Source of the DNA: an uncultured virus (IMG/VR IMGVR_UViG_3300047476_001538)
Taxonomy: Duplodnaviria > Heunggongvirae > Uroviricota > Caudoviricetes
Length of the DNA: 64,000 nucleotides
Virus record (IMG/VR): IMGVR_UViG_3300047476_001538
Span: 1-64,000 of that record
Strand: one strand, 5' to 3'
Part shown: positions 1 through 64,000 of the stretch, one piece after another
Layout: each line of letters opens with the position of its first letter
How positions within the stretch are numbered: position 1 is the stretch's first letter
Notes under the pieces: model-generated
Told to the model about the DNA's origin: nothing
Database searches by the model: none
Seen by the model: only the letters and a program-made list of their open reading frames with translations
Program-made: the position numbers and the translations under genes

Positions 1-80
1 AGAAGACCGCTAAAGTTAAAGAATTAACAGTAGTAGAAATCGAAGCGTTATTGGGTTATCCAGTAAAGGTGGTAAAATGA
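1..80 (+). CDS. 3' end of a REDGPA-repeat protein (partial, runs in from upstream)
   Basis: Translates KTAKVKELTVVEIEALLGYPVKVVK*, the conserved C-terminus of the family; ATGA overlap with next gene. Confidence 0.9.
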   Translation, partial: KTAKVKELTVVEIEALLGYPVKVVK

Positions 81-451
81 TTGAATATACAGTAAAAGTT
101 GAAGATAATGGTGATCGTTGTTGGTATCTGAATGGCAAGCTCCATAGAGAGGATGGTCCTGCTATTGAATATGCTGATGGCAGTCGTTATTGGTATCTGA
201 ATGGCAAGAGCCATCGTGAAGATGGCCCTGCTTTTGAACATTCCGATGGTAGGCGTTCTTGGTATTTGAATGGCAAGCGTCATAGGGAAGACGGTCCCGC
301 CATGGAATTTATCAATGGCACTCGTTTTTGGTATCTAAATGGCGAAGAATATACTGAAGAGGACTACATCAAGAAGACTGCTAAAGCAAAAGAACTCACT
401 GTAGCAGAAATTGAATCTTTGTTGGGTTATCAAATAAAGGTGGTAAAATGA
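77..451 (+). CDS. REDGPA (MORN-like beta-hairpin) repeat protein, 3 repeats
   Basis: 23-aa WYLNGKxHREDGPAxExxxGxRx repeats between conserved MIEYTVKV and KELTVAEIExLLGYxVKVVK ends. Confidence 0.9.
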   Translation: MIEYTVKVEDNGDRCWYLNGKLHREDGPAIEYADGSRYWYLNGKSHREDGPAFEHSDGRRSWYLNGKRHREDGPAMEFINGTRFWYLNGEEYTEEDYIKKTAKAKELTVAEIESLLGYQIKVVK

Positions 452-732
452 ATCCTAAAGTTAGAGAATTAGCAGAAAAGGCAGATTTTGTTTTCTGGCA
501 AGACGAAGCATGGAAACCTCAAGATGCCGTTATTGATTGGAGCACACAGTATGATTCAGAATTAGAAAAATTCACTAACCTTGTCATTCAGGAATGTATA
601 GATAAGATTGAAGCCTATAGAATACCTGTAGGAAATAGTCCAGCAGGAGAAATGGCCTGTGAATGGACATACGCTGCCTTAAAAGATATTCGTGATGACA
701 TCAAAGAAACTTTTGGTATTGAAAGTAATTGA
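448..732 (+). CDS. Hypothetical phage protein (paralog of 956-1213)
   Basis: MNxxxxELAxxA...LExFxxLxxxECxD...KxTFGIE shared with 956-1213; ATGA coupling. Confidence 0.8.
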   Translation: MNPKVRELAEKADFVFWQDEAWKPQDAVIDWSTQYDSELEKFTNLVIQECIDKIEAYRIPVGNSPAGEMACEWTYAALKDIRDDIKETFGIESN

Positions 733-746
733 AGGAAGTAAAAATA

Positions 747-959
747 ATGAGATATTTTCAAATTCAATATCCCGACGAAAATGATAATAATATCGTAGAG
801 GTTTTATCGGAAGAAGATATTCGTAGAGATTATTTTCCGTTTTGGTATGAAAAGATGTGTGCTAAATTTGGAAAAGCTCACGTAGACGAGAATTATACTT
901 TTGAAGATTGTTTAGGCGATTGGGAAGTAGTACATTGGGCAATTGAGGTTAAAGAATGA
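747..959 (+). CDS. Hypothetical protein
   Basis: ORF in tightly packed operon; ATG start after AAGGAAG. Confidence 0.7.
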   Translation: MRYFQIQYPDENDNNIVEVLSEEDIRRDYFPFWYEKMCAKFGKAHVDENYTFEDCLGDWEVVHWAIEVKE

Positions 960-1213
960 ACGAAAGAATTAAAGAACTTGCCAAAGAAGCAAATTTAGAT
1001 TATGATACTCATATTCCAAATGCTTGGGCTGGGACTTCTGAAGATTTGGAAAGATTTGCTAAATTGATTGTCAATGAATGTGTTGATCTGATCTTAAAAA
1101 GCGAAGAAGACGTATTTGATGAGGAAGATCCAAACAATCCATACTATCAAGGTATGATTAGAGGAAAGTTGGATGATTGCCACCTATTAAAAGATACTTT
1201 TGGGATTGAATAA
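956..1213 (+). CDS. Hypothetical phage protein (paralog of 448-732)
   Basis: Shared N-, mid- and C-terminal motifs. Confidence 0.8.
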   Translation: MNERIKELAKEANLDYDTHIPNAWAGTSEDLERFAKLIVNECVDLILKSEEDVFDEEDPNNPYYQGMIRGKLDDCHLLKDTFGIE

Positions 1214-1452
1214 TGAAAGAATCAGTTAACGTATCTGCCGCTGATTTTCCTATCAGTGATTTGAATATCTATACAAAAAATTTTCGGATTGTATACGAAC
1301 CAAAACAAGATATTACGCCTTACGAATTATCTCGCTTAATGCAACTGTTTTTTGTAACTACCATTACGTTATATGGATCTCTTAAGGTAGAAGAATTCTT
1401 GCAAGAACACAACTTAGAAAGACATTTTTCCTATCATCCTCTCAACGCTTGA
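1213..1452 (+). CDS. Hypothetical protein
   Basis: TAATG-coupled ORF. Confidence 0.7.
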   Translation: MKESVNVSAADFPISDLNIYTKNFRIVYEPKQDITPYELSRLMQLFFVTTITLYGSLKVEEFLQEHNLERHFSYHPLNA

Positions 1453-1488
1453 CTTTTCTGCCAGATGTAGTAAAATAGTCTTGTGGTT
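1449..1488 (+). promoter_or_regulatory. Repeated early promoter, copy 1
   Basis: TTGACT-N16-TAAAAT followed by conserved AGTCTTGTGGTT; near-identical copies at 3195, 6742, 9285, 9530. Confidence 0.85.
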
Positions 1489-1506
1489 GGAAAAATGGAG
1501 ACTGAA

Positions 1507-1677
1507 ATGAAAATTGTAAAAGAACCTGATGTTTTGTATGTTGTTCTGGAAGAAGATCGTGGAATGGGTGCTTCCGTTCAAGGTGTCTTTTCTGATAAAG
1601 AAAAGGCAGAAAAATTGTGTCTTGAATCTTCAAGATATTTTATTGAGGTTTCATATGTAAACGAAATTGAGGTATAA
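1507..1677 (+). CDS. Small hypothetical protein (paralog of 3255-3434)
   Basis: GGAG RBS; Y(V/I)VL...V(F/Y)SxKxxAE motif shared with 3255-3434. Confidence 0.75.
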   Translation: MKIVKEPDVLYVVLEEDRGMGASVQGVFSDKEKAEKLCLESSRYFIEVSYVNEIEV

Positions 1678-1678
1678 A

Positions 1679-1918
1679 ATGAACAACAAAGAAACCTTTC
1701 AACAAGAATTTAAAGCGTTATTAGAAAAGTATAATGTATCCATTGGTTTCCAAGTTTCGGAGTGTTCTGATACTCATGGTTTATCTGGAGAGAAGATGAT
1801 TGTCTATCACACTATCCCAAACACCCACAAAACCGAAGATTGGATTAAGGTGGATGGTTGGGATATTGGTGCTTCTGATATAGAAATTACCGAAGATGAA
1901 AATTATAACGAAGTTTAA
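1679..1918 (+). CDS. Hypothetical protein
   Basis: GAGG RBS; its 5' end is duplicated at 3436. Confidence 0.75.
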   Translation: MNNKETFQQEFKALLEKYNVSIGFQVSECSDTHGLSGEKMIVYHTIPNTHKTEDWIKVDGWDIGASDIEITEDENYNEV

Positions 1919-2558
1919 AGATTATTACGATTTCTATTCTACAAATTTTGGTGGTCCTGATCCAAAAGTAGTCTATGAGCGCCATCTATTAAACGATCTT
2001 TCTCAAATATATTTTAATGATGATTCTAAGATTAAAAATGATGAAGTTGATCTTGTTCTTAGGCTCGCTAATACTATATATGATTACGATTTCCGTTGGT
2101 TGATTGTTTGCGGGAAGAAATTTCTTCTATTCAGAAAAAGCGAATATCCAAAAACTCAAATATGGACTGCTTATAAAAATTCTACAGAAGTAGAAAAACA
2201 TCTAAATCTTCTCAAAGGAAAACGTAGTAGATGGGAGATTTTTCCTAGGAAAACTCCTGAATACTATATGGGCGAGTTTTCTCAAAAGAATCTTGATTTC
2301 TGCATTAAACACAAATCTCCTGTAGTTGTGATTGGTGGTGATAGATTTACTACAGATTCTCCAATTCTAGGTGATATTATTAACTTTGTATCAATGTATC
2401 CCGCTGAACAAATCTATCAGGATATCTCTTACTTTATGCTAAACCAAATTAATGGTAGCCCCGATATTGATCCGCCAGTAGTGTTGGATGATAAATTTAA
2501 GATTGAATATGCGGGGTTTGATAAGAAATACTCATTCAGACCTGCCATGAGAAAATAG
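1896..2558 (+). CDS. Hypothetical phage protein
   Basis: 220-aa ORF, MKIITKFKDYYD N-terminus and GFDKKxSFR C-terminus. Confidence 0.8.
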   Translation: MKIITKFKDYYDFYSTNFGGPDPKVVYERHLLNDLSQIYFNDDSKIKNDEVDLVLRLANTIYDYDFRWLIVCGKKFLLFRKSEYPKTQIWTAYKNSTEVEKHLNLLKGKRSRWEIFPRKTPEYYMGEFSQKNLDFCIKHKSPVVVIGGDRFTTDSPILGDIINFVSMYPAEQIYQDISYFMLNQINGSPDIDPPVVLDDKFKIEYAGFDKKYSFRPAMRK

Positions 2559-2567
2559 GAAAAGATC

Positions 2568-2774
2568 ATGACTATAAGTTCAGAAAGATACAGGTCAGTT
2601 GTTCAAACAGAAAAGTTTCTGTTAGATTTACTTGATCCAAAAAAGACTCCAAAAGTTCCTAAACACATTAGACAACAAGCAATATCGTGTTTGCGCCATT
2701 ATCCTTGCCAATGGGTAATGGACTTGACCTCAGAAGTTTATCCTGATATGTGGAAGAAAGAATTTAATGACTAA
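2568..2774 (+). CDS. Hypothetical phage protein
   Basis: AGGA RBS; P(K/R)VPxxIRxxAxxxLRHYP motif. Confidence 0.8.
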   Translation: MTISSERYRSVVQTEKFLLDLLDPKKTPKVPKHIRQQAISCLRHYPCQWVMDLTSEVYPDMWKKEFND

Positions 2775-3198
2775 ATCAAAATATCAAAAACCAGCAGAAG
2801 GTATAATGCTAACTCACGATTTCAAGGATGCTAAGTTTTATTCAGTAAATTGTTCGTGTACTAATCCAGATGATAAGATTGACCTTGAAATAGAAGCCGA
2901 CGAGTATGGAGAAATCGTAGTATATTTTCATACCACTGCAAAAACTCATTGGTGGAAAACTTTAGCGAATTGGGAAACTCATAAGATTGACAATCCGTTC
3001 TTATATCTCATTGTAAATTCCGTTCAATCGCTAATCAATGCATTACATCAACGAATTAAACTAACCAAAGAAATTTGGTGGAATGGATACATTTCTCTAC
3101 AAACTACTACCATTCTCACAAAGCAGACTGCATTGAATTTTTCAGAAACACTCAAGGATGCCGTCAAAGAAATAGAAACCCGAAATGATAAACCTTGA
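2767..3198 (+). CDS. Hypothetical protein
   Basis: 143-aa overlapping ORF in operon. Confidence 0.75.
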   Translation: MTKSKYQKPAEGIMLTHDFKDAKFYSVNCSCTNPDDKIDLEIEADEYGEIVVYFHTTAKTHWWKTLANWETHKIDNPFLYLIVNSVQSLINALHQRIKLTKEIWWNGYISLQTTTILTKQTALNFSETLKDAVKEIETRNDKP

Positions 3199-3234
3199 CT
3201 TTTCTGTAAATTGTAGTAAAATAGTCTTGTGGTT
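3195..3234 (+). promoter_or_regulatory. Repeated early promoter, copy 2
   Basis: TTGACT-N16-TAAAAT AGTCTTGTGGTT. Confidence 0.85.
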
Positions 3235-3254
3235 AGAAAAACGCGGAGACAAAG

Positions 3255-3434
3255 ATGAAAGTTTACATCGTGCTCGGATCAACTTATGAATATAACCCTG
3301 ATGCTGCTTCTGATGAAGTTTTGAGAGTCTATTCTTCTAAAAAAGTTGCAGAACAATTTGTTGAGAAATACAAAGAATCGTGGGATGAACTTCAAATACT
3401 TCAATATGAAGTCGAAAAAACTTTTGGAGGATAA
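3255..3434 (+). CDS. Small hypothetical protein, 59 aa (absent from ORF track)
   Basis: GGAG RBS; MKVYIVLGSTYEYNPDAASDEVLRVYSSKKVAEQF..., similar to 1507-1677. Confidence 0.75.
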   Translation: MKVYIVLGSTYEYNPDAASDEVLRVYSSKKVAEQFVEKYKESWDELQILQYEVEKTFGG

Positions 3435-3435
3435 A

Positions 3436-3516
3436 ATGAACAACAAAGAAACCTTTCAACAAGAATTCAAGAAGATGAAATTGGAGAATAGCGTCAACAA
3501 ATCATTTGACAAGTGA
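3436..3516 (+). pseudogene. Truncated copy of the 1679-1918 gene
   Basis: First ~32 nt identical (MNNKETFQQEFK), then diverges and stops after 26 codons. Confidence 0.65.
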
Positions 3517-3559
3517 TTAGTTTTCTATTATACTATCCACTTACATAGGAGCGAACAAA

Positions 3560-3850
3560 ATGGGTACAATAGATTTTGAAACTATCTCAAAAGCAAAGGG
3601 TGCTAAATCGGCTTTCAATAAAGCAGTAAAAGAAGCTCGTAAGATTCACGGGACTGGCGGATATTCGGGCACAATTGCCGAAAAGAGTTCGTTTGTAATG
3701 ATAACAGTTCCAGAAGGGGAAGATCCCCACAAATATGCCAACAAGCTTCTAGATAAGGAAGATTCTCGGATTGAGAATAAATGGGGACCGGCTGGCTGTG
3801 TAAAGGTATCTGACGGCGAATTCTTATTTTTCGGATTTGCTTCTTGTTAA
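3560..3850 (+). CDS. Hypothetical phage protein
   Basis: Own TTGACA/TATACT promoter and AGGAG RBS; GYSGTIAEK and KWGPAGC motifs. Confidence 0.8.
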   Translation: MGTIDFETISKAKGAKSAFNKAVKEARKIHGTGGYSGTIAEKSSFVMITVPEGEDPHKYANKLLDKEDSRIENKWGPAGCVKVSDGEFLFFGFASC

Positions 3851-3929
3851 AACCCTAGATTCTTGATTGACATTGCTAGTCATTGAGTGTACCATACGAC
3901 TTTACTTAACCACAACCGGAGAAAATAAG

Positions 3930-4298
3930 ATGATTATTGTAAAACAAGTTAGTTACGCATTTCTCCAGATTGGTGTATTCAATGATAGAGCACAAACTAT
4001 TCCTACTTGCTCTCAGTTCAGAATGGATTCTTCTAGGTATAACTCTTTCGCAGAATTCATCAAAAAGAATGTACAATATGCGAATCATATCCGTGATACA
4101 TATCACGATAATGCTGGTTCAAAGTCCAAATACAGTATGGGAAATGTTGATTCATTTATAACTTATGATCGTATTCCTATTGTTTTGATTACTCTTCCTA
4201 CGTTTTTACAGTTCCATTTAGTTATTGGAACTGATGTATTGACCGTGGATGCAACCGATCTTGAAGAAATTTCCAGTCAACTGGTGAAATTAAAATGA
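3930..4298 (+). CDS. Hypothetical protein leading the REDGPA array
   Basis: TTGACA/TACCAT promoter, GGAG RBS, ATGA overlap with 4295. Confidence 0.75.
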   Translation: MIIVKQVSYAFLQIGVFNDRAQTIPTCSQFRMDSSRYNSFAEFIKKNVQYANHIRDTYHDNAGSKSKYSMGNVDSFITYDRIPIVLITLPTFLQFHLVIGTDVLTVDATDLEEISSQLVKLK

Positions 4299-4738
4299 TT
4301 GAATATACAGTAAAAGTTGATGACAATGGCACTCGTTATTGCTGGCTGAATGGTAAGCGGCACCGAGAAGATGGACCTGCTATTGAATATGCTGATGGTA
4401 CTCGTTGTTGGTATCTGAATGGCGATCTTCACCGAGAAGATGGTCCTGCTGTTGAATATGCAAATGGTGATCATTGTTGGTATCTGAATGGCGATCTTCA
4501 CCGAGAAGATGGTCCTGCTGTTGAATATGCAAATGGTGATCATTGTTGGTATCTGAATGGCAAGTATCACCGAGAAGATGGTCCTGCTGTTGAACATACC
4601 AATGGTACTCGTTATTGGTTTCTGAACGACGTAGAATATACAGAAGAAGACTTCAACAAGAAGACTGCTAAAGTAAAAGAACTCACAGTAGCAGAGATTG
4701 AATCTTTGTTAGGTCATCCAGTAAAGGTGGTAAAGTGA
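4295..4738 (+). CDS. REDGPA repeat protein, 4 repeats
   Basis: 147 aa; two internal 69-bp units identical. Confidence 0.9.
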   Translation: MIEYTVKVDDNGTRYCWLNGKRHREDGPAIEYADGTRCWYLNGDLHREDGPAVEYANGDHCWYLNGDLHREDGPAVEYANGDHCWYLNGKYHREDGPAVEHTNGTRYWFLNDVEYTEEDFNKKTAKVKELTVAEIESLLGHPVKVVK

Positions 4739-5178
4739 TAGAATACAAAGTAAAAGTTAATGATTATGGCGACCGTTATTGGTACTTGAATGTCAAGCTC
4801 CATCGTGAAGATGGTCCTGCCGTTGAATGTGTAGATGGTACTCGTTTTTGGTATTTGAATGGCAAGTGTCACCGGGAAGACGGTCCTGCTATTGAAAATG
4901 CTGATGGTACTCGTTTTTGGTATTTGAATGGCAAGCGTCATCGGATAGATGGTCCTGCTATTGAACGTTCTGATGGTAGTCGTTGGTGGTATTTGAATGA
5001 CAAACTCCATCGGGAAGATGGCCCTGCTATGGAATGCATTGATGGCACTCGTTGGTGGTTTTTGAATGGTGTAGAATATACTGAAAAAGAATTCAACAAG
5101 AATACCGCTAAAGTAAAAGAATTAACTGTAGCAGAGATTGAATCATTGTTAGGTTATCAAATAAAGGTGGTAAAATGA
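4735..5178 (+). CDS. REDGPA repeat protein, 4 repeats
   Basis: 147 aa, GTGA overlap. Confidence 0.9.
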   Translation: MIEYKVKVNDYGDRYWYLNVKLHREDGPAVECVDGTRFWYLNGKCHREDGPAIENADGTRFWYLNGKRHRIDGPAIERSDGSRWWYLNDKLHREDGPAMECIDGTRWWFLNGVEYTEKEFNKNTAKVKELTVAEIESLLGYQIKVVK

Positions 5179-5549
5179 TAGAATATATAGTAAAAGTTGA
5201 TACCAATGGTGATCGTTTTTGGTATTTGAATGACAAACTCCACAGAGAAGACGGTCCCGCTTGCGAATATGCTGATGGTACTCGTTTTTGGTATTTGAAT
5301 GACAAACGTCATCGGGAAGATGGCCCTGCTATCCAATTAAAAAATGGAACTCTCCAATGGTTTTTGAATGACAATCTTCACCGAGAAGATGGCCCTGCCA
5401 TTGAAGATGCTGATGGGGACCGTGCTTGGTATTTGAACGGTGTAGAATATACCAAAATAGAATTTCTCAAGAAGACCGTTGGAGTAAGAGAACTCACTGA
5501 AGCAGAAATCGAAGAGTTATTAGGGTATCCAGTAAAGGTGGTAAAATGA
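5175..5549 (+). CDS. REDGPA repeat protein, 3 repeats
   Basis: 124 aa, ATGA overlap. Confidence 0.9.
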   Translation: MIEYIVKVDTNGDRFWYLNDKLHREDGPACEYADGTRFWYLNDKRHREDGPAIQLKNGTLQWFLNDNLHREDGPAIEDADGDRAWYLNGVEYTKIEFLKKTVGVRELTEAEIEELLGYPVKVVK

Positions 5550-5851
5550 TAGAATATACAGTAAAAGTCTTTGATAATGGTGATCGTTGGTGGTATCTGA
5601 ATGACAAGCGGCATCGAGAAGATGGTCCCGCTATTGAATATTCAAATGGTAGTCGTTGGTGGTATTTGAATGGCAAACTTCACCGAGAAGATGGTCCTGC
5701 TATGGAATTTACTAATGGTACTCGTCGTTGGTATCTGAACGACGAAGAATATACAGAAGAAGAATTCAACGAGAAGACCGCTAAAGTAAAAGAACTTACT
5801 GTAGCAGAGATCGAAAAATTATTGGGTTATTCGGTAAAGGTGGTAAAATGA
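5546..5851 (+). CDS. REDGPA repeat protein, 2 repeats
   Basis: 101 aa, ATGA overlap. Confidence 0.9.
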   Translation: MIEYTVKVFDNGDRWWYLNDKRHREDGPAIEYSNGSRWWYLNGKLHREDGPAMEFTNGTRRWYLNDEEYTEEEFNEKTAKVKELTVAEIEKLLGYSVKVVK

Positions 5852-6291
5852 TTGAATACACTGTAAAAGTATATGATAATGGCACTCGTGAGTGGTATCT
5901 GAATGGTAAGCGTCACCGAGAAGACGGTCCTGCTATTGAATGTACTAATGGTAGTAGTTGTTGGTATCAGAATGGCAAGCGGCATCGGGAAGATGGCCCC
6001 GCTATTGAATGTGCAAATGGCACTCGTCGTTGGTATCTGAATGGCAAACCTCACCGAGAAGATGGTCCTGCTGTTGAATATGTAAGTGGCACTCTCCATT
6101 GGTATTTGAATGGCAAACCTCACAGAGAAGATGGTCCTGCGTTCGAATTATATGATGGCAGTTGTTATTGGTATTTGAATGGTGAAGAATATACAGAAAA
6201 AGAATTCAACGAGAAGACCGCTAAAGTAAAAGAACTTACTGTAGCAGAGATCGAAAAATTATTGGGTTATTCGGTAAAGGTGGTAAAATGA
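5848..6291 (+). CDS. REDGPA repeat protein, 4 repeats
   Basis: 147 aa; 3' ~90 nt identical to previous gene. Confidence 0.9.
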   Translation: MIEYTVKVYDNGTREWYLNGKRHREDGPAIECTNGSSCWYQNGKRHREDGPAIECANGTRRWYLNGKPHREDGPAVEYVSGTLHWYLNGKPHREDGPAFELYDGSCYWYLNGEEYTEKEFNEKTAKVKELTVAEIEKLLGYSVKVVK

Positions 6292-6734
6292 TTGAATATA
6301 TAGTAAAAGTCGATGATAATGGTTCTAGTTGTTGGTATTTGAATGGTAAGATCCACAGAGAAGATGGTCCTGCTGTTGAATCATATGATGGTAGTCGTTA
6401 TTGGTATCTGAATGACAAACTACACAGAGAAGATGGTCCTGCTGTTGAATTAAATGATGGTAGTAGTTCTTGGTGGTTGAATGGCAAGCGTCACCGAGAA
6501 GACGGTCCTGCTATTGAATATGCAAATGGTGATCGTTATTGGTATTTGAATGACAAGTATCACCGAGAAGACGGTCCTGCTGTTGAATATATGACTGGTA
6601 TGCGTTTTTGGTATCTAAATGGCAAAGAATATACCGAAGAGGACTTCATCAAGAAGACTAAAGCAACAGAATTAACATTAGCAGAAATTGAAGCGTTGCT
6701 GGGTCATCCAGTAAAGGTGGTAAATGGCAAGTGA
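6288..6734 (+). CDS. REDGPA repeat protein, 4 repeats (last in array)
   Basis: 148 aa. Confidence 0.9.
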   Translation: MIEYIVKVDDNGSSCWYLNGKIHREDGPAVESYDGSRYWYLNDKLHREDGPAVELNDGSSSWWLNGKRHREDGPAIEYANGDRYWYLNDKYHREDGPAVEYMTGMRFWYLNGKEYTEEDFIKKTKATELTLAEIEALLGHPVKVVNGK

Positions 6735-6741
6735 AAAACGC

Positions 6742-6781
6742 TTGACTTTTCTGTAAAGTGTAGTAAAATAGTCTTGTGGTT
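6742..6781 (+). promoter_or_regulatory. Repeated early promoter, copy 3
   Basis: TTGACT-N16-TAAAAT AGTCTTGTGGTT. Confidence 0.85.
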
Positions 6782-6800
6782 GAAACTTTAGGAGTAAAAA

Positions 6801-7224
6801 ATGAACTACAAACAAACAAGCATATGATCAAGCGGTAGACGAACTCGGCTTTCAGAACCTTCCCTCTGATCCACCATCGCCAAAGTATATGTACTATGCC
6901 TACAAGAATGGAACTTGTTCTATTTTTGAAACCGAAAAGGCAGCAAAAGAGTTTTCATATATTATAGAAAAGTTTCAGGTCAATAAGGAAGAAGTATCCC
7001 AATACTGGGATACGCATACGAAGATATCCACGTTAGCAGAAAACATCTGGTACAAGGCTCTTGAAGAAAAGTATAAGGATCTTTCTCCAGAAATGTTTGT
7101 TGCTTGTTATGGCGAAGCCTATGATAGAGGTCATTCTGCTGGATGGGATGAGGTTGTTTATTATATGGACGATGTAGTATCGTTTGCTAATACAATCAAG
7201 AACATCGTTGAGAAACAACAATGA
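6801..7224 (+). pseudogene. Hypothetical gene frameshifted at an (ACAA)3 tract (or restarting at 6889)
   Basis: AGGAG-ATG at 6801 stops after 8 codons; deleting one ACAA joins it to the open frame QAYDQAVDELG...MYYAYK ending at 7224. Confidence 0.6.
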
Positions 7225-7403
7225 ACCAAGAACGATTTGAAGAGATTAAACTTCGTGCAGAAGAATTATACAAGAATTATAATGAACGGGTAAGAACTGA
7301 ACCGTCATTTAATGATAATTTTGAAGTATGGATTGCGTCAGTCGCATTTAATGCTGGATATGAAGAATGCAGCAAAGATTTTCGTGAAGATGGATGGAAT
7401 TAA
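7221..7403 (+). CDS. Hypothetical protein (paralog of N-terminus of 7405-7728)
   Basis: Shared EIxxxAxxLxKxY...W...A...AGYxEC. Confidence 0.75.
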   Translation: MNQERFEEIKLRAEELYKNYNERVRTEPSFNDNFEVWIASVAFNAGYEECSKDFREDGWN

Positions 7404-7404
7404 A

Positions 7405-7728
7405 ATGAACGAAAAACTATACTTAGAAATAGTTGAAGAAGCCGACAAGCTCTTCAAAAAATATAGTTCTGGCATAAAAGGACAGCAATTAACTGTTTCT
7501 GACAGTCTGGATTATTGGATGGTCAGGGTTGCTCATAACAAGGGGTTTAAAGCAGGATATCAAGAGTGTCTTGATACTGAAGTTCGGCAACTGCTAAAGG
7601 ATGCTAACATTGTTACTGGCGAGGATGCAGAACGATTGCAACATCGGATGGATAATTCTACACCAATATCCGATGAAGAACGTAAACGAATGAAGGAAAA
7701 TTATGAGCGATTCAACATTAAAAATTGA
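7405..7728 (+). CDS. Hypothetical protein
   Basis: ATG immediately after previous stop. Confidence 0.75.
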   Translation: MNEKLYLEIVEEADKLFKKYSSGIKGQQLTVSDSLDYWMVRVAHNKGFKAGYQECLDTEVRQLLKDANIVTGEDAERLQHRMDNSTPISDEERKRMKENYERFNIKN

Positions 7729-7954
7729 AAAACGATTTCCAGCAAAAGGCGTAAGAGCAACCCTCCATCCATTACTTGATGGCTGTGGTGGTTACTTCAT
7801 TAGAATTTATGATGAAAATTTTGGGATGAAGGACTACGATATTTTCCATTACGATCTTGAGATTACAATTGATGACGATTCTGCGGATTTCATTGAAACA
7901 GAAGACGGTGGAATGTATTTAGATTATTCTTTAGAGGCTATGAGAGGCGAATAA
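7703..7954 (+). CDS. Hypothetical phage protein
   Basis: AAGGA RBS; acidic 83-aa ORF. Confidence 0.75.
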   Translation: MSDSTLKIEKRFPAKGVRATLHPLLDGCGGYFIRIYDENFGMKDYDIFHYDLEITIDDDSADFIETEDGGMYLDYSLEAMRGE

Positions 7955-8397
7955 TGAGCGAACCTAAAAGTTTATATGATGCTAAAAAATTGGAATCATT
8001 CAGTGAAGCATGCCAAAAAGCACAAGATGATTACAAAAAAGAGGTAGATTCTTTTTGGGAGAGTTTGTCTTACGATGACAAACTGAAAGCATTTTCTTAT
8101 GTGATTTCCAAAGTCTATGACGCAGACGTAGTTGACCGAGGAAGTTATCGTTGGTGCTTGTATGACAAGTTTGGATTCCAAGAAGATTCTTATATGATCG
8201 GCATGGACTGTGGCTATATGACATTACACAATATCATATACAGTGGAGTAGATTTTGATAAATTTCAAACTGCCAAAACGGTAAAGATGGGATATCATAC
8301 GCTCGATGTTGATTCCAAAGAGAAATTAAAATTTTTTTTCAACGAAGAAACAAAAGAACTGACTATTAAGACAGTTGATATATTTAAGGAGAATTAA
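7954..8397 (+). CDS. Hypothetical phage protein
   Basis: TAATG coupling; GSYRWxLYDxFGF...GMDCGYMxLHN. Confidence 0.8.
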   Translation: MSEPKSLYDAKKLESFSEACQKAQDDYKKEVDSFWESLSYDDKLKAFSYVISKVYDADVVDRGSYRWCLYDKFGFQEDSYMIGMDCGYMTLHNIIYSGVDFDKFQTAKTVKMGYHTLDVDSKEKLKFFFNEETKELTIKTVDIFKEN

Positions 8398-8398
8398 C

Positions 8399-8596
8399 AT
8401 GGATTCTGACGACAAGGTGCTTGCTGTGATGTTTGGTGGTGCCGCAATATTTGCGATTGCTGCGGTGGTTACGTTTAATATACGATACTCACACGTTGAG
8501 GTAGAGGCAGTAAAAGCTGGATTACAGCAATGCGTAGTTAAGATTGGAGGCATAGAAGAATTTGCTTGGCAAAAGGAATGTAAAGATGAAAATTAA
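8399..8596 (+). CDS. Small membrane protein (paralog of 60299-60502)
   Basis: AGGAG RBS, TM helix, AxKAGLQQC motif. Confidence 0.75.
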   Translation: MDSDDKVLAVMFGGAAIFAIAAVVTFNIRYSHVEVEAVKAGLQQCVVKIGGIEEFAWQKECKDEN

Positions 8597-9113
8597 AAAT
8601 GTAGAAATGAGAACCTTCTTTGAGATCGAAACCGAAGAAGGCGAAATATACAGAAAAGATTCCTTTAAGTATTGGGAAAAGTACGATGGTTCTGAAAGTT
8701 GGAGTCAGTTATATCCATCAGACGAATTGGTTGAAATGGAACGGTTGTTTCAAGAATATTTAAAATCTAAAGAGAATGAACCAATGACATATATTAAACC
8801 TTTACCAGATTCAATGACTGCTCCTTGGAATGGAACTCCCATTACAGATCATACTTTTGCAGGAATTCCACCAACTACATCAAGTAAAACGGCATATATT
8901 CCAACGCCTTTTGATGTTCCTCCAGAATTAAAGGTCGGAGACAAATGGTTTGTTAAACTACAAGGAGCAAGTTGGTTAACAGAACAAAAAATTATTGAAG
9001 TAACAGAAAAAACTGTATTACTACAACAAATGGATGATAGTTTGGCAAGACACGCCCATCTTAGATACAAGAAAACTGATATTGAATTTGTAGAAAAGGT
9101 CAATGATGAATAA
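8586..9113 (+). CDS. Hypothetical protein
   Basis: Long ORF in operon. Confidence 0.75.
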   Translation: MKIKNVEMRTFFEIETEEGEIYRKDSFKYWEKYDGSESWSQLYPSDELVEMERLFQEYLKSKENEPMTYIKPLPDSMTAPWNGTPITDHTFAGIPPTTSSKTAYIPTPFDVPPELKVGDKWFVKLQGASWLTEQKIIEVTEKTVLLQQMDDSLARHAHLRYKKTDIEFVEKVNDE

Positions 9114-9288
9114 AGATACTCCAACATTTTTATTTGGTATGACTTGGGGAATAATATTGTTTGTTCTCTTTCTTAATCTGCCCTTCACAAACAATTCAAA
9201 AGCACGAAAAGCAATCGAAGAATGCGAATCAACGCTTCCAAGAAATCAACATTGCGAAATTACGGCAACCCCGAAAGAAAATCCTTGA
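9103..9288 (+). CDS. Small membrane protein
   Basis: TM helix + ECESTLPRNQHCEITATPKE C-terminus shared with 9345-9533. Confidence 0.75.
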   Translation: MMNKDTPTFLFGMTWGIILFVLFLNLPFTNNSKARKAIEECESTLPRNQHCEITATPKENP

Positions 9289-9569
9289 CTTTTTTGTAGA
9301 GTGTAGTAAAATAGTCTTGTGGTTAGAAAAACGTGGAGACAAAGATGAATGATTTTAGTTTTGTTATTTTCGTCGTAAATATAGTTTTAGCGATTTTGTT
9401 GGGTATAGTGGTTTCTATTGGAATGGTTTCATCTCCTCTCATGGAGTACCATAATGCAATTAAAGAATGCGAATCAACGCTTCCAAGAAATCAACATTGC
9501 GAAATTACGGCAACCCCGAAAGAAAAACCTTGACTTTTCTGTAAATTGTAGTAAAATAGTCTTGTGGTT
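9211..9569 (+). repeat. ~114-bp direct repeat (9211-9324 and 9456-9569) containing a gene 3' end plus early promoter copies 4 and 5
   Basis: Near-identical gaatgcgaatcaacgcttccaagaaatc...ccttgactttt...tagtaaaatagtcttgtggtt. Confidence 0.9.
9345..9533 (+). CDS. Small membrane protein
   Basis: GGAG RBS in a leader nearly identical to that at 3235-3254; TM helix; duplicated C-terminus. Confidence 0.75.
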   Translation: MNDFSFVIFVVNIVLAILLGIVVSIGMVSSPLMEYHNAIKECESTLPRNQHCEITATPKEKP

Positions 9570-9594
9570 GGAACTTTATGGGAGATTTATTGCT

Positions 9595-10485
9595 ATGATG
9601 ATTGAAGAACTACGGGATTATGTTTTATCTAATCCTAACCTAGTAAAGATGAAGCAATCTGCTACTTATCCAGATTTGTATGTGGTTAAGTATGCCAAGA
9701 AGTGTTTCTATGACGGTATCTGGAACGAATACTTAGAAAAGTGCCGTGGGTTGGTCGTAGATAAAGAATTTAATATCGTAGTTCATCCGTTTGATAAAAT
9801 TTACAATTACGGAATTGAACAACAATGTCCTAAGTTTTCTTTAGATGAAACTGTAACTGCTTTTCGTAAGATCAATGGATTTATGGTTTCAATGACTTGG
9901 CATAATGATCGTTTATTGATTTCTACGACTGGTAGTCTTGATAGCCCTTATGTCAAGATGGTTGAAGATATGATTAAGGATGATCGGCATAGGTTTGAGC
10001 ATATTTGTAAATCGTATGATGAAAATACCTTTTTATTTGAATGTTGTCATCCAGATGATCCTCACATCATACCAGAAGAACTTGGATTATATTTGTTGGG
10101 ATGGAGAGAAAAGAATTTAGAATCAAAGTTACGATTTGATCCTGATTTACTATATTCCTATGGTTTGGAATTGAGAACCAATTGGGTTGATGATTATTTC
10201 ACAACTGTATCCGATTTGATAAAATTATCAAAAAATGTAAAGCACGAAGGTTTCATTTTTTATACGGAAGATGGTAGAGCAGCAAAGATCAAGTCTCCAT
10301 ATTATTTGGTGAAGAAGTTTTTGGCACGTTGTAAGAATACCAACAAGATTCTAGCAAAAGATGCCAAGCAACGGTATCCAGAAGAATTTTATGGAATAAT
10401 TGATGCTGTTCGTGCTGACATTGATAATTTTACTTTACTTTCTGAACAGGAACGACTCTGTTATATTAGGAGATTATTATCTTAG
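9595..10485 (+). CDS. RNA ligase, T4 Rnl1-like
   Basis: CRGLV, PFDKIYN, adenylation motif KINGFM, FLFE, EGF, KIKSPYY. Confidence 0.85.
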   Translation: MMIEELRDYVLSNPNLVKMKQSATYPDLYVVKYAKKCFYDGIWNEYLEKCRGLVVDKEFNIVVHPFDKIYNYGIEQQCPKFSLDETVTAFRKINGFMVSMTWHNDRLLISTTGSLDSPYVKMVEDMIKDDRHRFEHICKSYDENTFLFECCHPDDPHIIPEELGLYLLGWREKNLESKLRFDPDLLYSYGLELRTNWVDDYFTTVSDLIKLSKNVKHEGFIFYTEDGRAAKIKSPYYLVKKFLARCKNTNKILAKDAKQRYPEEFYGIIDAVRADIDNFTLLSEQERLCYIRRLLS

Positions 10486-11446
10486 GTTTCCTTTCTTTCC
10501 CTTCTTTTGATGAAATATGAACCCACTCCCAAGTATGTTTCTCTCCTACTTGGGAGAAATATTCTTCGGAGGAAATTCTTTTTTTGATTCCATCTTTGTT
10601 AATACAAACGCAAGTTTTTTCTGATCCAGAAATCAATTTTGTTTCTGGTTTAAATAAAGAAATACGTTTTCTTCCTTCTAAGGAATTCATACTAACCCAT
10701 TCCCTTTCTGACATTTTTTCGTTTTGCGAATAATAAACATCTTTGGGAACTCTTTTATATTCACCGTTTTTATCATAACAAGGTATAGTTTCTTTATTTT
10801 TTTGAAATGGGTTTGTTCCCTCTTTGCTTCTATCGGAAGCAACTGAAGTTCCGTCCGATCTTCTTAATAAGTTGTGTGTTCCTTCCTTTACACGTTTTAT
10901 GCTATATTCTTTACTAATTGATGAACCGTCTGGTTGTTTTAAAAAATTATGAGTTCCGTTTTTTACATTATCAGTTTGTATACTTGTTCCGTCTGGTCTT
11001 TTTAAAAAGTGATGTGTTCCTTCTTTTACGCGCTTCATTGCAGAGTCCAGACCAACAGATGTTCCATCATCGCGTTTATTAAATATACAATATTTTTTAG
11101 ATTCTTCTTTTAATAATTTATACTCTTTTGAACTGAGTTTAAAACCTTCTTTATTAGATATTAATGTCATAGATAAAGTCATTGATCTATTTTTGTACGC
11201 TTTCCATAATAATAAATGGGCGATAAAATGTTCTCTTGGAGTTAATTCGATACAATTCCATTTGTTTTTGTTTAAATTTTTGTATTGAGGGAACATATCT
11301 TTTGCCTTCGGTAAGATATGATGTTTTTCTACAATATTATTAGTTGATCTATTTAACTTAGAAATGATGAATTTCTTGTATCTATTGAGGTAATGTGAAT
11401 TGTTTTTTATAGAATCTAATTGATCTAAATGTATATAAATATCCAT
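10466..11446 (-). CDS. Free-standing HNH homing endonuclease
   Basis: EKHHILPK...N...LTPREHFIAHLLLWK HNH core; KEGTHxFL...DGTS repeats; TATAAATA late promoter at 11541-11548 (minus). Confidence 0.85.
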   Translation of the reverse strand: MDIYIHLDQLDSIKNNSHYLNRYKKFIISKLNRSTNNIVEKHHILPKAKDMFPQYKNLNKNKWNCIELTPREHFIAHLLLWKAYKNRSMTLSMTLISNKEGFKLSSKEYKLLKEESKKYCIFNKRDDGTSVGLDSAMKRVKEGTHHFLKRPDGTSIQTDNVKNGTHNFLKQPDGSSISKEYSIKRVKEGTHNLLRRSDGTSVASDRSKEGTNPFQKNKETIPCYDKNGEYKRVPKDVYYSQNEKMSEREWVSMNSLEGRKRISLFKPETKLISGSEKTCVCINKDGIKKRISSEEYFSQVGEKHTWEWVHISSKEGKERKPKIIIS

Positions 11447-11502
11447 ACTGGCATCCTCCTACGATGTTAGAGTCCTTGGGTTTGTCCAGAACCGCGAAGG
11501 AC
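11447..11502 (-). ncRNA. Conserved structured 5' leader of HNH endonuclease, copy 1
   Basis: GTCCTT-CGC-GGTT-loop-AACC-C-AAGGAC, TCTAAC, CATC-GTAGGAG-GATG, CAGT-ATG; same layout at 15990-16044. Confidence 0.6.
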
Positions 11503-11567
11503 ATTTTTTTGCTTGACTTTTTACCCGGATGGGTATATACTATTTATATAAATTGAAAGAGGATGTA

Positions 11568-11978
11568 ATGTCTAAACTAATTCTAATCAGGGGTTTGCCA
11601 GGGTCGGGAAAATCAACTCTGGCAAAATCTATGCGTATAGATGAAAATTATGTTCATCTTGAAGCAGATATGTATTTCATGAAGAATGGAGAATATGTCT
11701 TCAATCAGAATAAATTGCATTCTGCTCATGAATGGTGTCAAAATAAAACCGATCTTCACCTTAGTAATCATATAAATGTCATAGTTTCTAATACTTTTAC
11801 AACTTTAAATGAACTAAGACCTTACTTTGAAATTGCCAAGATGTATGATATAATTCCTACTGTAATTTATTGTCAAAATCAATTTGAATCTATTCATAAT
11901 GTTCCCGAAGAAACCATTGAAAAGATGAAAAAAAGATTTGTATATGACCTAACCTCTTTATTTGAAGAATTTCGATGA
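11568..11978 (+). CDS. P-loop kinase (AAA_33 / polynucleotide-kinase-like)
   Basis: Walker A RGLPGSGKST, EADMYF, VSNTFT, HNVP. Confidence 0.85.
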   Translation: MSKLILIRGLPGSGKSTLAKSMRIDENYVHLEADMYFMKNGEYVFNQNKLHSAHEWCQNKTDLHLSNHINVIVSNTFTTLNELRPYFEIAKMYDIIPTVIYCQNQFESIHNVPEETIEKMKKRFVYDLTSLFEEFR

Positions 11979-12529
11979 CTACATACGTGACATCAGATTG
12001 TCATTTCGGACATAAGAACATCATTAAGTTTGAACCTGTATCAAGACCATTTTCTTCAATAGAAGAAATGGACGAGGTTCTTATTGAACGATGGAACTCC
12101 AAAGTAAAAGAAAATGACGAAATCTATATTCTAGGAGATTTTTCTTTTCATAAAGTCAACAAGACTGTAGAAATCCTTGGAAGACTATCTGGTAAGAAAT
12201 ATCTGATTGTTGGTAATCATGACAATCATCTAATTAACCACGATTCTTTTAAGGAAATGTTTGTTGGTTATTATGATTTGTTAGATAACAAAATTGCTGG
12301 TAAGCATTATGCTATGTGCCATTATCCGTTATTGAGTTGGAATCGCAGTCATTATGGGTCAGTGAATCTATTTGGACACCTCCATTCAAGTTGGAAGGGT
12401 AATAGACAACAGTTGAACGTCGGAATGGATTGCCATAACCTGTATCCTATTGCTTTTGAAGAAATTGATAGTTTGTTGGCGGCATTGCCAGAAAGAAGTT
12501 CAGAACTACCCGCGGAGGAAAGATTGTGA
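11975..12529 (+). CDS. Calcineurin-like metallophosphoesterase
   Basis: SDCHFGH, LGDF, GNHD, CHYP, GHLH. Confidence 0.9.
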   Translation: MTTYVTSDCHFGHKNIIKFEPVSRPFSSIEEMDEVLIERWNSKVKENDEIYILGDFSFHKVNKTVEILGRLSGKKYLIVGNHDNHLINHDSFKEMFVGYYDLLDNKIAGKHYAMCHYPLLSWNRSHYGSVNLFGHLHSSWKGNRQQLNVGMDCHNLYPIAFEEIDSLLAALPERSSELPAEERL

Positions 12530-12909
12530 GTAAAATTATTGAAAAACTATTATCGCCTATGGCAAAAGAAGTCTGGATTCTGTTGGAAAATCCAGACGAT
12601 TGGATTCTTGATTATGAGAACAAACCTCCATGCGCCATAGCACATAAAGATACTCACATTGGTCTTTGGGTTGCTAATGGAGTTTGGTTCTTAGATGGAT
12701 ATGGTAAGGAATTTTATGAATATGACGAAAGGGGATGGGCCACCGAAATATTATTTTCCTCAAAAGCGCCAAAGATTGGATGTTTTGATAGACATATTCT
12801 ATGGCGAAGAGTTACAAAAGTGCTAAAACATTTATCTCCGAATAAACAAACTCATTTATTAAATGAATTGAGAGGTTATAATGAACGAAATAATCGAACA
12901 AATCAATGA
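12526..12909 (+). CDS. Hypothetical protein
   Basis: GGAGG RBS, GTGA overlap. Confidence 0.7.
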   Translation: MSKIIEKLLSPMAKEVWILLENPDDWILDYENKPPCAIAHKDTHIGLWVANGVWFLDGYGKEFYEYDERGWATEILFSSKAPKIGCFDRHILWRRVTKVLKHLSPNKQTHLLNELRGYNERNNRTNQ

Positions 12910-13270
12910 AATTGATAATGATGGCGGATATGATGGTTACGAAGTTGCAACGAATAAGCAAAAGATATTGCTTGTTATTGCTAATTTTAGCAAGTGTTGT
13001 GAACAATGGGGTTACTTTTGGTGCAATGATAATACGGAAGAATTCGTTGGTTCTGTATTATCTGATGTTAAAGTAGTTGACACTGCTTTAAACGAACAAA
13101 CGTATAAGGATAATAGTGAAGGTGGAGTGTATGAAGGTTGTGTAATGTTTGTTAATTTAGAAACTTCAAAGGGAACATTACAATTCGTTGCTTATAATGA
13201 TCATAATGGATATTATGGACATACGGCAAAGGTAATAGCAGAAAATTTTAATTATGAGGCTTATTTATGA
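12881..13270 (+). CDS. Hypothetical phage protein
   Basis: GAGG RBS; CCE and YNxHNGYYGH motifs. Confidence 0.8.
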   Translation: MNEIIEQINEIDNDGGYDGYEVATNKQKILLVIANFSKCCEQWGYFWCNDNTEEFVGSVLSDVKVVDTALNEQTYKDNSEGGVYEGCVMFVNLETSKGTLQFVAYNDHNGYYGHTAKVIAENFNYEAYL

Positions 13271-13482
13271 ATCCAAATCCAAACTGTGATAAAGAGTGTA
13301 GATTTAGTGTAGGTTATAGTTGTAGAACTGATGTGTATTATCCTCCGGTTTATGATAAACACGGAAATAACATAAATCCGGATAGAAATATTTCTACTTA
13401 TACCATGTCCTGTTCTACTTGCGGAAAATCTTGGAATTGTTCAACGCAGTTAGGCGAAACCACTTTTACAGAAATGAAATGA
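13267..13482 (+). CDS. Small Cys-rich (zinc-ribbon-like) protein
   Basis: CxxxC...CxxC. Confidence 0.7.
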   Translation: MNPNPNCDKECRFSVGYSCRTDVYYPPVYDKHGNNINPDRNISTYTMSCSTCGKSWNCSTQLGETTFTEMK

Positions 13483-13640
13483 AAGAAATAACATATTTAA
13501 TTTATATTATATTCTGGATAATCTTAGTCATTATTTTTATCATTAGCAGCATATTCTCCTCATCGATGGGCATTGAAGGAGCAAAACCTACATACTCAGA
13601 GAAGAAAACTCTTTGTAAAGAAGATGATGTTTCTGCTTGA
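13479..13640 (+). CDS. Small membrane protein
   Basis: ATGA overlap; strongly hydrophobic helix. Confidence 0.55.
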   Translation: MKEITYLIYIIFWIILVIIFIISSIFSSSMGIEGAKPTYSEKKTLCKEDDVSA

Positions 13641-13696
13641 CTTTTCCTATAAGTTCAAGTACAATATATTTTTGATTGATGACCTAAGGTGAAATT

Positions 13697-14716
13697 ATGA
13701 GACAGATGGCAACTATTAGAAGGATCGAAGAGATTCGTCCTATTCCAGACGCAGATAAGATTTGTTCTTATCGTGTGGGAGGTTGGTGGGTAGTAGATTC
13801 TATCGGAAAGTATTCTGTAGATGATCTTGTAGTTTATTGCGAGATTGATAGTTTTATTCCGCATGAGATTGCTCCTTTTCTTTCTAAGGGAAAAGAACCT
13901 AGAGAATATGAAGGCGTTAAAGGCGAAAGATTAAGAACTGTAAAATTGAAGGGGCAAATTTCACAGGGACTTCTACTTCCATTAGAACCTACTTGTTCTA
14001 TGATTGAATCTGAGTTACTTGAAAGTCTGGATGTTTCTAATCATTTAAATATTCAGAAATATGAGCCTCCAATTCCCGCCCAATTAGCAGGATTGATTAA
14101 GGGTAATTTCCCTTCAAGAATTCCTAAAACCGACCAGGAACGAATTCAGAATCTTTCAAAAGAATTTATTCAATGGAAAGAACAAGGATTAACTTTTGAG
14201 ATTACCGAAAAGTGTGATGGGTCTTCAATGACTTGTTATGTCATTGATGATGTATTTGGGGTATGTTCAAGGAATCTCGATCTTAAATTTGATGAAAATA
14301 ATACTTTTTGGAAAGTAGCAATTGCTAATAATTTTGAAGAGAAACTAAAATCCTTCGGTAAAAATATTGCTATTCAAGGGGAACTTATCGGAATGGGTGT
14401 AAATGGTAATATTTACAAAATGAACAATCATAAATTTGTTTTGTTTGATATTTACGATATTGACGAAGGAAGATATTTTAATTCCGAAGAAAGAAATGAG
14501 TTTGCTGCTGATTTTGGCATTGAACACGTTCCCGTAATTCAGTTTAATTCCTTGGTAGAGTTTAATGATATTCAATGTGTGTTGACTTTTGCAGAAGGAA
14601 AGAGTATAATCAATCCTGTTGTAGAAAGAGAAGGTTTGGTATTTAAGTGTGTGGAAAAACCTGATATTTCCTTTAAATCTATATCAAATCGTTTCTTGAT
14701 TAAGAATGGAGATTAA
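13697..14716 (+). CDS. RNA ligase, DRB0094/Rnl5 family
   Basis: N-terminal OB-like domain (IRPIPDAD, GQISQGL), KTDQERIQN, EKCDGSS, QGELIG, EGLVFK, SFKSISN. Confidence 0.9.
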   Translation: MRQMATIRRIEEIRPIPDADKICSYRVGGWWVVDSIGKYSVDDLVVYCEIDSFIPHEIAPFLSKGKEPREYEGVKGERLRTVKLKGQISQGLLLPLEPTCSMIESELLESLDVSNHLNIQKYEPPIPAQLAGLIKGNFPSRIPKTDQERIQNLSKEFIQWKEQGLTFEITEKCDGSSMTCYVIDDVFGVCSRNLDLKFDENNTFWKVAIANNFEEKLKSFGKNIAIQGELIGMGVNGNIYKMNNHKFVLFDIYDIDEGRYFNSEERNEFAADFGIEHVPVIQFNSLVEFNDIQCVLTFAEGKSIINPVVEREGLVFKCVEKPDISFKSISNRFLIKNGD

Positions 14717-14809
14717 ACTGAAGCGTGAACACCACGATTGCATTGTGGCATGCGCTGATGAAGTGATCGCATTTGACCGCAATCAGAAAAAGAAGGAGTT
14801 GGAAGAACC

Positions 14810-15199
14810 ATGGCAGAAGTAACACGTAATAGACTAAGCAACGCGGCCAACCCATTTCAAGGGGACTTCAAGAAAGTCCTTTGTGTTTGTTCGGCGGGAC
14901 TACTCCGCTCACCAACAGCAGCATGGGTATTGTCTCGTGATCCGTGGAACTTCAATACCAGAGCCGTTGGGTGCAATGAGGAATATGCTCTGGTAACATT
15001 GGACGCTGTTCATTTGGCATGGGCCGATGAGGCGGTAGTATTTGACTACGCTCAGAAAAAGTTAGTAGAGAATCTGCTTAACAAGTATGAATGGAAAAGG
15101 CCAGTACATAATCTGAATGTACCAGATGAGTTTAACTATCGTGAGGAAGCGTTGGTGAATCACTTAACAGAAAAATTCACTGAACTTTATCCAACATAG
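14810..15199 (+). CDS. Low-molecular-weight protein tyrosine phosphatase-like
   Basis: VCSAGLLRSPTA (CX5R) P-loop; VPD acid loop. Confidence 0.85.
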   Translation: MAEVTRNRLSNAANPFQGDFKKVLCVCSAGLLRSPTAAWVLSRDPWNFNTRAVGCNEEYALVTLDAVHLAWADEAVVFDYAQKKLVENLLNKYEWKRPVHNLNVPDEFNYREEALVNHLTEKFTELYPT

Positions 15200-15222
15200 C
15201 GATATCAACATAATGAACTACC

Positions 15223-15246
15223 AGAGGGACCATGATGTCCCTCTTT
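15223..15246. terminator. Hairpin terminator between convergent genes
   Basis: AGAGGGAC-catgat-GTCCCTCT. Confidence 0.65.
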
Positions 15247-15272
15247 GCGTATGCATCGGTCGCAAAAACTGA

Positions 15273-15989
15273 TCATTTGCTGGAGTATCTGTTGCCCTTT
15301 GCTATGTTCTCATCGGCCCACAGTGGCTGAAAGTTGGTGTAGTGGTTAAGTGCAATGATCTCTTCTTCTGTTTTACCCCATGACACAGGAGTGATGTGAT
15401 CCAGGTGCCACTCGCTCCTGTTCTCCCATGACATCCCCGCGACAAATTGAGACTCAATGTGTATCTTGAATTCTTCAAGCGAGCATCCCAGAATCTCATG
15501 AGTGCGTGAGTTTTTAGAGAAATTGTTCCCACGAAAGGCCTGGCCGACGAGGCACCTGACCCTTTGCGTCAGAGCATACAACGGATCGCTTACTCGTTTT
15601 TGTCGATAATATTCTTCATTCCGCTTGTCAATCCGCTCTTTGTTGGACAGATAGTATTGTCTGTGGCGTTGTTTTATGCGTTCTTTATTGGTTACGTCGT
15701 ATTCTCTTCTGCGCTCCTTGAGGCGATCTTTGTTGAGTTGGTTGTACTCCTTGTTGTACTCTTTTCTACGCTCTTTGTTGAGTTGGTTGTACTCTTGGAT
15801 ACGCTCTTTGTTGAGTTGGTAATACTCCTTGGCTTGCTCTTTCCTGTGGTCTTTGTTGGCTTGTCTATAAGCCTTGTCGCACGATCTGCACTTGTTTTGC
15901 AATCCGTCCTTGTTTGCCTTGCATGCGCTGAAGTCAGTAGTAGGTTTTGTTATTTTGCAGACACTGCAAATCTTGGTGTAAATAGTCAT
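15273..15989 (-). CDS. HNH (endonuclease VII-like) homing endonuclease with N-terminal zinc finger
   Basis: CxxC...CxxC, charged helical repeats, WHLDHITPVS...NHYTNFQPLWADENIAKGN; visibly more GC-rich than flanks. Confidence 0.85.
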   Translation of the reverse strand: MTIYTKICSVCKITKPTTDFSACKANKDGLQNKCRSCDKAYRQANKDHRKEQAKEYYQLNKERIQEYNQLNKERRKEYNKEYNQLNKDRLKERRREYDVTNKERIKQRHRQYYLSNKERIDKRNEEYYRQKRVSDPLYALTQRVRCLVGQAFRGNNFSKNSRTHEILGCSLEEFKIHIESQFVAGMSWENRSEWHLDHITPVSWGKTEEEIIALNHYTNFQPLWADENIAKGNRYSSK

Positions 15990-16044
15990 GCTGATTGCTC
16001 CCATAAGCGTTAGAGTGAGCAGGAATCCCCATTCCGTGGCTCGC
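15990..16044 (-). ncRNA. Conserved structured 5' leader of HNH endonuclease, copy 2
   Basis: GCGAGC-CAC-GGAAT-GGGG-ATTCC-T-GCTCAC, TCTAAC, GCTT-ATGG-GAGC, CAGC-ATG; ATAAATA just upstream. Confidence 0.6.
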
Positions 16045-16047
16045 ACT

Positions 16048-16098
16048 TATTTATCTTTCTTGTGTATCTGATACAAGGATTTCCTTCGTTGATAAATA
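16048..16098. promoter_or_regulatory. Divergent T4-like late promoters
   Basis: ATAAATA on minus (16048-16054) and plus (16092-16098). Confidence 0.7.
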
Positions 16099-16125
16099 GC
16101 TTATTACCTACGGTTGTCAATCCAT

Positions 16126-19100
16126 ATGAATATACAAGAATTGTCTACGTTTAGCCTTCGTGACTCATTGAAGTTTCACGACGAACTCAATCCTGCTCTA
16201 TGGGACGAACACGAGCAGTTGAAGCCCGAAGTCAGAGAAAAGCTGCTTCAGATTGCAGAGGATTTTCAGGAATACCTTGGAGTCGACAATCTGGATCTTA
16301 AGGATATTACGTTGTCTGGCTCAAATGCCGCCTTCAGCTATAACAAGCACAGTGACATTGATTTACATTTGGTGGTGGATATGCCAGACGATGAGGTATA
16401 TCGTGAGTTATTTGATGCCAAAAAGTATGCCTATAACGATCAACATGATGTAAAAATAAAAGGATCGCCCGTTGAATTGTATGTTCAAGACGCCAACGAA
16501 GAGCATTATTCTCAGGGTATCTATTCTGTGATGAATGACGAATGGATTGATGTTCCAAAAAAACGCTCATTGGACGTTGATGATAGCAGCGTAAAAAACA
16601 AGTTTGAGGACGTTAAACGTCACATAACTGATGCCATCAATTCAGATGACTTTGATACGCTCTCTGGTGTTCACAAGCGTATCAAAGCAATGCGCCAATG
16701 TGGATTGGAAAAGAATGGTGAGTTTAGTATTGAAAATCTGACGTTCAAGATGCTCAGAAACGAGGGATGGATTGAGAAATTGCTCAATGCCAGAAACAAA
16801 GCTAAAGACAAAATGCTCAGTCTTGCTGAAAAGAACAAGAAGAAGCAAAAAAGAATATATGGGTTTAGCACACCAGAATTACTACAATCTGACGTAACCA
16901 ATACTTGGGACGGTGTGTCTGATAGCACTCAAGATTTTTTGAATGAAGACGTAACCAATACTTGGGACGGTGTATCGGATAGTACTCAACAATTTTTGAA
17001 TGAGAAAGATTCTGAATCTCATAAAGAGGTAATCAAGGACTTCATTTTGTTTTGTAAGAAATACCTAAAGATAGCCAAGTTACCGAAAGTAACACTAAAG
17101 AAGGATGCTAAGTGGTCATCTGAACACAAGACGTTTGGTTACTACAATCCAAATGACAATAGCCTGACAATCAATCTGGCTGGCAGAAACATTGTTGATT
17201 CGTTAAGAACCATTGGTCACGAATTAGTGCATTGTAAGCAATTTGAATCAGTAGATATGCCAACCAATTCTGGCGAAACCGGCAGTGCAGCAGAAAATCA
17301 TGCTAACAGTGTTGCTGGCATACTAATGAGAGAATACGGACAACTCCATCCAGAATTATTTCAAATGCCAGTATTAGCAGAAGCATCAGGGTACATTCCA
17401 ACGGCGGCGCAAGCACATGATCCGAGATTTGAAATGGCATTGAGTTGTGATGTTCATCCTGGTACATTGGGCAGAGTGGCTAACGCATTTGATTTGAATA
17501 CTGATTCACAAGGTAAACCACAGATTGCTAATCCTAATGGCCGAGTAGTCAGAGAAAACTGTATTGAAGAGCAAACATTGTTTGAATCGTGGCAAGATTT
17601 CAAGAGTCAAGAAGAATTGATCGAAATCTTCGATAAAGAGGTTGTCTATGATTCCGTCAAGGACATGATTGAAAAATTTCACAATCGTAACAAAGAGTAT
17701 GTTTATTCGCCATTCACTGATGTGGTTCAATCTCCGGCAATGAAGAGTAATGATTTATTTGCAGTACGTGGCAGAAATAAAAAAGACAAATCAATGGAGT
17801 ATCATTTGGTCAGCACTCGCCATGAAAACGGCAAGATAGGTGATAGTTCACAATGGAATAATGAGGCCCTAAAAGATGCTATGAAGTTCGTTATTGAGGA
17901 CGCAACCAACTTTGTCAATAAAGGCTCTCGTATTAAATTAATGACTGATGATGCTGCGTTGTATGATCAGTATCTTAGAATTGCTAATCTGATGACACAA
18001 CGCATCAATAGAGAAAGGCAACATGGCGGAGAATTTCAAGTAATAGAGGCTGGAAAGACTAATTCAATCGATGGTCAATATTTAGATACTATTTTGATCA
18101 GAGGAACACCAACGAAAAAAATGGAGTCGCTTCGGAATGACCAAACCAAAACCAGCTACATCCCCAACGATATCAATAAGCTAACCTTTGAATCGTTTGA
18201 TCACTATCGCCGTTGGTGTCAATCTCCAAAAACCAATAGCAACAGAAATCCAATGTATCATCCTAATAGATACCAAGGTATTTTTATAGACAGTAAAGAT
18301 TTGCGTGAGACAAACGATATATTCACGAAAAGAAAGCAACAAGGAAAGGAATTTTCAAATGAATTCCTATCACTTGATGATCGTGAAAATGTTGCTTTAA
18401 AAGTAGGTAATAAGATTTCTGTATTATCGTGTATCGTTGCACCCACTGATAAAATTAGCAGAATTGAGCTATCCGGTTTCGTTACTCCTAAAGAGATAGC
18501 AAATCTACTGCTATCAACCGATGATAAGATTGATGCCATTGAATTTACCGATGGCACACAATATCCTGAAAAAGCACAAGAAACTATTGTAGATAATATA
18601 AACCTTGTCAATACTGTATTCTTTCCAGACAAACACACAGCAGATTATGCTATGACCGCAACTGAATTACTGTTATGGGGAATGGAAGGAAAAGGGTGGA
18701 AAATTGAGCGATACATGAGTGAATCTGCTGATAATTTGGAAGAATCACTTTGGGAAGAACTTCAGAATCACAAAAGTGGTGATAATGTCAACAACTTCCA
18801 AAAATGGTTTGGCAATAGTAAAGTGGTTGACGACAACGGCAATCCTCTCAGAGTTTATCATGGAACAGCCGGTGATTTCCCGTCTTTTAGTTCAAAATTT
18901 CAGGGTAAAACAACCGGTGCTACTAGCTCCAAATCAGGATTCTTTTTTACATCATCACCAACTACAGCAAAATCTTATGCTGACTATGCAGCATTAAATG
19001 CAAAAGTGCAACAACTATTGGATCAAGCTGATGCTGCTGAAAAGAAAGGTGATTGGGATTTGTATGATGAAAAGATTCAACAGGCCGAAGAACTTGACGC

Positions 19101-22008
19101 CAGTTTTGGTGATCCAAAAAACAGAGCGCAAGGGCAATCTACTATTCCGGTATTCTTATCTATTCAGAACCCAATAATACTTGATGCTCAGGGTGAAAAT
19201 CCATCTGGTATTGGTGGTATTGATCCGTTGATTAAAAAAGCTAAATCAAGAGGACATGATGGCGTGATTATCAAAAATTTTGATGATTCTGCTGGACTTT
19301 TTAATGATGTATCCGATCATTACATTGTATTTAATGCGAATCAGATAAAGTCTGCCATTGGCAACAAAGGCTCTTACAATCCTGATAGCGATGAAATTGT
19401 AAACGAAAATCAGAATAATTTTAAATCATGGTTTTCTGGATCTAAGATAGTTAATCCGGATGGCACACCAAAGATAATGTATCACGGAACACACAAAGAT
19501 TTTTCTTCTTTTGTTAAGACCGCCGGATCAAAAGCAATATTCGTATCAAGTGATCCTAAATTTGCGAAGGATTATGCTATTGGAAGTGGTGGCAATATTC
19601 TTCCTGTGTACATTCGATCAGTAAAGCCATGGGATTATTTGGATGATTCAGATAATCAAGCACTCCAACACTATTTGGGATTATCCGACGAGGATATAAA
19701 ATGGTGGCAGGGATTTGATGAGGGAGAACTTTACATGGCAGCAGTTAGGGGAAAATGGGATGCCATTGAATCAGACGAATTTCAGAAATTTCTCCAATCA
19801 AATGACTATGATGGATTTTATGTTATCGAAAATGACGCTAGAAATTTAGGAGTATTTAATGCAAATCAGATAAAGTCTGCCATTGGCAACAAAGGCTCCT
19901 ACAATCCTGATAGCGATGAAATCGTAGATGAAGCTATCTCCAAAACCGGCGAGTATGGAAAAGTAGTAAAAATAGTCAAGCAATCTATCGTAGGAGCGGT
20001 TCAACAATTCCAGAAAAGATACCCTGAAATCAGAGAAAGTAATATGTCGTTGAAGGAGCATTATTCGGCAATGCAACCATTGCTTGAACGAAGTTTGGGT
20101 GACAATTTCAATATGTACTTCGACACGCCTGTTAGATTTGAAGAACTAAGTCAAGGTCGTGGACAATATAACAATGACGGAACTATCACGCTCAGTAGCG
20201 ATTTTACAAAAACTTTGACTCGGACATTAGTGGATGCATTGTTTGATTGGTCGCCTGAACCAGCCAGCCACGATGAGCGGTTAAACAAATACGTCGATAT
20301 TAGCAAGTTCACCGAATACGAAGAGTTAGCACAAGACCTCTTTCAAACGAGACCTCATGCAATCAATGACCTCGTTGAAACATTTATTCACGAATATGTT
20401 CACGCCGAACAGCACAAAAGAATAGCTCAGAAGAATACTAAAACAGGCAAATTTATGCCCAATCAATACTATTCGTATTTGCAGCGCAATCGGGCTTTAT
20501 TTGCTAAAGCCGTTCAGAACTTAGAAACTGATGAAGATTGGCAAGCGTATCTATCTTCTCCTCAAGAGATAACGGCACACGCGCATGATCTTGCTAATAA
20601 AATAATACAAGGTGCTCTGTTTGGACAACAGATTGATAATATCAGTCCGGAAGAGGCTGATATTTCCATGAAAATACTAAAGTCCACCTTGCAGCAGGCG
20701 GCTAACTACAATGTACTACCCAAATACCAACAATATGATATCTTTGACCGCAACAACAAGCAACATAGAAAAATCGTTAATAGATTCTTGAAGACAGTGT
20801 ATCAAGAAGTAGCTGCCGCTATTCAAACGCTACAAAATAAAGTTCAATCTGGTAATTTATCAGAATCACTTGGTTCACCTTATCCATTGAATCAAGGATT
20901 AAATCTTGATAGTGTTGTATCATATACATGGAAAGATGAAAATAATCTTAAAGGTAGTATCGGATTCATGCGAGGTGGATATGACGAAGATTGGGAAATA
21001 ACATTCAATGTAGGTGGAAAATTTAATATTACCAATAAAGGTGATGCATTCAGAATATTCGCCACGGCTAAGGATGCTGTTAAAAGATTTATGACCACGC
21101 CGCAAGGTAAAGGAGCAGATAGAGTTTACTTCTCTGCCAAAACATCTGAACCAACCAGAGTGAAGCTGTATGATAAGTTAGCTCAAATGATGGTGAAGAA
21201 TGGATTCAAATTGCATCATACTGAAATGGAAGGCAATCAGAAGTATTATTACCTTGATACGCCAAATCAAGGTAAAGAAGTAAAAGAATCACTTGATAAT
21301 ACACTGCTTGAAGTATTAAAGAATCCAGTAGATCACAATTCATTTAGTGATCTATCAGATATGGTCAACTCACAAAATAAAGGAAAAGCGATGAGCGGTC
21401 ATACTAATGTTATGGCGACTCCAGAAATGAGGAAAGAAAATACATACATTATCAGATTCATGGATAATGATCGTAATATTCAATATCATATCTGCACACT
21501 TGGAATGGATGGTGGTCAACGAAAAAAAGCATCAGATGTAGATCCAAAAATAGGATTGGATGCGTTGAATATTATCTTTCATGATGCTAAGTTTTATCTT
21601 GAAAAGAAGATGCCAGTGTTGATCATAGCCCCAGATAATAAACGTAAACACAGTTATCTGAAAATGGCAACATTGTTAAAAAATCAAGTAGACAGTTCAT
21701 TAAACATAGAAGATGTTGGGATGATAACAGGCGTTGATGGAGCAAGAGGACTCGGTTTCAAAATTGTTGAAACTCAGTATAACAAGCTGACTGGAATTGA
21801 TCCATCATTGGCAGAAGCACAAACAGTGGCCAAAATGATGCCAGCGGTCAAGCTGTGGAAGGCACGGGTAAAAATCAAGCAACCAAACTACATCGGATAC
21901 GTAGAAGCTCAAGTGACTGCACCGGATATGCGCACTGCTCGTAATATGCTCAAGGCGCTCTATAATGTTCCGGAGCATGAGGTTGGATCAGTGACGTTGG
22001 TCAAGTGA
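16126..22008 (+). CDS. Large polyvalent protein: Pol-beta nucleotidyltransferase + zincin + 2x ADP-ribosyltransferase-like (ART-PolyVal) + zincin + shared modules
   Basis: LSGSNA...SDIDLH; HELVH; two F.KWF..SK.V...G.P...YHGT...VFNANQIKSAIGN domains; HEYVH; modules shared with 28567, 30265, 47390, 53808. Confidence 0.85.
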   Translation: MNIQELSTFSLRDSLKFHDELNPALWDEHEQLKPEVREKLLQIAEDFQEYLGVDNLDLKDITLSGSNAAFSYNKHSDIDLHLVVDMPDDEVYRELFDAKKYAYNDQHDVKIKGSPVELYVQDANEEHYSQGIYSVMNDEWIDVPKKRSLDVDDSSVKNKFEDVKRHITDAINSDDFDTLSGVHKRIKAMRQCGLEKNGEFSIENLTFKMLRNEGWIEKLLNARNKAKDKMLSLAEKNKKKQKRIYGFSTPELLQSDVTNTWDGVSDSTQDFLNEDVTNTWDGVSDSTQQFLNEKDSESHKEVIKDFILFCKKYLKIAKLPKVTLKKDAKWSSEHKTFGYYNPNDNSLTINLAGRNIVDSLRTIGHELVHCKQFESVDMPTNSGETGSAAENHANSVAGILMREYGQLHPELFQMPVLAEASGYIPTAAQAHDPRFEMALSCDVHPGTLGRVANAFDLNTDSQGKPQIANPNGRVVRENCIEEQTLFESWQDFKSQEELIEIFDKEVVYDSVKDMIEKFHNRNKEYVYSPFTDVVQSPAMKSNDLFAVRGRNKKDKSMEYHLVSTRHENGKIGDSSQWNNEALKDAMKFVIEDATNFVNKGSRIKLMTDDAALYDQYLRIANLMTQRINRERQHGGEFQVIEAGKTNSIDGQYLDTILIRGTPTKKMESLRNDQTKTSYIPNDINKLTFESFDHYRRWCQSPKTNSNRNPMYHPNRYQGIFIDSKDLRETNDIFTKRKQQGKEFSNEFLSLDDRENVALKVGNKISVLSCIVAPTDKISRIELSGFVTPKEIANLLLSTDDKIDAIEFTDGTQYPEKAQETIVDNINLVNTVFFPDKHTADYAMTATELLLWGMEGKGWKIERYMSESADNLEESLWEELQNHKSGDNVNNFQKWFGNSKVVDDNGNPLRVYHGTAGDFPSFSSKFQGKTTGATSSKSGFFFTSSPTTAKSYADYAALNAKVQQLLDQADAAEKKGDWDLYDEKIQQAEELDASFGDPKNRAQGQSTIPVFLSIQNPIILDAQGENPSGIGGIDPLIKKAKSRGHDGVIIKNFDDSAGLFNDVSDHYIVFNANQIKSAIGNKGSYNPDSDEIVNENQNNFKSWFSGSKIVNPDGTPKIMYHGTHKDFSSFVKTAGSKAIFVSSDPKFAKDYAIGSGGNILPVYIRSVKPWDYLDDSDNQALQHYLGLSDEDIKWWQGFDEGELYMAAVRGKWDAIESDEFQKFLQSNDYDGFYVIENDARNLGVFNANQIKSAIGNKGSYNPDSDEIVDEAISKTGEYGKVVKIVKQSIVGAVQQFQKRYPEIRESNMSLKEHYSAMQPLLERSLGDNFNMYFDTPVRFEELSQGRGQYNNDGTITLSSDFTKTLTRTLVDALFDWSPEPASHDERLNKYVDISKFTEYEELAQDLFQTRPHAINDLVETFIHEYVHAEQHKRIAQKNTKTGKFMPNQYYSYLQRNRALFAKAVQNLETDEDWQAYLSSPQEITAHAHDLANKIIQGALFGQQIDNISPEEADISMKILKSTLQQAANYNVLPKYQQYDIFDRNNKQHRKIVNRFLKTVYQEVAAAIQTLQNKVQSGNLSESLGSPYPLNQGLNLDSVVSYTWKDENNLKGSIGFMRGGYDEDWEITFNVGGKFNITNKGDAFRIFATAKDAVKRFMTTPQGKGADRVYFSAKTSEPTRVKLYDKLAQMMVKNGFKLHHTEMEGNQKYYYLDTPNQGKEVKESLDNTLLEVLKNPVDHNSFSDLSDMVNSQNKGKAMSGHTNVMATPEMRKENTYIIRFMDNDRNIQYHICTLGMDGGQRKKASDVDPKIGLDALNIIFHDAKFYLEKKMPVLIIAPDNKRKHSYLKMATLLKNQVDSSLNIEDVGMITGVDGARGLGFKIVETQYNKLTGIDPSLAEAQTVAKMMPAVKLWKARVKIKQPNYIGYVEAQVTAPDMRTARNMLKALYNVPEHEVGSVTLVK
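16891..17004 (+). repeat. 57-bp in-frame tandem duplication
   Basis: DVTNTWDGVSDSTQxFLNE twice. Confidence 0.85.
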
Positions 22009-22034
22009 TAAATATGAGAAATGAGGAGATCATA

Positions 22035-22916
22035 ATGACTAGATCACTGTACGAAGACTTGTTAAAAGGATACAGAGACAATCTGATTCGGCGGCAGGCA
22101 TTGACAGTCACTGAATCAAGTTCACTGAAATATATTCTGAAGATGGCTGGGATCAATCATTTGTTTGAAACGACTTCTGAAGTTGATACATCAAAGTCAG
22201 GGTCAGAAAAAATACTTAACAGAAGATTGGTGGAATCAGAGATCATCGATGAGTTAAGAGGCGTTAAAAAATACCATGATCTAACATCCGATCAATTGAT
22301 GGCACAGATTGCTCAAGATTATAATTTGCAAATTTTAGGTTCTGGATTATTTGGCACAGTTATCCAGACCAAAAACCCCGACACCGTAGTAAAGGTATTT
22401 GAAAGTGATGATGCTTATTTGCGATTTTTAGAAATGGCAAACGCTCATCCTAATGTACATTTCCCAAAAGCCAAAGGATTGCCCAGACTTATGACTGCCT
22501 TTTACAAAAGGCACTCAATCCAGCCGGACAAATTCGTCGTGCTTGAATTAGAAAAACTATATCCATTGGACGATGATATAGCTGATTTTTGTGAATCTCT
22601 GGCATATCAGACGATTGATGAGGAGCCACTGGTCCTACCAGATGGCTCGCAGAACTCAAAACACATGACATATGCACAACTGATTGGAGATTACCCGTGG
22701 ATATCAACATTAAAACGGGCTATGAATATGATCATTGACTGGGACTTAGGAGAAAATGATATGAATGCGGGTAATTTTATGAGGCGGAAATACGGAACGA
22801 TTGTTATTATGGACCCGGTTTATGATCCAAACAGCGTTGCTTGGTCAGTGGCAGCGTTGCCGGCAAACCAACCAAAAAACGTACAGGGACCACATTATAG
22901 AAAAAAATCAATTTAA
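22035..22916 (+). CDS. Protein kinase, T7 gp0.7-like, with N-terminal extension
   Basis: GSGLFGTV Gly-loop, VVKVF, HFPK, DMNAGNFM catalytic loop, IMDPV; ATAAATA promoter and GAGGAG RBS. Confidence 0.75.
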   Translation: MTRSLYEDLLKGYRDNLIRRQALTVTESSSLKYILKMAGINHLFETTSEVDTSKSGSEKILNRRLVESEIIDELRGVKKYHDLTSDQLMAQIAQDYNLQILGSGLFGTVIQTKNPDTVVKVFESDDAYLRFLEMANAHPNVHFPKAKGLPRLMTAFYKRHSIQPDKFVVLELEKLYPLDDDIADFCESLAYQTIDEEPLVLPDGSQNSKHMTYAQLIGDYPWISTLKRAMNMIIDWDLGENDMNAGNFMRRKYGTIVIMDPVYDPNSVAWSVAALPANQPKNVQGPHYRKKSI

Positions 22917-22949
22917 TTGATCTTACTGTAACATCAAGAAACACTTTAA

Positions 22950-22985
22950 AAACAGTTGACATTCTGATTTTTTCTGTATAATGCT
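22950..22985 (+). promoter_or_regulatory. Second repeated sigma70-type promoter, copy 1
   Basis: AAAAACAGTTGACA...TTTCTGTATAAT, also at 24718 and 58913. Confidence 0.75.
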
Positions 22986-23071
22986 TTTCATACAAACCAA
23001 CGAGCAACATCAATCAGTGACGTTGGTCAAGTGATAATTCAGATAAATACTTCATTACTATATGAATTATT

Positions 23072-24751
23072 ATGTCACACTTCTCCAAAATCCTTGAATC
23101 ACTGATGAACAATGATGAAACAACTGCTTATCAGTTGTTTCATGAATTCGTCGTGGAATCCAGTAGAGCAATCTACGAAGAGAATCAACTTGATGAATAC
23201 TTAACACCGGACGAAGAAGCAGAGGTAGCCAAGTGGAAGAAAAGAACACCCCAAGCGACAAAAGCGACCAACCATTTCTTCGGCAGTGATGAGATAGAAG
23301 ATATCTATCGCCCATTGGTAGATTTAGATGGTAAATCCGAAGTCCATGCTGCTATTGAACAAGATATTGGTATTCCTATTTCAAGTGATGATTATAAGAA
23401 AGGAATGGTAAAGGACAAAGATGGCAAGCAAATCCGTATTGGTAGTGCAATAAGTGACCCAAAACTGCGAACTGCGTTTAAGACCGATCCGCTAAGAAAA
23501 GGGCAATCAACAAAAGCGGCATCAAGAAATGTTAGAATTACTCGTAGTCCCACTGGAGTGGCCGGACAAACATCTCATGGGCAATCATGGGAAGGTCATT
23601 CTTGTAAGAATTTCAACGATGGCTCAAATCGGCGCTATCTCTGTCACGAAGTAGAACACGGCACAGTGGTTGCTTATCTTACCGACAAAGAATCAGGAGA
23701 AGAAATAGCAAGAGGGACATTTCAGCCATATACGAACAAAGAAGGCAACTACCTATACAGATTGGACTCGTACTATGGTGAAAATAATGCTCAGTTCAAG
23801 AAATACTTGAAGCAATTGGAAAGAGAACTATCACAACCGCATTCTGGTAGTCTGATGTATGACATACATCCCGATGTATATAATGATAGTAGAGTTAAAA
23901 AATCTCTTCCTTATGGTGCAACTGCCGAGGATTATAAAAACTCCCTTGAACAAGGAGAATTGGAGTTAAATGAAATACCAGAAGAATTACGAACGCCAGC
24001 GATATGCAAAATCGCTGTTAGTCAAGATGGCACGGCATTGAAATATGTGCCAGAAGAATTGCCAGAATACGCAAAACTATGCAAAATCGCTGTTAGTCAC
24101 GACGGCTGGGCATTGAAATATGTGCCAGAAGAATTACCGGAATACTTAAAGATATGCAAAATCGCTGTTAGTCAAGATGCCTGGGCGCTGCAATATGTGC
24201 CAGAATACCCAAAACAAATGAGAACACCAACATTATGCAAAATCGCTGTTAGTCAAGATGGCATGACGTTGGGAGATGTGCCAGCAGAATTGAGAACACC
24301 AACGTTATGCAAAATCGCCGTTAGCCAAAATTGGCGGGCGTTGTATTATGTGCCGGAAGAATTGCCAGAATATGCAGATATATGCAAAATCGCTGTTAGT
24401 CAAAAAGGGTTTGACTTGAGCCGTTTACCAAAAGATTTGAGAACACCAACGCTATGCAAAATCGCTGTTAGTCAAAATGGACTGGCGTTGCGACTCGTGC
24501 CAGAAGAATTGCCAGAATATGCAGATATATGCAAAATCGCTGTTAGTCAAGATGGCAGGGCGTTGGTACAGGTGCCAGAAGAACTAAAAACACCGGAAAT
24601 ATGCAAAATTGCTGTTAGTCAAAATGGTGTGGCGTCGCAATATGTGCCAGAAGAATTACAAAATGAAGTGCTCAGATTTTTGTACAACAAGAAAAACAAC
24701 AAGGATAATTTTTCTAAAAAACAGTTGACATCATCAACATTTTCTGTATAA
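23072..24751 (+). CDS. DUF4116-like repeat protein with head-core-like N-terminus (paralog of 57257-58906)
   Basis: MSHFSKILESLMNNDETTAYQLFHEFVVESSRAIYEE; ~9 CKIAVSQxGxALxxVPxEL repeats; ATAAATA at 23043. Confidence 0.85.
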   Translation: MSHFSKILESLMNNDETTAYQLFHEFVVESSRAIYEENQLDEYLTPDEEAEVAKWKKRTPQATKATNHFFGSDEIEDIYRPLVDLDGKSEVHAAIEQDIGIPISSDDYKKGMVKDKDGKQIRIGSAISDPKLRTAFKTDPLRKGQSTKAASRNVRITRSPTGVAGQTSHGQSWEGHSCKNFNDGSNRRYLCHEVEHGTVVAYLTDKESGEEIARGTFQPYTNKEGNYLYRLDSYYGENNAQFKKYLKQLERELSQPHSGSLMYDIHPDVYNDSRVKKSLPYGATAEDYKNSLEQGELELNEIPEELRTPAICKIAVSQDGTALKYVPEELPEYAKLCKIAVSHDGWALKYVPEELPEYLKICKIAVSQDAWALQYVPEYPKQMRTPTLCKIAVSQDGMTLGDVPAELRTPTLCKIAVSQNWRALYYVPEELPEYADICKIAVSQKGFDLSRLPKDLRTPTLCKIAVSQNGLALRLVPEELPEYADICKIAVSQDGRALVQVPEELKTPEICKIAVSQNGVASQYVPEELQNEVLRFLYNKKNNKDNFSKKQLTSSTFSV

Positions 24752-24755
24752 TACC
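24718..24755 (+). promoter_or_regulatory. Second repeated sigma70-type promoter, copy 2
   Basis: TTGACA-N16-TATAAT. Confidence 0.75.
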
Positions 24756-24787
24756 CTCCATACCAACCAACAACGAGGAAAAATCAG

Positions 24788-25162
24788 ATGGCAATTCAGG
24801 ATAATGTTTGGTTCCACTGCGTAAAATCTAACTGGGTTGAGCGCGATTGGAATAACGAAGATGATGGCAAAAAGCCAATGATATCATTCTTCAGTGATGC
24901 TCATAACAAGGCATTTCACTTTTACTATGATCCAGATTCGTCATCGCTATACGATTTCAATATTGAAATTTTCGGCGACGATGAGGCTGACGATGATTAT
25001 CAATGCTTCAACACCTTGGCAGAAGGAATTGAATTTATGAAGGCACTGAATCTTGAAATTCCGCTTGACGTTGCAAAAAAGTTTGGTTATGATTGCGCCG
25101 TTTATCAGAACTATGTGGATGATCGTGCAGTTGATGCATCGCCCGATAGCCTACGTTTTTAA
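24788..25162 (+). CDS. Hypothetical acidic protein
   Basis: GAGG RBS after promoter. Confidence 0.75.
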   Translation: MAIQDNVWFHCVKSNWVERDWNNEDDGKKPMISFFSDAHNKAFHFYYDPDSSSLYDFNIEIFGDDEADDDYQCFNTLAEGIEFMKALNLEIPLDVAKKFGYDCAVYQNYVDDRAVDASPDSLRF

Positions 25163-25189
25163 TTCACCTGAAACAATTGGAGAAACAAA

Positions 25190-25495
25190 ATGAAAAAGTG
25201 GTACGAAGTTCATAATTATGCACAAGGTGATGAGTACATCACCGAAAATTCCGATATCAATAATACCGATAACGTTTGGACTACGAAGATTCCATGGGAT
25301 TTTAAACCAGCAGATGATTATGAGCCACCCAAGCCCTATCGTTTCTCTACAAAAGTTGAGGCAACACGAATTAAGGATCAGATTAAAGCAGCCAGACTTG
25401 ATGAGTGGAATAGAAACAGCCATATTTACAAGATTTACGGCGATAAGAAACCAAGTTGGAAAGTATATTCTTTTTCCGAACAAACGGGAGAATAA
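25190..25495 (+). CDS. Hypothetical protein
   Basis: GGAG RBS. Confidence 0.75.
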   Translation: MKKWYEVHNYAQGDEYITENSDINNTDNVWTTKIPWDFKPADDYEPPKPYRFSTKVEATRIKDQIKAARLDEWNRNSHIYKIYGDKKPSWKVYSFSEQTGE

Positions 25496-25785
25496 TGATG
25501 AAGCAAGCAATATATGATGAAATGTATGCTCAGTTTCAAGAGGGCAAAATCACCGACAAAGAATGGTATCGGTTCTGCTATGAGATACTTGGAAGAACTA
25601 ACAAATCAAACATCATTGACCAACGCAGGAGAATAATGATGAAGCAAGAAATGTATGATGAAATGTACGCTCAGTTTCAAGAGGGAAAAATCACCGACAA
25701 AGAATGGTATAGGTTCTGCTATGAGGTACTTGATGAAATCATTGAGGAAAACAAAGAAATCATGGTTCGACTTAAAAATCGCTAA
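25495..25785 (+). CDS. Hypothetical protein with in-frame duplicated N-terminus (second start at 25636)
   Basis: GGAGAATAATGATGAAGCAAG...GKITDKEWYRFCYE present twice. Confidence 0.7.
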   Translation: MMKQAIYDEMYAQFQEGKITDKEWYRFCYEILGRTNKSNIIDQRRRIMMKQEMYDEMYAQFQEGKITDKEWYRFCYEVLDEIIEENKEIMVRLKNR

Positions 25786-25799
25786 TCAGGAGAATAATC

Positions 25800-26738
25800 A
25801 TGGGAGGCAATGTTTTCGGTGATAAAACCACCTCAATCAAAAAAGAGTGGATTGAACCCACATTAAAAGCCTATTTTAACGAGCTAGCTGCTATCTTTCC
25901 AAACAAGAAAGATATTCTCAATCTTGAGAATTTTACGCTGCTGGGATCAGCCGGCAAAAAATCAATCAGTGGCGATATTGATTTGGGTATTGATCTATCA
26001 ATGATTCTTGATGAACCAGTATCGGATGAATCTATCATTGAATGGAACATTGATCCTATTGCTGTAGTAAAAGAAACTGAATTACTTCAAAAGAGAGCAA
26101 AAACAGCCACACCAGAGCAATCCAGAAAAAAAGCGTTCTTTAAGCTGATAACCAAGTATATCAATGATCACGCAAATCACATTTATTGCGACGAAAAGAA
26201 AGTATCAGAAGGAAATATATTCAGCTTATTCCCTCAGTACAATGTACATAATGTAGTACAGGATAGCGCCGTTCAAATTGATTGGATGGTTGGCAATCTT
26301 GATTGGTTAAAATTTAGCTATTATTCTACTGTATATCCAGCAGATTCCAACATCAAGGGACTTTGTAGAACACAATTGATTCTCTCTATGTTCCAATCGG
26401 TTGGGCTATCGTTCAATCATGTTAATGGCGTCAAGGATAAAGAAACAGGTGAAATCCTTGCATCAACCTCAAACGATGCTATCAATCTGCTCAATCATAA
26501 ATTAAATCTGAATCTGACCGAAGAAATCACTCAGAACTATTATTCACTCTATGAACAGGTGAACCAGTGCAATCGGCGTGATACTATTCTGAATACATTT
26601 TTACGGATTCTTGATTCAACCAGAGTTGGAGTGCCGGATAATCTGAGAGAAGAATGGCGACAACGAAAAGAATCCTTGAATTTAACAGGAAAATTTTTAC
26701 CAGAAAATGATCCAATGCGTGAATTTTTATCGGAGTAA
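25800..26738 (+). CDS. Nucleotidyltransferase (Pol-beta superfamily)
   Basis: MGGNVF; LGSAGKK...SGDIDL; VQIDWM. Confidence 0.8.
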   Translation: MGGNVFGDKTTSIKKEWIEPTLKAYFNELAAIFPNKKDILNLENFTLLGSAGKKSISGDIDLGIDLSMILDEPVSDESIIEWNIDPIAVVKETELLQKRAKTATPEQSRKKAFFKLITKYINDHANHIYCDEKKVSEGNIFSLFPQYNVHNVVQDSAVQIDWMVGNLDWLKFSYYSTVYPADSNIKGLCRTQLILSMFQSVGLSFNHVNGVKDKETGEILASTSNDAINLLNHKLNLNLTEEITQNYYSLYEQVNQCNRRDTILNTFLRILDSTRVGVPDNLREEWRQRKESLNLTGKFLPENDPMREFLSE

Positions 26739-26743
26739 TTTTA

Positions 26744-27610
26744 ATGTCAGGTGCAACCGGCGCGGAAAGAATCAGAAGTCGTGATGATTATGTTCGCTTT
26801 TTGGAATCATATAGCAATATAATCTCAGCTTTTAATGGATTCAGATCACTTCAATCATCGGGTAGCTATTGCTCCGATTTATCAAAACAATCGTTTGGTG
26901 ATATTGATATTGTGGTTCACTTTGAATCTGAATTATCAAAAAAAGATTTGAAACTACAATTGATTAAATATCTTGAGGGATTGCCATCTGATACTATTGT
27001 TGAGTTTACTTCAGAAAAGTATAAGGGAAAGAGAAGCTATAATTCTGGTGAGATTGTTACTGTGAGGTATCATGATGCTGACTTGGGTTACAGTGTTCAG
27101 ATTGACAACATTATCGCATTGTCGGAAAACGAAGCTGAATTTAAGGTATCGTTCTTGAATATGCCAGCCGCAAAACAAGGATTGATTTTAGGTTTAGTTA
27201 AAACCGCACTGCTAGAAAATGATGCGAAGGGAATCTTTGATATTCTGAATATTCAAATAGAACCATTAAATGATAATCAGGAATATGAATTTAATCTGAG
27301 TTCATCTGAGCTTCAATTAAGGAAGGTAACCTATATTCCTAATACATTCACTCAGAGTGATCGTGAAGTGATTTGGCGCTCTGTTGACTTTGATGATGTT
27401 CTTAGCGTGTTGCCTCAGTATAACTTGAATCAGGGATTTGAAACATTATTAAATGTTGCTAAATACACTATACAGCATCCTCGCAGTTTTAATAGAGTTC
27501 GTGGTGTTTTTTCTTCAATGATAAGTGTAAAATCAGGTGAGAAAAATACTCCTAAAGGAAATGAAAAGCTACATTCACTTATGTTGGTTGAGGAGGCATT
27601 TTTACCATGA
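26744..27610 (+). CDS. Nucleotidyltransferase (Pol-beta superfamily)
   Basis: SGSY...FGDIDIV; VQIDN. Confidence 0.75.
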   Translation: MSGATGAERIRSRDDYVRFLESYSNIISAFNGFRSLQSSGSYCSDLSKQSFGDIDIVVHFESELSKKDLKLQLIKYLEGLPSDTIVEFTSEKYKGKRSYNSGEIVTVRYHDADLGYSVQIDNIIALSENEAEFKVSFLNMPAAKQGLILGLVKTALLENDAKGIFDILNIQIEPLNDNQEYEFNLSSSELQLRKVTYIPNTFTQSDREVIWRSVDFDDVLSVLPQYNLNQGFETLLNVAKYTIQHPRSFNRVRGVFSSMISVKSGEKNTPKGNEKLHSLMLVEEAFLP

Positions 27611-27618
27611 GTTAATCA

Positions 27619-28554
27619 ATGAAAATCAATGATATTATTAAAGAAGACGTATCGCAACAAGAGCTATCACAAATAGAAGTTTTTGCTAATAGATTATGGC
27701 ATAAGTATGGCATAGATATTGCATTTACAAAGCACTTTTTAGATAGAGTAAACGACTCAAGAAATAAAAAACCAATCTCAGCCGCAGAATTAGTTCGCCT
27801 ATTCAAAAAAGAATACGAACGGAATGGCAAGAAAATAGCTTCGTTGGACAATGGCGAACAAGGCGTATTTAAAGACACCTCCACGGATATCAACATTCCA
27901 TTTGCTGTGAGTGATCGGAATAACGATCACGAATTATTTGCAAAAACAATAATGCGAAAAAAGAACTTCGCATCCTCAAGTCCAGTGTTTGCTGTAGAAG
28001 AAGATCCATGTTGGAAAGGCTACAAACAATATGGAACCAAGAAGAAGGGCAAGCGCACGGTTCCAAATTGCGTTCCCGTTAGCGAAGATTATGATGAATA
28101 CAATGATGAAGCTGGAATGGCAGATAATAATCTTGAGACCATCAAGCGGGCCGCAGAAGGGTTAGATGACATTATTGCCGGCGACAAAAATCTACCAGAG
28201 TGGTGTCAAGAAAAAATCGCAGTAGCCAAGTATATTTTAGTATCCGTTTGGGATTATATGCTCAGTGAAGAAAATCAAGAGATTGATGAAGATTGGCAAA
28301 AAACCAACAAAAAAGACAAAACTGATGGCATGAGCAAAAAAGCGGTAAATGCTTACAGAAGAGAAAATCCCGGTTCAAAATTAAAAACAGCGGTGACCAC
28401 GAAGCCGAGCAAACTAAAGAAGGGTAGCAAAGATGCCAATAGAAGAAAAAGTTTTTGTGCTCGCTCAAATGGTCAAAGAAAACAGCATAACATAGATTGT
28501 TCTAAGACGCCGGACAAACCAATTTGTAAGGCGAGGAAACGGTGGAATTGTTAG
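27619..28554 (+). CDS. Multi-module putative virion internal protein
   Basis: MKINDIIKE leader; HFLDRVND module; DPCWKGY...VPNCVP; basic C-terminal RRKSFCAR...RWNC module. Confidence 0.75.
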   Translation: MKINDIIKEDVSQQELSQIEVFANRLWHKYGIDIAFTKHFLDRVNDSRNKKPISAAELVRLFKKEYERNGKKIASLDNGEQGVFKDTSTDINIPFAVSDRNNDHELFAKTIMRKKNFASSSPVFAVEEDPCWKGYKQYGTKKKGKRTVPNCVPVSEDYDEYNDEAGMADNNLETIKRAAEGLDDIIAGDKNLPEWCQEKIAVAKYILVSVWDYMLSEENQEIDEDWQKTNKKDKTDGMSKKAVNAYRRENPGSKLKTAVTTKPSKLKKGSKDANRRKSFCARSNGQRKQHNIDCSKTPDKPICKARKRWNC

Positions 28555-28566
28555 GAATAATATCAA

Positions 28567-29574
28567 ATGAGAGCAAAACAGTTTGTTTTTGAATCCAAGG
28601 AACAAGAGTGGCGATATATCTGGAATCTAAAAGATTCAGAATCCCTGACTACTGAAGAATGGTGCAGAGTAGTTGAACGACATCACTGCGGAACTCTGAT
28701 TGAGAATGACGTGAGTGATAACACGAGAATATTTGAAATGCTCAAAGATTTCGGAGTGGCCAAGCCCGAGGTAGGCGAGCATTATATTCCAGTCACTGTT
28801 ATGGCAGCGTCTAGCTTGATGATTTACGACATTGACGGGCGTTGTCCCCCAGAGAGTAAGCCTCGTCTGTTGGAGTTGGTGAAAATTAAAAACGGCGATT
28901 ATTATTTTGACAACAACGGCAGAATTCAACGTTATCCACAAGAGTGGCAATCTAAGGTAATGGTAGCAGAGACTCTGTGCATTCCAAACCTTGAACAGTA
29001 CAGGGAAATGGTTACCATGCTGCGGTTGGCCACTGACTCGGATAAGTTCAATAACTTATTGACCGAATCCTTGACCAGTCCATATCCTCTGAAACTGGAA
29101 TATGCTGATAGAAGCAAGATTGATTATTCGTTCAGAACTGATTCTGATGCCAAAGGCGATATTGAATTCTGGTCAAAAGGTCAAAATTCAGAATGGGAAA
29201 TGGCCTTTACTATCGACGGCAAGGTTGAACACCAAAATAGAAATACGGGTGAGGTTTTCAGAATATTCGCCACCGCCGCTAAAAGCGTTCAAATGTTCTT
29301 GAATACACCCGAAGGTTATAATATGTCCACTCTGAACATAGAGGCCAGTACTCACGAATTGTCAAGAGTTAAACTCTACGATAGAATGGTTCCTATACTA
29401 TCTAAGCTGGGATTGAAGTTTGCCGGCACGGACAATGTCGGACAATACAAAAACTACCACTTTGTCAATCCTGATAATCCACCTCAAGCAATATCTGAAC
29501 CCAATAAAAACTGGCGAGATAGTGCTGACTGGGAATTTATCGAAAATATCCGATCTGAACGGAGAAAACAATGA
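28567..29574 (+). CDS. Two-module putative virion internal protein
   Basis: MRAKQFVFE leader; C-terminal LTESLTSPYPL...FRIFATA...SRVKLYD module shared with polyvalent protein. Confidence 0.75.
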   Translation: MRAKQFVFESKEQEWRYIWNLKDSESLTTEEWCRVVERHHCGTLIENDVSDNTRIFEMLKDFGVAKPEVGEHYIPVTVMAASSLMIYDIDGRCPPESKPRLLELVKIKNGDYYFDNNGRIQRYPQEWQSKVMVAETLCIPNLEQYREMVTMLRLATDSDKFNNLLTESLTSPYPLKLEYADRSKIDYSFRTDSDAKGDIEFWSKGQNSEWEMAFTIDGKVEHQNRNTGEVFRIFATAAKSVQMFLNTPEGYNMSTLNIEASTHELSRVKLYDRMVPILSKLGLKFAGTDNVGQYKNYHFVNPDNPPQAISEPNKNWRDSADWEFIENIRSERRKQ

Positions 29575-29789
29575 GAGCAAAAGAATTTATTACAGGTTTA
29601 ACAGAAAATGCCAGCGTTGGTGGCACAAGTAGCGGCTCTGTGGCTGCCGTTAGTATGCCATTAGGTGGCACTATTAGCAGAGGCGGATCATTATTGTCAG
29701 GTCAGTCCACCGATGAAGAATTTCCAAATACTCCTGAGCATATTCGCAAAATGGCCAAGCAATGGAAGTCAAGTAACAAGAACAAATAA
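29571..29789 (+). CDS. Small putative internal protein
   Basis: MRAKEFITGLTE leader; ASxGGTSSGSVA. Confidence 0.75.
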   Translation: MRAKEFITGLTENASVGGTSSGSVAAVSMPLGGTISRGGSLLSGQSTDEEFPNTPEHIRKMAKQWKSSNKNK

Positions 29790-29823
29790 TTTTTGCTAAA
29801 TACTCCATTACACAGGATTCATT

Positions 29824-30261
29824 ATGTTAGCAGAACATCTAAAAATACTATTAGCCAGTACATTCTCGTACTATATTAAGGCGAGCTTTTTCCACTGGAA
29901 CTGCTCAGGAATGGCATTTCCAAGTTATCACAAGTTGTTCGGTGATATCTACGAAGGAGCACAAGACACGATTGATACGATTGCCGAAGAGATTCGCACT
30001 CTTAGAAGCCATGCACCAGGATCATTGATTAGATATTCTGAATTGACGGTCATACAGGATCAAATAAAAATACCAAAATTGGAGCTAATGATCTCTGAAT
30101 TATTGGCTGATACTGAGACGATGATTGCTTTGGTTAATGAATGTTTGCAATATGCAAAAGCCGAAGAGAAGGCCGACATAGAAAATTACATGGCTGAGTT
30201 GATTGCTTTTTATAGTAAGTATCGTTGGCAACTTGAAAGCTGCCTTGAAATAGAGGAATAA
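29824..30261 (+). CDS. dps: Dps-like ferritin (DNA starvation/stationary phase protection protein)
   Basis: FHWN, HxLF, DxIAExIR ferroxidase motifs; CTAAATA promoter. Confidence 0.85.
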   Translation: MLAEHLKILLASTFSYYIKASFFHWNCSGMAFPSYHKLFGDIYEGAQDTIDTIAEEIRTLRSHAPGSLIRYSELTVIQDQIKIPKLELMISELLADTETMIALVNECLQYAKAEEKADIENYMAELIAFYSKYRWQLESCLEIEE

Positions 30262-30264
30262 GTC

Positions 30265-31536
30265 ATGTACGATCCACTAATGAATGACATTCTCGCCAAG
30301 CTCAATTCAGTTGAATCTGCTGCTTCAAAAAGAAACAACACACCCAATCAACATTCTGGTAACGAAATGTTGGATATTCTAAAAAGGTTTGATTTGGCAG
30401 AATCCGGTAATAGCAAACTCACGCCTGTCAATGTCAAGCATGGACTGAATAAACAACAAAAAGCAGTTGGACAAGTAGGACCAGAGTTCAAGCCGAAGAC
30501 GACTAAGGTGCTTACTGCGCCAACTGACCCAAAAAATCCGTTCGCTGGTAAGTTAGTCGGCGGAAGTGAATCTCGGCGCAATACCAAGCCAATGATTGAC
30601 GAGGCAGAAGTATCAGAAGATTTATTATCAGATATCAAGAAGAGTCTATCGGATTATATAAAGCAAATTGATAGCATTGAGAAAAAAGACACGGACCTGA
30701 AAAAGAAGGACAACCGAGATACCGACCTAAAAAAGAAAGACAAACGAGACAGAGATTTTATTGTTCGGAAGGTAAAAGAAGACCCCACTCAGGAAAATCC
30801 GATTATTCAACCTAAGCCGGCCTCATTGGTCAATCCAACTGTTGCTGATACCGGTGCCAATCAGACTCCCACCGTAGATACTGATTCTTCAAAAGGTGTT
30901 CAACCAGTTGGCGAGACGCTAAACGATCCTTACAAAGTAGTATTGCGTGAGAACAGTTCTAGGTTTGTGTCATTCGTTGGGCATACCGACACAGGCGCAG
31001 AAATAGATGTTTACTTTACGAAACACGAAGACGATGACGAATATAACACATGGGAAGTGGAATTTGGTGTAAATGGGTCGTTTAACATCACTAACAAGGG
31101 CGACGCCTTTAGAGTGTTTTCCACTGTTTCGTATGCATTACAAACGTTTCTCGGTATGCGTCAAGGTCTAAAGGCAGATCGTATTTATTTTACAGCAAAA
31201 GAACCATCAAGAATCAAGCTATATCAGCGTCTTTCTAAAATGATCGTTGATTACGGGTTCAAGCGTGTACCACTATCTGAGCCGTGGAAGTTTCTATTTG
31301 ATCTTAATGAAGATGGCAGTAGTCAAGATAGATCATTTACCGCTGAATCAATCAAATCTCACGAATGCAACGGCAAGGTATTTGAAATCGTAGAGGGTGA
31401 GCATGGTGGATTTCATATTCGCCACAATAATAAATTATCACCATCTAAATTCAAGACATTTTTAGAGGCTGATACCGCACTTCAATTATTCACGCATCGT
31501 TTATCCACTACCGGTGATTATAGAGAAGAACAATGA
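30265..31536 (+). CDS. Multi-module putative internal protein
   Basis: Contains WEVEF.V.G.FNITNKGDAFRVF...EPSRIKLY module; segments bounded by xxES/xxEA. Confidence 0.75.
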   Translation: MYDPLMNDILAKLNSVESAASKRNNTPNQHSGNEMLDILKRFDLAESGNSKLTPVNVKHGLNKQQKAVGQVGPEFKPKTTKVLTAPTDPKNPFAGKLVGGSESRRNTKPMIDEAEVSEDLLSDIKKSLSDYIKQIDSIEKKDTDLKKKDNRDTDLKKKDKRDRDFIVRKVKEDPTQENPIIQPKPASLVNPTVADTGANQTPTVDTDSSKGVQPVGETLNDPYKVVLRENSSRFVSFVGHTDTGAEIDVYFTKHEDDDEYNTWEVEFGVNGSFNITNKGDAFRVFSTVSYALQTFLGMRQGLKADRIYFTAKEPSRIKLYQRLSKMIVDYGFKRVPLSEPWKFLFDLNEDGSSQDRSFTAESIKSHECNGKVFEIVEGEHGGFHIRHNNKLSPSKFKTFLEADTALQLFTHRLSTTGDYREEQ

Positions 31537-32012
31537 GAGCACATGAGTTCATAACGCCAGAATCAGATAATTTAGTATGGTTCCACATAGAGGGAAAACC
31601 GGCTATTGGTATCATAAAAAAGAAATTCGGCAAGGTAATTCGTGAATGCGGTGGTGTATTAAATGTTCCCGGCAAATACTGGACCCTTATTCAGAATTTA
31701 GCTTATACTGCTGGCGGATTGGCTGAACTCACTGATATGCCAAAGAAATGCGCCAAAAAAACTAAAGTCAAGTATAATGATAATACTGTAAACATAAATA
31801 CTGCTACGAAAACAATCACATTTGAATCATTGGATGATGAGGATGATTTGGAAGAAGAGGAACAAGAAAATGTTCTTACTCCACAATTTGATTTAGCAAC
31901 TGATAAAATCAATGATGCTGGCGCTGGAGTGCAAGCTCATACTCAAATAGATAATTACGTGCAAAGTGCATCTGCTACCCAAAAGCCCATTAAGAATGTA
32001 CCATCACCATAG
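31533..32012 (+). CDS. Putative internal protein
   Basis: MRAHEFITPE leader. Confidence 0.75.
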   Translation: MRAHEFITPESDNLVWFHIEGKPAIGIIKKKFGKVIRECGGVLNVPGKYWTLIQNLAYTAGGLAELTDMPKKCAKKTKVKYNDNTVNINTATKTITFESLDDEDDLEEEEQENVLTPQFDLATDKINDAGAGVQAHTQIDNYVQSASATQKPIKNVPSP

Positions 32013-32014
32013 AA

Positions 32015-32110
32015 CACCAAGGACCGTTAGCCGTTGTGGTTAACATAGGCGTCAGGCTTAGGATTGTGCCTGATATCAGAGAGACTCGCTACCTTTTTCT
32101 GATTTAAAAC
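32015..32110 (+). ncRNA. Candidate structured RNA (three adjacent hairpins)
   Basis: GTTAGCC/GGTTAAC, GTCAGGC/GCCTGAT, ATCAGA/TCTGAT with ACTCGCTACC loop; GC-richer than flanks. Confidence 0.5.
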
Positions 32111-32137
32111 AATTCACTTTTACGGCAGGGAAGAACA

Positions 32138-32245
32138 ATGGACTATGAAAATTTTGTTGGATTTGTGATGACTATCATCGTGGCTCTATACTTCATAGGG
32201 GCAACCACTTCAATTTTACTCAGTGAGTTTGGTGTCTTCCAATGA
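32138..32245 (+). CDS. 35-aa single-TM peptide (absent from ORF track)
   Basis: AGGGAAG RBS; MDYENFVGFVMTIIVALYFIGATTSILLSEFGVFQ. Confidence 0.5.
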   Translation: MDYENFVGFVMTIIVALYFIGATTSILLSEFGVFQ

Positions 32246-32280
32246 TTGTTATATTCACCTAAGCCAATTCACCTTTTTTC

Positions 32281-32322
32281 TTGAATTCTCTCACAGCATC
32301 GTCTATACTAACCCAGACGATG
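32281..32322 (+). promoter_or_regulatory. Sigma70-type promoter with -10 enclosed in an inverted repeat
   Basis: TTGAAT-N17-TATACT; CATCGTCT/AGACGATG. Confidence 0.65.
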
Positions 32323-32371
32323 AGAAATCCTTCACATCAATTTTTAACCACAACTCATATGAGGAGTACAA

Positions 32372-32635
32372 ATGTCCGCAAATAAGGTCTTTAACGCAAG
32401 CGAAAAAGTTAAATTGCAACAAATCATCAACGAAGGCATGAATGTCATGTCGGAAATTGAGGTTCTTAACGAAGGGCTAAAAGATACTATTAAAAACATC
32501 GCAGAAGAAATGGATATTAAGCCAGCGGTATTAAAAAAGGCAATCAAAATTGCTCACAAAGCTGGATTTACTCGCGAATCAGAAAACCACGAACTACTTG
32601 AAACTATTTTAATCACGGTAGGAAAAACTATTTGA
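32372..32635 (+). CDS. Small dsDNA-binding protein / transcription regulator (T4 DsbA-like)
   Basis: GAGGAG RBS; LKDTIKNIAEEMDIKPAVLKKAIKIAHK helical motif; directly before DNA polymerase. Confidence 0.65.
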   Translation: MSANKVFNASEKVKLQQIINEGMNVMSEIEVLNEGLKDTIKNIAEEMDIKPAVLKKAIKIAHKAGFTRESENHELLETILITVGKTI

Positions 32636-32636
32636 T

Positions 32637-35291
32637 ATGTATGTAGATGCTTTTCTAGAAAAAGAAAAGAATACAGTCTACGTTGTTGAACGATCTACTC
32701 ACGGTAAAAGGATATACCGTGAGTATCCGGTAGAGTATGTATTCTATTACCCAAACCAATACGGGAATCATCAGAGTATTTTTGGTACTCCCGTATCAAA
32801 ATTTAAAACAAACAATCATAAAGAGTTCAGAAAAGAACTATCAGTCCATTCTGGTGCAAAATTATTTGAATCAGATATTAACCCGGTATTCCGATGTTTA
32901 GAGAATAATTATCTTGATGCTACACCACCCAAACTTAATGTAGTATTCTTTGACGTGGAAGTGGCGTTTGATCGTGACCGAGGCTATGCGCCAACCGATG
33001 ATCCATTTAATGAAGTAACGGCAATCACTGTTTATCTTGATTGGATGGATCAAATAATCACACTTGCCGTTCCACCAAAAAATCTTACGATAGATACTGC
33101 CACTGATTTAGTGAAGGACTTTAGCAACACCTATCTTTTTGATACAGAAAAACAAATGTTATCTGTATTTTTGGATATGTTGGACGATGCTGATATTATC
33201 ACTGGTTGGAACAGCGGTGGATTTGATATTCCATATCTCGTAAATAGAATCGCCAAAGTATTAACAAGAGACGACAATAGAAAATGGTGCTTATGGGATC
33301 AATCCCCAAAAAGAAGAGTGTATGAGCGATTTGGAAGTGAGATTTTAACTTATGATTTAGTTGGTAGAGTTCATATGGACTACTACGATCTATACCGTAA
33401 ATTCACTTATGAAGAGCGACATAGTTATTCATTGGATGCCATCGGTGAATACGAGTTGGGAGATCGTAAGGTGTCCTACGAGGGTTCACTTGACCAACTT
33501 TATCATCAAGACTTCAAAAAGTTTATTGATTATAATAGACAAGACGTTATGTTAGTATTCAAGCTGGACCAAAAGCTAAAGTTCATGGAACTGGCAAATA
33601 CGCTGGCTCATAAAAACACGGTACTACTACCGACTGCATTGGGTTCGGTTGCCATGATTGAGCAAGCGATTATCAACGAAGCTCATAAACAAGGAGTGGT
33701 AGTACCAGACAAGACAAGATCGGATGGAATAGACACTCAAGCAGCGGGTGCATATGTTGCGGTTCCTGTAAAGGGAATGCATGAATATATCGGTTCTATT
33801 GATATTAACTCACTATATCCTTCTACACTTCGTGCATTGAATATGGGTCAGGAAACTATTGTTGGTCAAATTAGACCAACGATGACCGATGAGCATATTG
33901 CTAATTTAATGAGGGAAGGCAAGAAGGGTGGAGAACTATGGGATGGGCTATTCGCTACATTAGAGTATACCGCTGTTATGGAAATGCGAGATACACCTCT
34001 GATTTTAGATTGGAACGATGGTAAATCAGAAGAATTATCTGCCAGATTAATTTGGAAGTTGATATTTGATAGTGATTTGCCGTGGGGATTATCAGCCAAT
34101 GGTACTATTTTTACATTCCAAAAAGAAGCAATTGTTCCAGGTCTTCTGAAAAAATGGTATTCTCAGAGAAAAGAATTTCAAGCTAAATTGAATAAACTGA
34201 TTGAGAAAGATGCACCAAAAGAAGAAATAGATTATTGGGATAGACAACAGCACTCTATCAAAATTTTCATTAATAGCCTCTACGGCGCAATTCTCAACCA
34301 GCATTGCAAGTTTTTTGATAAAAGAATAGGCCAATCTACCACATTAACAGGTAGATCAATATGTAAGCATATGGCGGCAAAGGTAAATGAACTAATATGC
34401 GAAGAATACAATCATGAAGGCAAGTCAATAATTTATGGTGATACTGACAGTTGTTATTTCTCAGCGTGGCCGATAGTAAGCAAAGACCAAAATGCAAAAT
34501 GGGACAAGGAAATAGCCATTCGTGTATATGATTCAATTGCAGATCAAGTTAATGAATCATTTCCGTCCTTTATGGAACAAGCATTTCATTGTCCACGATC
34601 TTTTGGGGAGATTATCAGGGGTGGTAGAGAAATTGTAGCAAGGCGTGGGATTTTCATAACCAAAAAGCGTTATGCAGTGATGTATTATGACAAGGATGGA
34701 CACCGATATGACAATGATGGCAAAGTAGGTAAACTAAAAGCGATGGGATTAGACTTAAAGCGATCCGATACCCCAAAATTCGTTCAAAAGTTTTTAGTAG
34801 AGATACTTGAAGACGTGCTAAATGGCGGTAACAAAGAAGACGTTATTGAGAAAATTCTTGCATTCAAACTTCAATTTATGGAATTACCATCATGGGAGAA
34901 AGGAACTCCAAAGAGAGTGAATAATCTTACCAAGTTCACTGTAATGTATGATAAAAACGCAAGGTCCAATCTTCCCGGTCACGTAAGGGCGGCAGTCAAT
35001 TGGAATATCTTGCGAGAAATTAACAAAGACAACAAGGTCATGAAAATAAATGATGGTCAAAAAACTATCGTATGCAAGCTAAGAAATAACGCTTTAAATT
35101 GGACATCTATTGCATATCCGATTGACGAACAACATCTACCAAAATGGTTTCTTGAATTGCCGTTTGATGATAATCTGATGATGACCACAATCGTAGATAA
35201 AAAGATTGACAATGTCATTGGAGTATTGGATTGGAATTTAAGAGAATCCACTGAACTAACAAACACTTTTCAAAGCCTATTTGACTTCTGA
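32637..35291 (+). CDS. Family B DNA polymerase (T4 gp43-like)
   Basis: Exo I FDVEV, Exo II GWNSxxFDIPY, Exo III YNRQD; DINSLYPS, KIFINSLYG, YGDTDS, KKRY. Confidence 0.97.
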   Translation: MYVDAFLEKEKNTVYVVERSTHGKRIYREYPVEYVFYYPNQYGNHQSIFGTPVSKFKTNNHKEFRKELSVHSGAKLFESDINPVFRCLENNYLDATPPKLNVVFFDVEVAFDRDRGYAPTDDPFNEVTAITVYLDWMDQIITLAVPPKNLTIDTATDLVKDFSNTYLFDTEKQMLSVFLDMLDDADIITGWNSGGFDIPYLVNRIAKVLTRDDNRKWCLWDQSPKRRVYERFGSEILTYDLVGRVHMDYYDLYRKFTYEERHSYSLDAIGEYELGDRKVSYEGSLDQLYHQDFKKFIDYNRQDVMLVFKLDQKLKFMELANTLAHKNTVLLPTALGSVAMIEQAIINEAHKQGVVVPDKTRSDGIDTQAAGAYVAVPVKGMHEYIGSIDINSLYPSTLRALNMGQETIVGQIRPTMTDEHIANLMREGKKGGELWDGLFATLEYTAVMEMRDTPLILDWNDGKSEELSARLIWKLIFDSDLPWGLSANGTIFTFQKEAIVPGLLKKWYSQRKEFQAKLNKLIEKDAPKEEIDYWDRQQHSIKIFINSLYGAILNQHCKFFDKRIGQSTTLTGRSICKHMAAKVNELICEEYNHEGKSIIYGDTDSCYFSAWPIVSKDQNAKWDKEIAIRVYDSIADQVNESFPSFMEQAFHCPRSFGEIIRGGREIVARRGIFITKKRYAVMYYDKDGHRYDNDGKVGKLKAMGLDLKRSDTPKFVQKFLVEILEDVLNGGNKEDVIEKILAFKLQFMELPSWEKGTPKRVNNLTKFTVMYDKNARSNLPGHVRAAVNWNILREINKDNKVMKINDGQKTIVCKLRNNALNWTSIAYPIDEQHLPKWFLELPFDDNLMMTTIVDKKIDNVIGVLDWNLRESTELTNTFQSLFDF

Positions 35292-35366
35292 TTTAACCTT
35301 TTTCCTTGACACATTTTACCATAAACAGTAAAGTTAAATAGCAATCAACAACAATATGGAGAAATA

Positions 35367-36089
35367 ATGAAAGACTATCTTCACGATTTAGTGAGTCACA
35401 CATTTGATTTAGGTGGTATCGGCTTAATTAAAATAACGGGAACCGATACAGAAACTCTCATCAATGCTGTTGCAGACGATAAATCTGTGGTAGTAGAGGG
35501 AAAGTTTTTAAAGCCATCTGCCGATTTTATTGGCACGTTTGGTATGCCCAATCTTAGCAAGCTAAAGATTCTTCTCAATCTACCTGAGTATAAAGAGAAT
35601 GCCAAGCTAACATTGACTCATAAAGAAGAAAATGTTCCTGATGGCATTGATTTTGAAAATGCCGCAGGGGATTTTCATAATAACTACCGATTTATGGCAC
35701 AAGCGGTAGTTGACGAGGCTTTGCGTGTTCCTCGGTTTAAGGGCGTCAATTGGCACGTTGAATTTCAACCCACCGTAGTTGGTATTCAGCGATTAAAGAT
35801 GCAAGCACAAGCACATAGCGAGGAAACCAGTTTTCAAGCTAAGACTGAAGAGAACGATCTTAAATTCTATTTTGGAGATCATTCTACTCATGCCGGTGAT
35901 TTTACATTCCATCATGGTATATCCGGCAATCTGAAGAAACCTTGGTCATGGCCGATTAAATCAATAATCTCCATTCTTGATCTTACTGGAGATAAGATTT
36001 TTAAAATCAGCGACGATGGCGCGGCAATGATTACGGTTGACACGGGTCTTGCCACCTATAATTACATTTTACCAGCACAAACAAAGTAA
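35367..36089 (+). CDS. DNA polymerase sliding clamp (gp45/PCNA-like)
   Basis: 240 aa, directly after polymerase, ends Y.YILPAQ. Confidence 0.65.
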   Translation: MKDYLHDLVSHTFDLGGIGLIKITGTDTETLINAVADDKSVVVEGKFLKPSADFIGTFGMPNLSKLKILLNLPEYKENAKLTLTHKEENVPDGIDFENAAGDFHNNYRFMAQAVVDEALRVPRFKGVNWHVEFQPTVVGIQRLKMQAQAHSEETSFQAKTEENDLKFYFGDHSTHAGDFTFHHGISGNLKKPWSWPIKSIISILDLTGDKIFKISDDGAAMITVDTGLATYNYILPAQTK

Positions 36090-36097
36090 CTAAGAAA

Positions 36098-36361
36098 ATG
36101 GCTAAAGTAAAAAACCAACCAAACCCAGCAGTAGCAAAGATTTTTGATGATCTTGCTAAATTTTTGAACTTTTGCAGAGATTATGGATATCGGTTTAACG
36201 AATCCGATCTATACAACTTCAAGAGCTACCCTTGGCAACAATATAACAAGTTTATCAATGGAAAGAACGCCAAGGATATGTGGGCAGAAGACATCAGGCG
36301 GTTAGGAGGAAGATTCTCCAAACCAGTATTCACTTCAAGTGATCCAAGCACTACTGCTTAA
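36098..36361 (+). CDS. Hypothetical phage protein
   Basis: IFDDLxxFxxFCRDYGYxFNExDLY motif. Confidence 0.8.
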   Translation: MAKVKNQPNPAVAKIFDDLAKFLNFCRDYGYRFNESDLYNFKSYPWQQYNKFINGKNAKDMWAEDIRRLGGRFSKPVFTSSDPSTTA

Positions 36362-36372
36362 AATCACTACAT

Positions 36373-36407
36373 GACTCTTGGGTAATCTGATTACCCAAGA
36401 GTTTTTC
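36373..36407 (+). terminator. Intrinsic terminator
   Basis: ACTCTTGGGTAAT-ctg-ATTACCCAAGAGT then T-run. Confidence 0.75.
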
Positions 36408-36422
36408 TATAACAAGTATAAT

Positions 36423-36707
36423 ATGACAGAAAAAATATCTTCTCCAAACCACTATCAAGGATTAAATGACCTTGAAGTTATTGATGTTATTGATATATTC
36501 AATCTGAATTTTTCACGCGGGTGTGCTGTTAAATACGTTCTTAGAGCAGGACACAAGTTAGAAGAAGGATATACCAAGGAAGAAAAAGAAATAGAAGATT
36601 TAGAAAAAGCGATTTGGTATATTACGCACGAAGTAAATTTAATAAAGGAAAGGTCGTCCATTGCCGATACAGAAATTCTCACCATACCAACATCTCAGTC
36701 TAAATAG
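36423..36707 (+). CDS. DUF3310 family (T7 gp1.7-like) protein
   Basis: PNHY, E.ID.I, G.A.KY..RAGHK, EDLEKAIWY. Confidence 0.85.
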   Translation: MTEKISSPNHYQGLNDLEVIDVIDIFNLNFSRGCAVKYVLRAGHKLEEGYTKEEKEIEDLEKAIWYITHEVNLIKERSSIADTEILTIPTSQSK

Positions 36708-36733
36708 TTTCGGCATGTAACACAGGTAATTTA

Positions 36734-37558
36734 ATGAAAAATTCAAAAAATCACAAATATAATATTGCTATTCTTCTTCCAACAAGAGGAAGAACTGATG
36801 CTTTAAATCGTAGTATTGTTAGTCTGGTAAATCGGGCATTAGATAAAGATAAAATTCAATTACTATTGGCATTTGACAACGACGATAACATTGGATATGA
36901 TTACTTTGAGAAGGAAATTGTTCCTTATCTTGAATCCAAGGGCGTAGATTATGAAGCATTTGAGTTTGATTCATTGGGATACGAAGGATTGAATCAATAT
37001 TACAACTCTCTTGCGAAGAATGCTGACGCAGATTGGTTCTTCATTTGGAACGATGATGCCATCATGGAATCAACCGGATGGGATAGAACTATCGCCTCTC
37101 ATACTGGAAACTTCAAGCTACTAGCAGTTAGAACTCATCGCGATCATCCTTACAGTATTTTCCCAATTATTCCAACCGAGTGGCACGATGTAATGGGCTA
37201 TCTAAGTCGTCATCAGATGATTGATGCCGAGGTAAGCCATATTGCCTATATGCTGGATATATTTGAACGTATTCCCGTATATGTAACTCATGATCGGTTT
37301 GACTTGACTGGAAATAATTTGGATGAAACCGAAATAAACCGAGTCAGATTTGAGGGTAATCCTGATAACCCATTAGATTACTCTAATATTCATAACATTC
37401 ATGGAAGAGTAAAAGATGCTGAATTTTTATCAAAATATCTTCAGTCTAAAGACATGGATATGTCTTGGTGGGAAAATGTAAAAACAGGTAAACAAGATCC
37501 ATGGGAAAAATTAGCAGCTAATGATCCTAATGGCCAAACAGTGAGAACATCAAAATAA
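36734..37558 (+). CDS. GT-A fold glycosyltransferase (GT2-like)
   Basis: ILLPTRGR, DNDD, WNDD (DxD-like); CTAAATA late promoter at 36700. Confidence 0.85.
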   Translation: MKNSKNHKYNIAILLPTRGRTDALNRSIVSLVNRALDKDKIQLLLAFDNDDNIGYDYFEKEIVPYLESKGVDYEAFEFDSLGYEGLNQYYNSLAKNADADWFFIWNDDAIMESTGWDRTIASHTGNFKLLAVRTHRDHPYSIFPIIPTEWHDVMGYLSRHQMIDAEVSHIAYMLDIFERIPVYVTHDRFDLTGNNLDETEINRVRFEGNPDNPLDYSNIHNIHGRVKDAEFLSKYLQSKDMDMSWWENVKTGKQDPWEKLAANDPNGQTVRTSK

Positions 37559-38787
37559 TGAGTGATATAAACGTAAGTACAAAAATAGATAAGTGTATTA
37601 TTACCGGCGAATCGGTTGTTTCCGTTTTAGATTTGGGACAACACTCTTATGCGGATACATTTATCAATGAAGATCAATTGAATCTATCTGAGCCTGTGTT
37701 TCCGTTGCAAGTAAATTTATGCCCATCTTCTGGTCATTTACAACTCGCTTATGTAAGTCACGCCGAAGAGCGATACAATTTGTATAGCTATAGCTATACG
37801 TCAAGCAATTCTGCATTCTCGCGAAATCATTGGGATAACTATGCTCGCGAGGTTAAGAATAGGTTTAGCCCAACATCATTGGTAGTAGAAGTTGGTAGTA
37901 ACGATGGTTACTTGGTTGGCCAATTTTCTGATAGTTGCAAAAAAGTATTAGGCGTGGATATTTCAGGAACGATGTGTTCAATTGCCGAAGATCGTGGTGT
38001 ACCATCAGTTCAGGGTGCGTTTAATAGCAATTTAGGAAAAGAATTACAAGAACTTCATGGTTATGCTGATGTAGTTATTGCTAACAATGTATTAAATCAT
38101 GCCAATGATCCTGTGGATTTTTCAAAAGGAGCAGCTACCTTAATTGGAATCAACGGAACATTCGTTTTTGAAATGCCCTATTGGGTAAGTATGTTAGAAA
38201 GCGGTCGTTTTGTAGATCAGGTATATCATGAGCATATTAGCTATTTTACAATGAAAAGCATTGTAGCAATGTTAAGTAAGGCAGATTTGGTAGTATCTGA
38301 TGTCGAGGTTGTAGACTATCATGGTGGAAGTATTCGCGTATATGCGCGATATAAAACATCGGCAACTCAGTCTCCATTAGTGGATTCTTATATCAAGCAT
38401 GAAGAAGAAAGTGGATATTTTACCAGTGAGTTTTATGACGCACTTGTTAAAAAGTTTTCACAACAACGCTCAGAATGGTTAGCTAATTTTTACAGAATTA
38501 AAAATGAAAACCCAAATGCCATTATCATTGGAGTCGGTGCTGCCGCTAAGGCAATGACATGGCTGAATTATCATGGAATCAATAAAAATGATCTTTGTTA
38601 CATCACGGATTCCAGTGAATTTAAGCAAGGAAAATATACCGCGCTAAGTAGAATTCCTATAGTGTCCGACAATATATTCGCTGAATATCATGATCCCTAT
38701 GCGCTCGTATTGAGTTGGAACATTGGTGATCGGCTAAAAGAAATCTTACTTAGTATTAACCCAAATATCAAATTTATCTCACAATGA
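37558..38787 (+). CDS. NDP-sugar C-methyltransferase (TcaB9/NovU-like)
   Basis: LDLG, EVGSNDG, YHEHISYF, HGGSIR, GAAAKA, KQG, LSWN. Confidence 0.88.
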   Translation: MSDINVSTKIDKCIITGESVVSVLDLGQHSYADTFINEDQLNLSEPVFPLQVNLCPSSGHLQLAYVSHAEERYNLYSYSYTSSNSAFSRNHWDNYAREVKNRFSPTSLVVEVGSNDGYLVGQFSDSCKKVLGVDISGTMCSIAEDRGVPSVQGAFNSNLGKELQELHGYADVVIANNVLNHANDPVDFSKGAATLIGINGTFVFEMPYWVSMLESGRFVDQVYHEHISYFTMKSIVAMLSKADLVVSDVEVVDYHGGSIRVYARYKTSATQSPLVDSYIKHEEESGYFTSEFYDALVKKFSQQRSEWLANFYRIKNENPNAIIIGVGAAAKAMTWLNYHGINKNDLCYITDSSEFKQGKYTALSRIPIVSDNIFAEYHDPYALVLSWNIGDRLKEILLSINPNIKFISQ

Positions 38788-39194
38788 AACGAATCAATAT
38801 TTATAAACCCATTCCAGATTCTGGATTAGAAGTTCACAATGATGACCGAGGATGGATTGCTGATGTATTTTATGGCACCAGCATCAATCATGTTTGTATT
38901 CTAAAGAACAACCCTAACGCTGTTCGTGGCAATCATTATCATAAAAACACGGTTCAACACACGCTGTTGACCAAAGGAAAAATGCGCTACTGGTGGCAAG
39001 TATCTGATAAAAGCCAAGCCTCTAATTTTATTGACGTTGAGGTTGGTGATCTTATTACTAGTGAACCCAATGAGATTCATACTCTACAGTTTTTAGATGA
39101 AGACTCTGAGTGCGTTGTTTTTACAGAAGGACCTCGCGGTGGTGTAGATTACGAGTCTGACACATATAGAGTGGAGTCTATTATTTCAGAATGA
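38784..39194 (+). CDS. Cupin sugar epimerase/3,4-ketoisomerase (RmlC/WxcM-like)
   Basis: DDRG, RGNHYH, H in second cupin motif. Confidence 0.8.
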   Translation: MKRINIYKPIPDSGLEVHNDDRGWIADVFYGTSINHVCILKNNPNAVRGNHYHKNTVQHTLLTKGKMRYWWQVSDKSQASNFIDVEVGDLITSEPNEIHTLQFLDEDSECVVFTEGPRGGVDYESDTYRVESIISE

Positions 39195-39784
39195 AAGCTT
39201 TAGTATTTGGAGCCTCTGGTGGCATAGGCAATGCAACTGCTGGTCTTCTTAACGACAAGGATCATCAAGTAATCAGATTATCCAGTGTAAATGTTGATTT
39301 TACCGACATCGATAGCTGTGATGTTATATATTATTACTTGAAAAAGAACGACCCAGATGTTATAATCAATTGTGCCGGATATCTGACAGACAATTGTGAA
39401 TCCGGACATAATACGCTCTACATCAACGTAGAATCAAATTGGTCTATCATCAGATATTATATGGATAATCCGCCTATTAAGCCTGTTCATATTGTTTTAG
39501 TGGGCAGTAGTGCGTATAGAGAGGGGAAAAAGCAATACATGATGTATTCAGCGAGTAAAGCTGCCCTTCATAATTTATGGGAAGGTGCCGCTGACTACTT
39601 TAAAAACACCAATGTTACGATAAGCATCATTCATCCCGTGAGAACAAGGTCTAAGATGACAATCAATAGATTTTCACCAGATTTGGATTATTTTGAGCCA
39701 GAAGAAGTGGCAGAAAGAATACTATCAATGATTGATGATAATGAAAGTAAGTGTATTAAAATATCATTCGAGGAAAAACAATGA
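39191..39784 (+). CDS. SDR family oxidoreductase
   Basis: GASGGIG, NCAG, YSASK. Confidence 0.85.
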   Translation: MKALVFGASGGIGNATAGLLNDKDHQVIRLSSVNVDFTDIDSCDVIYYYLKKNDPDVIINCAGYLTDNCESGHNTLYINVESNWSIIRYYMDNPPIKPVHIVLVGSSAYREGKKQYMMYSASKAALHNLWEGAADYFKNTNVTISIIHPVRTRSKMTINRFSPDLDYFEPEEVAERILSMIDDNESKCIKISFEEKQ

Positions 39785-40551
39785 AAAAATTAGGACTATT
39801 GGGTAAGGGAACCGTCGGTTCCGCAGTATATGAGGGACTGAAATCAATCGGACATAATATGTCATATTATGATCCATCCCATCCAGAAACAAAATTTGAA
39901 GACATTCTTGATACTGAGTGTGTATTTATTTGTGTACCAACCGATCAAGCCGACAACGGTGAGTGCGATGTATCCATCGTGAACTCGGTGGTTGCTCAAC
40001 TTAACGAAGTTGGCTACAAAGGACTTGTTGCTATCAAGAGCACGGTTGTTCCGGGAACTTCGGCAAGGTTACAAGAAGAATATCCTTCTTTGCGAATGGC
40101 ATCAGTTCCGGAATTTTTAAGAGCAAAAACAGCATTGGCCGATTTTGTATACAACCATGATGTGTTGGTCATCGGGACATTCAATGAATCAGATGCTAAT
40201 TTGGTTGAAGAAATTCACGGAAGTTTGCCAAAATCAGTGAGCAAGATTTCTCCCACGGAAGCAGAGATCATTAAGTATTTTAACAACGTACATCATTCTG
40301 TATCTATTATCTTCGCAAATATTGCATACGAAGTCTGCAAGCGGCTTGGTGTAAATTACAGCAATGTTTATGAAACTATTATCAAGCGAGAATGCTTCAA
40401 TCCTGCCTATCTGAAGTGTAACGACAATATGCGTGGATTTGGCGGTCATTGTTTGCCCAAGGATACCAGCGCATGGAATAATCTGATTAAAAATCTTGGT
40501 CTTGAATTTGAATTGATTCAAGCTGCTCTTAACGATAATAAGAGGGTATAA
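39781..40551 (+). CDS. UDP-glucose/GDP-mannose dehydrogenase family (C-terminally short)
   Basis: GKGTVG, ICVPT, IKSTVVPGT, PEFL, GFGGHCLPKD. Confidence 0.88.
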   Translation: MKKLGLLGKGTVGSAVYEGLKSIGHNMSYYDPSHPETKFEDILDTECVFICVPTDQADNGECDVSIVNSVVAQLNEVGYKGLVAIKSTVVPGTSARLQEEYPSLRMASVPEFLRAKTALADFVYNHDVLVIGTFNESDANLVEEIHGSLPKSVSKISPTEAEIIKYFNNVHHSVSIIFANIAYEVCKRLGVNYSNVYETIIKRECFNPAYLKCNDNMRGFGGHCLPKDTSAWNNLIKNLGLEFELIQAALNDNKRV

Positions 40552-41456
40552 TGGCAAAAATTCTTGTAACAGGAGCCAGTGGTCTGCTTGGAACAGAGAT
40601 ATGCAAGCAGCTGAAAGATTCAACTAATCATATTGTTACTGCACTTGATAATCATTCTCGTTCTGATTCTATTCCCCCATGTGATCAATGGGTAAGAGCA
40701 GATTTGAGAAATAAGGATACATTAGATCATCTTGGGTTTGATTGGGATTATATCTATCATTACTCTGCTATCAATGGCACCACCAACTTCTACGAACGCC
40801 CAAATGAGGTGTTGACCAATAACTTTATTAGCGATGTATCAGTTTTTGAGTTTGCATCCAAGTGTAAAAATCTAAAAAAGATTATTTACGCAAGCACCAG
40901 TGAAATGGTTAGCGACGAGCCGCTATGTCCAACCCCAGAACTCAGTGATATCACTATAAAAGATATTCATAATGCTCGTTGGAGTTATCGTATCGCTAAA
41001 TTAGCCAGTGAAAACTACTTAGCCAATAGCAAATTACCTTATGTCACTATTCGTTATTTTAATATCTATGGTCCCGGTAGCAAGGCTGGTCATTTTGTTG
41101 CAGACCAGATTGCCAAGATTAAGCGAGGAATCTTTGAAATTGTCGGTGGCGATGAGTCTCGCAGTTTTTGCTATATTGAGGACGCTATTCAAGCAACTAT
41201 CTATTGTGGCGAACATGTCGGCGGCACCGTCATCAATGTTGGCAACGATCAGGAAACGAATATCGGAGAGGCGTGTAAAATTATTGGAACGCTCATGGGT
41301 TATGAAAATGCGCAATGGACCACCATTCCAGGCAGAGATGGCAGCACCAAGCGGCGTTTACCTGATATTAACCGATTACGATCTATTATGCCTTCATATT
41401 CTCCGAGAACCTTTACAGAAGGGATGATTGATATTGTAAGAGAATTGTCACTTTAA
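40551..41456 (+). CDS. NAD-dependent epimerase/decarboxylase (UDP-glucuronate decarboxylase-like)
   Basis: TGASGLLG, ASTSE, RWSYxxAK, RYFNIYGP, RSFCYIED. Confidence 0.85.
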   Translation: MAKILVTGASGLLGTEICKQLKDSTNHIVTALDNHSRSDSIPPCDQWVRADLRNKDTLDHLGFDWDYIYHYSAINGTTNFYERPNEVLTNNFISDVSVFEFASKCKNLKKIIYASTSEMVSDEPLCPTPELSDITIKDIHNARWSYRIAKLASENYLANSKLPYVTIRYFNIYGPGSKAGHFVADQIAKIKRGIFEIVGGDESRSFCYIEDAIQATIYCGEHVGGTVINVGNDQETNIGEACKIIGTLMGYENAQWTTIPGRDGSTKRRLPDINRLRSIMPSYSPRTFTEGMIDIVRELSL

Positions 41457-41459
41457 TCA

Positions 41460-41500
41460 TTGACGAGGTTGAGTGTTTCTGATATAGTTAGACACTCAAC
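41460..41500 (+). promoter_or_regulatory. Sigma70-type promoter with -10 enclosed in an inverted repeat
   Basis: TTGACG-N17-TATAGT; GTTGAGTGT/ACACTCAAC. Confidence 0.65.
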
Positions 41501-41517
41501 ACTATGAGATAACCAGT

Positions 41518-42030
41518 ATGAAAAATGTGTTAATTGATTGGAAAACTATTGAGAATTATACACTTGAAATTGCTCGACAGATTTCAAGTAGTCGTTGGCA
41601 ACCTGACTATGTCGTAGGCGTAACACGTGGTGGATTGATGTCTGCCACGTTGTTGAGCGACTGGTTTAATTGCCCAATGCACACGTTGGAAGTTCATTTT
41701 AAAAGAGGCGAACCCGACGGATGCGAATCCGTGTTGTGGATGGCAGAAGATGCTTTTGGTGAACACGGAGATAAGAAAAACATTCTGGTTATTGATGATA
41801 TAAACAAGGCAGGGAATGTCATCAATTGGATAATAAATGATTGGCAAGATTCTTGCCATCCAACTGATCCTCGCTGGGAAGATGTATGGGGGAATAATGT
41901 ACGATTCTCGGCATTAGTTGACAAGCCTTGCGGAAAAATTCTACATCACGTAGATTATAGCGCAACGTCAATGGACCTTGACGACGAATGTTGGATACAT
42001 ATGCCTTGGCAAAATTGGTGGATGAGGTAA
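41518..42030 (+). CDS. Type I phosphoribosyltransferase (Gpt-like)
   Basis: VGVTRGG, ILVIDDI, WIxMPW. Confidence 0.85.
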   Translation: MKNVLIDWKTIENYTLEIARQISSSRWQPDYVVGVTRGGLMSATLLSDWFNCPMHTLEVHFKRGEPDGCESVLWMAEDAFGEHGDKKNILVIDDINKAGNVINWIINDWQDSCHPTDPRWEDVWGNNVRFSALVDKPCGKILHHVDYSATSMDLDDECWIHMPWQNWWMR

Positions 42031-42035
42031 TTATT

Positions 42036-42461
42036 ATGAGAGCAGGAGATTTTCACAACATGGTTGGTCAACGAAGATACGTCACTCGCCCTAATCGCGA
42101 GTGGGAGTGTTTTAAATCGGCCAACAGTCATTTACACAGAAGCAGGGATGCCTCACTGACAGCAGGATTAACATTCTGCACGTCTGGTTATACTTCTGGT
42201 GGACAACAACCCCTTTATCATACTCCGGTATACGAACTTGGGGTGATAGATAAGTCTACGAATCGGGCTATTCGTTGGTTGCATCCTGATTTTAAAGAGG
42301 ATTTCATCAAGGAATGCGAGAGTAAAGGAATTGATTGGACAAATGCAATTGATGATCTATCATTTGTTACTATTGACGATTATGATGAATCTCGTTCAAA
42401 AGTAAGAGAATTGATATCGGAATTTTACAAATCCCACCCAGGATATGACATATACGATTAG
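42036..42461 (+). CDS. Hypothetical protein (paralog of 52648-53121)
   Basis: Shared AIRWxxPxxKxxFxxECxxKxID. Confidence 0.75.
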   Translation: MRAGDFHNMVGQRRYVTRPNREWECFKSANSHLHRSRDASLTAGLTFCTSGYTSGGQQPLYHTPVYELGVIDKSTNRAIRWLHPDFKEDFIKECESKGIDWTNAIDDLSFVTIDDYDESRSKVRELISEFYKSHPGYDIYD

Positions 42462-42494
42462 GTCTAATTAGATTATCAACAGGGAAATTATTTT

Positions 42495-43604
42495 ATGTAT
42501 TTTTTTACAAGTGAAAGCGTAAGCGAAGGTCATCCGGATAAGGTGGCCGATGCTATTAGTGATGCTATCTTAGATTTGGCATTATCAGTAAAAACAACTG
42601 AAGCAAAACAAGCTACAAGAGTGGCTTGCGAAACCATGGTCACAACCAATAGAGTTATTGTGGCCGGTGAATACAAGGGTGTATTAAATGACACCGATGT
42701 AGAGGCTACCATTAAACAGGTGGTCAAAGATATAGGATATGAACAAGATGGATTTAATTGGAAGACTTTAAAGATTAGTAATTATCTTCATGGTCAAAGT
42801 GCTGATATTGCCTTGGGAACAGATAATCTTGGTGCCGGTGATCAGGGAATTATGTTTGGTTTCGCAAACGATGATACCGAAGAGTATATGCCAGCAGCAA
42901 TTTATTACAGTCACAAGATAGTAAAGCGATTGGCCGAGATTAGAAAAGCAGGTGAGTCTATGCTTGGACCCGATGCAAAGTCTCAGGTCACTATAGAATA
43001 CACTGTTGACAATCGCGTTGATAACATACCAAAAATTGTATGTTCAACCCAACATTCTTCAGATAGCGAAATTAAGCAAGTCAAAGAATTGGTGCTGAAT
43101 ACTATTCATGAAGTTATTCCTAGCCATTTACTCACTAATAACACCGAGTATCTAATCAACCCTACTGGAAGATTTGTAATTGGTGGACCAGATGGAGATT
43201 GTGGTCTTACTGGCAGGAAGATTATCGTTGACACTTATGGTGGATATTCACCACATGGCGGTGGTGCATTCTCTGGCAAGGATCCATCCAAGGTTGATAG
43301 GTCGGCGGCATATATGTCTCGCTATCTTGCTAAAAACATTGTCAGCCATTATGGTGGTAGATCAGCAACCGTTCAGCTATCTTATGCCATTGGCGTAAAA
43401 GAACCTACTTCAATCTTTGTTATGTTGGATGGTAAAGTGAGAGAAGACATTGCATCAAGAATTAAATGTTTGGTAGATTTAACGCCGAAGGGTATCATTG
43501 ACAGGTTTGATCTATTCAGGCCGATTTACAGAAAAACAACCAACTATGGACATTTTGGCAAATCCGACAATGATCTGGCTTGGGAAAACATCAATCTATT
43601 TTAA
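42495..43604 (+). CDS. metK: S-adenosylmethionine synthetase
   Basis: FTSESVSEGHPDK, GAGDQG, GLTGRKIIVDTYGG, GGGAFSGKD. Confidence 0.97.
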   Translation: MYFFTSESVSEGHPDKVADAISDAILDLALSVKTTEAKQATRVACETMVTTNRVIVAGEYKGVLNDTDVEATIKQVVKDIGYEQDGFNWKTLKISNYLHGQSADIALGTDNLGAGDQGIMFGFANDDTEEYMPAAIYYSHKIVKRLAEIRKAGESMLGPDAKSQVTIEYTVDNRVDNIPKIVCSTQHSSDSEIKQVKELVLNTIHEVIPSHLLTNNTEYLINPTGRFVIGGPDGDCGLTGRKIIVDTYGGYSPHGGGAFSGKDPSKVDRSAAYMSRYLAKNIVSHYGGRSATVQLSYAIGVKEPTSIFVMLDGKVREDIASRIKCLVDLTPKGIIDRFDLFRPIYRKTTNYGHFGKSDNDLAWENINLF

Positions 43605-43613
43605 TTAAGTAAA

Positions 43614-43988
43614 ATGAAATGGTTCAGTAATCTTTTCAAAAGAAAGAAAAAACAAGTTAAGAAAAAAGAAGCGTTAAGCGAGATAGAGGTAGCCACTCAA
43701 CGAGGCGAACCTTATGTTGCTATTTTAAGCATGGACATTGATCCAAATAACCCACACGAAGGTTCGTTTGAATTAGAATGGAATGATAAATTTCTCACGA
43801 CCTTGATTCGTCATGGATATCAAAAATCGGAGAATGACACGGATGCTGATATTGTGGATCGGTGGTTTGTTACTTTGTGTAGGCATGTAGTATTAGAGAC
43901 ATTTGAACAATATGAGGCTATGTTGCCTGATGTTCACCGAGTAATTAAACAAAAAAATATTGGGGACGGATTTTCAGAAGCCTCTTGA
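43614..43988 (+). CDS. Conserved hypothetical phage protein
   Basis: GEPYV, G.FELEWNDKF, IVDRWF. Confidence 0.8.
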   Translation: MKWFSNLFKRKKKQVKKKEALSEIEVATQRGEPYVAILSMDIDPNNPHEGSFELEWNDKFLTTLIRHGYQKSENDTDADIVDRWFVTLCRHVVLETFEQYEAMLPDVHRVIKQKNIGDGFSEAS

Positions 43989-44025
43989 CTCATTGACGAC
44001 GATATGATATAATAATCATATCGTC
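43985..44025 (+). promoter_or_regulatory. Sigma70-type promoter with -10 enclosed in an inverted repeat
   Basis: TTGACT-N17-TATAAT; GACGATATGAT/ATCATATCGTC. Confidence 0.7.
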
Positions 44026-44039
44026 ACAGGAGAAATTAA

Positions 44040-45053
44040 ATGCGTTTTTTGTTAGTGGATTTGGCCAATACTTTTTTCAGAAGTAGGCATGCTGCGTTTA
44101 GATCATCATCTATTGATGAAAAAATTGGTATGGCTCTTCATATCACCATATCATCGGTCAATTCATTGGCCAAAAAATTTGATCCAGATCATGTCGTTTT
44201 CGCTCTCGAAGGAAGATCATGGAGAAAGGATTTTTATGAACCTTATAAAAGAAATAGGCAAGTTGCCAGAAATGCTCTCACAACGAAAGAACAAGAAGAA
44301 GAGCAATTATTTTGGGAAATTTACGAAGAACTTGTAAATTATCTTACCACAAAAACAAATTGTAGTGTAATCCGATGTCCTACAGCAGAAGGTGACGATG
44401 TTATTGCCCGATGGATTGCCATGCATCCAAATGATCATCATACTATAATCAGTTCAGATTCGGACTTCGCCCAATTATTATCTGAGAATGTAAATCAATA
44501 TAATGGTATTGCCGATGAATTGATTACCCTTGATGGCATCACAACCATTGATGGCAAACCAATTCTTGATAAGAAAACCAAGGAACCAAAAGCAGCACCG
44601 AATCCAGAATGGTTATTGTTTGAGAAAATCATTCGCGGAGATACATCTGACAATATCTTTTCTGCTTATCCTGGCGTAAGAACAAATGGCTCTAAGAACA
44701 AAGTTGGACTGAGAGAAGCATTTGATGATAGGCATAAAAAAGGATGGGCATGGAATAACCTACAATTGCAACGATGGACTGATCATAATGGCGATGAGCA
44801 CAAAGTGCTTGATGATTACAATAGAAATAAAATCCTCATAGACTTGACATGCCAACCAGAAGATGTTAAACTTCAAATAGACACATCCATCAGAGAAGGC
44901 ATTACTGAGGAATCTGTATCACAAGTAGGGGTAAAATTCCTTAAATTCTGTGGCAAACATTCTTTAATAAAGCTCGGTGATCAGGCGGAATCGGTAGGAA
45001 GATGGATGTCTAAAGTATATTGCGGAGAAGTAAAAAATGACAGTGATTGCTAA
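44040..45053 (+). CDS. rnh: RNase H / 5'-3' exonuclease (T4 rnh, FEN family)
   Basis: SWRK..Y..YK.NR, EGDDVI, SSDSDF.QL, GDTSDNI. Confidence 0.9.
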   Translation: MRFLLVDLANTFFRSRHAAFRSSSIDEKIGMALHITISSVNSLAKKFDPDHVVFALEGRSWRKDFYEPYKRNRQVARNALTTKEQEEEQLFWEIYEELVNYLTTKTNCSVIRCPTAEGDDVIARWIAMHPNDHHTIISSDSDFAQLLSENVNQYNGIADELITLDGITTIDGKPILDKKTKEPKAAPNPEWLLFEKIIRGDTSDNIFSAYPGVRTNGSKNKVGLREAFDDRHKKGWAWNNLQLQRWTDHNGDEHKVLDDYNRNKILIDLTCQPEDVKLQIDTSIREGITEESVSQVGVKFLKFCGKHSLIKLGDQAESVGRWMSKVYCGEVKNDSDC

Positions 45054-45462
45054 ACCGATTGTTGACAAAAAATTCTGGATTCTAACTGAAAACGACGTTA
45101 AGGTTGGAAACGTAGAGGCAGATAACACTGGTTATCAGATTAAAATCAACAATCAGGTAACTCATGTAAAGTCAATAAAAAACATTGAAAAAATCATTGA
45201 TGTAACATTTCAACCAGCTATCGGAGTCAAACACAGAAAGGATACGGTTCATGGGTATCCTGCTGGAAAAAATATTCATAATGCTGTGTGGGATTTGACT
45301 CAAAATCTACCATTGTTTACAAAAACAAAAAGAAGTAAGTGTTGGTTTGCGGCTGGTTGGTACAAAGTAACTCGTGAGGACGCAACATCCAGTATTTACT
45401 GCCCAAAATTGATTATTTTACGAAGATATCCCTACGAGGGACCATTTTATCAGGAGACATAA
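45037..45462 (+). CDS. Conserved hypothetical phage protein
   Basis: LPLFTK...S...AAGWY...CPK...RY.Y.GPF. Confidence 0.8.
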   Translation: MTVIAKPIVDKKFWILTENDVKVGNVEADNTGYQIKINNQVTHVKSIKNIEKIIDVTFQPAIGVKHRKDTVHGYPAGKNIHNAVWDLTQNLPLFTKTKRSKCWFAAGWYKVTREDATSSIYCPKLIILRRYPYEGPFYQET

Positions 45463-45824
45463 TGAGCGTATTTTTAGATCATGAAAAATTCATGACAGCA
45501 TGTGATCAGAGCGTAGGTATTTTAAATGAGGATCAATTCAATCTATATAAGCGATTGATTGATGAAGAGGTAGAAGAACTGAATGAGGCTATTGATGCTA
45601 AAGATCGTGTAGAACAACTTGACGCATTGTTGGATATTTTAGTCGTGTCTATCGGCGCAATACACTCACTCGGTGTAGATAGCGAAGGTGCATGGAACGA
45701 GGTTGTTCGTAGTAACATGAGTAAGATTGATAAAGAATCTGGCAAGGTATTAAAGCGAGATGATGGCAAGGTATTAAAGCCGGCCTCATTTAGTCCACCC
45801 AATCTTGTTCCATTTGTGAAATGA
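45462..45824 (+). CDS. MazG-like / PRA-PH nucleotide pyrophosphohydrolase
   Basis: LIDEEVEEL...EQLDALLD, V..SNMSK, DGKVLKP. Confidence 0.85.
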   Translation: MSVFLDHEKFMTACDQSVGILNEDQFNLYKRLIDEEVEELNEAIDAKDRVEQLDALLDILVVSIGAIHSLGVDSEGAWNEVVRSNMSKIDKESGKVLKRDDGKVLKPASFSPPNLVPFVK

Positions 45825-46051
45825 CCAAGGAATACAAAATAAAATCAGAAGATATCGTTGGCGTTGGACAAGATGATTGCTATCTTGATCCAAGCGATCC
45901 CGCCTATGCGCTATTAGGCAATGATAATCTATTGCACAAGCACAGGGTTGTTGAGGAAGAAAAGAAGATAGAATCATGGGAAGACAAGTATGCTCGAGAG
46001 CATAACATCAAGCCAGGTTCACCGGCATGGTTTGCACTGAGGGGAAAATGA
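45821..46051 (+). CDS. Hypothetical protein
   Basis: IKPGSPAWF motif; ATGA overlap. Confidence 0.75.
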   Translation: MTKEYKIKSEDIVGVGQDDCYLDPSDPAYALLGNDNLLHKHRVVEEEKKIESWEDKYAREHNIKPGSPAWFALRGK

Positions 46052-46275
46052 TTCAAATTCAAAAATTTATCAATAAAATTCGGTCATTTGATGCCAGAGG
46101 TGTTCGTGACTTCACGATGCCACTATCTGATGCGAAAGACTTGCATACAGAAATAACATCACTGTTGCTACAGATGGAAGATATGCGATCAAAACTTATT
46201 GAACAGGTAGAAAGTCAAGAGATCACTAACACCATTATGTCGGGTGGCTCGTTTAAGGAAAGCAATTCAGGATGA
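46048..46275 (+). CDS. Hypothetical protein
   Basis: GAGG RBS, ATGA overlap. Confidence 0.75.
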   Translation: MIQIQKFINKIRSFDARGVRDFTMPLSDAKDLHTEITSLLLQMEDMRSKLIEQVESQEITNTIMSGGSFKESNSG

Positions 46276-46278
46276 AGT

Positions 46279-46560
46279 ATGACAAAACAAACCATTATTT
46301 TAGAGCACGTAGATAAGAAAACATTTAACTCTGATCAAATTGTAACCTCTGATGGTTTGTTTACTATTTGCTATGATGATAAGCCCATAAATTATCGTAA
46401 ATGCAATATACTATCTGATTTAGTGAAAACCCAGTATAAGAATACGACATTTACCAATAAAACAAGGGCTATTACTCAAGCAAAAAAATTGAATAAGTTG
46501 TTTAAGACAAACAAGTTTACAGTAGCGATTCTCACAAAAAGTGACCAAGTCTATCCTTAA
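46279..46560 (+). CDS. Hypothetical protein
   Basis: A.KLN.LFKT..F.V motif. Confidence 0.75.
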   Translation: MTKQTIILEHVDKKTFNSDQIVTSDGLFTICYDDKPINYRKCNILSDLVKTQYKNTTFTNKTRAITQAKKLNKLFKTNKFTVAILTKSDQVYP

Positions 46561-46918
46561 ACAAGCACTCACGGCTCAGATATTAGAGAAAATTACTGAA
46601 TACGACGAGTTAGCCGATAAAACCAGCTTTTATGATATATGGATAAATCCACAAAAACATCGTGGGTTTAGGCTAACGAACACTGGTTATTTTATATTCA
46701 GAGACATAATAAAGGTAAGCGGATTTGAGTTCAAATTAAAAAACACAAAAATAGACACGAGAATGCTTTTTGCGCTTGACAAACATCTAAAAATGCCCTA
46801 TTATATAGAGAGTGATAAAAAGATGCCGTGTAAATTGATTTTATTTGGCAGCGATGAAGCCATGATGATGTCTTTGTATAATGATTTACATGACTTTTTG
46901 GAATCATATAGATTATGA
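46541..46918 (+). CDS. Hypothetical protein
   Basis: G.RLT..G, LD.....PYY motifs. Confidence 0.75.
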   Translation: MTKSILKQALTAQILEKITEYDELADKTSFYDIWINPQKHRGFRLTNTGYFIFRDIIKVSGFEFKLKNTKIDTRMLFALDKHLKMPYYIESDKKMPCKLILFGSDEAMMMSLYNDLHDFLESYRL

Positions 46919-47085
46919 TCGTTTGTAGTTGTCGCGTGATATCTACAACCGATTATGAAAATATCGGTGAGTTAATTGACAGAATCATGTCCGATGATGC
47001 GGATTGTGGTAGCTGTCAAGCCGATATTGAAGCCTTACTCAACTATGTTGAGTTTTTAAAACACAATGAGGAAAATAAAAAATGA
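46915..47085 (+). CDS. BFD-like [2Fe-2S] ferredoxin, 56 aa (absent from ORF track)
   Basis: MIVCSC...CGSC; ATGA overlaps at both ends. Confidence 0.7.
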   Translation: MIVCSCRVISTTDYENIGELIDRIMSDDADCGSCQADIEALLNYVEFLKHNEENKK

Positions 47086-47303
47086 AATTTGTAACTATTA
47101 TTGCAGCAATGCTTCTTACTGTTGGTTGTGCGAGCAAGGGCGATCTAGCTGCGCTGAGTGGTCGTGTAGATGCACTTGAAGGTCAACATAAGGTCATTGA
47201 GTCCGAACACGCTGACGTAAAGGCAAATCAAGAATCATTCAAGGCCGAACTTGATGAGCAGAATGCAAAGCTGGATCGTATCTTTGCAAAAGGTCGCAAG
47301 TAA
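47082..47303 (+). CDS. Lpp/OprI-like coiled-coil lipoprotein
   Basis: Signal peptide with lipobox LTVG-C, heptad coiled coil, C-terminal RK. Confidence 0.75.
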   Translation: MKFVTIIAAMLLTVGCASKGDLAALSGRVDALEGQHKVIESEHADVKANQESFKAELDEQNAKLDRIFAKGRK

Positions 47304-47319
47304 AAGCTAAATAGGATAT

Positions 47320-47375
47320 GAGGACTGCTCCATTGCGATTGCGATGGTGAACAGACTGGCCCAGTAGCAGTCCTC
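47320..47375 (+). ncRNA. Candidate branched structured RNA after late promoter
   Basis: CTAAATA at 47307; GAGGACTGCT/AGCAGTCCTC closing stem, internal CCATTGC-gatt-GCGATGG hairpin. Confidence 0.5.
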
Positions 47376-47389
47376 GTTTTATCGTGAAT

Positions 47390-47977
47390 ATGAAAATTTC
47401 AGAAATTGTTAAACCATTAACTGAGGCGATCAACAATCCTTATCCTATAGTCAAGTTACGACCGACTGCTTGGGAAATTCACATCACTGATGACAAAAGC
47501 GACTCAAATAAAATAACCTATACTATAATAGTTAATGTCGCAGTATCTTCCGTAAAGAACTTTAAGATGCTATCTCTGTTATTCCGAGACACTAATTCCG
47601 GAAATATGAATTTAGTCAATCATTTTAAAGGTGCGGGAGCATCTAGAGTATTAGCCTCAATAAAAGAAATAATTTCAAGATATCGTGGAATTGATTTAAT
47701 GGTGTTTATACCTTCAGACACAAACGTGGAAGTAGAAGGAAAAAAGGCTAGACTATACATGATAGTGTTGAATATGCTGAAAAATTCAGGATTCTTCGCA
47801 GAGATCGGTCAAACCTCAATAAACGAAGTTGATGTATGTTACGCTATTCCGAATGGATCACCAATATGGAAAATGAATCAAAAGCAAATCGATGATTTAA
47901 TTTTTGATTTTGGAATAGCTAAACAACAAGGTTCAGTCATTGGACCAAAACAAGACGCTGATAACATTGAATACTGA
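47390..47977 (+). CDS. Putative internal protein
   Basis: MKISEIVKPLTE leader followed by AINNPYP module start. Confidence 0.75.
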   Translation: MKISEIVKPLTEAINNPYPIVKLRPTAWEIHITDDKSDSNKITYTIIVNVAVSSVKNFKMLSLLFRDTNSGNMNLVNHFKGAGASRVLASIKEIISRYRGIDLMVFIPSDTNVEVEGKKARLYMIVLNMLKNSGFFAEIGQTSINEVDVCYAIPNGSPIWKMNQKQIDDLIFDFGIAKQQGSVIGPKQDADNIEY

Positions 47978-48009
47978 TTGGCTTACTCAGCCAGTGTGCG
48001 AAAACGAAT

Positions 48010-48468
48010 ATGAAAATTTTTGAAATAATATTGGATCAAGTGAGCAACACTGCTCTATTTGAGATGGCTTTTGAAAGAAAAAATGCCATCAATGCTGTAA
48101 GAGGCAAAGCAAAGCCTATAGTAGATCATTTAATTTACTTATTGATTTACAAAAACTCAAAAGCAAGAAATCACTGGAAAAGTGAGTTATCAGCATTTAT
48201 TGATAGCATTGATTATTTGTATTTGAAACCTAGCAAAAGAAAACTGTCAGGAAATGATTATTATAATCTTTTGTTTGAAGAACCGTTGGGCGGAGATATA
48301 ATTCAAACTGAAAAACTAATAAATCAGGCTATTAGAAAAGAAGGCAATCCTGATATAAAAGTAAACCCATATATACTCAAGGAATCCCTTGAAAAAATCA
48401 TACATAAATTAAGTTTTGATTTAGCAAACGATCAATACATATCTATAGATGATTATGAGAATTTTTGA
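48010..48468 (+). CDS. DUF29-like protein, paralog 1
   Basis: MKIFEIILDQVSNTALFE leader; HL..L..Y......HW..E. Confidence 0.7.
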   Translation: MKIFEIILDQVSNTALFEMAFERKNAINAVRGKAKPIVDHLIYLLIYKNSKARNHWKSELSAFIDSIDYLYLKPSKRKLSGNDYYNLLFEEPLGGDIIQTEKLINQAIRKEGNPDIKVNPYILKESLEKIIHKLSFDLANDQYISIDDYENF

Positions 48469-48931
48469 AATAATATTGGATCAAGTGAGCAACACTGCTC
48501 TATTTGAGATGGCATTCAAAAAACGAGAGGTCAGAGACAAGTTTGTCAATCAAAGCTATCAAATCGCAGAACATTTAGTGAAAATCTTAGCATATGATGA
48601 TCCGCAAAATTACAATCATTGGTGCGCCGAGATCAACGCTTTCCTAAAACCTCTTTGGGCTCTTCGTTGGGATGGTAAAAAATTACTGAGTAAAGAAGAG
48701 ATAATGAAATGCTTGTGGAAAAGTTTTTTAGAAAACGGAGAATACGATATTCAAGGAATAATCAAGAGTCTTGATATGATTGATGGTTATGCTGCCCCAA
48801 GAAATATTCGCACCACTTCGCAAATAAACTCTACCTTGATAAACATATACACCAAGTTAAGTGACTTATTATCACGAGGCAAAAGAACGCCAATTCAAAC
48901 TATACTACAAGAATTAGGCGTGAATTTATGA
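48455..48931 (+). CDS. DUF29-like protein, paralog 2
   Basis: Leader DNA nearly identical to paralog 1; HLVKI...NHWCAEI. Confidence 0.7.
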   Translation: MRIFEIILDQVSNTALFEMAFKKREVRDKFVNQSYQIAEHLVKILAYDDPQNYNHWCAEINAFLKPLWALRWDGKKLLSKEEIMKCLWKSFLENGEYDIQGIIKSLDMIDGYAAPRNIRTTSQINSTLINIYTKLSDLLSRGKRTPIQTILQELGVNL

Positions 48932-49413
48932 GAATTTCCGAAGTTATCCTTGACAAATTAAACGAAACTGCTCTATTTGAGATGGCTTTTGATAGGAAAG
49001 AAGCCATAAAAAAGTTTCAGAATCTTGACTACCAGATTCAAAGACATCTTATTAAAATAACAGCGTTCAAAGATGGGTTAAATTACCAACATCATTGTGG
49101 AGAAATCAACGGTTGGTTAGATCATCTAAATGATGTAAAATGGAACAGAACTCAATATCTTAGCAAATATATCATCATGAAATGCTTATGGGAGGGTCCA
49201 TTGGGTCATGGTGCTATTGCTGTTGAAGATGGCGTGAAAACTCTGATCAGAGTACATCGGTACAGTGTGCCGCGAAACGACTTATCCATTCACAGAATAT
49301 ATGAACTGCTATTCAAAATTTACGATGAAATGTCATTTGATTTGAGTAATGGAAACGTAAACAACATTCAGCATTACTTGACAAAAAACGGCTATTACGT
49401 ACAGAATCCCTGA
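48928..49413 (+). CDS. DUF29-like protein, paralog 3
   Basis: MRISEVILDKLNETALFE leader; HLIKI...HHCGEI. Confidence 0.7.
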   Translation: MRISEVILDKLNETALFEMAFDRKEAIKKFQNLDYQIQRHLIKITAFKDGLNYQHHCGEINGWLDHLNDVKWNRTQYLSKYIIMKCLWEGPLGHGAIAVEDGVKTLIRVHRYSVPRNDLSIHRIYELLFKIYDEMSFDLSNGNVNNIQHYLTKNGYYVQNP

Positions 49414-49461
49414 CAAACTTTCACTATCCTTTGGTAAATACAGTATTACTCAGAGGATAAT

Positions 49462-49575
49462 ATGGAAAAAACTGTAACCGTTATTTTAAAAACTACTTTG
49501 TCAATATTTCTTTTATCGCTTGCTTTTTCTGTTGGGTGGTTTCTGAATCAAGTGATGAAAAATATTATTACGTAA
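49462..49575 (+). CDS. 37-aa membrane peptide (absent from ORF track)
   Basis: GTAAATA promoter, GAGG RBS, hydrophobic helix. Confidence 0.5.
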   Translation: MEKTVTVILKTTLSIFLLSLAFSVGWFLNQVMKNIIT

Positions 49576-49621
49576 GCGACGTGTGATAAATAAAAGAGTA
49601 GGAAGGCAACACCCGACTAGC

Positions 49622-49701
49622 CTATCAAAAAGTATACTGTCTACTGGCGTATGAGACAACACTGCTCATAATAAAGGTCCAAACAGTATACTTTTTGATA
49701 G
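49622..49701. repeat. Perfect 19-bp inverted repeat enclosing a 42-nt structured loop
   Basis: CTATCAAAAAGTATACTGT / ACAGTATACTTTTTGATAG; inner TATGAG/CTCATA hairpin. Confidence 0.85.
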
Positions 49702-49727
49702 ACGAGAAAGGATTTGAATTAAACAAT

Positions 49728-50050
49728 GGTTGTATATCTTTCAAAGTGAAGGCATTGCGGACGGCGGTTCGATCCCGCCCATTTCCAAAAATTTCTCTTC
49801 AAGATCATTCGACTGAGTGATCTTGTGGGGAATGACATGGTTTCGACGTGGTGAGATAGTGGAGAAGGCAACCCGAGAGATGTCTGACGTAATCAGCATA
49901 AACATTATAGATGCTAAATCTACAAAAACTTCTGGAACTGTTACTGTATCTGGTAAGGGCATGAAATTTTCTGCTCGCACCGCTGTACGTGGAGTTGCGC
50001 TAGCCTAAGAAACTGGCACCAGCGGAGTTGATCACTCTGTTACAAGAACG
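49728..50050 (+). ncRNA. ssrA: Circularly permuted (two-piece) tmRNA
   Basis: T-arm GGCGG-TTCGATC-CCGCC + CATTTCC-A (ends 49787) precedes GGGAATG-ACATGGTTTCGAC (starts 49828); acceptor stem has G3.U70; tag frame 49913-50008. Confidence 0.9.
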
Positions 50051-50053
50051 ATT

Positions 50054-50083
50054 AAGAAAGCCCCTTTATTGGGGCTTTTCTTT
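50054..50083 (+). terminator. Intrinsic terminator after tmRNA
   Basis: AAAGCCCC-tttatt-GGGGCTTT TCTTT. Confidence 0.85.
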
Positions 50084-50145
50084 GCTTGACATTCAGCAAA
50101 CATTGTGTTATCATATATTTTTTAATTACGCTTTAGGAGGATCAT

Positions 50146-51027
50146 ATGGGATCTTACACTAAGTTGTTGGCTAAACACATCAATCCGCCCCACTGGCTCG
50201 AAGACAATGTGATGTTCGAGGGCCTAACTGGTTCAGTTGCTTATGCTGTATCTAATGATATGTCAGATATGGATATTGTCGGATTTTGTATTCCGCCTAA
50301 AGAAATTGTATTCCCTCATTTAGGCGGAGAGATACCAGGGTTCGGTACACCTAAACCACGCTTTGATGACTTTCAAAAGCATCACATCAAACACGATCAA
50401 CGTGAATATGATATTACCATTTACTCAATTGTAAAGTTTTTTCAATTGGTAATGGAGAACAATCCTAATATGGTTGATGCTTTGTTCTTACCAAGGCGTT
50501 GTGTATTACACAGTACTCAGATTTATGAACATGTTCGGGATCACAGGAGTATGTTCTTGCACAAAGGATCATGGTACAAATTTAGAGGCTATGCTTACAG
50601 CCAATTAAGTAAGATTAGAACTAAAAGCAACGCTTCTAATCCCAAGCGACAGGCTTCTATCGAAAAGTACGGCTACGATGTTAAATTTGCTTATCACATC
50701 GTTAGGTTGATGCTAGAAGTCGAACAAATTTTAGCTGAACACGATCTTGACCTACAACGTAACTCTGATATTCTAAAAACTATTAGAAACGGAGAATGGA
50801 CTTTTGAAAATATTGAATCTTGGTTTGATAACAAAGAAAAGTCACTTGAGATGTTGTATGCTAATTCAACATTGCCCGCTAGACCAAATGAATCTAAAAT
50901 TAAATCACTGCTAATGGAGTGTTTAGAGATGCATTATGGATCACTTGAGACCGTTATTCAAGTGTCTCCGCAAATGTCAAATTTAGTTGATGAATTAAAA
51001 CGATTAACAGAGAAATATAATAGGTAG
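50146..51027 (+). CDS. RlaP-like nucleotidyltransferase (RNA repair Pol-beta family)
   Basis: GSVAYA...SDMD, NNPNM, GYAYSQ, YDVKFAYHIVRL. Confidence 0.85.
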   Translation: MGSYTKLLAKHINPPHWLEDNVMFEGLTGSVAYAVSNDMSDMDIVGFCIPPKEIVFPHLGGEIPGFGTPKPRFDDFQKHHIKHDQREYDITIYSIVKFFQLVMENNPNMVDALFLPRRCVLHSTQIYEHVRDHRSMFLHKGSWYKFRGYAYSQLSKIRTKSNASNPKRQASIEKYGYDVKFAYHIVRLMLEVEQILAEHDLDLQRNSDILKTIRNGEWTFENIESWFDNKEKSLEMLYANSTLPARPNESKIKSLLMECLEMHYGSLETVIQVSPQMSNLVDELKRLTEKYNR

Positions 51028-51033
51028 TGCAAT

Positions 51034-51450
51034 ATGAAACTATTCTTAGATTGCGAATTTAATGAGTTCAAAGGTGAATTGATATCTATGGCTCTGGTGG
51101 CCGAAGATGGTCAAGAGTTCTACGAGGTGTTAGCTTGTCCTTCTCCTGGTCCCTGGGTCAAGGAACACGTTATTCCTATTTTAAATAGAAACCCAGTAAC
51201 TTTTGACATATTCCAATGGTTGTTGCAGGAATTTCTAATGCGATTTGATAGAATTCATATCGTTGCTGATTGGCCAGAAGACATCAAACACTTTTGCGAT
51301 TCACTGATAACTGGACCAGGTGTGCGATTGAATACTCCGCCTCTGACAATGTCAATTCATCGTTTTGATGCTGAATCAACTCTGCCACATAATGCACTAC
51401 ACGATGCCAGAGGCATTATGGAATATTGGTTAAACAACAAGTACAACTAG
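51034..51450 (+). CDS. DEDDh 3'-5' exoribonuclease-like
   Basis: FLDCEF, LISMALV, WV..HVIP, HNAL.DA. Confidence 0.85.
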   Translation: MKLFLDCEFNEFKGELISMALVAEDGQEFYEVLACPSPGPWVKEHVIPILNRNPVTFDIFQWLLQEFLMRFDRIHIVADWPEDIKHFCDSLITGPGVRLNTPPLTMSIHRFDAESTLPHNALHDARGIMEYWLNNKYN

Positions 51451-52016
51451 CGGTAGCCAATCTTCATGAATCTGTCGTAAGGATTGCCCTCAACGTCTTT
51501 TACTTCAAGCTCGCCCACAAATAGTGTCTTAGATAGCGGATACTCATTATTAAAATCAGTTAGTGTTTCTATTCCATTAGACCGTTCTTGATGATTCTTG
51601 CCTTGTAATGCTACAACGGTGCCCGCTGGAATATTCTCAAGCCACTTTGAGCCGAGAATGTCGTTGGTAGATGAATTAATGATAAGAATATTATCGCCTT
51701 GAAATTCAATGTCATTGGCATCTTTGCAAACAGAAACAATATCAGAATAACCTTTTTTCTTGACAAGAGAATCAAAATAAGTTATCTTGCGTTGATTATT
51801 ATCAACACAGATTATTGTATCAAAGGTAATGTCAAACTGATTTATTACAATAGCTGTAGCACCATACCATGAACCAAGTACATAAATATTATCAAACTCA
51901 TTGAGACCCATTGTAACTAGGGTCTGGCTTAGCCACATTTTGGAAATCAATAGATCACGCGATACGGAGCCTTTAGGGGTATCTGGTGATGATTCAATAA
52001 TATCTTTAATTTTCAT
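51447..52016 (-). CDS. SAM-dependent methyltransferase-like protein with internal-protein leader
   Basis: MKIKDIIE leader; SK.WL, VLGSWYG, RFMKIG. Confidence 0.7.
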   Translation of the reverse strand: MKIKDIIESSPDTPKGSVSRDLLISKMWLSQTLVTMGLNEFDNIYVLGSWYGATAIVINQFDITFDTIICVDNNQRKITYFDSLVKKKGYSDIVSVCKDANDIEFQGDNILIINSSTNDILGSKWLENIPAGTVVALQGKNHQERSNGIETLTDFNNEYPLSKTLFVGELEVKDVEGNPYDRFMKIGYR

Positions 52017-52024
52017 GCAAATGA

Positions 52025-52597
52025 TTAGAGAGAAGCTGCCTCTGCTTTGAGTTCATTCAACTGAGCATCATAGGAATCACACCAACGATATACCCAATTC
52101 TTAATCTTAGCAAACACACTTGAGAACATACCTTCTTTGATTGGTTCAATTTTTAGACTGGGTGCTTTTTGTGTGACGGTAACCATTTCCTTCTTTAATC
52201 CTTCGAGAACTGTGATAAGTTCTGGCGTAAGATGATTGGTCAATTTATCAAGAATATCTTTATATTTTGGTGTCACTGTAGGAGCCGGATCCTTGCTCAA
52301 TGTAATGATAAAGCTCACTGTTTCAATCACTCTGGTTCTTATTGCATCTTCAGCATCAAATAGATCAGCCACATCCTCTCTGGATGCTTGTTTTACTTCT
52401 TCTTTTAGTTGCTTTATTTCTGCTTCCAGTTCTTGAATTCGGTTGACACGTTGAGATAACTTAGTAAAAGATTGACTTTTGTAGCTTTTTAGTGAGGCTG
52501 TTACCTTCTTATCATCGCCCGCATATGATACATCTGGGTTATCGGTGATTCTGCCTTCACATAGATTGATTAGTTTTCTAAAATCTGTTGGGTTCAT
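52025..52597 (-). CDS. Coiled-coil putative internal protein
   Basis: MNPTDFRKLINLCE leader; minus-strand CTAAATA at 52624-52630; GAGG RBS. Confidence 0.75.
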   Translation of the reverse strand: MNPTDFRKLINLCEGRITDNPDVSYAGDDKKVTASLKSYKSQSFTKLSQRVNRIQELEAEIKQLKEEVKQASREDVADLFDAEDAIRTRVIETVSFIITLSKDPAPTVTPKYKDILDKLTNHLTPELITVLEGLKKEMVTVTQKAPSLKIEPIKEGMFSSVFAKIKNWVYRWCDSYDAQLNELKAEAASL

Positions 52598-52647
52598 ATT
52601 ATCCTCAATAAATATCGTTTTAGTATTTAGCAGGAATTTTAAAACAC

Positions 52648-53121
52648 ATGATTACTCCATTTAAGCATCCATTAACAAAAGACACACCAACAAGAGAAGA
52701 TTTCTTCAATTTGGTTGACGTTACGTCCGATGACATGAACGAAACTCTTAATCAGATTATGAAATCAAGATCAATAGATCATAGCTGGAAATGCTTTGAC
52801 GGGCCTATTCATGTTTATGCCACAAACAGAAGCACCGATAATTTATTTGTGGGAGCGAGTACAAAAACGATGTTCGTTCCGAATTATGAGGGTTCTCGGT
52901 TATACAATGGCTCTGAATTTGAAATGATTTTAGAAACAGCAGTCATCAATGTTATTTCCGTGAAAGCTATTCGTTGGATCAATCCGTTGTATAAGGATAT
53001 GTTCGTAGAAGAATGTAGAGAAAAGAACATTGATATCAATAAAGCATTTGGTACGTTGACCTATGATACATTTGATCGGTTTAACAGCTTTAAAGAAGCT
53101 GCATTGTTGTTGATGAGGTAA
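52648..53121 (+). CDS. Hypothetical protein (paralog of 42036-42461)
   Basis: AGGA RBS; shared C-terminal motif. Confidence 0.75.
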   Translation: MITPFKHPLTKDTPTREDFFNLVDVTSDDMNETLNQIMKSRSIDHSWKCFDGPIHVYATNRSTDNLFVGASTKTMFVPNYEGSRLYNGSEFEMILETAVINVISVKAIRWINPLYKDMFVEECREKNIDINKAFGTLTYDTFDRFNSFKEAALLLMR

Positions 53122-53125
53122 GGTT

Positions 53126-53821
53126 ATGAATTTTTCCTTCGCATTCGATGTTGACGGCACTTTGACGTTAAGTCGTCAAAAAATTGATTCGGATTTTGCA
53201 GAGTGGTTTCTCAATTGGGTCAAGAAGCATAAGGTATACATTGTTACTGGCAGTGATTATGAAAAAACTGTAGAACAATTGGGACAAGAGATATGTGATT
53301 CGGTGGCTGGTATCTTCAATTGTTCTGGTAATGCTTTTTATATAAAGGGCGAATTACAATCATCCAATGAATTTAAGCTAAACGACAGCCAAATGGAGAT
53401 ATTAAATCGTTATTTGTCTAAGAGTCCATTTCCTCTGAGAACCGGAAATCACTTTGAACAACGACAAGGAATGTGTAATTTTAGCGTGGTTGGAAGAAAT
53501 GCCACCATAGAAGAGCGGCAACAATATTCTGATTATGATGGTCGGGTTGCGGAACGTCAGCGTATTGTTACTCAATTTAAGCATTGTTTTCCTGAGTTGG
53601 ACGCAGTTCTTGGTGGTGATATTAGTATTGATATTTTTCCGAAGGGCAATGATAAGAGTCAAGTTGCTGAAAAATTGAAGCCATTTGTTTATTTTGGTGA
53701 TCGTGTATTTCCGGGTGGAAATGATTACACTATTGCTAAGGAAGCAGAGGCTCATTATAACGTGAAAGATTGGCAAGAAACTCGGAGGATTATAGAATTG
53801 TATTACAATGAGAGCATATGA
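53126..53821 (+). other. HAD-IIB phosphomannomutase-like
   Basis: FDVDGTLT, VTGSD, NFSVVGR, GG.ISIDIFPKG.DK, FGD...GGND. Confidence 0.88.
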
Positions 53822-54341
53822 ATTTCTCAATGAGGTTTTAAATTCCGATGTACCCACAACAACCGATGATGATTTAAGAAAATCAATTATTCAAACGTAT
53901 GGTAAGAATATCATCTCTGGGCATACTTCTGTTTGGCAATCTGAAATAATGAAAAAAACCGGCGTGTGGGTTGTGAAAATAATGGATCGCTCTCGGCAGA
54001 TTCAATATCATATTATGTCAGATGATGTTGAAGCAGGAGATGTAAAAACCGCAGATCAAATTGATTCCAAAATAGGATTAGATTGTATGAACATTATTGC
54101 CAAGGATGCCTTGAGTTCCTTGAAAAACGGATATCCTGTGATTATTCTTGCACCAACCGAAGATAAAATAATGTCATATAGTCAAATGGCAAAAATGCTA
54201 TTGAGGTCAAAGAAAAGCGAGTTTAAACTGACCGAGCCATTTACTACATTGGGACTTGATAATATCCAAAGATGGGGCATTAAGATTTTTGAAAACTATA
54301 TTCCTAAATTGTCTGATGTGAAGTATGCACAGAAAAGATAA
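53808..54341 (+). CDS. Putative internal protein; stand-alone copy of a polyvalent-protein module
   Basis: MRAYEFLNE leader; IQYHI...D.KIGLD..NII..DA...PV.I.AP matches ~21310-21790. Confidence 0.8.
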   Translation: MRAYEFLNEVLNSDVPTTTDDDLRKSIIQTYGKNIISGHTSVWQSEIMKKTGVWVVKIMDRSRQIQYHIMSDDVEAGDVKTADQIDSKIGLDCMNIIAKDALSSLKNGYPVIILAPTEDKIMSYSQMAKMLLRSKKSEFKLTEPFTTLGLDNIQRWGIKIFENYIPKLSDVKYAQKR

Positions 54342-54349
54342 ATACAGTA

Positions 54350-54988
54350 ATGAGAGCGCATGAATTTATAAATGAACGTGAGGAACCCATCAGTATTGGA
54401 CCAAAAGGCAAACAAATGGTCGAATACGATGGTCTTGTATTACAAATAAAAGATGATGGTGTTACCGTTACCGTCCATGCTTATCCATCTATAGATGATG
54501 CTCAAAATTATAAAAACACAATGGCGTATGTAGTATTTGATCGTGATCATAATACCTTAATTGCCGATGATCTTGCAGTATATGATCCATACAAAGGACA
54601 AGGCGTTGCGAAAAAAATGTATGATTATATTAAATCCCTTGGATTTCGCATTTTAGCTAGCGATGATCAAACAGCGGCTGGAAAGCATTTTTGGGAGAAG
54701 AATAAAGGCAACGACGGGATTTGGGAATCAGAAGAAGAAATCATCAACGAGCTAACTTTTTTTGGCAGTCAATGTACTAAGGACTGCTCCGGACATCGCT
54801 CTGGCTACCTTTGGTCTCGTCGCAAAAATGCTCAACAGGTTCCACAATCACATAGTCCATCATTTAATAAAGGTGCTGCGATTGGTATTCAACATATGCG
54901 CCAAGGTAGGAACCCAATCGGGGCAAGCGGTATCCGTGGTCAACGTGGTCGCTACAGAAAATTCATTCCGGGAAAAACAGACGAATAA
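54350..54988 (+). CDS. GNAT acetyltransferase-like + basic C-terminal module
   Basis: MRAHEFINE leader; V...YKGQGVAKKMYD...QT.AG..FW; CTKDCSGHRSGY module; ATAAATA at 54338. Confidence 0.75.
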   Translation: MRAHEFINEREEPISIGPKGKQMVEYDGLVLQIKDDGVTVTVHAYPSIDDAQNYKNTMAYVVFDRDHNTLIADDLAVYDPYKGQGVAKKMYDYIKSLGFRILASDDQTAAGKHFWEKNKGNDGIWESEEEIINELTFFGSQCTKDCSGHRSGYLWSRRKNAQQVPQSHSPSFNKGAAIGIQHMRQGRNPIGASGIRGQRGRYRKFIPGKTDE

Positions 54989-55078
54989 TTGCCGATTGCA
55001 TTAACAGTAAACAATCTATTTTCTCAATTTTCACCCACTGTCATAATATTGTAACACTAATAGTGTTAAATAGTTCTT

Positions 55079-55876
55079 ATGGAAACCAAACACTATAGAA
55101 CTATATTCTTGTCCGACATTCATCTTGGATCAAAAGATTCAAAGGCAGAATTATTGTTGGACTTCTTAAAACACAACACAGCGAACACCTATTATCTTGT
55201 TGGCGATATCATAGACCTATGGAAAGTCAAGCAAAATAAGTGGAAGTGGAAAAAGTCTCATACCGAGGTTGTCAGAAAATTTCTGAAAATCTCAAAACAC
55301 GCCAGAGTAATCTACGTTATCGGAAATCACGATGAAGCAATCAGACCGTTTATAACCCATGGAATCGGTATAGGAAAAATCGAATTCGTCAACAAAATAG
55401 ATTTTATCGGTTCAAACGGAAAACGCTATCTGGTCATTCATGGTGATATGTTTGATGGCATCGGTGACATTGCTCCATGGTTGGGATTTTTAGGAGACAA
55501 GTCGTATGATTTACTGCTTGATCTCAATACAAAATACAACTGGATTCGGCATAAATTTGGCTTTGGCTATTGGTCATTCAGCAAGGTTATAAAGAAAAAG
55601 GTGAAAAATGCTGTTGACTTTATCTTCAAATTTGAGCATAATTTAGTAGATTACTGTAGAAGAAAATTTTACGACGGGGTGGTGGCAGGTCATATTCATC
55701 ATGCTGAAATAAAATCAATTGAAGGGATACATTATCTTAATACGGGCGATTTTGTTGAATCGTGTACAGCTATCGTAGAGCATTTTGATGGCGATTTTGA
55801 GATAATAGTCTGGGAAACAATAAGAGCACCCGAACATGAAATGGATATTGCTTCTGACAGCGATCAACACGTTTAA
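55079..55876 (+). CDS. PlcP / UDP-2,3-diacylglucosamine hydrolase-like metallophosphoesterase
   Basis: LSDIHLG, VGDIID, GNHD, HGD.FD, GHIH, N.GD.VESCTA. Confidence 0.85.
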   Translation: METKHYRTIFLSDIHLGSKDSKAELLLDFLKHNTANTYYLVGDIIDLWKVKQNKWKWKKSHTEVVRKFLKISKHARVIYVIGNHDEAIRPFITHGIGIGKIEFVNKIDFIGSNGKRYLVIHGDMFDGIGDIAPWLGFLGDKSYDLLLDLNTKYNWIRHKFGFGYWSFSKVIKKKVKNAVDFIFKFEHNLVDYCRRKFYDGVVAGHIHHAEIKSIEGIHYLNTGDFVESCTAIVEHFDGDFEIIVWETIRAPEHEMDIASDSDQHV

Positions 55877-56015
55877 CGATAATGATCGTCCGGCACATAT
55901 GACGATTGAATTTCCAAGCTTGGCAGCGTGTCAAGCATCAGCAAACACAATTCAATATGAATTGAATTTCAAAATATACAAAGTGGAACACAAGTGTCAA
56001 GAAAAAAACTCTTAA
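55836..56015 (+). CDS. 59-aa two-Cys protein (absent from ORF track; resembles 59273-59464)
   Basis: MKWILLLT...F.SLAACQ...C. Confidence 0.55.
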   Translation: MKWILLLTAINTFNDNDRPAHMTIEFPSLAACQASANTIQYELNFKIYKVEHKCQEKNS

Positions 56016-57028
56016 TTATAACAGATACGACGAGCAAACAAACCAATGGTGTTGTGAGAACACTATCAAAAACAGTTGATTGTCTTTCAAACGACTTTGA
56101 AATTACGATCATTGATCCAAGTAAATTCAATGGAATATCTCTGCCATTCTATAAAGAAATAGATGTTGCGTTAAACACTTGGAAAATTGGAAAAATGATT
56201 GAATCGGTCAACGCTGATTTCGTTCATATTGCCACGGAAGGACCAGTTGGACTTGCTGGTAAACTATACTGCGATAGTAAAAAGTACCGATACACCACAT
56301 CGTATCATTCAATGTTCCCTGAGTTCATGCGAGATATGTTGAACATACCAGAAAATTTTACTTACTGGTATTTTAGGTGGTTCCATCTAAAGTCACACAA
56401 TGTATTAGTGCCTACTTATAAAATAAAACATTTGCTTGAGGATAAAGGATTTAAGAATCTGGTAGTATGGAAAAGAGGCGTTGATAGAAACGTATTTAAT
56501 TCCTCTTGTAGAAGCAAGCCCATTGATTCTCATCTTAAAGTCATTTTATGTGTGAGTAGGGTTTCAAAAGAAAAAGGACTTGATGATTTTTGTAAAATTC
56601 CTGTAACAGATGGTTATCTAAAAGTGTTGGTTGGTGATGGTCCGTATCTACAAGAATTGATGCACAAATATCATTCAGAAGCGGTAGCATTTGTTGGGAA
56701 AAAGACTGGAAAAGAACTGTCCGAATTGTATGCCAATGCTGATGTTTTTGTATTCCCTTCAAAAAATGATACATTCGGTCTTACGCAATTGGAAGCAATC
56801 GCATCTGGAACACCAGTATTGGCATATAAAAATACTGTATCAGATGAAATTATTGTGTCTGGAAAAAGTGGATACTTGGTTGAAAAATTCGGGATGGCCG
56901 CTATCATGGCTGCGATAGAATTGCCAAGAGAATACGTAGAAGAAGAATCTCACAATTGGACATGGAAAAAGTGTTCGGATATTTTCGCTAATAGCTTAAT
57001 TACCAAAAATGAAAAAAACAATCACTGA
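55994..57028 (+). CDS. GT4 glycosyltransferase (Agt/MgtA-like glycolipid synthase)
   Basis: QTNGVVRTL, HIATEGPVG, RGVD, VGDGP, FPS..DTFGL..LEA.ASG.PV. Confidence 0.88.
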   Translation: MSRKKLLIITDTTSKQTNGVVRTLSKTVDCLSNDFEITIIDPSKFNGISLPFYKEIDVALNTWKIGKMIESVNADFVHIATEGPVGLAGKLYCDSKKYRYTTSYHSMFPEFMRDMLNIPENFTYWYFRWFHLKSHNVLVPTYKIKHLLEDKGFKNLVVWKRGVDRNVFNSSCRSKPIDSHLKVILCVSRVSKEKGLDDFCKIPVTDGYLKVLVGDGPYLQELMHKYHSEAVAFVGKKTGKELSELYANADVFVFPSKNDTFGLTQLEAIASGTPVLAYKNTVSDEIIVSGKSGYLVEKFGMAAIMAAIELPREYVEEESHNWTWKKCSDIFANSLITKNEKNNH

Positions 57029-57206
57029 TATTGCAGCTAAACACTCATGGGCGCTTCAACTGACTCGTCCCTGGGAAATTGAAAGATATGCTCATGCAAA
57101 TTCACCCGTTGCGGATATAAATCGTCGTTCATTGCTTGCCAAAACGAAGGCGGTTGTCGCTTATGATCGGATTATCAATGACTTACCGACCGGAATAAAA
57201 TTTTGA
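57009..57206 (+). CDS. Hypothetical protein
   Basis: Short overlapping ORF. Confidence 0.5.
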   Translation: MKKTITDIAAKHSWALQLTRPWEIERYAHANSPVADINRRSLLAKTKAVVAYDRIINDLPTGIKF

Positions 57207-57256
57207 TTAAAAAGTGTTGATAATAAGATAAATAATTCATTACTATATGAATTATT

Positions 57257-58906
57257 ATGTCACACTTTACTAAAATCCTTGAATCACTTATGAACAATGA
57301 TGAAACAACTGCTTATCGGTTGTTTCATGAGTTCGTTGTTGAATCCAGTCGAGCAATCTACGAAGAAGTGAATCTCACAGAAGCCAGTTATGATGGCATG
57401 ATTGCTTCAATGAAAGCTAAGTATCCCGATTTCCAACAAGAGATTGCTGATCAACTCAAGTGGGCAAAAGCTACGCTCAAGAAGGACGAAAAAATCGTTT
57501 GGTACATGAAGAACGTTGGCAATATGCTCGCTGATCAACAGGCCGGCAAGCAAGTACCTGATATAAAAGAAATTCAGAATGATCTTGGCCACTTCTTTGG
57601 CTTCAATATACCGGCGATTGATCAATATCAATTCGGTAAGAAATCATATGATGAAATCATCAATGATTTACAATCAATAGAACAAGATTGGAGTGAAAAG
57701 CAGTCCAAGCGTAATTTGCCACCCATAGAACCACAAGAAGGCGACTATGAACTGATGAAATTCCCTGATGGGAGTGCTTGGTGGTGGGTCGACAGAGCCT
57801 ATTGCGAGAAAGAAGGCAAACACGGCAAGCATTGCGGGAACGTAACTGGAAAAAGCAAACCAAATCAGCGAATATTGAGTCTTAGGAAGAACGGTCAGGT
57901 ATTACTTACATTCATCCTTGAACCTAACGGCAATTTAGGGGAGATGAAGGCATACAATAACCAGAAACCAAGTGAAAAGCTTCATCCTCAGATCATGAGT
58001 TTATTACTAAGCGACAAGGTAAAAGGCATACAAGGTGGTGGTTACTTAGCCGACAACAACTTCTCGGTATTTGATTTATCTGATGAAAACTTACAAGTAA
58101 TTCAGAATAAAAAACCTAATCTTATAAGCGATCAAATTAAAGTAAGTCCTGGTCAAGCACTACAAGCACCGGCTTGGGTAAGGAAAACATATATGAATGA
58201 GATAAGCAAACTATCAACTGGCTTACAATATCTGATTGACCCAAATACCGGTGAATACACCAATGATCCAGCTGCATGGGATAAAGCAATTCAAGCAGAT
58301 TCAAAATTATCATTGAATGTTCCGAGTAACATGATTGATCGCTACAAAGATGTGATATTGAGTGTTTTGAAAAGAACTCCCAAATTTCTCATATCACGAG
58401 CAAGCAGAGATATACGAAGGAATTTTGAAATATTGAAAGAATTTGTGCAATTGAGTTATAAAAATATAGGGTATGTTCAACCGACTACTCTGGGTTATAC
58501 TAAACTATGCAAACGCGCTGTTAGTAATGAGGGCATGGCGTTGGAATATGTGCCAGAAGAATTGCCAGAATACGCAGAAATATGCAAAATAGCTGTTAGT
58601 CAAGATCCTTGGGCGTTGCGATGGGTGCCAGAAGAATTGCCAGAATACGCAGAAATATGCAAAATAGCTGTTAGCCAAAATGGCAGGGCGTTGCATTATG
58701 TGCCGATAGAATTGAGAACACCAACATTATGCAAAATCGCTGTTAGTAATGAGGGCATGGCGTTGGTAGCAGTGCCAGAAAAATTAAGAACACAGGAAAT
58801 ATACAAAGCCGCTGTTAGCCAAAATGGCAGGGCGTTGGAATATGTGCCACCCGAAATCAAAGACGAAGTGAAAAGAGCAGTAGAACAAGAAAAACAACAA
58901 GGATAA
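57257..58906 (+). CDS. DUF4116-like repeat protein with head-core-like N-terminus (paralog of 23072-24751)
   Basis: Same 37-aa N-terminus, different middle domain (EG....HCGN...SLR...EMK...NQKP), 5 C-terminal repeats; ATAAATA at 57228. Confidence 0.85.
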   Translation: MSHFTKILESLMNNDETTAYRLFHEFVVESSRAIYEEVNLTEASYDGMIASMKAKYPDFQQEIADQLKWAKATLKKDEKIVWYMKNVGNMLADQQAGKQVPDIKEIQNDLGHFFGFNIPAIDQYQFGKKSYDEIINDLQSIEQDWSEKQSKRNLPPIEPQEGDYELMKFPDGSAWWWVDRAYCEKEGKHGKHCGNVTGKSKPNQRILSLRKNGQVLLTFILEPNGNLGEMKAYNNQKPSEKLHPQIMSLLLSDKVKGIQGGGYLADNNFSVFDLSDENLQVIQNKKPNLISDQIKVSPGQALQAPAWVRKTYMNEISKLSTGLQYLIDPNTGEYTNDPAAWDKAIQADSKLSLNVPSNMIDRYKDVILSVLKRTPKFLISRASRDIRRNFEILKEFVQLSYKNIGYVQPTTLGYTKLCKRAVSNEGMALEYVPEELPEYAEICKIAVSQDPWALRWVPEELPEYAEICKIAVSQNGRALHYVPIELRTPTLCKIAVSNEGMALVAVPEKLRTQEIYKAAVSQNGRALEYVPPEIKDEVKRAVEQEKQQG

Positions 58907-58912
58907 TTTTGC

Positions 58913-58950
58913 AAAAACAGTTGACAACCTCAAATCTTTCTGTATAATAC
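58913..58950 (+). promoter_or_regulatory. Second repeated sigma70-type promoter, copy 3
   Basis: TTGACA-N16-TATAAT with the same flanks as 24718. Confidence 0.75.
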
Positions 58951-58982
58951 TCTCCATACCAACCAACAACGAGGAAACGAAA

Positions 58983-59207
58983 ATGAAATGCAAAATTCTT
59001 CTCACCATTGACAACGTTTCATTTTATACCACGGCATCTGCCATCAAGAATGGTGTAGGGCAGTCTCAAACGATCAATGATGCTGCTCGTGCGGTATACA
59101 AGGAACTGATAGGCTACCGAAAGGGAGAATCAAATATTCTCCGCAAAACCATAGGATGCGGTGGCACCGGATATTTTGGGCATAACGCTCAAATTAATTT
59201 GGTCTGA
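58983..59207 (+). CDS. Hypothetical protein
   Basis: GAGG RBS after promoter. Confidence 0.7.
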   Translation: MKCKILLTIDNVSFYTTASAIKNGVGQSQTINDAARAVYKELIGYRKGESNILRKTIGCGGTGYFGHNAQINLV

Positions 59208-59272
59208 CGCTTGACAACCACCAAAAAACACTGTACAATTTACTTTCACTTCAACTCTCAGGAGATAATATC

Positions 59273-59464
59273 ATGACTTGGCTACTTGTTCTGTCTATGT
59301 TTTCCAACCCAGATGGCAACTATGTTCGTGCGTTCAACACCGAAGCTGAATGTACCAAAGAAATGAAGGCATTTATCAAAAAGAATGATGGCAACACCGA
59401 TATTAAATATATCGGTTGCACCTCAACGCAATCAGCAATGGCTTCAATTGGTGACGACGAGTGA
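59273..59464 (+). CDS. Small two-Cys protein
   Basis: TTGACA/TACAAT promoter, AGGAG RBS. Confidence 0.7.
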   Translation: MTWLLVLSMFSNPDGNYVRAFNTEAECTKEMKAFIKKNDGNTDIKYIGCTSTQSAMASIGDDE

Positions 59465-59667
59465 GCCAATCAATATGGATGGTGAACATCGCAGTCGGAT
59501 GTTCACCCGCATTATCAAACGAAGAACTCATCAACCGAATCCAAAGAGCATTAGATTCCGAGTTCAATGATGATTCCTTTGCTGTAGTAAAAAATTCATC
59601 TATCGTTGACGGACCAGAAAAAGTATTTTTAACCATGATTCACAACAAGGAAAACAAAAATGTCTGA
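59461..59667 (+). CDS. Hypothetical protein
   Basis: GTGA overlap. Confidence 0.6.
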   Translation: MSQSIWMVNIAVGCSPALSNEELINRIQRALDSEFNDDSFAVVKNSSIVDGPEKVFLTMIHNKENKNV

Positions 59668-60046
59668 TATTGATTATTCAAAATTCCCAATCATATCCAC
59701 CCACGATTTTGAGTATGTAGAAATTGATGCACTCAAAATCGAGGATGATGTTTATGTCGCAATGCTAAACTTCTTCAAAGAAAACGAGGAAGAAGATAAT
59801 TCGGTACATGGTTTTTCACTTGATACAGCAATTTATGGAGAAACACTAAAAGAAGTGTTTGATAAAATAGGATTCCTATTTGGCTCGGGATTATTTGATA
59901 ATATCAATGTTGGCACTCACGGCAGTCTTTGGGGCGTTGATGGCGAACGAATTGATTCAATTTGCTGGATGCACGAAGGTGGCATAGATGTTGATCACGA
60001 TCATGATGAATCCATTTCAGAAGAAGTGAAGCCCACACTACATTAA
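59660..60046 (+). CDS. Hypothetical acidic protein
   Basis: AAGGA RBS. Confidence 0.7.
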   Translation: MSDIDYSKFPIISTHDFEYVEIDALKIEDDVYVAMLNFFKENEEEDNSVHGFSLDTAIYGETLKEVFDKIGFLFGSGLFDNINVGTHGSLWGVDGERIDSICWMHEGGIDVDHDHDESISEEVKPTLH

Positions 60047-60050
60047 AACG

Positions 60051-60281
60051 ATGAAAATAATTTTAATTCTATTCGCACTTTTGTCCACAAACATTAGCGC
60101 AAATCAACCGGGTGTAATCAACCCACCCAACACGTTTACTGCTCTTGTGCGTTTTAACAATGGCACGACAACGACCTTAACCATTAACGCGATCAATATG
60201 TCAATCGCTCGGGATTTAGCACAAGCACAATGTGGTGGACCCAGTAATTGCACCATAATGGTCGTAAGTTCAAAAAATTAA
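60051..60281 (+). CDS. Small secreted protein
   Basis: Signal peptide MKIILILFALLSTNISA. Confidence 0.65.
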   Translation: MKIILILFALLSTNISANQPGVINPPNTFTALVRFNNGTTTTLTINAINMSIARDLAQAQCGGPSNCTIMVVSSKN

Positions 60282-60298
60282 CCAAAAGGAAACACACA

Positions 60299-60502
60299 AT
60301 GAAAATCAATATGATGATGGTAATCGTAGCAATCGCATTCTTCACTCTGGCGACCTACTTGGGAGCACAAATTTACAATGATCACCAAGCAATCAAGGCT
60401 GGACTACAACAATGTTTGGTTCAAACAAAGAATGGTATCTATCATAAGCTATGGGCTACCACTTGTGACAAATTGATTATTGAGATTGAATCCGACAAGT
60501 GA
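60299..60502 (+). CDS. Small membrane protein (paralog of 8399-8596)
   Basis: TM helix + AIKAGLQQC. Confidence 0.7.
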   Translation: MKINMMMVIVAIAFFTLATYLGAQIYNDHQAIKAGLQQCLVQTKNGIYHKLWATTCDKLIIEIESDK

Positions 60503-61074
60503 AATTAGATCAAGCCATCGGCACATGGGACTATGCGATCACCAATAGTGATTGCCAAAATGTAATTAAATATTTTGAAAAAATGAATTCTATGGGCATG
60601 GCTATTTCTCGCCAAGATGAAGGAGAATCGGCTCTTATCAAAAAAGATAGAGCCGTGTTTCTTAGTCCATCTATGCTCATCAATTCAATTGACGACTCTT
60701 TTTGGACACCGATTCTCTCCAAAGTATGGGAGTGTTATCTTGAATACGTATCGCATTATGAGATACTAAAGAAATATGATTCAAACAGAATCGTATCATT
60801 TAAAATTCAAAAAACAGTAGAAGAAGAAGGATATCATGTTTGGCACTCAGAAAACATGAGTGTAAATTGTAGTCGTAGATTATTAGCATGGGCGGTCTAT
60901 CTGAACACCGTAAATCAAGGTGGCGAAACTGAATTTTTACATCAACGGCTTAGAGTAGAAGCGATAACCGGTCGTGTTGTTATGTGGCCGGCCACGTTTA
61001 CTCATGTTCATAGAGGTAATCCGCCATTGAGTGGTGAAAAATACCTTCTCACAGGATGGATAGAACTTGCTTGA
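60499..61074 (+). CDS. 2OG-Fe(II) oxygenase (prolyl-4-hydroxylase-like)
   Basis: YH.WHSE, YLN....GGETEF, WPA.FTH.HRG.PP...KY. Confidence 0.88.
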   Translation: MKLDQAIGTWDYAITNSDCQNVIKYFEKMNSMGMAISRQDEGESALIKKDRAVFLSPSMLINSIDDSFWTPILSKVWECYLEYVSHYEILKKYDSNRIVSFKIQKTVEEEGYHVWHSENMSVNCSRRLLAWAVYLNTVNQGGETEFLHQRLRVEAITGRVVMWPATFTHVHRGNPPLSGEKYLLTGWIELA

Positions 61075-61128
61075 CATCTTCGTGCTACTAAGATAAAATG
61101 ATTCATTGCCCACACACGGAGACTTAAC

Positions 61129-61311
61129 ATGAAATTTGAAAAGCGCAAGGGTCTTGAAGGTCCGTTTACCTATCCTAATGGCAGAACGCTATATTATGAT
61201 AACAAGGAAGGTCAATATTGGGATCCGTTATCGGATTTTTACATTGATCATGAAGAAATTGCAATGTTACAACAGCAAATATTTGACAAGATTTCTGGTA
61301 GTTTTTCATAA
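61129..61311 (+). CDS. Hypothetical phage protein
   Basis: GLEGPF...GR.LYYD.KEG.YWDP; own promoter and GGAG RBS. Confidence 0.75.
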   Translation: MKFEKRKGLEGPFTYPNGRTLYYDNKEGQYWDPLSDFYIDHEEIAMLQQQIFDKISGSFS

Positions 61312-61323
61312 AGGGTTTACAGT

Positions 61324-61863
61324 ATGAGAGCAAAGGAACTGTTTGAAAAGTTGAATCATTACAACGACGGCACAAGAACTTTGTTTGAAAGCATTGCTGT
61401 ACCAGAAGTCAATCAAGCTCTTATAGATTGGAACAAACATCAACACAACGGAGTGTTGATAGGCGGTTGTGCTCTTAGCTTTTACGTCAGACCAAGGACT
61501 ACAATGGACGTTGATGTTCTTTTTTTAACAGACGATTCGATACCAAAAGAAGTCAGTGGTTTTAAAAGAACAAGACCTTCTGCATTTCAACATAACAAAA
61601 CACATGTTGGGATTGAACTCGTCACTTCACTGTTGATAGGAATATCACAAGAATTAACTCAAAAAGTTTTTGATACTGCGATGATCTCCGACAATGTTAA
61701 AATCGCAAGTCCATCCGCTCTTGTTGCATTGAAGCTACATAGATTTAATCGCCAAGATCAAGCTGACATAGAAGAATTGATGAATCATTATACCATCGAT
61801 TTACAAGATTGGCCACTGTCCGAAAAGGCCAAGGCGCATTACGAAAAAGTACTGACTTGGTAA
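61324..61863 (+). CDS. AbiEii/DUF6036-like nucleotidyltransferase with internal-protein leader
   Basis: MRAKELFE leader; LIGGCA...PRTT.DVD, LKL...R.QD.ADI. Confidence 0.75.
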   Translation: MRAKELFEKLNHYNDGTRTLFESIAVPEVNQALIDWNKHQHNGVLIGGCALSFYVRPRTTMDVDVLFLTDDSIPKEVSGFKRTRPSAFQHNKTHVGIELVTSLLIGISQELTQKVFDTAMISDNVKIASPSALVALKLHRFNRQDQADIEELMNHYTIDLQDWPLSEKAKAHYEKVLTW

Positions 61864-61939
61864 TAAATATCAACAAAATCATAACTAACGAAACAAAAGA
61901 CAAATCGTACATTTATGAAAATTATTCTGAGTTTGTGAA

Positions 61940-62539
61940 ATGAAAATTTCAGAAATAATTACCAATCCGCCCAGAGATGAATATATTGATCAATATCAGT
62001 ATCATTTTTCCGATTGCCCAACCGTTGCTACCATTAAAAATTTACAGCTAAAAAAATGCGAATCACAGGATGAAATTGAATATGGTCTGATTGATTCCAA
62101 GGACCATATAGTAGGCTATTTTTCATTAGATCGGTACGATGACGACATTTGGTCAGTTAATTTAGTTCAATTAGCACAGGCATACAAAGGAATGGGATAT
62201 GGAACATTCTTTTATGATTATGCTATCATGAACGATAAGCTAAAAATTTTATCGGATGCAACAAACACTGAAGGACAATTTGGCTCAAGAGCATTATGGG
62301 AAAGGCTAAAAAATAATCGTCGCTACGAGATAGTAGGATATGATACAAACACTGATTCAGTCATTCCTAATGCCACTTCTGAAATGATTCATAATAATAA
62401 ACCAAATACAAGATGGTTAGCCATTCCTCCATCAGAGACCATAAACGAATCAATTCAACGAATTCAGTCTCACATGAAAAAGAGATATGTGGTGTGGTAT
62501 GGTCCAGGTACCACATCTGAGACCTATTTTAATTACTGA
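61940..62539 (+). CDS. GNAT-fold protein with internal-protein leader
   Basis: MKISEII leader; YKGMGYG..FY, LSD...T.G...LW; ATAAATA at 61863. Confidence 0.65.
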   Translation: MKISEIITNPPRDEYIDQYQYHFSDCPTVATIKNLQLKKCESQDEIEYGLIDSKDHIVGYFSLDRYDDDIWSVNLVQLAQAYKGMGYGTFFYDYAIMNDKLKILSDATNTEGQFGSRALWERLKNNRRYEIVGYDTNTDSVIPNATSEMIHNNKPNTRWLAIPPSETINESIQRIQSHMKKRYVVWYGPGTTSETYFNY

Positions 62540-62610
62540 CGCCCGATAAATATGAGTAATCGAAGAGGAAAAATTATACTGGTTGATTTGTTGATGATAA
62601 ATAATCAATA

Positions 62611-62684
62611 CGGCCTTGACGAGATTCGAACTCGTAACCTTCCCATTAGTCAAGCAGGCGCTCTGTCCATTGAGCTACAAGGCC
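62611..62684 (-). tRNA. Atypical tRNA (Arg-like body, degenerate anticodon arm, nominal GAC)
   Basis: GGCCTTG/CAAGGCC acceptor, GCTC/GAGC D-stem, ACGAG-TTCGAAT-CTCGT T-arm; weak CCTGC/ATGGG stem; no CCA; own TTGACT-N17-TAATAT promoter. Confidence 0.75.
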
Positions 62685-62767
62685 GTGTCTATATTACACG
62701 ATTATCATCAGGCAGTCAAGGTAAATTTTTATGGCAGTCTTCGGCGTAGATAAATAAGATTTATAAT

Positions 62768-62842
62768 GCCTCTATAGTTTAACGGGAAAAACAAGGGATT
62801 TGTAACCCCTAGTTCCCGGGTCAGTTCCGGGTGGGGGCTCCA
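62768..62842 (+). tRNA. tRNA-Thr(TGT), non-canonical T-loop
   Basis: GCCTCTA/TGGGGGC, anticodon loop TT-TGT-AA, CCCGG-GTCAGTT-CCGGG, T-CCA. Confidence 0.85.
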
Positions 62843-62847
62843 TTTAA

Positions 62848-62876
62848 GAAAAAGCGCATTTATTGCGCTTTTTTGT
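62848..62876 (+). terminator. Intrinsic terminator
   Basis: AAAAAGCGCA-ttta-TTGCGCTTTTTT. Confidence 0.8.
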
Positions 62877-62990
62877 TGTCACTTAAAAAGGTGATAAATA
62901 AATGTAGGTAATCAGATACACCACATATCCGAAACCGGTCTGGAGGACAACGGCTGTCCCTACGACATTATTTATTATCTGGAGGAATCA

Positions 62991-63653
62991 ATGGCAATAA
63001 TTGCTCTATATGTAAAAACTCATAGAAAAACAGGATTGAAGTATCTTGGTAAAACAACATCCGCTGATCCTTGTGTGTACAAAGGATCAGGCACTCGTTG
63101 GACTCGTCATCTGAACAAACACGGTGATGATGTTGACACGGAAATAATTCGCTGGTGTACTCCAGATTCTATCAAATATTGGGGTATATACTTCTCCAAT
63201 CTGTGGAATGTTGTAGAAGACGATAACTGGGCTAATCTTAGACCGGAAATAGGCGACGGTGGTTTTGGACCAGAACCAGGAGAGAAAGGAAGAGCCACTC
63301 AAAAAATATTGAGAGAAACCGACTCTGAATGGGTTGAGGAATGTAGTAAAGCAATATCATTGGGTGTGCAAAGATTCTACGAGGAGGGAGGAGTAGGATC
63401 ATTCACTGGCAAAAAGCACGATATCAACTACTACAACAAACTAAAAATAACTCATCAAAATAACAAGCATCAACAAGGAGAAAAAAATTCACAGCATGGT
63501 ACAAGATGGATAAATAATAGTGGATACAACACGAAGTGGAGTATTGACAATTCAATACCACTCGGTTGGATGGCAGGTAGAATAATGAAACTACCATCGT
63601 TGCCAAAAGATGAAAAACAAAAATTATTGAGTCAGTTTATAGTAGATAAATAA
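62991..63653 (+). CDS. GIY-YIG (Seg-like) homing endonuclease within tRNA cluster
   Basis: LYVKTH..TGLKYLGKT, YKGSG..W, WANL..E.GDGG; NUMOD-like GSFTGKKH and GEKNSQ.GT.WI. Confidence 0.85.
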   Translation: MAIIALYVKTHRKTGLKYLGKTTSADPCVYKGSGTRWTRHLNKHGDDVDTEIIRWCTPDSIKYWGIYFSNLWNVVEDDNWANLRPEIGDGGFGPEPGEKGRATQKILRETDSEWVEECSKAISLGVQRFYEEGGVGSFTGKKHDINYYNKLKITHQNNKHQQGEKNSQHGTRWINNSGYNTKWSIDNSIPLGWMAGRIMKLPSLPKDEKQKLLSQFIVDK

Positions 63654-63666
63654 AATAACAGTTTAT

Positions 63667-63750
63667 TCCGAGATGACGAAACGGTAGCCGTAGTTGACTG
63701 TTAATCAACCGCCGAAAGGCTTGCAGGTTCAAGTCCTGCTCTCGGAGCCA
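63667..63750 (+). tRNA. tRNA-Asn(GTT) with long variable arm
   Basis: TCCGAGA/TCTCGGA, GTTGA-CT-GTT-AA-TCAAC, V-arm GCC-GAAA-GGC, GCAGG-TTCAAGT-CCTGC, G-CCA. Confidence 0.88.
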
Positions 63751-63762
63751 CATTAAAAATAC

Positions 63763-63790
63763 AAAGCCTCAACATTGGGGCTTTTATTTT
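63763..63790 (+). terminator. Intrinsic terminator
   Basis: AAAGCCTCAA-ca-TTGGGGCTTTT. Confidence 0.75.
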
Positions 63791-63850
63791 GTCTCCTATA
63801 TTTCATCTATTGACATTTATGCCACGGTATGATATGATGTATCTGTAGTT

Positions 63851-63939
63851 GGGGTGGTGGCGGAATTGGTAGACGCGCTTGATTGCCAATTAAGTGGCTC
63901 TTGTATGTCGTAAAGGTTCGAATCCCTTTCACTCCACCA
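63851..63939 (+). tRNA. Class II-type tRNA with Gly anticodon (GCC) on a Leu/Ala-like body
   Basis: GGGGTGG/TCACTCC, GCG-GAATTGGTAGA-CGC D-arm, CTTGA-TT-GCC-AA-TTAAG, ~17-nt variable region, A-CCA. Confidence 0.85.
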
Positions 63940-64000
63940 ACTACACCTAAATTTCAATGATTGGCATATTTTGATAAATACAAATTACAAGAGCCGCTTG

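Follow-up and report, generated by a model that had tools for sequence, protein, structure and literature searches.

MORN repeats were given a structure-based definition by Sajko et al. (2020), with GxG at the start of the repeat and YEGEW in the second strand, and according to the available part of that paper MORN sheets are protein-binding, dimerising modules (PMC7725318). Giant-virus repeat-domain proteins are thought to work via protein-protein contacts, as stated in the available part of the relevant survey (PMC5753266). We analyzed a window of 64,000 nucleotides (positions 1 to 64,000 of IMG/VR record IMGVR_UViG_3300047476_001538) from an uncultured giant (jumbo) freshwater phage, whose DNA polymerase is nearest to those of Atu_ph07, Phosso and other phages of 340-490 kb. 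At least eight neighbouring genes of one repeat-protein family were found, seven complete ones in the ORF list and one 3' fragment. No family copies beyond these eight were detected when the complete record of 75,771 bases, about 21% of the genome (CheckV), was searched. The arrays sit in two operons of small genes; site 1 holds at least two family genes, site 2 six. A very large, unnamed family of MORN-like 'HREDGPA' hairpin-repeat proteins, which may act as adaptors in the host, has probably undergone a lineage-specific tandem expansion at this locus. The features of the locus are listed below.

3..77, + strand: 3' end of a family gene (last 25 codons), upstream part cut by the contig start; KTAKVKELTVVEIEALLGYPVKVVK; the tail of the 4295 gene is 88% identical; joined to the following gene by an ATGA overlap
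77..451, + strand: family gene (ORF) of site 1, 124 aa with 3 units; an ATGA overlap couples it to an unrelated gene at 448-732
3194..3234, + strand: conserved candidate sigma-70-type promoter cassette by consensus match, TTGACT-16-TAAAAT, the nearest upstream of the operon of the six-gene array
4295..4738, + strand: family gene (ORF), 147 aa, 4 units, first of the six head-to-tail genes of site 2
4409..4546, + strand: tandem pair of 69-bp units without a single difference, a recent unit duplication; no other two of the 24 units are identical
4724..4731, + strand: example of the SD-like AAGGTGGT, within KVVK codons, 3 nt upstream of the next start
4735..5178, + strand: family gene (ORF), 147 aa, 4 units, GTG start
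5175..5549, + strand: family gene (ORF), 124 aa, 3 units, tail most divergent of the set
5546..5851, + strand: family gene, 101 aa, 2 units, with a replaced 3' end; codons 1-71 orthologous to 5467-5772 of viral locus L081
5760..5851, + strand: 92-nt tract identical to 6200-6291, tail gene conversion, breakpoint confirmed against L081
5848..6291, + strand: family gene (ORF), 147 aa, 4 units
6288..6734, + strand: family gene (ORF), 148 aa, 4 units, closes the array; tail ends in VKVVNGK
6728..6744, + strand: terminator-like hairpin directly 3' of the last array gene, by consensus scan only
6741..6781, + strand: next copy of the promoter cassette by consensus match, marking the end of the array's putative transcription unit

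The first-pass annotation of this DNA had claimed seven complete genes and one partial gene, all stop/start coupled, and the ORFs, the fragment at 3..77 and the 4-base overlaps bore this out. Every family-gene junction is an ATGA or GTGA overlap of 4 bases, which indicates translationally coupled genes, and the same SD-like 8-mer lies in the KVVK codons at all array junctions. The 41-nt promoter cassette gave 4 matches at 3 or fewer mismatches, with 0 expected. Promoter-like sites in total numbered 29, as against 33.7 in shuffles, and only the repeated cassette exceeded chance.

Each gene encodes an MIEYxVKV head, two to four copies of the 23-aa unit WYLNGKxHREDGPAxExxxGxxx and a KELTVAEIExLLGxxVKVVK tail. 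The earlier description of a head, 2, 3 or 4 repeats of 69 bp and a constant tail was correct, and the gene lengths of 101, 124 and 147 aa step by 23. Over the seven genes there were 24 contiguous 23-aa units (3+4+4+3+2+4+4), none of which was dropped. In these units N4, H8, R9, D11, G12, P13, A14 and G20 were invariant, while entropy was highest at positions 23, 18, 17, 7, 15 and 21. The dipeptides previously listed after GPAxE were accurate, CI and CA being the only omissions. The proteins are hydrophilic and mildly acidic (pI 4.9-6.1, GRAVY -0.75 to -1.04), and DNA mimicry is not suggested because they are only mildly acidic. We found no membrane segment, as no hydrophobic 19-mer scored above 0.8.

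The window genes fit an unnamed HREDGPA-type family of about 100-150 aa, with an M-I/K-E-Y-x-V head, WYLNGKxHREDGPA units and an ELTxxEIxxxLG...K tail. Of the 8,000 database candidates scored, 7,921 share this architecture (E <= 1e-3), so that it is not a product of chance. Matching protein clusters numbered 28,207 at 50% identity. Among the 120 matches listed, the modal length was 124 aa (44/120), the head motif was present in 93 and the tail motif in 54, and one homologue was labelled 'antitoxin component YwqK' by one database source. Relatives in cultured phages are annotated 'hypothetical protein'. A model describing the family is absent from Pfam, NCBIfam and PHROG, and the full-text literature search returned no paper on 'HREDGPA' or 'DUF6745'. 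Three named families were considered and rejected. PF02493 (Pfam MORN) was unlisted for all 7 genes at E <= 1. MORN_2 (PF07661), presumably the family behind the 'YwqK antitoxin' label via COG2849, reached 11.6 and 11.1 bits in two of the seven genes and nothing in the other five, the gathering score being 29.6. DUF6745 (PF20530) scored 27.3 bits in one of the seven genes and 14.9-23.3 in the rest (cut-off 27), with about 17-45 of 206 profile positions aligned, corresponding to one repeat-like stretch.

At least two family ORFs were present in 43 of 80 viral loci and at least five in 16 of 80. Similar arrays are common on other phage contigs and occur also on bacterial DNA; a Janthinobacterium genome carries a coupled array of 7 family genes, beside a gene that we take to resemble a plasmid mobilisation gene. 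Bacteria of many phyla carry the family, and few uncharacterised families of small proteins are as abundant in aquatic phages. The constant ends differ from array to array, and the tails of other arrays read, for example, ...KPKPTQKRSKI or ...IVEIDGIKYRL.

Copy and repeat number variation among close relatives, which the first-pass annotation had expected, was found. In loci L081 and L082, with a flank 98.3% identical over 1,981 nt, site 1 carries four genes and site 2 has no family gene. Loci L084 and L085, with flanks 91-98% identical, have no family genes at either site, and in L174, where the neighbouring protein is 100% identical, site 1 holds a gene of 78 aa with one unit. Gene numbers of four, one or zero at these sites between almost identical flanks show that the arrays are dispensable, fast-changing accessory modules, a pattern often seen among host-interaction genes. 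The availability of near-identical relatives made gain, loss and conversion directly demonstrable: the array changes via whole-gene gain and loss, unequal exchange between 69-bp units, with a length series of 78, 101, 124 and 147 aa, and occasional gene conversion.

Traces of exchange were also visible inside the window. The units at 4409-4477 and 4478-4546 (69 bp each) are identical, and so are the 3' ends at 5760-5851 and 6200-6291 (92 nt). In the latter case the conversion breakpoint could be read to the codon, since the orthologous 5' part is 99% identical to L081 and the 3' end has been replaced. A near-identical L081 counterpart (94%) exists for only one of the seven window genes; the others reach 66-84%. 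Most paralogue pairs are old, with 76% nucleotide identity between repeat units and a tail dS of 0.52. The recent recombination proposed earlier is thus limited to two events, the 69-bp tandem duplication and the converted 3' end, and is sparse.

Such turnover might also be read as an anti-defence or immunity-type repertoire, in which each paralogue binds and neutralises a different defence protein or toxin and the arrays are swapped with hosts; anti-defence was the example that the first-pass annotation gave. We regard this as possible, although unlikely. It is favoured by the fast gain and loss between phages with 91-98% identical flanks, by the position of the arrays among small genes behind candidate host-type promoter cassettes, by the presumed mobilisation-like gene adjoining the Janthinobacterium array and by the homologue named YwqK. 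However, this name is a single automatic label among the 120 matches listed, no PADLOC model matched, and positive selection was not shown by dN/dS.

The AF2 model of the 77-451 protein (pLDDT 95.5, pTM 0.75) has a row of hairpins and two C-terminal helices. DSSP assigned repeated short strands and turns, with the head as a single strand (E5-8). A family protein is accordingly predicted, in this model, to be a row of two to four hairpin units, capped by one strand at the N-terminus and by two helices at the C-terminus, and the most variable residues (17, 18, 21) would lie, by the DSSP reading, in the turn between two strands. The earlier proposal of a set of paralogous repeat proteins, conserved in their frame and variable at loop positions, is supported. 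Foldseek against the PDB gave nothing at E <= 1e-3; the best solved matches were MORN4 and TbMORN1, which were weak (E 4e-3, prob 0.91-1.0). The best VIA-align match was MORN4 (Z 6.7, rmsd 4.8, 95 aligned), a Z that, per the tool, is common for unrelated sheets. PDB MORN chains gave no sequence match, profile search included. Structural look-alikes among viral proteins include giant-virus proteins named MORN repeat proteins.

If the head strand and the tail joined molecules head-to-tail or tail-to-tail into filaments or meshes, the paralogues would be interchangeable subunits of a self-assembling scaffold, as proposed for TbMORN1. In the available part of the structural work TbMORN1 forms dimers by way of the C-terminus, and its single N-terminal strand is proposed to drive 'split repeat' oligomerisation (PMC7725318). 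The head is also a single strand in our model, and translational coupling would yield near-equal amounts of the paralogues. The tails of related arrays are quite different, which is at odds with one common assembly interface, and we consider a scaffold improbable.

Purifying selection acts on the frame and both ends (dN/dS 0.02-0.34, dS 0.5-0.85). The scaffold had dN/dS of 0.02 at dS 0.85, the tails 0.25 (dS 0.52) and the heads 0.34, and synonymous codons were plentifully varied at invariant residues. The six variable sites, picked after the fact for being variable, gave dN/dS of 1.18 with dS saturating, which is about neutral. Variation falls on the same unit positions in the 388 units compared from 120 other family members. 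Variable positions on a conserved frame are thus present, but to call them hypervariable, as the first-pass annotation did, is an overstatement. The entropy and dN/dS check that it suggested separated a constrained frame from nearly neutral sites and did not show positive selection. A ratio near 1 is as compatible with lack of constraint as with target-driven change. Judged from codon comparisons, purifying selection maintains the frame and both caps, and a small number of loop and strand positions are free to drift.

A neutral or dosage amplification, in which unequal crossing-over among the 69-bp repeats resizes the arrays and the paralogues have no distinct targets, would leave the variable sites unconstrained. 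Their dN/dS, the freedom of the same positions family-wide and the close relatives that do without arrays all agree with it. Nevertheless open frames, caps and coupling are kept in 7/7 genes despite dS of 0.5-0.85, and codons 1-71 of the 5546 gene differ from their L081 orthologue by 0 non-synonymous and 2 synonymous changes, variable sites included, which is a very small sample. Amplification of this kind has little probability. It is very improbable that the proteins are packaged in the virion or injected: we saw no sign of a leader or cleavage motif, a repeat-like capping strand forms the head, and the genes have small neighbours and candidate host-type promoter cassettes around them and are distant from any structural genes identified. 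Targeted hypermutation by a diversity-generating retroelement would fit the concentration of variation in few codons, but it is extremely improbable, because no reverse transcriptase (RVT_1) match was found in the 75.8-kb record (about 21% of the genome), synonymous divergence in the frame is as high as at the variable sites, and those positions vary in the other family members as well.

In summary, these results suggest a tandem expansion of MORN-like adaptors. Judging by the consensus matches, the operons would be transcribed early from host-type promoters. The proteins may work as protein-binding adaptors in the host cytoplasm, by analogy with other MORN-type sheets, the free positions could set partner preference, and the caps would mainly stabilise the sheet. 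The array turnover between near-identical phages may reflect selection by differing hosts. We consider it rather unlikely that the arrays are exchangeable binder cassettes common to phages and other mobile elements, with each paralogue using its turn residues (17, 18, 21, 23) to recognise a host protein of its own, such as a defence sensor or a toxin, the conserved helical tail docking all of them to one common partner, and the cassettes differing as the targets of the hosts differ. If that were true, one of the largest unnamed families (28,207 clusters) would be nature's equivalent of designed repeat-protein binders. Were targets to be found, the scaffold might account for some of the strain-level host specificity of large phages and could serve as a small, stable binder framework. 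Almost identical flanks with differing gene sets at the same sites provide a clean natural experiment, and the gain from this locus is evolutionary detail rather than function.

Compared with known systems, MORN_2 has a repeat of similar length that likewise starts W-Y-x-N-G, but the arrays here have no visible toxin gene next to them. Solved MORN proteins (MORN4/retinophilin, 6jle; TbMORN1, TgMORN1 and PfMORN1, 6t68/6t69/6t4d; junctophilins) share with the window proteins the 23-residue period, the aromatic ladder (W1 and Y2 here) and an incomplete first repeat as cap, and judging by our model they may also share a beta hairpin with a connecting loop per unit in an elongated sheet; the NGKxH stretch parallels the original YEGEWxNGKxHGYG consensus (PMC7725318, available part). 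In contrast, the MORN-defining GxG is absent from 24/24 units, where R-E-D-G-P-A follows H8 and HREDGPA replaces HGxG, and the YEGEW motif of the second strand is absent, this strand being x-x-W-Y-L with the aromatics retained (PMC7725318, same part). The window proteins also differ from MORN proteins in being tiny (101-148 aa), in their predicted helical C-terminal cap and in their coupled gene arrays. Giant-virus repeat families (ankyrin, FNIP, MORN and others; Shukla et al. 2018) form paralogous repeat-gene clusters in large viral genomes, as is the case here; however, in the available part of that paper they belong to eukaryotic viruses and are mostly larger proteins, whereas the genes described here are minimal, operonic, coupled phage genes (PMC5753266).

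The window carries family genes at two sites, a fragment and one gene at its 5' end (site 1) and an array of six genes further on (site 2):

3-77, plus strand: 3' fragment of a further family gene, 25 codons
77-451, plus strand: family gene, 124 aa, 3 units
4295-4738, plus strand: family gene, 147 aa, 4 units
4735-5178, plus strand: family gene, 147 aa, GTG start, 4 units
5175-5549, plus strand: family gene, 124 aa, 3 units
5546-5851, plus strand: family gene, 101 aa, 2 units
5848-6291, plus strand: family gene, 147 aa, 4 units
6288-6734, plus strand: family gene, 148 aa, 4 units

We observed an ATGA or GTGA overlap at every junction of family genes, and the 8-mer AAGGTGGT lies within the K-V-V-K codons of the tail, 3 nt upstream of the next start. 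The seven genes comprise 24 contiguous 23-aa units, in which N4, H8, R9, D11, G12, P13, A14 and G20 are invariant and variability is highest at positions 23, 18, 17, 7, 15 and 21. The first-pass annotation had described these genes and repeats correctly in all details that we checked (ORF listing, junctions and unit alignment). Beyond the seven ORFs and the 3-77 fragment, no further family copies were present in the whole 75,771-base record. An upstream extension of the site-1 genes was sought by exact search of metagenome contigs with window 1-61, which gave no match.

We analyzed selection on 23 distinct units with the Nei-Gojobori method. The frame gave a dN/dS of 0.02 (dS 0.85), intermediate sites 0.52 (dS 0.43) and the six variable sites 1.18 (dS 0.68); the tails gave 0.25 (dS 0.52) and the heads 0.34. 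Mean DNA identity between units was 76%, and invariant residues were encoded by varied synonymous codons (five for R9, a 15/9 split for H8 and a 13/10 split for L3). This codon variety and the low dN/dS show that long-term selection, and not recent copying, keeps the frame and the ends constant. The variable sites evolve at about the neutral rate, and positive selection is not demonstrable from the value of 1.18, because the sites were picked as variable and dS is near saturation. In 388 units of 120 other family members variability fell at the same positions; since H8, G12 and A14 served as anchors of that alignment, the constancy of those three is built in. The proposed repertoire with variable positions thus stands, but not strict hypervariability, as the variable sites are near neutral. 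The anti-defence role and the tail function that had been suggested found no support either, so the earlier interpretation is upheld in part.

Recombination had also been proposed, and a duplication and a converted 3' end were indeed seen; recent events visible within the window are limited to these two. They are a perfect 69-bp duplication at 4409-4546 and a 92-nt tract in which the genes at 5546 and 5848 are identical at their 3' ends, while the remaining pairs have at most 34 identical bases in common. The 101-aa gene has a counterpart in the related phage locus L081, where it sits in the other array. Over codons 1-71 two synonymous changes separate the copies, and 11 codons differ in 72-101, exactly where the window copy equals its neighbour. 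The 101-aa gene is thus a case of gene conversion with a readable breakpoint. For the other six window genes the best identity to any L081 gene was 66-84%.

Variation in copy number and repeat number, which the first-pass annotation had expected, was borne out between near-identical phages. The loci L081 and L082 are 98.3% identical to window 1232-3211. At site 1 they have four coupled family genes, compared with the fragment and the single gene of the window, and at site 2 they have zero family genes. The six-gene array is replaced there by one ORF, which may resemble a homing-endonuclease-type gene:

L081 14233-15147, minus strand: 304-aa ORF with repeated REDG[TS]S...D[RK]V motifs

In L084 and L085 the flanks are 91-98% identical to the window and family genes are absent at both sites. 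L174, in which a neighbouring protein is 100% identical to that of the window, has at site 1 a family gene of 78 aa with one unit, which widens the length series to 78/101/124/147. Window segment 1868-3194 is missing from L174, with flanks 84-97% identical; compared in this way, the part of the genome around the segment is a mosaic throughout. Under a rule of at least two motifs per ORF, which overlooked the one-unit gene of L174, 17 other loci had no family gene with two or more units. In four public runs covering 4200-6800, contigs break inside the repeats. Most joints lead to other copies of the family, which makes repeat-number alleles unreadable from these runs.

Both arrays lie within runs of small genes on the same strand. 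A conserved, promoter-like cassette of about 41 nt and sigma-70 type, TTGACT-16-TAAAAT followed by AGTCTTGTGGTT, precedes such runs (4 matches at up to 3 mismatches, 0 expected by chance). All copies are consensus matches:

3194-3234, plus strand: sigma-70-type cassette, 41 nt
6741-6781, plus strand: cassette copy, 41 nt
9284-9324: cassette copy, 41 nt
9529-9569: cassette copy, 41 nt
about 1448-1488: more diverged cassette copy

The six-gene array falls within the interval from the 3194 cassette to the 6741 cassette, and closes at a terminator-like hairpin (6728-6744). In an RNA library, one 177-nt contig spans 5737-5913 with zero mismatches; it gives a faint hint of transcription, because such libraries can contain DNA. 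The family proteins are hydrophilic (GRAVY -0.75 to -1.04), mildly acidic (pI 4.9-6.1) and have no membrane segment. From the cassette context, the coupling and this composition, the proteins would be early, co-translated and cytoplasmic, with the promoters taken from consensus matches.

Directly 3' of the site-1 gene are two small paralogous genes, 448-732 (MNPKVRELAEKAD...) and 956-1213 (MNERIKELAKEAN...), whose products have the common ending ...DTFGIE and relatives in 63 metagenome loci. None of 10 neighbouring small genes scanned in Pfam scored above any family's cut-off, and the protein at 6889-7221, in the downstream flank, had no relative in viral contigs. Elsewhere in the window we observed a pair of distinct RNA ligase-like genes separated by 3 kb (9418-10485 and 13697-14716, matching phrog_562 and phrog_968), a 1,964-aa ORF (16114-22008) whose PHROG matches are all of unknown function (phrog_36119, phrog_21376), a tmRNA that ARAGORN calls as permuted, its tag 31 residues long (49698-50099), and four tRNA genes in 62610-63939 (Val-GAC on the minus strand; Thr-TGT, Asn-GTT and Gly-GCC on the plus strand).

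The record, of which the window is the first 64 kb, has a completeness of about 21% (CheckV). Its family-B DNA polymerase (32637-35291) is 42-48% identical to its closest relatives, in phages of 340-490 kb (Sinorhizobium phage Phosso, Agrobacterium phage Atu_ph07, Yersinia fHe-Yen9-04 and Salmonella Munch). Twenty studies of freshwater and lake metagenomes had near-identical DNA, and the source sample may be among the best holders; no GenBank phage had such DNA. Therefore we regard the source as an uncultured freshwater jumbo phage.

The family is very large. In 90% clusters 7,921 of 8,000 scored candidates matched it; most often these were 124 aa long, and they had the same head and tail. In the 50% library 28,207 representatives matched at E <= 1e-3 (15,256 at E <= 1e-10). 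The family profile retrieved 80 viral loci, of which 43 had at least two family ORFs and 16 at least five, with a maximum of ten. The constant head and tail are particular to each array, even where genes stand 12-40 nt apart without overlap, so the ribosome-binding site embedded in the tail does not by itself account for the tail's constancy. The family is also carried by bacterial assemblies from many phyla (217 of 449 pattern matches confirmed). Members in Janthinobacterium, Undibacterium and Limnohabitans genomes hint weakly at a freshwater betaproteobacterial host for the phage. A Janthinobacterium sp. contig (L110, 3908-7288) has seven ATGA-coupled genes of 3-5 units each, with MKNGRYEE... 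heads and ...KPKPTQKRSKI tails, directly 3' of a 162-aa gene that presumably resembles a plasmid mobilisation protein.

Named sequence families did not cover these genes. Pfam MORN (PF02493) was absent from them, MORN_2 reached 11 bits against a cut-off of 29.6, and the DUF6745 cut-off was just touched once, through a stretch of one repeat length. PHROGs gave stray matches only (E 2e-4 or weaker), NCBIfam nothing relevant, PADLOC no match, and PDB sequences nothing below E 0.2 with a single protein or a 46-sequence profile. Scanning 14 long repeat-carrying proteins turned up nothing but DUF6745 fragments and, in one protein, LRV/HEAT repeats, so no functional fusion partner is indicated. Relatives in cultured phages (gp09 of Celeribacter phage P12053L and copies in Atu_ph07) are annotated as hypothetical proteins. 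MORN and YwqK are unmentioned in the main text of a jumbo-phage review (PMC7824862) and in the first 300,000 characters of PMC3482391, and MORN, repeats and paralogues are unmentioned in the main text of the Atu_ph07 paper (PMC6102473).

The AF2 model of the 124-aa protein (45 homologues; pLDDT 95.5, pTM 0.75) has an N-terminal strand, then recurring short strands and turns, then two helices (residues 94-101 and 109-116). The DSSP assignment places positions 17-21 in a turn that links two strands, with 15 and 23 on either side; read from this assignment, the variable residues probably lie along a single edge of the sheet. Foldseek ranked MORN4, TbMORN1, TgMORN1, radial-spoke MORN proteins, junctophilin and SET7/9 at the top, none at E <= 1e-3, and VIA-align placed MORN4 first (Z 6.7) and the CPAP G-box second (Z 6.4), values that the tool rates as middling. 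Predicted viral structures matched strongly (E down to 4e-12), among them those of Atu_ph07 and Celeribacter phage P12053L and giant-virus proteins named MORN repeat proteins.

MORN sheets bind partner proteins along a groove and dimerise, according to PMC7725318. By analogy we infer that the family proteins may be protein-binding adaptors, in which the free unit positions would set partner preference. A homodimer prediction for two copies of the 124-aa protein scored 0.01 (mark 0.42), which bears neither way. The same paper defines MORN from structures by GxG, G10, YEGEW and 23 residues. The family unit shares with MORN the 23-residue period, the aromatic pair and the NGKxH stretch; unlike MORN, it is without GxG and YEGEW. 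As judged from sequence and model, it is a MORN-like variant, outside MORN in the strict sense. In summary, the window adds another well-resolved case to a very large MORN-like family that has no name, and is not a new kind of system. Its particular value is that near-identical phages give direct evidence of array gain, array loss, gene conversion and changes in repeat number.

Follow-up and report, generated by a model that had tools for sequence, protein, structure and literature searches.

A widespread module at the head of homing endonuclease genes in uncultured jumbo phages may encode a cis-antisense RNA

Among the selfish genes of large phages, homing endonucleases are the commonest; to our knowledge, dose control has been worked out for only a few genes of T4 type. 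Type I toxin-antitoxin pairs of bacteria or plasmids (SymR/SymE, Sok/hok) rely on host promoters: the promoter of a short structured RNA lies just within or beside the start of the toxic gene, and this RNA, complementary to the ribosome-binding region, ends at an intrinsic terminator. The endonuclease genes of T4 and Aeh1 (I-TevI, I-TevII, I-TevIII, segB and mobE) carry regulatory hairpins with an embedded late promoter, which confine expression to late times (PMC2988022); as presented in the part of that source used here, the hairpin lies on the long sense transcript, hides the ribosome-binding site and varies by gene. Dassa et al. 2009 (PMC2677866) described "fractured gene" loci in ocean and lake metagenomes, where hairpins were found in 15 of 16 endonuclease 5' UTRs; TATAAATA is part of ten of these, and on the stem two conserved motifs complement each other. 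Finally, T4-type phages have PeSL cassettes (Arbiol et al. 2010, PMC2839356; Comeau et al. 2014, PMC4122927), short composite repeats of promoter plus terminator whose last parts are a Shine-Dalgarno sequence and start codon; they occur many times per genome and are tied to modular shuffling.

The window analysed here, a 64 kb stretch of DNA from an uncultured virus, contains two related elements on its minus strand, at 11502..11447 (copy A) and 16046..15990 (copy B), which a preliminary description had read as the same structured leader upstream of two unrelated HNH endonuclease genes. The anatomy is as it was described: stem 1 is GTCCTT/AAGGAC in copy A and GCGAGC/GCTCAC in copy B, where a single C.A mismatch occurs, the internal loop reads CGC/C in one copy and CAC/T in the other, stem 2 is GGTT/AACC in copy A and GGAAT/ATTCC in copy B, and both copies continue with ACTCTAAC, GGAG and CAGT-ATG or CAGC-ATG. 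A late promoter had been assigned to each copy, and this holds for copy B, which has ATAAATA directly upstream (16048..16054, minus strand), with 3 nt between it and the hairpin's first G, but not for copy A, which has an A-run there instead and whose nearest late-promoter box, TATAAATA, lies 39 nt upstream (11541..11548, minus strand). BLASTP shows the two proteins to be unrelated (best E 0.05), and they belong to separate PHROG endonuclease families. Gene A (P0001; 10466..11446, minus strand) encodes 326 residues of N-terminal HNH type starting M-D-I-Y; it matches phrog_655, "homing endonuclease", at E 5.8e-21, has no Pfam match at E 0.01, and a single-sequence search found no relatives in viral contigs. 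Gene B (P0002; 15273..15989, minus strand) encodes 238 residues starting M-T-I-Y, with an N-terminal Cys cluster and a C-terminal HNH type domain, and matches phrog_1035 at E 1.2e-24; its relatives L001, L002 and L004 bear the same element. In the window, ACTCTAAC occurs twice, both times at these elements, a result that is weak alone as 26 of 100 shuffles contain at least two matches. What argues against chance is the existence of relatives.

Such relatives are numerous: elements A and B are copies of a widespread module of about 85 bp that heads homing endonuclease genes in uncultured jumbo phages. A pattern search of viral contigs, for which promoter, ATG and free stem pairing were not required, gave at least 123 matches in at least 119 viral stretches, and a metagenome search gave at least 118 stretches with the module. 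Genuine copies number at least about 181-190 over viral and metagenome contigs, counts that do not represent independent events as the copies are related to each other. All five unconstrained stem-1 pairs are formed in 112 of the 123 matches listed and four of the five in 7 more. Covariation reaches 0.474 in the 109 distinct copies among the matches listed, versus 0.146 in shuffles (0 of 500 attain the observed value) and at most 0.094 when the partners are slid, which bears out the claim that pairing is kept while the stem sequences differ. The CRC/Y internal loop and the first G-C pairs are also kept in model-found copies outside the search pattern. A covariance model built from five sequences (R1) recovered only its own training copies; model R2 retrieved 13, 13, 8, 2 and 2 copies in five records, all at E <= 1e-13 and with nothing between E 1e-13 and 0.01, which corresponds to 8-13 copies per near-complete jumbo phage genome of 260-360 kb (three genomes: 13, 13 and 8). 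No Rfam family matches either element: a gathering-score scan of both strands of the whole window returned only tmRNA and tRNAs, and none of the 11 weak matches of an Rfam 15 scan at E <= 10 over 11380-16150 falls on element A or B. No cultured phage in the GenBank phage collection searched bears the module (megablast of 10400-16200; blastn of a canonical copy).

The module accompanies endonucleases in general. It is not tied to HNH enzymes, because it also precedes HNH_3, GIY-YIG, SegE-like and other endonuclease genes: the 92 associated ORFs include NUMOD3 (27), HNH_3 (15), HNH (10), GIY-YIG (9), I-TevI_DNA-bd (3), SegE_GIY-YIG (3) and HNH_5 (2), families that may overlap on one protein. Among ten ORFs chosen for having no obvious nuclease motif, six match PHROG endonuclease families. 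An RNA cofactor for the nucleases, also suggested previously, found no support and is implausible for several unrelated nuclease folds. Candidate modules standing alone were rejected, the judgeable ORF-less copies being frameshifted or stop-interrupted endonuclease genes, and a search for an endonuclease-free allele beside the RNA ligase gene returned only one 36% relative.

Which strand carries the fold can be judged from wobble pairs, scored for the same 109 listed copies and the same 18 pairs (1962 cells) on both strands. Standard pairs occupy 99.2% of the cells on the strand opposite the endonuclease gene versus 89.1% on the gene's own strand, so that the conserved structure lies opposite the putative target mRNA, as in known cis-antisense RNAs. 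The extended helix of hairpin 1 is paired in 98.4% of antisense versus 77.2% of sense cells; in hairpin 2, the antisense outer stem is paired in 100% and the inner stem in 99.5% of cells. On the sense strand, stem 1 and stem 2 together are paired in 98.6% of cells; for stem 1, stem 2 and the 3-bp Shine-Dalgarno hairpin the figure is 93.1%. ACTCTAAC and CAGY form the opposing arms of a helix that depends on G-U pairs, available only in antisense RNA: one pair is G-U in 108 of the 109 listed copies in antisense and paired in 0 of 109 in sense, a second is U-A in 47, U-G in 45 and C-G in 16, and a third A-U in 85 and G-U in 23. Minimum free energy is lower in antisense for 77 of the 109 (mean -16.5 vs -14.1 kcal/mol). 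The conserved fold thus fits the strand opposite the mRNA, and an antisense RNA or a terminator is more likely than an mRNA leader fold.

Both window copies fold on the plus strand into two clean hairpins and a tail. In copy A, hairpin 1 (11447..11470, predicted RNA start 11447; strand folding and family covariation) has an 8-bp helix with two G-U pairs (11448-11455 with 11463-11470) and a loop that holds the Shine-Dalgarno complement; hairpin 2 (11472..11502), the complement of stem 1 plus stem 2, is directly followed by an A and seven U (11503..11510), the predicted intrinsic terminator tail. In copy B, hairpin 1 (15990..16013, predicted start G15990) pairs 15991-15999 with 16006-16013 around one bulged U, hairpin 2 (16015..16044) turns the C.A mismatch of the sense strand into a U-G pair, and the U-rich tail (16045..16061) is complementary to the sense late promoter with its A-rich spacer.

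These observations bear directly on the leader proposed in the preliminary description, whereby a late transcript would start at the first G of stem 1, its 5'-terminal hairpin stabilising the mRNA or binding a phage or endonuclease protein while the small Shine-Dalgarno hairpin damps translation. As the 5' UTR of the gene A mRNA, element A (11447..11502, minus strand) can indeed form stem 1, stem 2 and the short Shine-Dalgarno hairpin, in 98 of 111 listed copies 3-5 nt separate the late-promoter box from the hairpin, and the near-complete sense pairing of stems 1 and 2 and the upkeep of the CRC/Y loop and first G-C pairs beyond the search pattern are as such a leader would have them. However, the stem-1 exceptions run opposite to the tolerance of a sense RNA: 117 distinct model-aligned rows hold 691 Watson-Crick, 11 A.C and 0 G.U cells when read in sense, and 14 distinct stem-1 arm pairs contain A.C while none contains G.U. 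Moreover, the invariant TCTAAC and CAGC have no sense role, yet pair together in antisense, and the constraint on the TATTTAT box described below is left unexplained. What stands of the earlier proposal is that an RNA-level module exists which covaries, is mobile and accompanies phage endonuclease genes; as an mRNA leader fold it is doubtful, and a sense role may exist nonetheless since the sense hairpins can form.

The module is flanked by mirror-image T4-type late-promoter boxes, ATAAATA upstream and TATTTAT in codons 2-4 of the endonuclease gene. The constraint on the TATTTAT box is at the nucleotide level: codon 2 has T as its third base in 72 of 72 cases, isoleucine is ATT in 68 of 72 versus 41% of the Ile codons elsewhere in the same ORFs, and tyrosine is TAT in 63 of 72 versus 70% elsewhere. 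In 12 copies where the ATG has moved by 1-2 nt, the spacing from CAGY to TATTTA is still 5 and TATTTA is read in another frame. TATTTA is absent in about 10% of copies (19 of the 183 listed). Opposite gene A, the mirrored box is TATAAATA (11434..11441, plus strand, from codons 2-4), a predicted antisense late promoter; copy B has the weaker GTAAATA (15978..15984, plus strand, opposite codons 2-4 of gene B), a variant that some copies (L082, L086, L228) likewise have as their upstream box. A gp55-like late sigma factor gene (phrog_234, E about 1e-22) is present in four of five module-bearing records, and 16 of 32 ATAAATA occurrences are intergenic in a genome that is 90% coding.

We thus propose, with a probability of roughly 0.55, that the module yields a cis-antisense RNA of about 65 nt which restrains free-standing homing endonuclease genes in a clade of jumbo phages with a gp55-like late sigma factor. 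On the gene strand, the ATAAATA box 3-5 nt before the first hairpin would start the mRNA opposite the foot of hairpin 2. On the opposite strand, the ATAAATA written in the endonuclease codons (NNT ATT TAT) would start the antisense RNA some 6 nt past the box, at the foot of hairpin 1, whose 8 bp present the Shine-Dalgarno complement in arm and loop; hairpin 2 would follow, and the U-rich tail would act as an intrinsic terminator. The resulting RNA would be complementary to the entire 5' UTR of the endonuclease mRNA and may, by pairing with it, limit translation or stability of the nuclease message, and, with 75 bp between the convergent late promoters, transcriptional interference may contribute as well. 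We infer both transcripts, their ends and the repression; the antisense promoter and terminator are read from motifs, the former from the mirrored ATAAATA and its fixed spacing, the latter from a hairpin plus the U-rich tail. This tail overlaps the complement of the sense promoter and hence constitutes independent evidence only in about 9 of 19 promoter-less copies with a U-run; copies that lack an adjacent sense promoter, window copy A included, often keep the A-run that reads as a U-run in antisense. A consensus terminator scan did not flag the hairpin, possibly because its rule may allow no internal loop.

The antisense fold and its U-rich tail could also be a tandem-hairpin terminator or insulator and nothing else, stopping antisense transcription through the endonuclease gene and shielding the neighbours, with no dedicated small RNA. 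Among the 98 genes for which an upstream neighbour was called, 60 are antisense to it. Endonuclease genes so placed often have a 3' end that overlaps a convergent gene, so that host transcripts have to run across them. In copy A the U-run directly adjoins a sigma-70-like promoter (TTGACT-17 nt-TATACT, 11513..11541, plus strand, 10 of 12 consensus positions) that serves the next plus-strand gene, an AAA_33 kinase-like gene. This reading is nevertheless unlikely, as it accounts neither for the nucleotide-level conservation of the mirrored ATAAATA nor for the constant 5 nt between that box and the foot of hairpin 1, and in the 38 of 98 genes that are co-directional with their upstream neighbour a terminator would serve no host gene.

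Temporal occlusion of the kind established for I-TevI, segB and mobE (PMC2988022, as far as the part considered goes) was also envisaged. In read-through transcripts the upstream box would pair with the TATTTAT past the AUG and close the initiation region, and late transcripts lacking the 5' arm would be translated. The two boxes are exact inverted repeats, and TATTTAT is kept in 32 of 38 genes with a co-directional upstream neighbour versus 35 of 60 divergent ones, a bias that fits read-through occlusion at least as well as an antisense RNA. Nonetheless, occlusion is very unlikely: on folding 102 copies, the Shine-Dalgarno is about as exposed in long as in late transcripts (unpaired probability 0.34 vs 0.38), the AUG changes from 0.40 to 0.45 and positions +4 to +13 from 0.46 to 0.64, seven A-U pairs closing a multiloop make a weak lock, and the antisense-specific helix is left unexplained. 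A pure PeSL-type recombination module, conserved by gene conversion and modular shuffling with no selected RNA structure, agrees with the several copies per genome, the common head (including M-x-I-Y) of unrelated ORFs and the precedent of the cassettes as described in the part of PMC2839356 considered, but is barely credible given 276 cells changed on both sides of an antisense pair versus 52 in shuffles, which homogenisation alone would not give; recombination may still explain how the module spreads.

The proposed cis-antisense module can now be set beside the described systems. With the T4 and Aeh1 hairpins, as far as they are described in the part of the source considered, it shares a T4-type late promoter and RNA structure beside the endonuclease ribosome-binding site, the promoter lying directly upstream in the family and in copy B (not in copy A); unlike them, one conserved module precedes many unrelated endonuclease genes, its fold fits the opposite strand, and the predicted late start at the foot of stem 1 leaves both hairpins intact. 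Like the PeSL cassettes it recurs many times within a genome, heading variable genes at their 5' ends. PeSL, in the portions of those papers drawn on here, combines a sigma-70 early promoter with a same-strand stem-loop and heads ORFans, whereas the late-promoter boxes of the present module are two and convergent, its fold is a defined one of two hairpins, and the genes it heads are all endonuclease genes; its boxes are ATAAATA and not -35/-10 hexamers, the TTGACT beside copy A belonging to the neighbouring gene. The loci of Dassa et al. 2009 are likewise metagenomic and phage-like, with free-standing endonuclease genes, in their case Vsr-like and GIY-YIG genes within split genes, and their hairpins may be the same or a sister module; the part of that paper considered here reads a sense translational hairpin, with neither covariation nor a strand test. 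A literature search for antisense RNA control of phage homing endonucleases (late promoter, terminator) found no paper, and other searches gave only Dassa 2009 and T4 reviews as relevant. The likeness to type I antitoxins lies in a short structured RNA predicted opposite a gene start and complementary to the ribosome-binding region; unlike SymR/SymE and Sok/hok, the system proposed here would use phage late promoters and act on a homing endonuclease.

As the module is near-identical across the 8-13 endonuclease genes of a genome and between phages, it is tempting to speculate, as a long shot, that the antisense RNAs form a family-wide network in which the RNA of one copy could pair with all module-bearing endonuclease leaders, including those of a co-infecting phage. 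If true, this would amount to a common brake on homing endonucleases, or a weapon in phage competition, and would explain the conservation of sequence beyond that of structure alone. More generally, the asymmetry of wobble pairs can reveal the functional RNA strand of a symmetric-looking element. One portable control module is common to more than 180 endonuclease genes of unrelated nuclease families, its covariation is unusually clean, and what it encodes appears to be a counter-transcript instead of a plain mRNA hairpin. Confirmation would make it the first case of homing endonucleases controlled by antisense RNA, and would bring Rfam a new family of phage small RNAs and reveal a compact unit of promoter, RNA and terminator driven wholly by T4-type late promoters.

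The record to which the window belongs (75.8 kb, 37.7% G+C; the window is its first 64 kb) is estimated to be only 21% complete and is therefore a fragment of a jumbo phage. Two related elements lie on its minus strand, copy A (11502..11447) directly preceding ORF P0001 (10466-11446, minus), which matches phrog_655 'homing endonuclease', and copy B (16046..15990) directly preceding ORF P0002 (15273-15989, minus), which matches phrog_1035. The preliminary description held the two proteins to be unrelated, and indeed they share no significant similarity (best E 0.05); neither has a Pfam match at E 0.01. Both genes are oriented opposite to their neighbours. Stem 1, the CRC/Y internal loop, stem 2, ACTCTAAC, GGAG and CAGY-ATG are all present in both copies as described. 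However, the late promoter motif ATAAATA said to precede each element lies directly upstream in copy B only: copy A has an A-run where this box is expected, the nearest TATAAATA being 39 nt further up.

Endonuclease gene A interrupts an RNA-repair style cluster (9418-14716, plus strand) that contains a T4 Rnl1-like RNA ligase (9418-10485, plus), an AAA_33 kinase-like protein (11529-11978, plus) and an Rnl2-like ligase with a PHA02142 OB domain (13697-14716, plus). For the kinase-like gene, the ATG at 11568 is a more probable start than 11529, judging from the sequence, in which a good Shine-Dalgarno precedes 11568. Next to endonuclease gene B lies the gene for a polyvalent protein of 1964 aa (16114-22008, plus), whose ADP-ribosyltransferase domain is of the ART-PolyVal type (E 3.6e-39); this gene has its own ATAAATA at 16092-16098, back to back with the gene B box. 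A second repeated leader, composed of ATAAATA and about 22 nearly identical bases, precedes ORFs of 559 and 549 aa (23043-23075 and 57228-57260, plus). The Rfam scan also located a permuted tmRNA gene (RF04321, 110 bits; beta_tmRNA also matched) and four tRNA genes in this phage fragment, at 49700-49979 (plus) and 62611-63936.

Neither strand of either element matches any Rfam family, even at E <= 10. In viral contigs, the three relatives closest to P0002 (L001, L002 and L004, at 40-49% identity) share the element, their stems differing in sequence yet complementary; it is absent from the more distant P0002 relatives in viral contigs. We scanned with a pattern in which nothing was fixed except two G-C pairs and the conserved single-stranded letters; the promoter, the ATG and the stem-1 pairing were left free. 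It hit at least 119 stretches of viral contigs and at least 118 of metagenome contigs. Among the 123 viral matches listed, the five free stem-1 pairs were all paired in 112 and four of five in 7 more, and 66 of the 113 unique metagenome matches listed had all five pairs Watson-Crick, the remainder being largely chance; genuine copies among the listed matches number about 181-190. Run on five whole records, R2, a covariance model derived from 109 distinct copies, recovered 13 copies each from a complete genome of 360,683 bp with terminal repeats and a genome of 333 kb, 8 from one of 258 kb, 2 from one of 524 kb and, from the window's record, the 2 already known. All these matches had E <= 1e-13 and none fell between 1e-13 and 0.01. 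GenBank phages searched with 10400-16200 of the window and with a canonical copy gave no match. Covariation of the sense structure (i.e. on the gene's strand) was 0.474 versus 0.146 in shuffles, none of 500 reaching the observed value, and at most 0.094 with partners slid. We are all but certain that the family and its covariation are real. The initial observation holds, and what it described is part of a large RNA family absent from Rfam. Two points of its interpretation change: the module heads homing endonuclease genes in general, and the conserved fold is that of the opposite strand.

The proposed link to HNH endonucleases proved too narrow. Nearly all ORFs behind the module start with M-x-I-Y, yet they encode many endonuclease types: Pfam assigns NUMOD3 to 27 of 92 module ORFs, HNH_3 to 15, HNH to 10, GIY-YIG to 9, the I-TevI DNA-binding domain to 3, SegE GIY-YIG to 3 and HNH_5 to 2, and several Pfam-blank ORFs match PHROG endonuclease families. 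In two genomes, with genes and modules matched by coordinates, the module directly precedes 12 of the 14 HNH_3 genes above cut-off, neither of two Pfam GIY-YIG genes and one of four NUMOD3 matches; the module is thus common among endonuclease genes but not universal. Homing endonuclease genes devoid of it, two of them Pfam GIY-YIG and two HNH_3, also occur in the same jumbo genomes, among them those at 68237-68500 (minus) and 318194-318328 (minus) of the 360-kb record (G004) and at 101688-101948 (plus) of another module-bearing genome (G006). Solo modules were considered and rejected, the ORF-less copies that could be judged being frameshifted or stop-interrupted endonuclease genes. In three contigs (L096, L104 and L129) the endonuclease gene is frameshifted downstream of an intact module, which here outlives the ORF at least for a while. 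Two further copies (L077:7881-7979, minus; L110:4772-4870, minus) precede endonuclease ORFs whose first 10 codons include an in-frame TAG but which align to intact relatives over more than 170 aa; these may be fresh pseudogenes or else hint at TAG recoding in those phages.

Which strand folds? The sense structure, which consists of stem 1, stem 2 and a 3-bp Shine-Dalgarno hairpin, has good support, with 93.1% of cells paired, but its exceptions all lie on one side. Across 117 distinct model-aligned rows, sense stem 1 has 691 Watson-Crick cells, 11 A.C and no G.U, and 14 distinct arm pairs include A.C or C.A but none G.U. Since a sense A.C is an antisense G-U, this pattern is expected from selection on the opposite-strand RNA. 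Folding of the antisense RNA for each window copy and for a canonical copy yields a pair of clean hairpins followed by a U-rich tail: hairpin 2 is the complement of stem 1 and stem 2, and hairpin 1 is lengthened to 8 bp, pairing the complement of CAGC-AT with that of TCTAAC via two G-U pairs. When the same 18 pairs were counted in the same 109 copies, 99.2% of 1962 cells were standard in the antisense alignment (A6) versus 89.1% in sense, the preliminary description's leader strand; the respective values were 98.4% and 77.2% for extended hairpin 1, 100% and 98.6% for the stem-1 helix, and 99.5% and 98.6% for the stem-2 helix. At one pair of extended hairpin 1, 108 of the 109 copies have G-U in antisense and none is paired in sense; another (antisense U-A 47, U-G 45, C-G 16) is unpaired in 45 sense copies and a third (antisense A-U 85, G-U 23) in 23, while a fourth covaries in either orientation (C-G 95, U-A 13). 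Minimum free energy is lower in antisense for 77 of 109 copies (means -16.5 vs -14.1 kcal/mol). The 'invariant ACTCTAAC' and 'CAGY' thus form the opposing arms of a helix on the antisense strand. A sense-strand role, as a 5' stabiliser or protein operator, is possible given that most of the fold can still form in sense RNA, but the stem-1 exceptions, A.C only and never G.U, argue against it, and we consider it likely that the fold is selected on the antisense strand.

In an alignment of 109 copies (A2), conservation spans ATAAATA to TATTTAT, about 85 bp, with none beyond. The upstream box lies 5 nt from the first G of stem 1 in 67 copies, 3 nt in 25 and 4 nt in 6 (n=111), a spacing of 3-5 nt that would place a T4-type late start at the hairpin foot. 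There is some support for ATAAATA, at the motif level, as a late promoter: a gene for a gp55-like late sigma factor (phrog_234, E about 1e-22) is present in four of the five records with the module, the exception being the window's own 21% fragment, and 16 of 32 ATAAATA sites in the window's record are intergenic though 90% of the sequence is coding. TATTTAT, in codons 2-4, is an exact mirror image of the upstream box and is constrained as nucleotides, not codons. In 72 M-x-I-Y ORFs the amino acid of codon 2 varies and its final base is always T; Ile is ATT in 68 of 72 (vs 41% of the Ile codons in the rest of these ORFs) and Tyr is TAT in 63 of 72 (vs 70%). In 12 copies the ATG is displaced by 1-2 nt, the CAGY-to-TATTTA spacing is still 5 and TATTTA is read in another frame, yielding M-Y-L or M-I-F.

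Read along the opposite strand, the putative elements are ATAAATA, a 5-nt spacer, a purine marking the foot of hairpin 1, that hairpin itself (with the complement of GGAG in its arm and loop), one nucleotide, hairpin 2 and the U-rich tail. With promoter and terminator predicted as motifs, such an arrangement is that of a compact small-RNA gene, about 65 nt long. In the window, its RNA would begin near 11447 or 15990 and end in the U-rich tail near 11510 or 16055, and the mRNA on the gene's strand would begin with the first G of the hairpin. The tail is in most copies the complement of the sense promoter and A-rich spacer, and not independent evidence; about 9 of 19 copies without an adjacent sense promoter keep the A-run, including window copy A, where seven U follow the hairpin and the sigma-70-like promoter of the next gene comes immediately after. 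An antisense terminator and nothing else would account for the fold but leaves the mirrored box unexplained.

In T4 and Aeh1, as excerpts of PMC2988022 describe, endonuclease genes have late promoters inside hairpins that hide the ribosome binding site in long sense transcripts. Occlusion of this type would fit the higher retention of TATTTAT in co-directional (32/38) than in divergent loci (35/60), but the predicted folds of 102 copies gave only a small accessibility gain in late transcripts and did not reproduce this behaviour. A pure recombination module is contradicted by 276 cells changed on both sides versus 52 expected, although recombination may account for unrelated ORFs sharing the head and the M-x-I-Y start.

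Excerpts of Dassa et al. 2009 (PMC2677866) report, for metagenomic free-standing endonuclease genes, hairpins in 15 of 16 5' UTRs, TATAAATA in ten and two complementary conserved motifs. Compared by description, this may be the same module, the hairpin being read there as sense whereas we assign the fold to antisense. PeSL cassettes, in excerpts of PMC2839356 and PMC4122927, are likewise repeated promoter-terminator units, tied to modular shuffling, but differ in having sigma-70 promoters and in heading ORFans. Our literature search returned no paper joining homing endonuclease, antisense RNA, bacteriophage, late promoter and terminator.

The module's function is independent of the neighbouring genes: 41 loci have the endonuclease gene antisense to the genes on either side and 23 have all three co-directional; with respect to the upstream neighbour alone, 60 loci are antisense and 38 co-directional, and TATTTA is kept in either arrangement. 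The nearest functional analogue is provided by type I toxin-antitoxin antisense RNAs (e.g. SymR/SymE). The predicted RNA would show full complementarity to the endonuclease mRNA's 5' UTR and could act as a counter-transcript limiting endonuclease translation or mRNA stability, possibly assisted by collisions between the two convergent late promoters. We propose, with a probability of roughly 0.55, that homing endonucleases bearing this head are restrained by a separately transcribed antisense RNA of ~65 nt.

Follow-up and report, generated by a model that had tools for sequence, protein, structure and literature searches.

A recurrent nine-residue N-terminal tag on diverse proteins of an uncultured T4-superfamily jumbo phage as a candidate capsid-targeting propeptide

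The DNA analysed here (the window) comprised bases 1–64000 of a 75.8-kb contig, the source of which is best explained as a ~360-kb uncultured T4-superfamily jumbo phage. The contig PolB was 57–61% identical to the PolB of genomes G001–G005 and at most 47.6% identical to that of any cultured phage. Repeated TTGACT-N16-TAAAAT promoters were present in the region before position 15,300. No prohead protease or capsid gene was found on the 75.8-kb contig; absence of the protease is attributed to the contig being a 21%-complete fragment. Fifteen ORFs with a related N-terminal leader were identified on the contig, two of them just outside the window (contig 64334 and 64937). The MRAxEF class comprised the genes starting at 28567, 29571, 31533, 53808, 54350 and 61324, and the MKIx(E/D)I class those at 27619, 47390, 48010, 52016 (minus strand) and 61940. 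Every N-terminus and start codon listed in an earlier note on this DNA was located at its coordinates; the MKI start that it gave for 48455 and 48928 was corrected, both proteins beginning MRI.

All genes described below lie on the plus strand unless indicated. The gene at 27619..28554 encodes a 311-aa cargo starting with MKINDIIKE and carrying a C-terminal DUF6321. Its N-domain recurs among genomes of T4-like cyano-, pelagi- and methylophages; a homolog in L121 (60% identity over 117 aa) has MRAKEFMKE in place of MKINDIIKE, and the homolog in Melnitz starts (TTG) with KTFLQFEQ. The 335-aa cargo at 28567..29574, without family assignment, starts with MRAKQFVFE and shares 30% identity with L047 ORF 646 (start MRAKEFIIE) in its mature part. 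A small basic protein of 72 aa (pI 9.7) with the leader MRAKEFITGLTE is encoded at 29571..29789, its homologs starting with MRAQEFIKE in L085 and MKIHEIME in L246. At 31533..32012 a leader-like MRAHEFITPE, without the canonical hydrophobic-x-E, heads a 159-aa cargo, and at 47390..47977 MKISEIVKPLTE heads one of 195 aa, with a GCTAAATAG motif ~76 nt upstream of the gene.

Three members of a four-member paralogous family follow at 48010..48468 (18-aa N-terminus MKIFEIILDQVSNTALFE, ending in LFE), 48455..48931 (MRIFEIILDQVSNTALFE) and 48928..49413 (MRISEVILDKLNETALFE). The first 21 residues of 48010 and 48455 are the same except for residue 2 (K/R), and the two proteins diverge beyond. These three paralogs had been assigned to DUF29 (PF01724), which Pfam searches did not support: nothing was returned at E≤0.01 for 48010 or at E≤0.1 for 48455 and 48928. 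An ESM Atlas search gave no usable match for them, and the AF2 model of 48928 (pLDDT 43.5) was too poor for a fold search. The leader proteins had been described as otherwise unrelated, which applies to most of them but not to 48010, 48455, 48928 and 64937 (all-vs-all BLASTP, E 1e-13 to 1e-40); for the remaining pairs similarity was confined to the first 7–17 residues.

On the minus strand, 51447..52016 encodes MKIKDIIE with a 189-aa methyltransferase-like cargo. The methyltransferase assignment has a lead from the ESM Atlas: one of the nearest clusters is ‘Class I SAM-dependent methyltransferase’ (score 0.97), and 21% of members carry Methyltransf_31. Pfam and PDB sequence searches gave no match. 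MRAYEFLNE at 53808..54341 starts a 177-aa cargo, also without family assignment. The protein encoded at 54350..54988 combines MRAHEFINE with a GNAT-like core (residues 19–121) and a disordered basic tail, and GATAAATAC lies 5 nt ahead of its ATG. Its AF2 model had pLDDT <50 for residues 1–18 and 88–94 for the core; in a Foldseek search against PDB the top eight, and most of the rows listed, were GNAT-family acetyltransferases (E 2e-3 to 3e-2). A second GNAT-like cargo of 199 aa, starting with MKISEII, is encoded at 61940..62539; it matched Pfam Acetyltransf_1 under the cut-off (E 0.0023) and chains of MYST acetyltransferases (E ~1e-3). The proposed GNAT identity is a lead for both proteins, with Pfam matches under the cut-offs. 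The nucleotidyltransferase identity proposed for 61324..61863 (MRAKELFE) was borne out by Pfam DUF6036 (24.5 bits, cut-off 23.6), the AbiEii match remaining below its cut-off (20.3 vs 22.5 bits). This gene is a doubtful member of the leader set and may not carry the portable tag, because the N-terminus MRxKE(L/I)xEKLN..NDGTRTLFES is kept across many of its 112 homologs and a sigma-70-like TTGACA-17-TAAAAT lies upstream at 61071–61099.

Further genes of the window were also characterised. A 1960-aa protein (16126..22008, start MNIQEL, GATAAATAG upstream) was called an ART/zincin polyprotein. The ART part was confirmed (ART-PolyVal, E 3.5e-39), and the zincin-like DUF6782 was weak, falling below its cut-off as did an N-terminal NTase-like region (NTP_transf_2). 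Disparate effector domains, including ART-PolyVal, are joined here in one large phage polypeptide, which places it among the polyvalent-type proteins, a class predicted to be packaged and injected (PMC5512222). The 300-aa kinase-like protein at 22014..22916 (PHROG 15752 protein kinase, E 4.9e-6) has a leader-like start, MRNEEII, without Glu at position 8 or 9. At 23072..24751 lies a DUF4116-repeat protein, with GATAAATAC 22 nt upstream, and a second DUF4116 paralog at 57257..58906 has the same N-terminal module and upstream sequence. Over its first ~36 residues the 23072 protein shows homology to the N-terminus of a product whose gene, in the complete relatives, lies between those for portal and prohead protease (BLASTP E 9e-7), which is the position of T4 gp68; this N-terminal module is also present in G001, G002, G003 and G005. 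Both DUF4116 proteins share a core-protein module with the gp68-position protein of the relatives' head modules, an observation counted for the T4-type reading set out below.

Contig ORFs of ≥60 aa were scanned in six frames with the pattern [KR][AI]x[EDQ][FIL][ILVF]. Sixteen occurrences were obtained, 14 of them right after Met and 0–13 codons from the upstream stop; RAxEF was preceded by Met in 4/4 cases and KIx[ED]I[IV] in 7/7. The leader pattern is strictly N-terminal and not a product of chance. The hydrophobic-x-E ending that had been regarded as usual was present in 8/15 leaders ([ILVFM]xE with Glu at residues 6–12) against 18/105 other ORFs (Fisher p 0.004), and lacking from 7/15. [ILVFM]xE was reached by residue 18 in 13/15 leaders, and 31533 and 61940 had no hydrophobic-x-E past residue 5. 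As the earlier note had observed, early genes lack the leader (0/35 ORFs starting before 15,300 vs 15/85 after; p 0.005). Its link to (A/C)TAAATA late promoters was weak, NTAAATA being found ≤80 nt upstream of 3/15 leader genes. No enrichment of the late-promoter-like TAAATA was detected at the IMG/VR loci listed either, where it occurred in −20..−1 before 7% of leader genes vs 9% of other ORFs.

IMG/VR was scanned twice, with an MRA and an MKI pattern, each yielding more than 100 loci. The MRA scan used a DNA pattern fixing residues 1–3 and 5–7 only, so that residue 9 was free; among the matches listed, Glu9 was nevertheless present in 108/121 unique ORFs, after Ile/Met7, and positions 10–16 showed no conservation. 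The consensus among the IMG/VR matches listed is a sharply bounded M-R-A-x-E-F-I-x-E, and ~125/130 listed matches lay ≤30 codons from the upstream stop. The mature parts of 120 listed MRA-type proteins fell into at least 32 BLAST clusters (70, 11, 4 and 3 members, four of 2 and 24 singletons). The MKIxEI(I/M) scan listed 98 unique ORFs, 53 of them plausible gene starts; among these matches Glu9 was present in 26/53 and missing from 27/53. Twelve of the 53 listed MKI-type ORFs had mature-part homologs among the MRA-type proteins, and 10/12 of these kept Glu9. The MRA and MKI forms thus interchange on homologous cargo. The linker after the tag was variable and rich in indels. Together with the low model confidence for residues 1–18 of 54350, this points to a leader located outside the cargo fold.

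Most tagged cargo consisted of soluble enzymes or small basic proteins. In relatives it included stand-alone ART-PolyVal (in L108 behind MRAREFIAE), amidoligase and peptidoglycan hydrolases of the GH19 and SLT/LysM types, as well as many members of one family of ~125-aa proteins. Leader genes were grouped in small arrays. A Tat-like SRRGFL directly after the tag was found in two proteins among the N-termini listed, L039:413-1294 (TAT_signal 22.1 bits, cut-off 22.7, with LysM and SLT) and G003 at 297068; this is an odd feature for capsid cargo.

Carriers of the tag, which are genomes or fragments of phages of ~350–520 kb, were inspected for head genes. S77 prohead protease was found in 3/3 complete and 3/17 incomplete carrier contigs, and all three complete carriers had Gp23 capsid protein as well. 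In carriers having a head module, portal, scaffold-position and Gp23 genes adjoin the S77 protease; G003, the sole genome checked for portal, had one of T4 type. Of 15 further carrier contigs, 14 were 15–51% complete fragments with implied genomes of 340–530 kb, and one complete small contig had a match without Glu9 and no S77. No tag-bearing cultured phage was found among four phages and 50,697 phage records: true MRAxEF starts numbered 0 in Atu_ph07, Phosso, fHe-Yen9-04 and PBECO4, and the 50,697 records gave no tblastn match to the cargo family seen most often. Among the genomes covered, the tag is limited to one clade of jumbo phages, the complete members of which have a T4-type portal/S77 protease/scaffold/Gp23 module.

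On balance, the tag is probably a capsid-targeting propeptide of the T4 type, which would be cleaved off after Glu and bring exchangeable cargo into the head. The portable, T4-CTS-like tag of the earlier note is upheld in this form by the comparative evidence; the late-promoter link is weak, the DUF29 assignment unsupported and the membership of 61324 doubtful. The propeptide on the cargo of this phage would have the consensus M-(R/K)-(A/I)-x-E-(F/I)-I-x-E. By analogy with T4, the tag would bind new proteins to the scaffolding core during prohead assembly, an S77 (gp21-type) protease would then cut after the Glu of an (I/L/V/F)-x-E site, and the mature cargo would be retained in the head and enter the next host with the DNA. 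Since it takes up some nine codons, with a variable linker behind them, the tag could be attached to many genes and the cargo swapped by recombination. Candidate cargo on the contig comprises two GNAT-like proteins, one methyltransferase-like, one small basic and several of unknown fold, and may serve host-modifying or anti-defence functions. More tentatively, and with slightly less than even likelihood, the nine-residue tag (MRAxEFIxE/MKIxEIIxE) could be a general loading signal of a whole clade of uncultured jumbo phages of 350–520 kb, by which dozens of different single-domain enzymes are packed and delivered with the DNA. On this reading the enzymes would range from acetyl-, nucleotidyl- and ADP-ribosyltransferases to methyltransferase-like proteins and hydrolases of the cell wall.

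The peptide could instead be a different sorting or control signal, such as an export n-region, a tag for a membrane or assembly site, or one for degradation or regulation, and not an address for the prohead core. The Tat-like sequences after the tag and the lack of late-promoter enrichment fit such a role, which we regard as unlikely, given that the Tat-like signal is limited to two of the listed N-termini, the motif closely matches T4 gp21 substrates, the phages to which the tag is restricted have a T4-type head module, and most cargo consists of soluble enzymes or small basic proteins.

Selection on the nucleic acid was also considered, the conserved start then being a translation or mRNA device (A-rich unstructured codons, perhaps of leaderless or weakly SD-led late mRNAs) without a role in peptide sorting. 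Codon 2 of the Arg-type contig leaders is AGA in 8/8 (44% of Arg codons genome-wide, 313/709) and codon 3 of the MRA leaders GCA in 5/6 (34% genome usage), and therefore some selection may act on the mRNA start region. Several contig leader genes have little or no SD, and TAAATA lies 4–7 nt ahead of the ATG in 8/123 listed IMG/VR leader genes and in 54350. Against this, SD-like words are equally common before leader genes and other ORFs (39% vs 38%, matches listed), and synonymous variants occur in the leader codons (AGA/CGA, GCA/GCC/GCG, GAA/GAG, TTT/TTC). MRAxEFIxE and MKIxEIIxE, moreover, differ in DNA, share one physicochemical pattern and swap on homologous cargo, and RNA-level constraint would not readily account for a near-invariant Glu codon 9 beside an unconstrained codon 8. 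A device of this kind is accordingly judged quite improbable.

Far less credible is a recombination linker or relic of common descent, in which the 27 nt aid cassette exchange or were copied with a promoter-proximal segment and have no function in the protein. It would account for the small arrays and for 48010 and 48455, the DNA of which is near-identical over the first 21 codons and then divergent, but not for conservation at the amino-acid level over hundreds of diverged loci with synonymous changes, for the unconserved DNA upstream of leader genes, or for the 28567 family, which retains its leader where the rest of the protein is only 30% identical. Chance, based on MK/MR plus hydrophobic starts being common in AT-rich phages and on the loose MKIxEI pattern also catching unrelated ORFs (98 listed, 53 plausible, 27/53 without Glu9), is negligible and already contradicted for the MRA class by the 14/16 occurrences at Met, the frequency of Glu9 among the matches listed, and 17 pattern matches vs 0 for a reversed-pattern control in five relatives.

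Phage proteins injected ahead of gene expression are a first line of counter-defence, and to our knowledge those outside T-even phages are rarely recognisable from sequence. If the tag is a loading signal, a simple N-terminal pattern would pick out candidate injected effectors across a large clade of uncultured jumbo phages, and the injected effector set of uncultured phages would become listable from sequence alone. The enzymes so listed could be tried on host defences, and the tag would be a second natural one with which to load foreign proteins into capsids. Should the tag have another role, nine-residue N-terminal conservation on many unrelated phage proteins still needs explaining.

Among known systems, the peptides removed by gp21 in T4 are the nearest, and on sequence comparison the tag resembles them closely. 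T4 N-termini (NC_000866) include MKTYQEFIAE (ipII/ipIII), MKTFKEF.. (ipI), MAKINELLRE (gp24), MELITELFDE (Alt), MLKEQLIAE (gp22) and MNEPQLLIE (gp21). According to PMC9958956, gp21 cuts small N-terminal peptides off IPI-III and Alt and shortens gp24 by 10 residues and itself by 9; the (L/I)xE cleavage rule used here was taken from the earlier note, the T4 N-termini and these published lengths. The T4 CTS, MKTYQEFIAE, brings foreign proteins into heads (PMC8442874), and all three T4 internal proteins are described as blocking type IV restriction enzymes (PMC12373910). Both sets of peptides are N-terminal and 9–10 aa long; residue 2 is basic, the core reads acidic-hydrophobic-hydrophobic and the last residue is Glu. 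The EFIxE core of ipII/ipIII is identical to that of the tag, and gp24 MAKINELLRE parallels MKINDIIKE. The gp21-cleaved set, which also covers gp22 and gp67, is likewise common to otherwise dissimilar proteins; T4 internal-protein genes form small variable arrays as the leader genes do; the tagged lineage has an S77 protease and T4-type head module; and Alt is a precedent for enzyme cargo. The consensus here differs in being one residue shorter, with MRA/MKI instead of MKT. Tagged genes number 15 on 76 kb, compared with three IPs and Alt in the 169-kb T4 genome, and the cargo is mostly enzyme-like instead of small inhibitors. Two tagged proteins have a Tat-like signal, unlike T4, and the present tag is known from sequence alone.

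In the phiKZ-like giants SPN3US and phiKZ, many head-internal proteins are cut after Glu by a T4-related prohead protease, and N-termini that are identical between paralogs were likened to a CTS (PMC5694885). Most of the propeptides described there greatly exceed the T4 CTS in length, with cleavage of gp47 at residue 79 or 111 and more than 100 residues in four others; only gp45 has one of 20 residues. They have no short common tag, and the phage lineage differs from that of the carriers. Polyvalent proteins (Iyer et al. 2017) contain the same effector domains (ART-PolyVal, GNAT, NTase and peptidoglycan hydrolases) and are predicted to accompany the DNA into the host (PMC5512222); the tagged ART-PolyVal, SLT+LysM, GH19 and amidoligase cargo parallels accounts of T4 Alt and of these proteins (PMC5512222). 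In polyvalent proteins the domains are fused in one giant polypeptide, whereas here single domains each have a short tag of their own, which, if the tag is a loading signal, would make them a modular, ‘unfused’ counterpart.

Every N-terminus listed in the earlier note was found in the sequence. MRAxEF, MRAxQF or MRAxEL starts were carried by six ORFs (named here by start position: 28567, 29571, 31533, 53808, 54350 and 61324) and M(K/R)Ix(E/D)(I/V)(I/V) starts by seven in the window (27619, 47390, 48010, 48455, 48928, 52016 on the minus strand, and 61940), with two further leader ORFs just past the window at contig positions 64334 and 64937. Among ORFs of 60 aa or more in the six frames of the contig, the pattern [KR][AI]x[EDQ][FIL][ILVF] occurred 16 times, 14 of them directly after a Met lying 0–13 codons past an upstream stop. 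The proteins had been described as otherwise unrelated, and all-vs-all BLASTP largely bore this out, joining only 48010, 48455, 48928 and 64937 and aligning other pairs over the first 7–17 residues only; paralogy was thereby ruled out as the origin of the common starts for 11 of 15. The ending in hydrophobic-x-Glu proposed for most leaders was present at residues 6–12 in 8/15 leader ORFs vs 18/105 others (p 0.004) and missing there in 7/15, and was reached by residue 18 in 13/15. The first 21 codons of the adjacent paralogs 48010 and 48455 (48010–48075 and 48455–48520) were identical save for one Lys/Arg change, with 48% identity over residues 1–64 and no alignment reported further on; comparison of the two genes points to gene conversion or else to strong constraint on a leader of 18 residues that ends LFE.

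IMG/VR was scanned for the MRA form using the DNA pattern ATGAGAGCANNNGAATTTAT, which fixes the codons, giving at least 120 stretches. Among the matches listed, 130 ORFs began at the pattern, nearly all matches being located at ORF starts, and Glu occupied position 9, left free by the pattern, in 108 of 121 unique proteins, position 8 and positions 10–16 being variable. The near-invariant Glu9 with variable flanks defines a sharply bounded unit, M-R-A-x-E-F-I-x-E. The mature parts (residues after position 9) of the matches listed fell into at least 32 BLAST clusters (sizes 70, 11, 4 and 3, four of 2, and 24 singletons), the largest being a family of ~125-aa proteins in which the tag is followed by an indel-rich linker and the tail is basic and of FKGYKRK type. 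A second scan used a DNA pattern with fixed codons for MKIxEI(I/M); among the matches listed, 53 of 98 unique ORFs were plausible gene starts, Glu9 was present in 26 of the 53, and 12 of the 53 had mature-part homologs among the MRA proteins, 10 of these 12 with Glu9. This homology indicates that the two tag forms are interchangeable on the same cargo. Likewise, a homolog of 27619 (L121) bears MRAKEFMKE, and that of the cultured methylophage Melnitz begins KTFLQFEQ; the immuto and B23 homologs showed no clear CTS-like start.

The contig is a single IMG/VR viral contig of 75,771 bp with a CheckV completeness of 21%, implying a genome of ~360 kb, and no head genes lie on it. Its family-B DNA polymerase (32637–35291) shared no more than 47.6% identity with its counterpart in any cultured phage, with top matches in the jumbo phages Phosso, Atu_ph07 and fHe-Yen9-04 and PBECO4-like phages, and 57–61% with those of five uncultured contigs (G001–G005, 245–525 kb). 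One of these, the 524-kb G002, carries two full-length copies of the polymerase gene near opposite contig ends, at 18725–21430 (+) and 508482–511187 (−). Three of the five are complete, and in all three a T4-type Peptidase_S77 prohead protease gene adjoins that of a Gp23-family capsid protein; the head module of G003, a complete genome with its S77 protease gene at 145948–146571, runs portal, 74-aa protein, 285-aa protein, protease, scaffold-position protein, capsid protein, matching 20-67-68-21-22-23 of T4. The strict MRAxEF DNA pattern gave 17 matches in the five contigs vs 0 for its reversed control and no true match in four cultured relatives, a lone Atu_ph07 match reading MSATEF. Fifteen more carrier contigs of 55–178 kb were checked, 14 of which are 15–51% complete, implying genomes of 340–530 kb; the lone complete one (55.8 kb) has a match without Glu9 and no S77 protease. 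The carrier survey thus ties the tag to a single uncultured clade of jumbo phages whose head is of T4 type. Neither the four relatives nor a tblastn search of phage records with the commonest cargo family (~125 aa) yielded a cultured carrier, and megablast of window 27000–33000 against phage records gave no match.

A permuted two-piece tmRNA of betaproteobacterial type was located at 49700–49979 (+) (Rfam beta_tmRNA, 102 bits; tmRNA_permuted, 110 bits; also called tmRNA* by ARAGORN), together with tRNA genes for Val, Thr, Asn and Gly at 62610–62685 (−), 62768–62842, 63667–63750 and 63851–63939; the tmRNA type and the tRNAs hint at a betaproteobacterial host. Auxiliary genes at 37558–43604, 50146–51027 and 53126–53821 encode a sugar C-methyltransferase, an SDR, a UDP-glucose-dehydrogenase-like protein, an NAD-dependent epimerase, SAM synthetase, an RlaP RNA-repair nucleotidyltransferase and phosphomannomutase, and may serve DNA or surface-sugar modification. 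Past the window, putative TnpB/OrfB-like transposase and S-adenosylhomocysteine-hydrolase-like genes (contig 65735–67084 and 72468–73757) were assigned from N-termini by eye only.

The enzyme families proposed as cargo fared unevenly. ORF 61324 was confirmed as a DUF6036/AbiEii-type nucleotidyltransferase. GNATs stood as a lead for 54350 and 61940, with Pfam matches under the cut-offs: in the AF2 model of 54350 a core of residues 19–121 was confident, with GNATs as best Foldseek rows (E 2e-3 to 3e-2), residues 1–18 (tag and linker) being of low confidence and outside the fold, and 61940 was matched by MYST chains at E ~1e-3; a PDB sequence search with 54350 gave no match. The minus-strand ORF 52016 was methyltransferase-like by its ESM Atlas neighbours, a PDB sequence search giving noise only. 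DUF29 found no support for the 48010 family: the ESM Atlas gave nothing, and the fold model of the 48928 paralogs, based on 3 sequences, had a pLDDT of 43.5, too poor to decide either way. The C-terminal end of 27619 is DUF6321; no family was assigned to the other leader proteins of the window, and PHROGs put no name on any leader protein. Among the tagged proteins of the relatives were an ART-PolyVal domain standing alone, an amidoligase, a GH19 hydrolase and a LysM-SLT transglycosylase. Further products of the window are a 1960-aa ART-PolyVal polyvalent protein (16126–22008) and a kinase-like protein (22014–22916). This repertoire matches that set out by Iyer et al. (PMC5512222) for proteins predicted to accompany the DNA into the host.

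Early genes had been said to lack the leader, as was found: it was carried by 0/35 ORFs starting in the first 15.3 kb vs 15/85 later (p 0.005). Those 15.3 kb hold small genes and repeated, near-identical sigma-70-like promoters TTGACT-N16-TAAAAT (before small genes at 1449, 3195, 6742, 9285 and 9530, also 11513, 13637 and 14582), which together make 1–15 kb the probable early region; the total of promoter-like sites showed no excess over shuffled sequence. Within it, a tandem array (77–451 and 4295–6734) of at least eight paralogs starting MIEY(T/I/K)VKV...HREDGPA has a common junction sequence ahead of each, and its Pfam matches were weak and sub-threshold. The proposed link to late promoters did not emerge, TAAATA being upstream of 3/15 leader genes here without enrichment and, among the matches listed in IMG/VR loci, of 7% of leader genes vs 9% of other ORFs. 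TAAATA lay 4–7 nt ahead of the ATG in 8/123 MRAxEFI genes among the matches listed (L013, L035, L036, L050 and L051, for example) and 5 nt ahead in 54350 (54338–54352); if TAAATA is a T4-type late promoter, these genes would yield mRNAs with little or no leader.

The most likely reading, which we hold to be rather probable, makes the tag a capsid-targeting propeptide of T4 type, which the S77 protease would remove by cutting after Glu. Against it may be counted the missing TAAATA enrichment, the negative search for a cultured carrier among the four relatives and the phage records, and three further observations. Two tagged proteins, at L039:413–1294 (also with LysM and SLT transglycosylase domains) and G003 297068–297964, have a Tat-like twin-arginine signal, SRRGFL(K/R)GL, straight after the tag; that the tag is some other sorting or control signal is a minor possibility. 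ORF 61324 has a TTGACA-17-TAAAAT promoter upstream, and many of 112 homologs retain its N-terminus along with the following NDGTRTLFES block; its start may not be a portable tag but an intrinsic helix. Arg codon 2 was AGA in 8/8 leaders vs 44% genome-wide, a bias by which some constraint on mRNA may act; a translation-start device is slightly less probable again. That the tag is a mere recombination linker is improbable. Chance is barely credible, since the leader pattern exceeds it in N-terminal placement, BLASTP pairs and hydrophobic-x-Glu excess.

The capsid-targeting reading was compared with the T4 record, in which ipII and ipIII begin MKTYQEFIAE, ipI MKTFKEF..., gp24 MAKINELLRE, Alt MELITELFDE, gp22 MLKEQLIAE, gp67 MEGLIE and gp21 MNEPQLLIE. 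The EFIxE core of ipII/ipIII is common to MRAxEFIxE, and MKINDIIKE of 27619 parallels the gp24 peptide. According to a T4 review (PMC9958956), gp21 takes small N-terminal peptides off IPI–III and Alt, ten residues off gp24 and nine off itself; according to PMC8442874, the capsid targeting sequence MKTYQEFIAE also brings foreign proteins into the T4 head. The DUF4116-repeat proteins 23072 and 57257, each downstream of a GATAAATA motif at T4-like spacing, have an N-terminal stretch of ~36 residues in common with the gp68-position protein of G001, G002, G003 and G005 (BLASTP E 9e-7); tblastn of the G003 protein against phage records gave no match. Just after the small terminase gene of Synechococcus phage MA01, a protein (L132:1140–1841) behind a GATAAATA motif starts MKTYQELMEV, almost the T4 sequence, and many T4-like cyanophages may have such starts. 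In the literature searched (a scope leaving aside ~1.7 million PMC articles, supplements and non-CC papers), no description was found of this variant of the consensus, of its occurrence on at least 32 families, of a cargo rich in enzymes or of the clade, and the strings MRAKEFI, MRASEFI, MRAREFI, MRANEFI, MRAxEF and MKIxEI were absent from full text. The mechanism is already known from T-even phages, whose ip genes were identified by signal sequence according to PMC12373910; in this jumbo-phage clade, the tag would have been turned into a general loading label, by which many exchangeable proteins could be loaded into the head.
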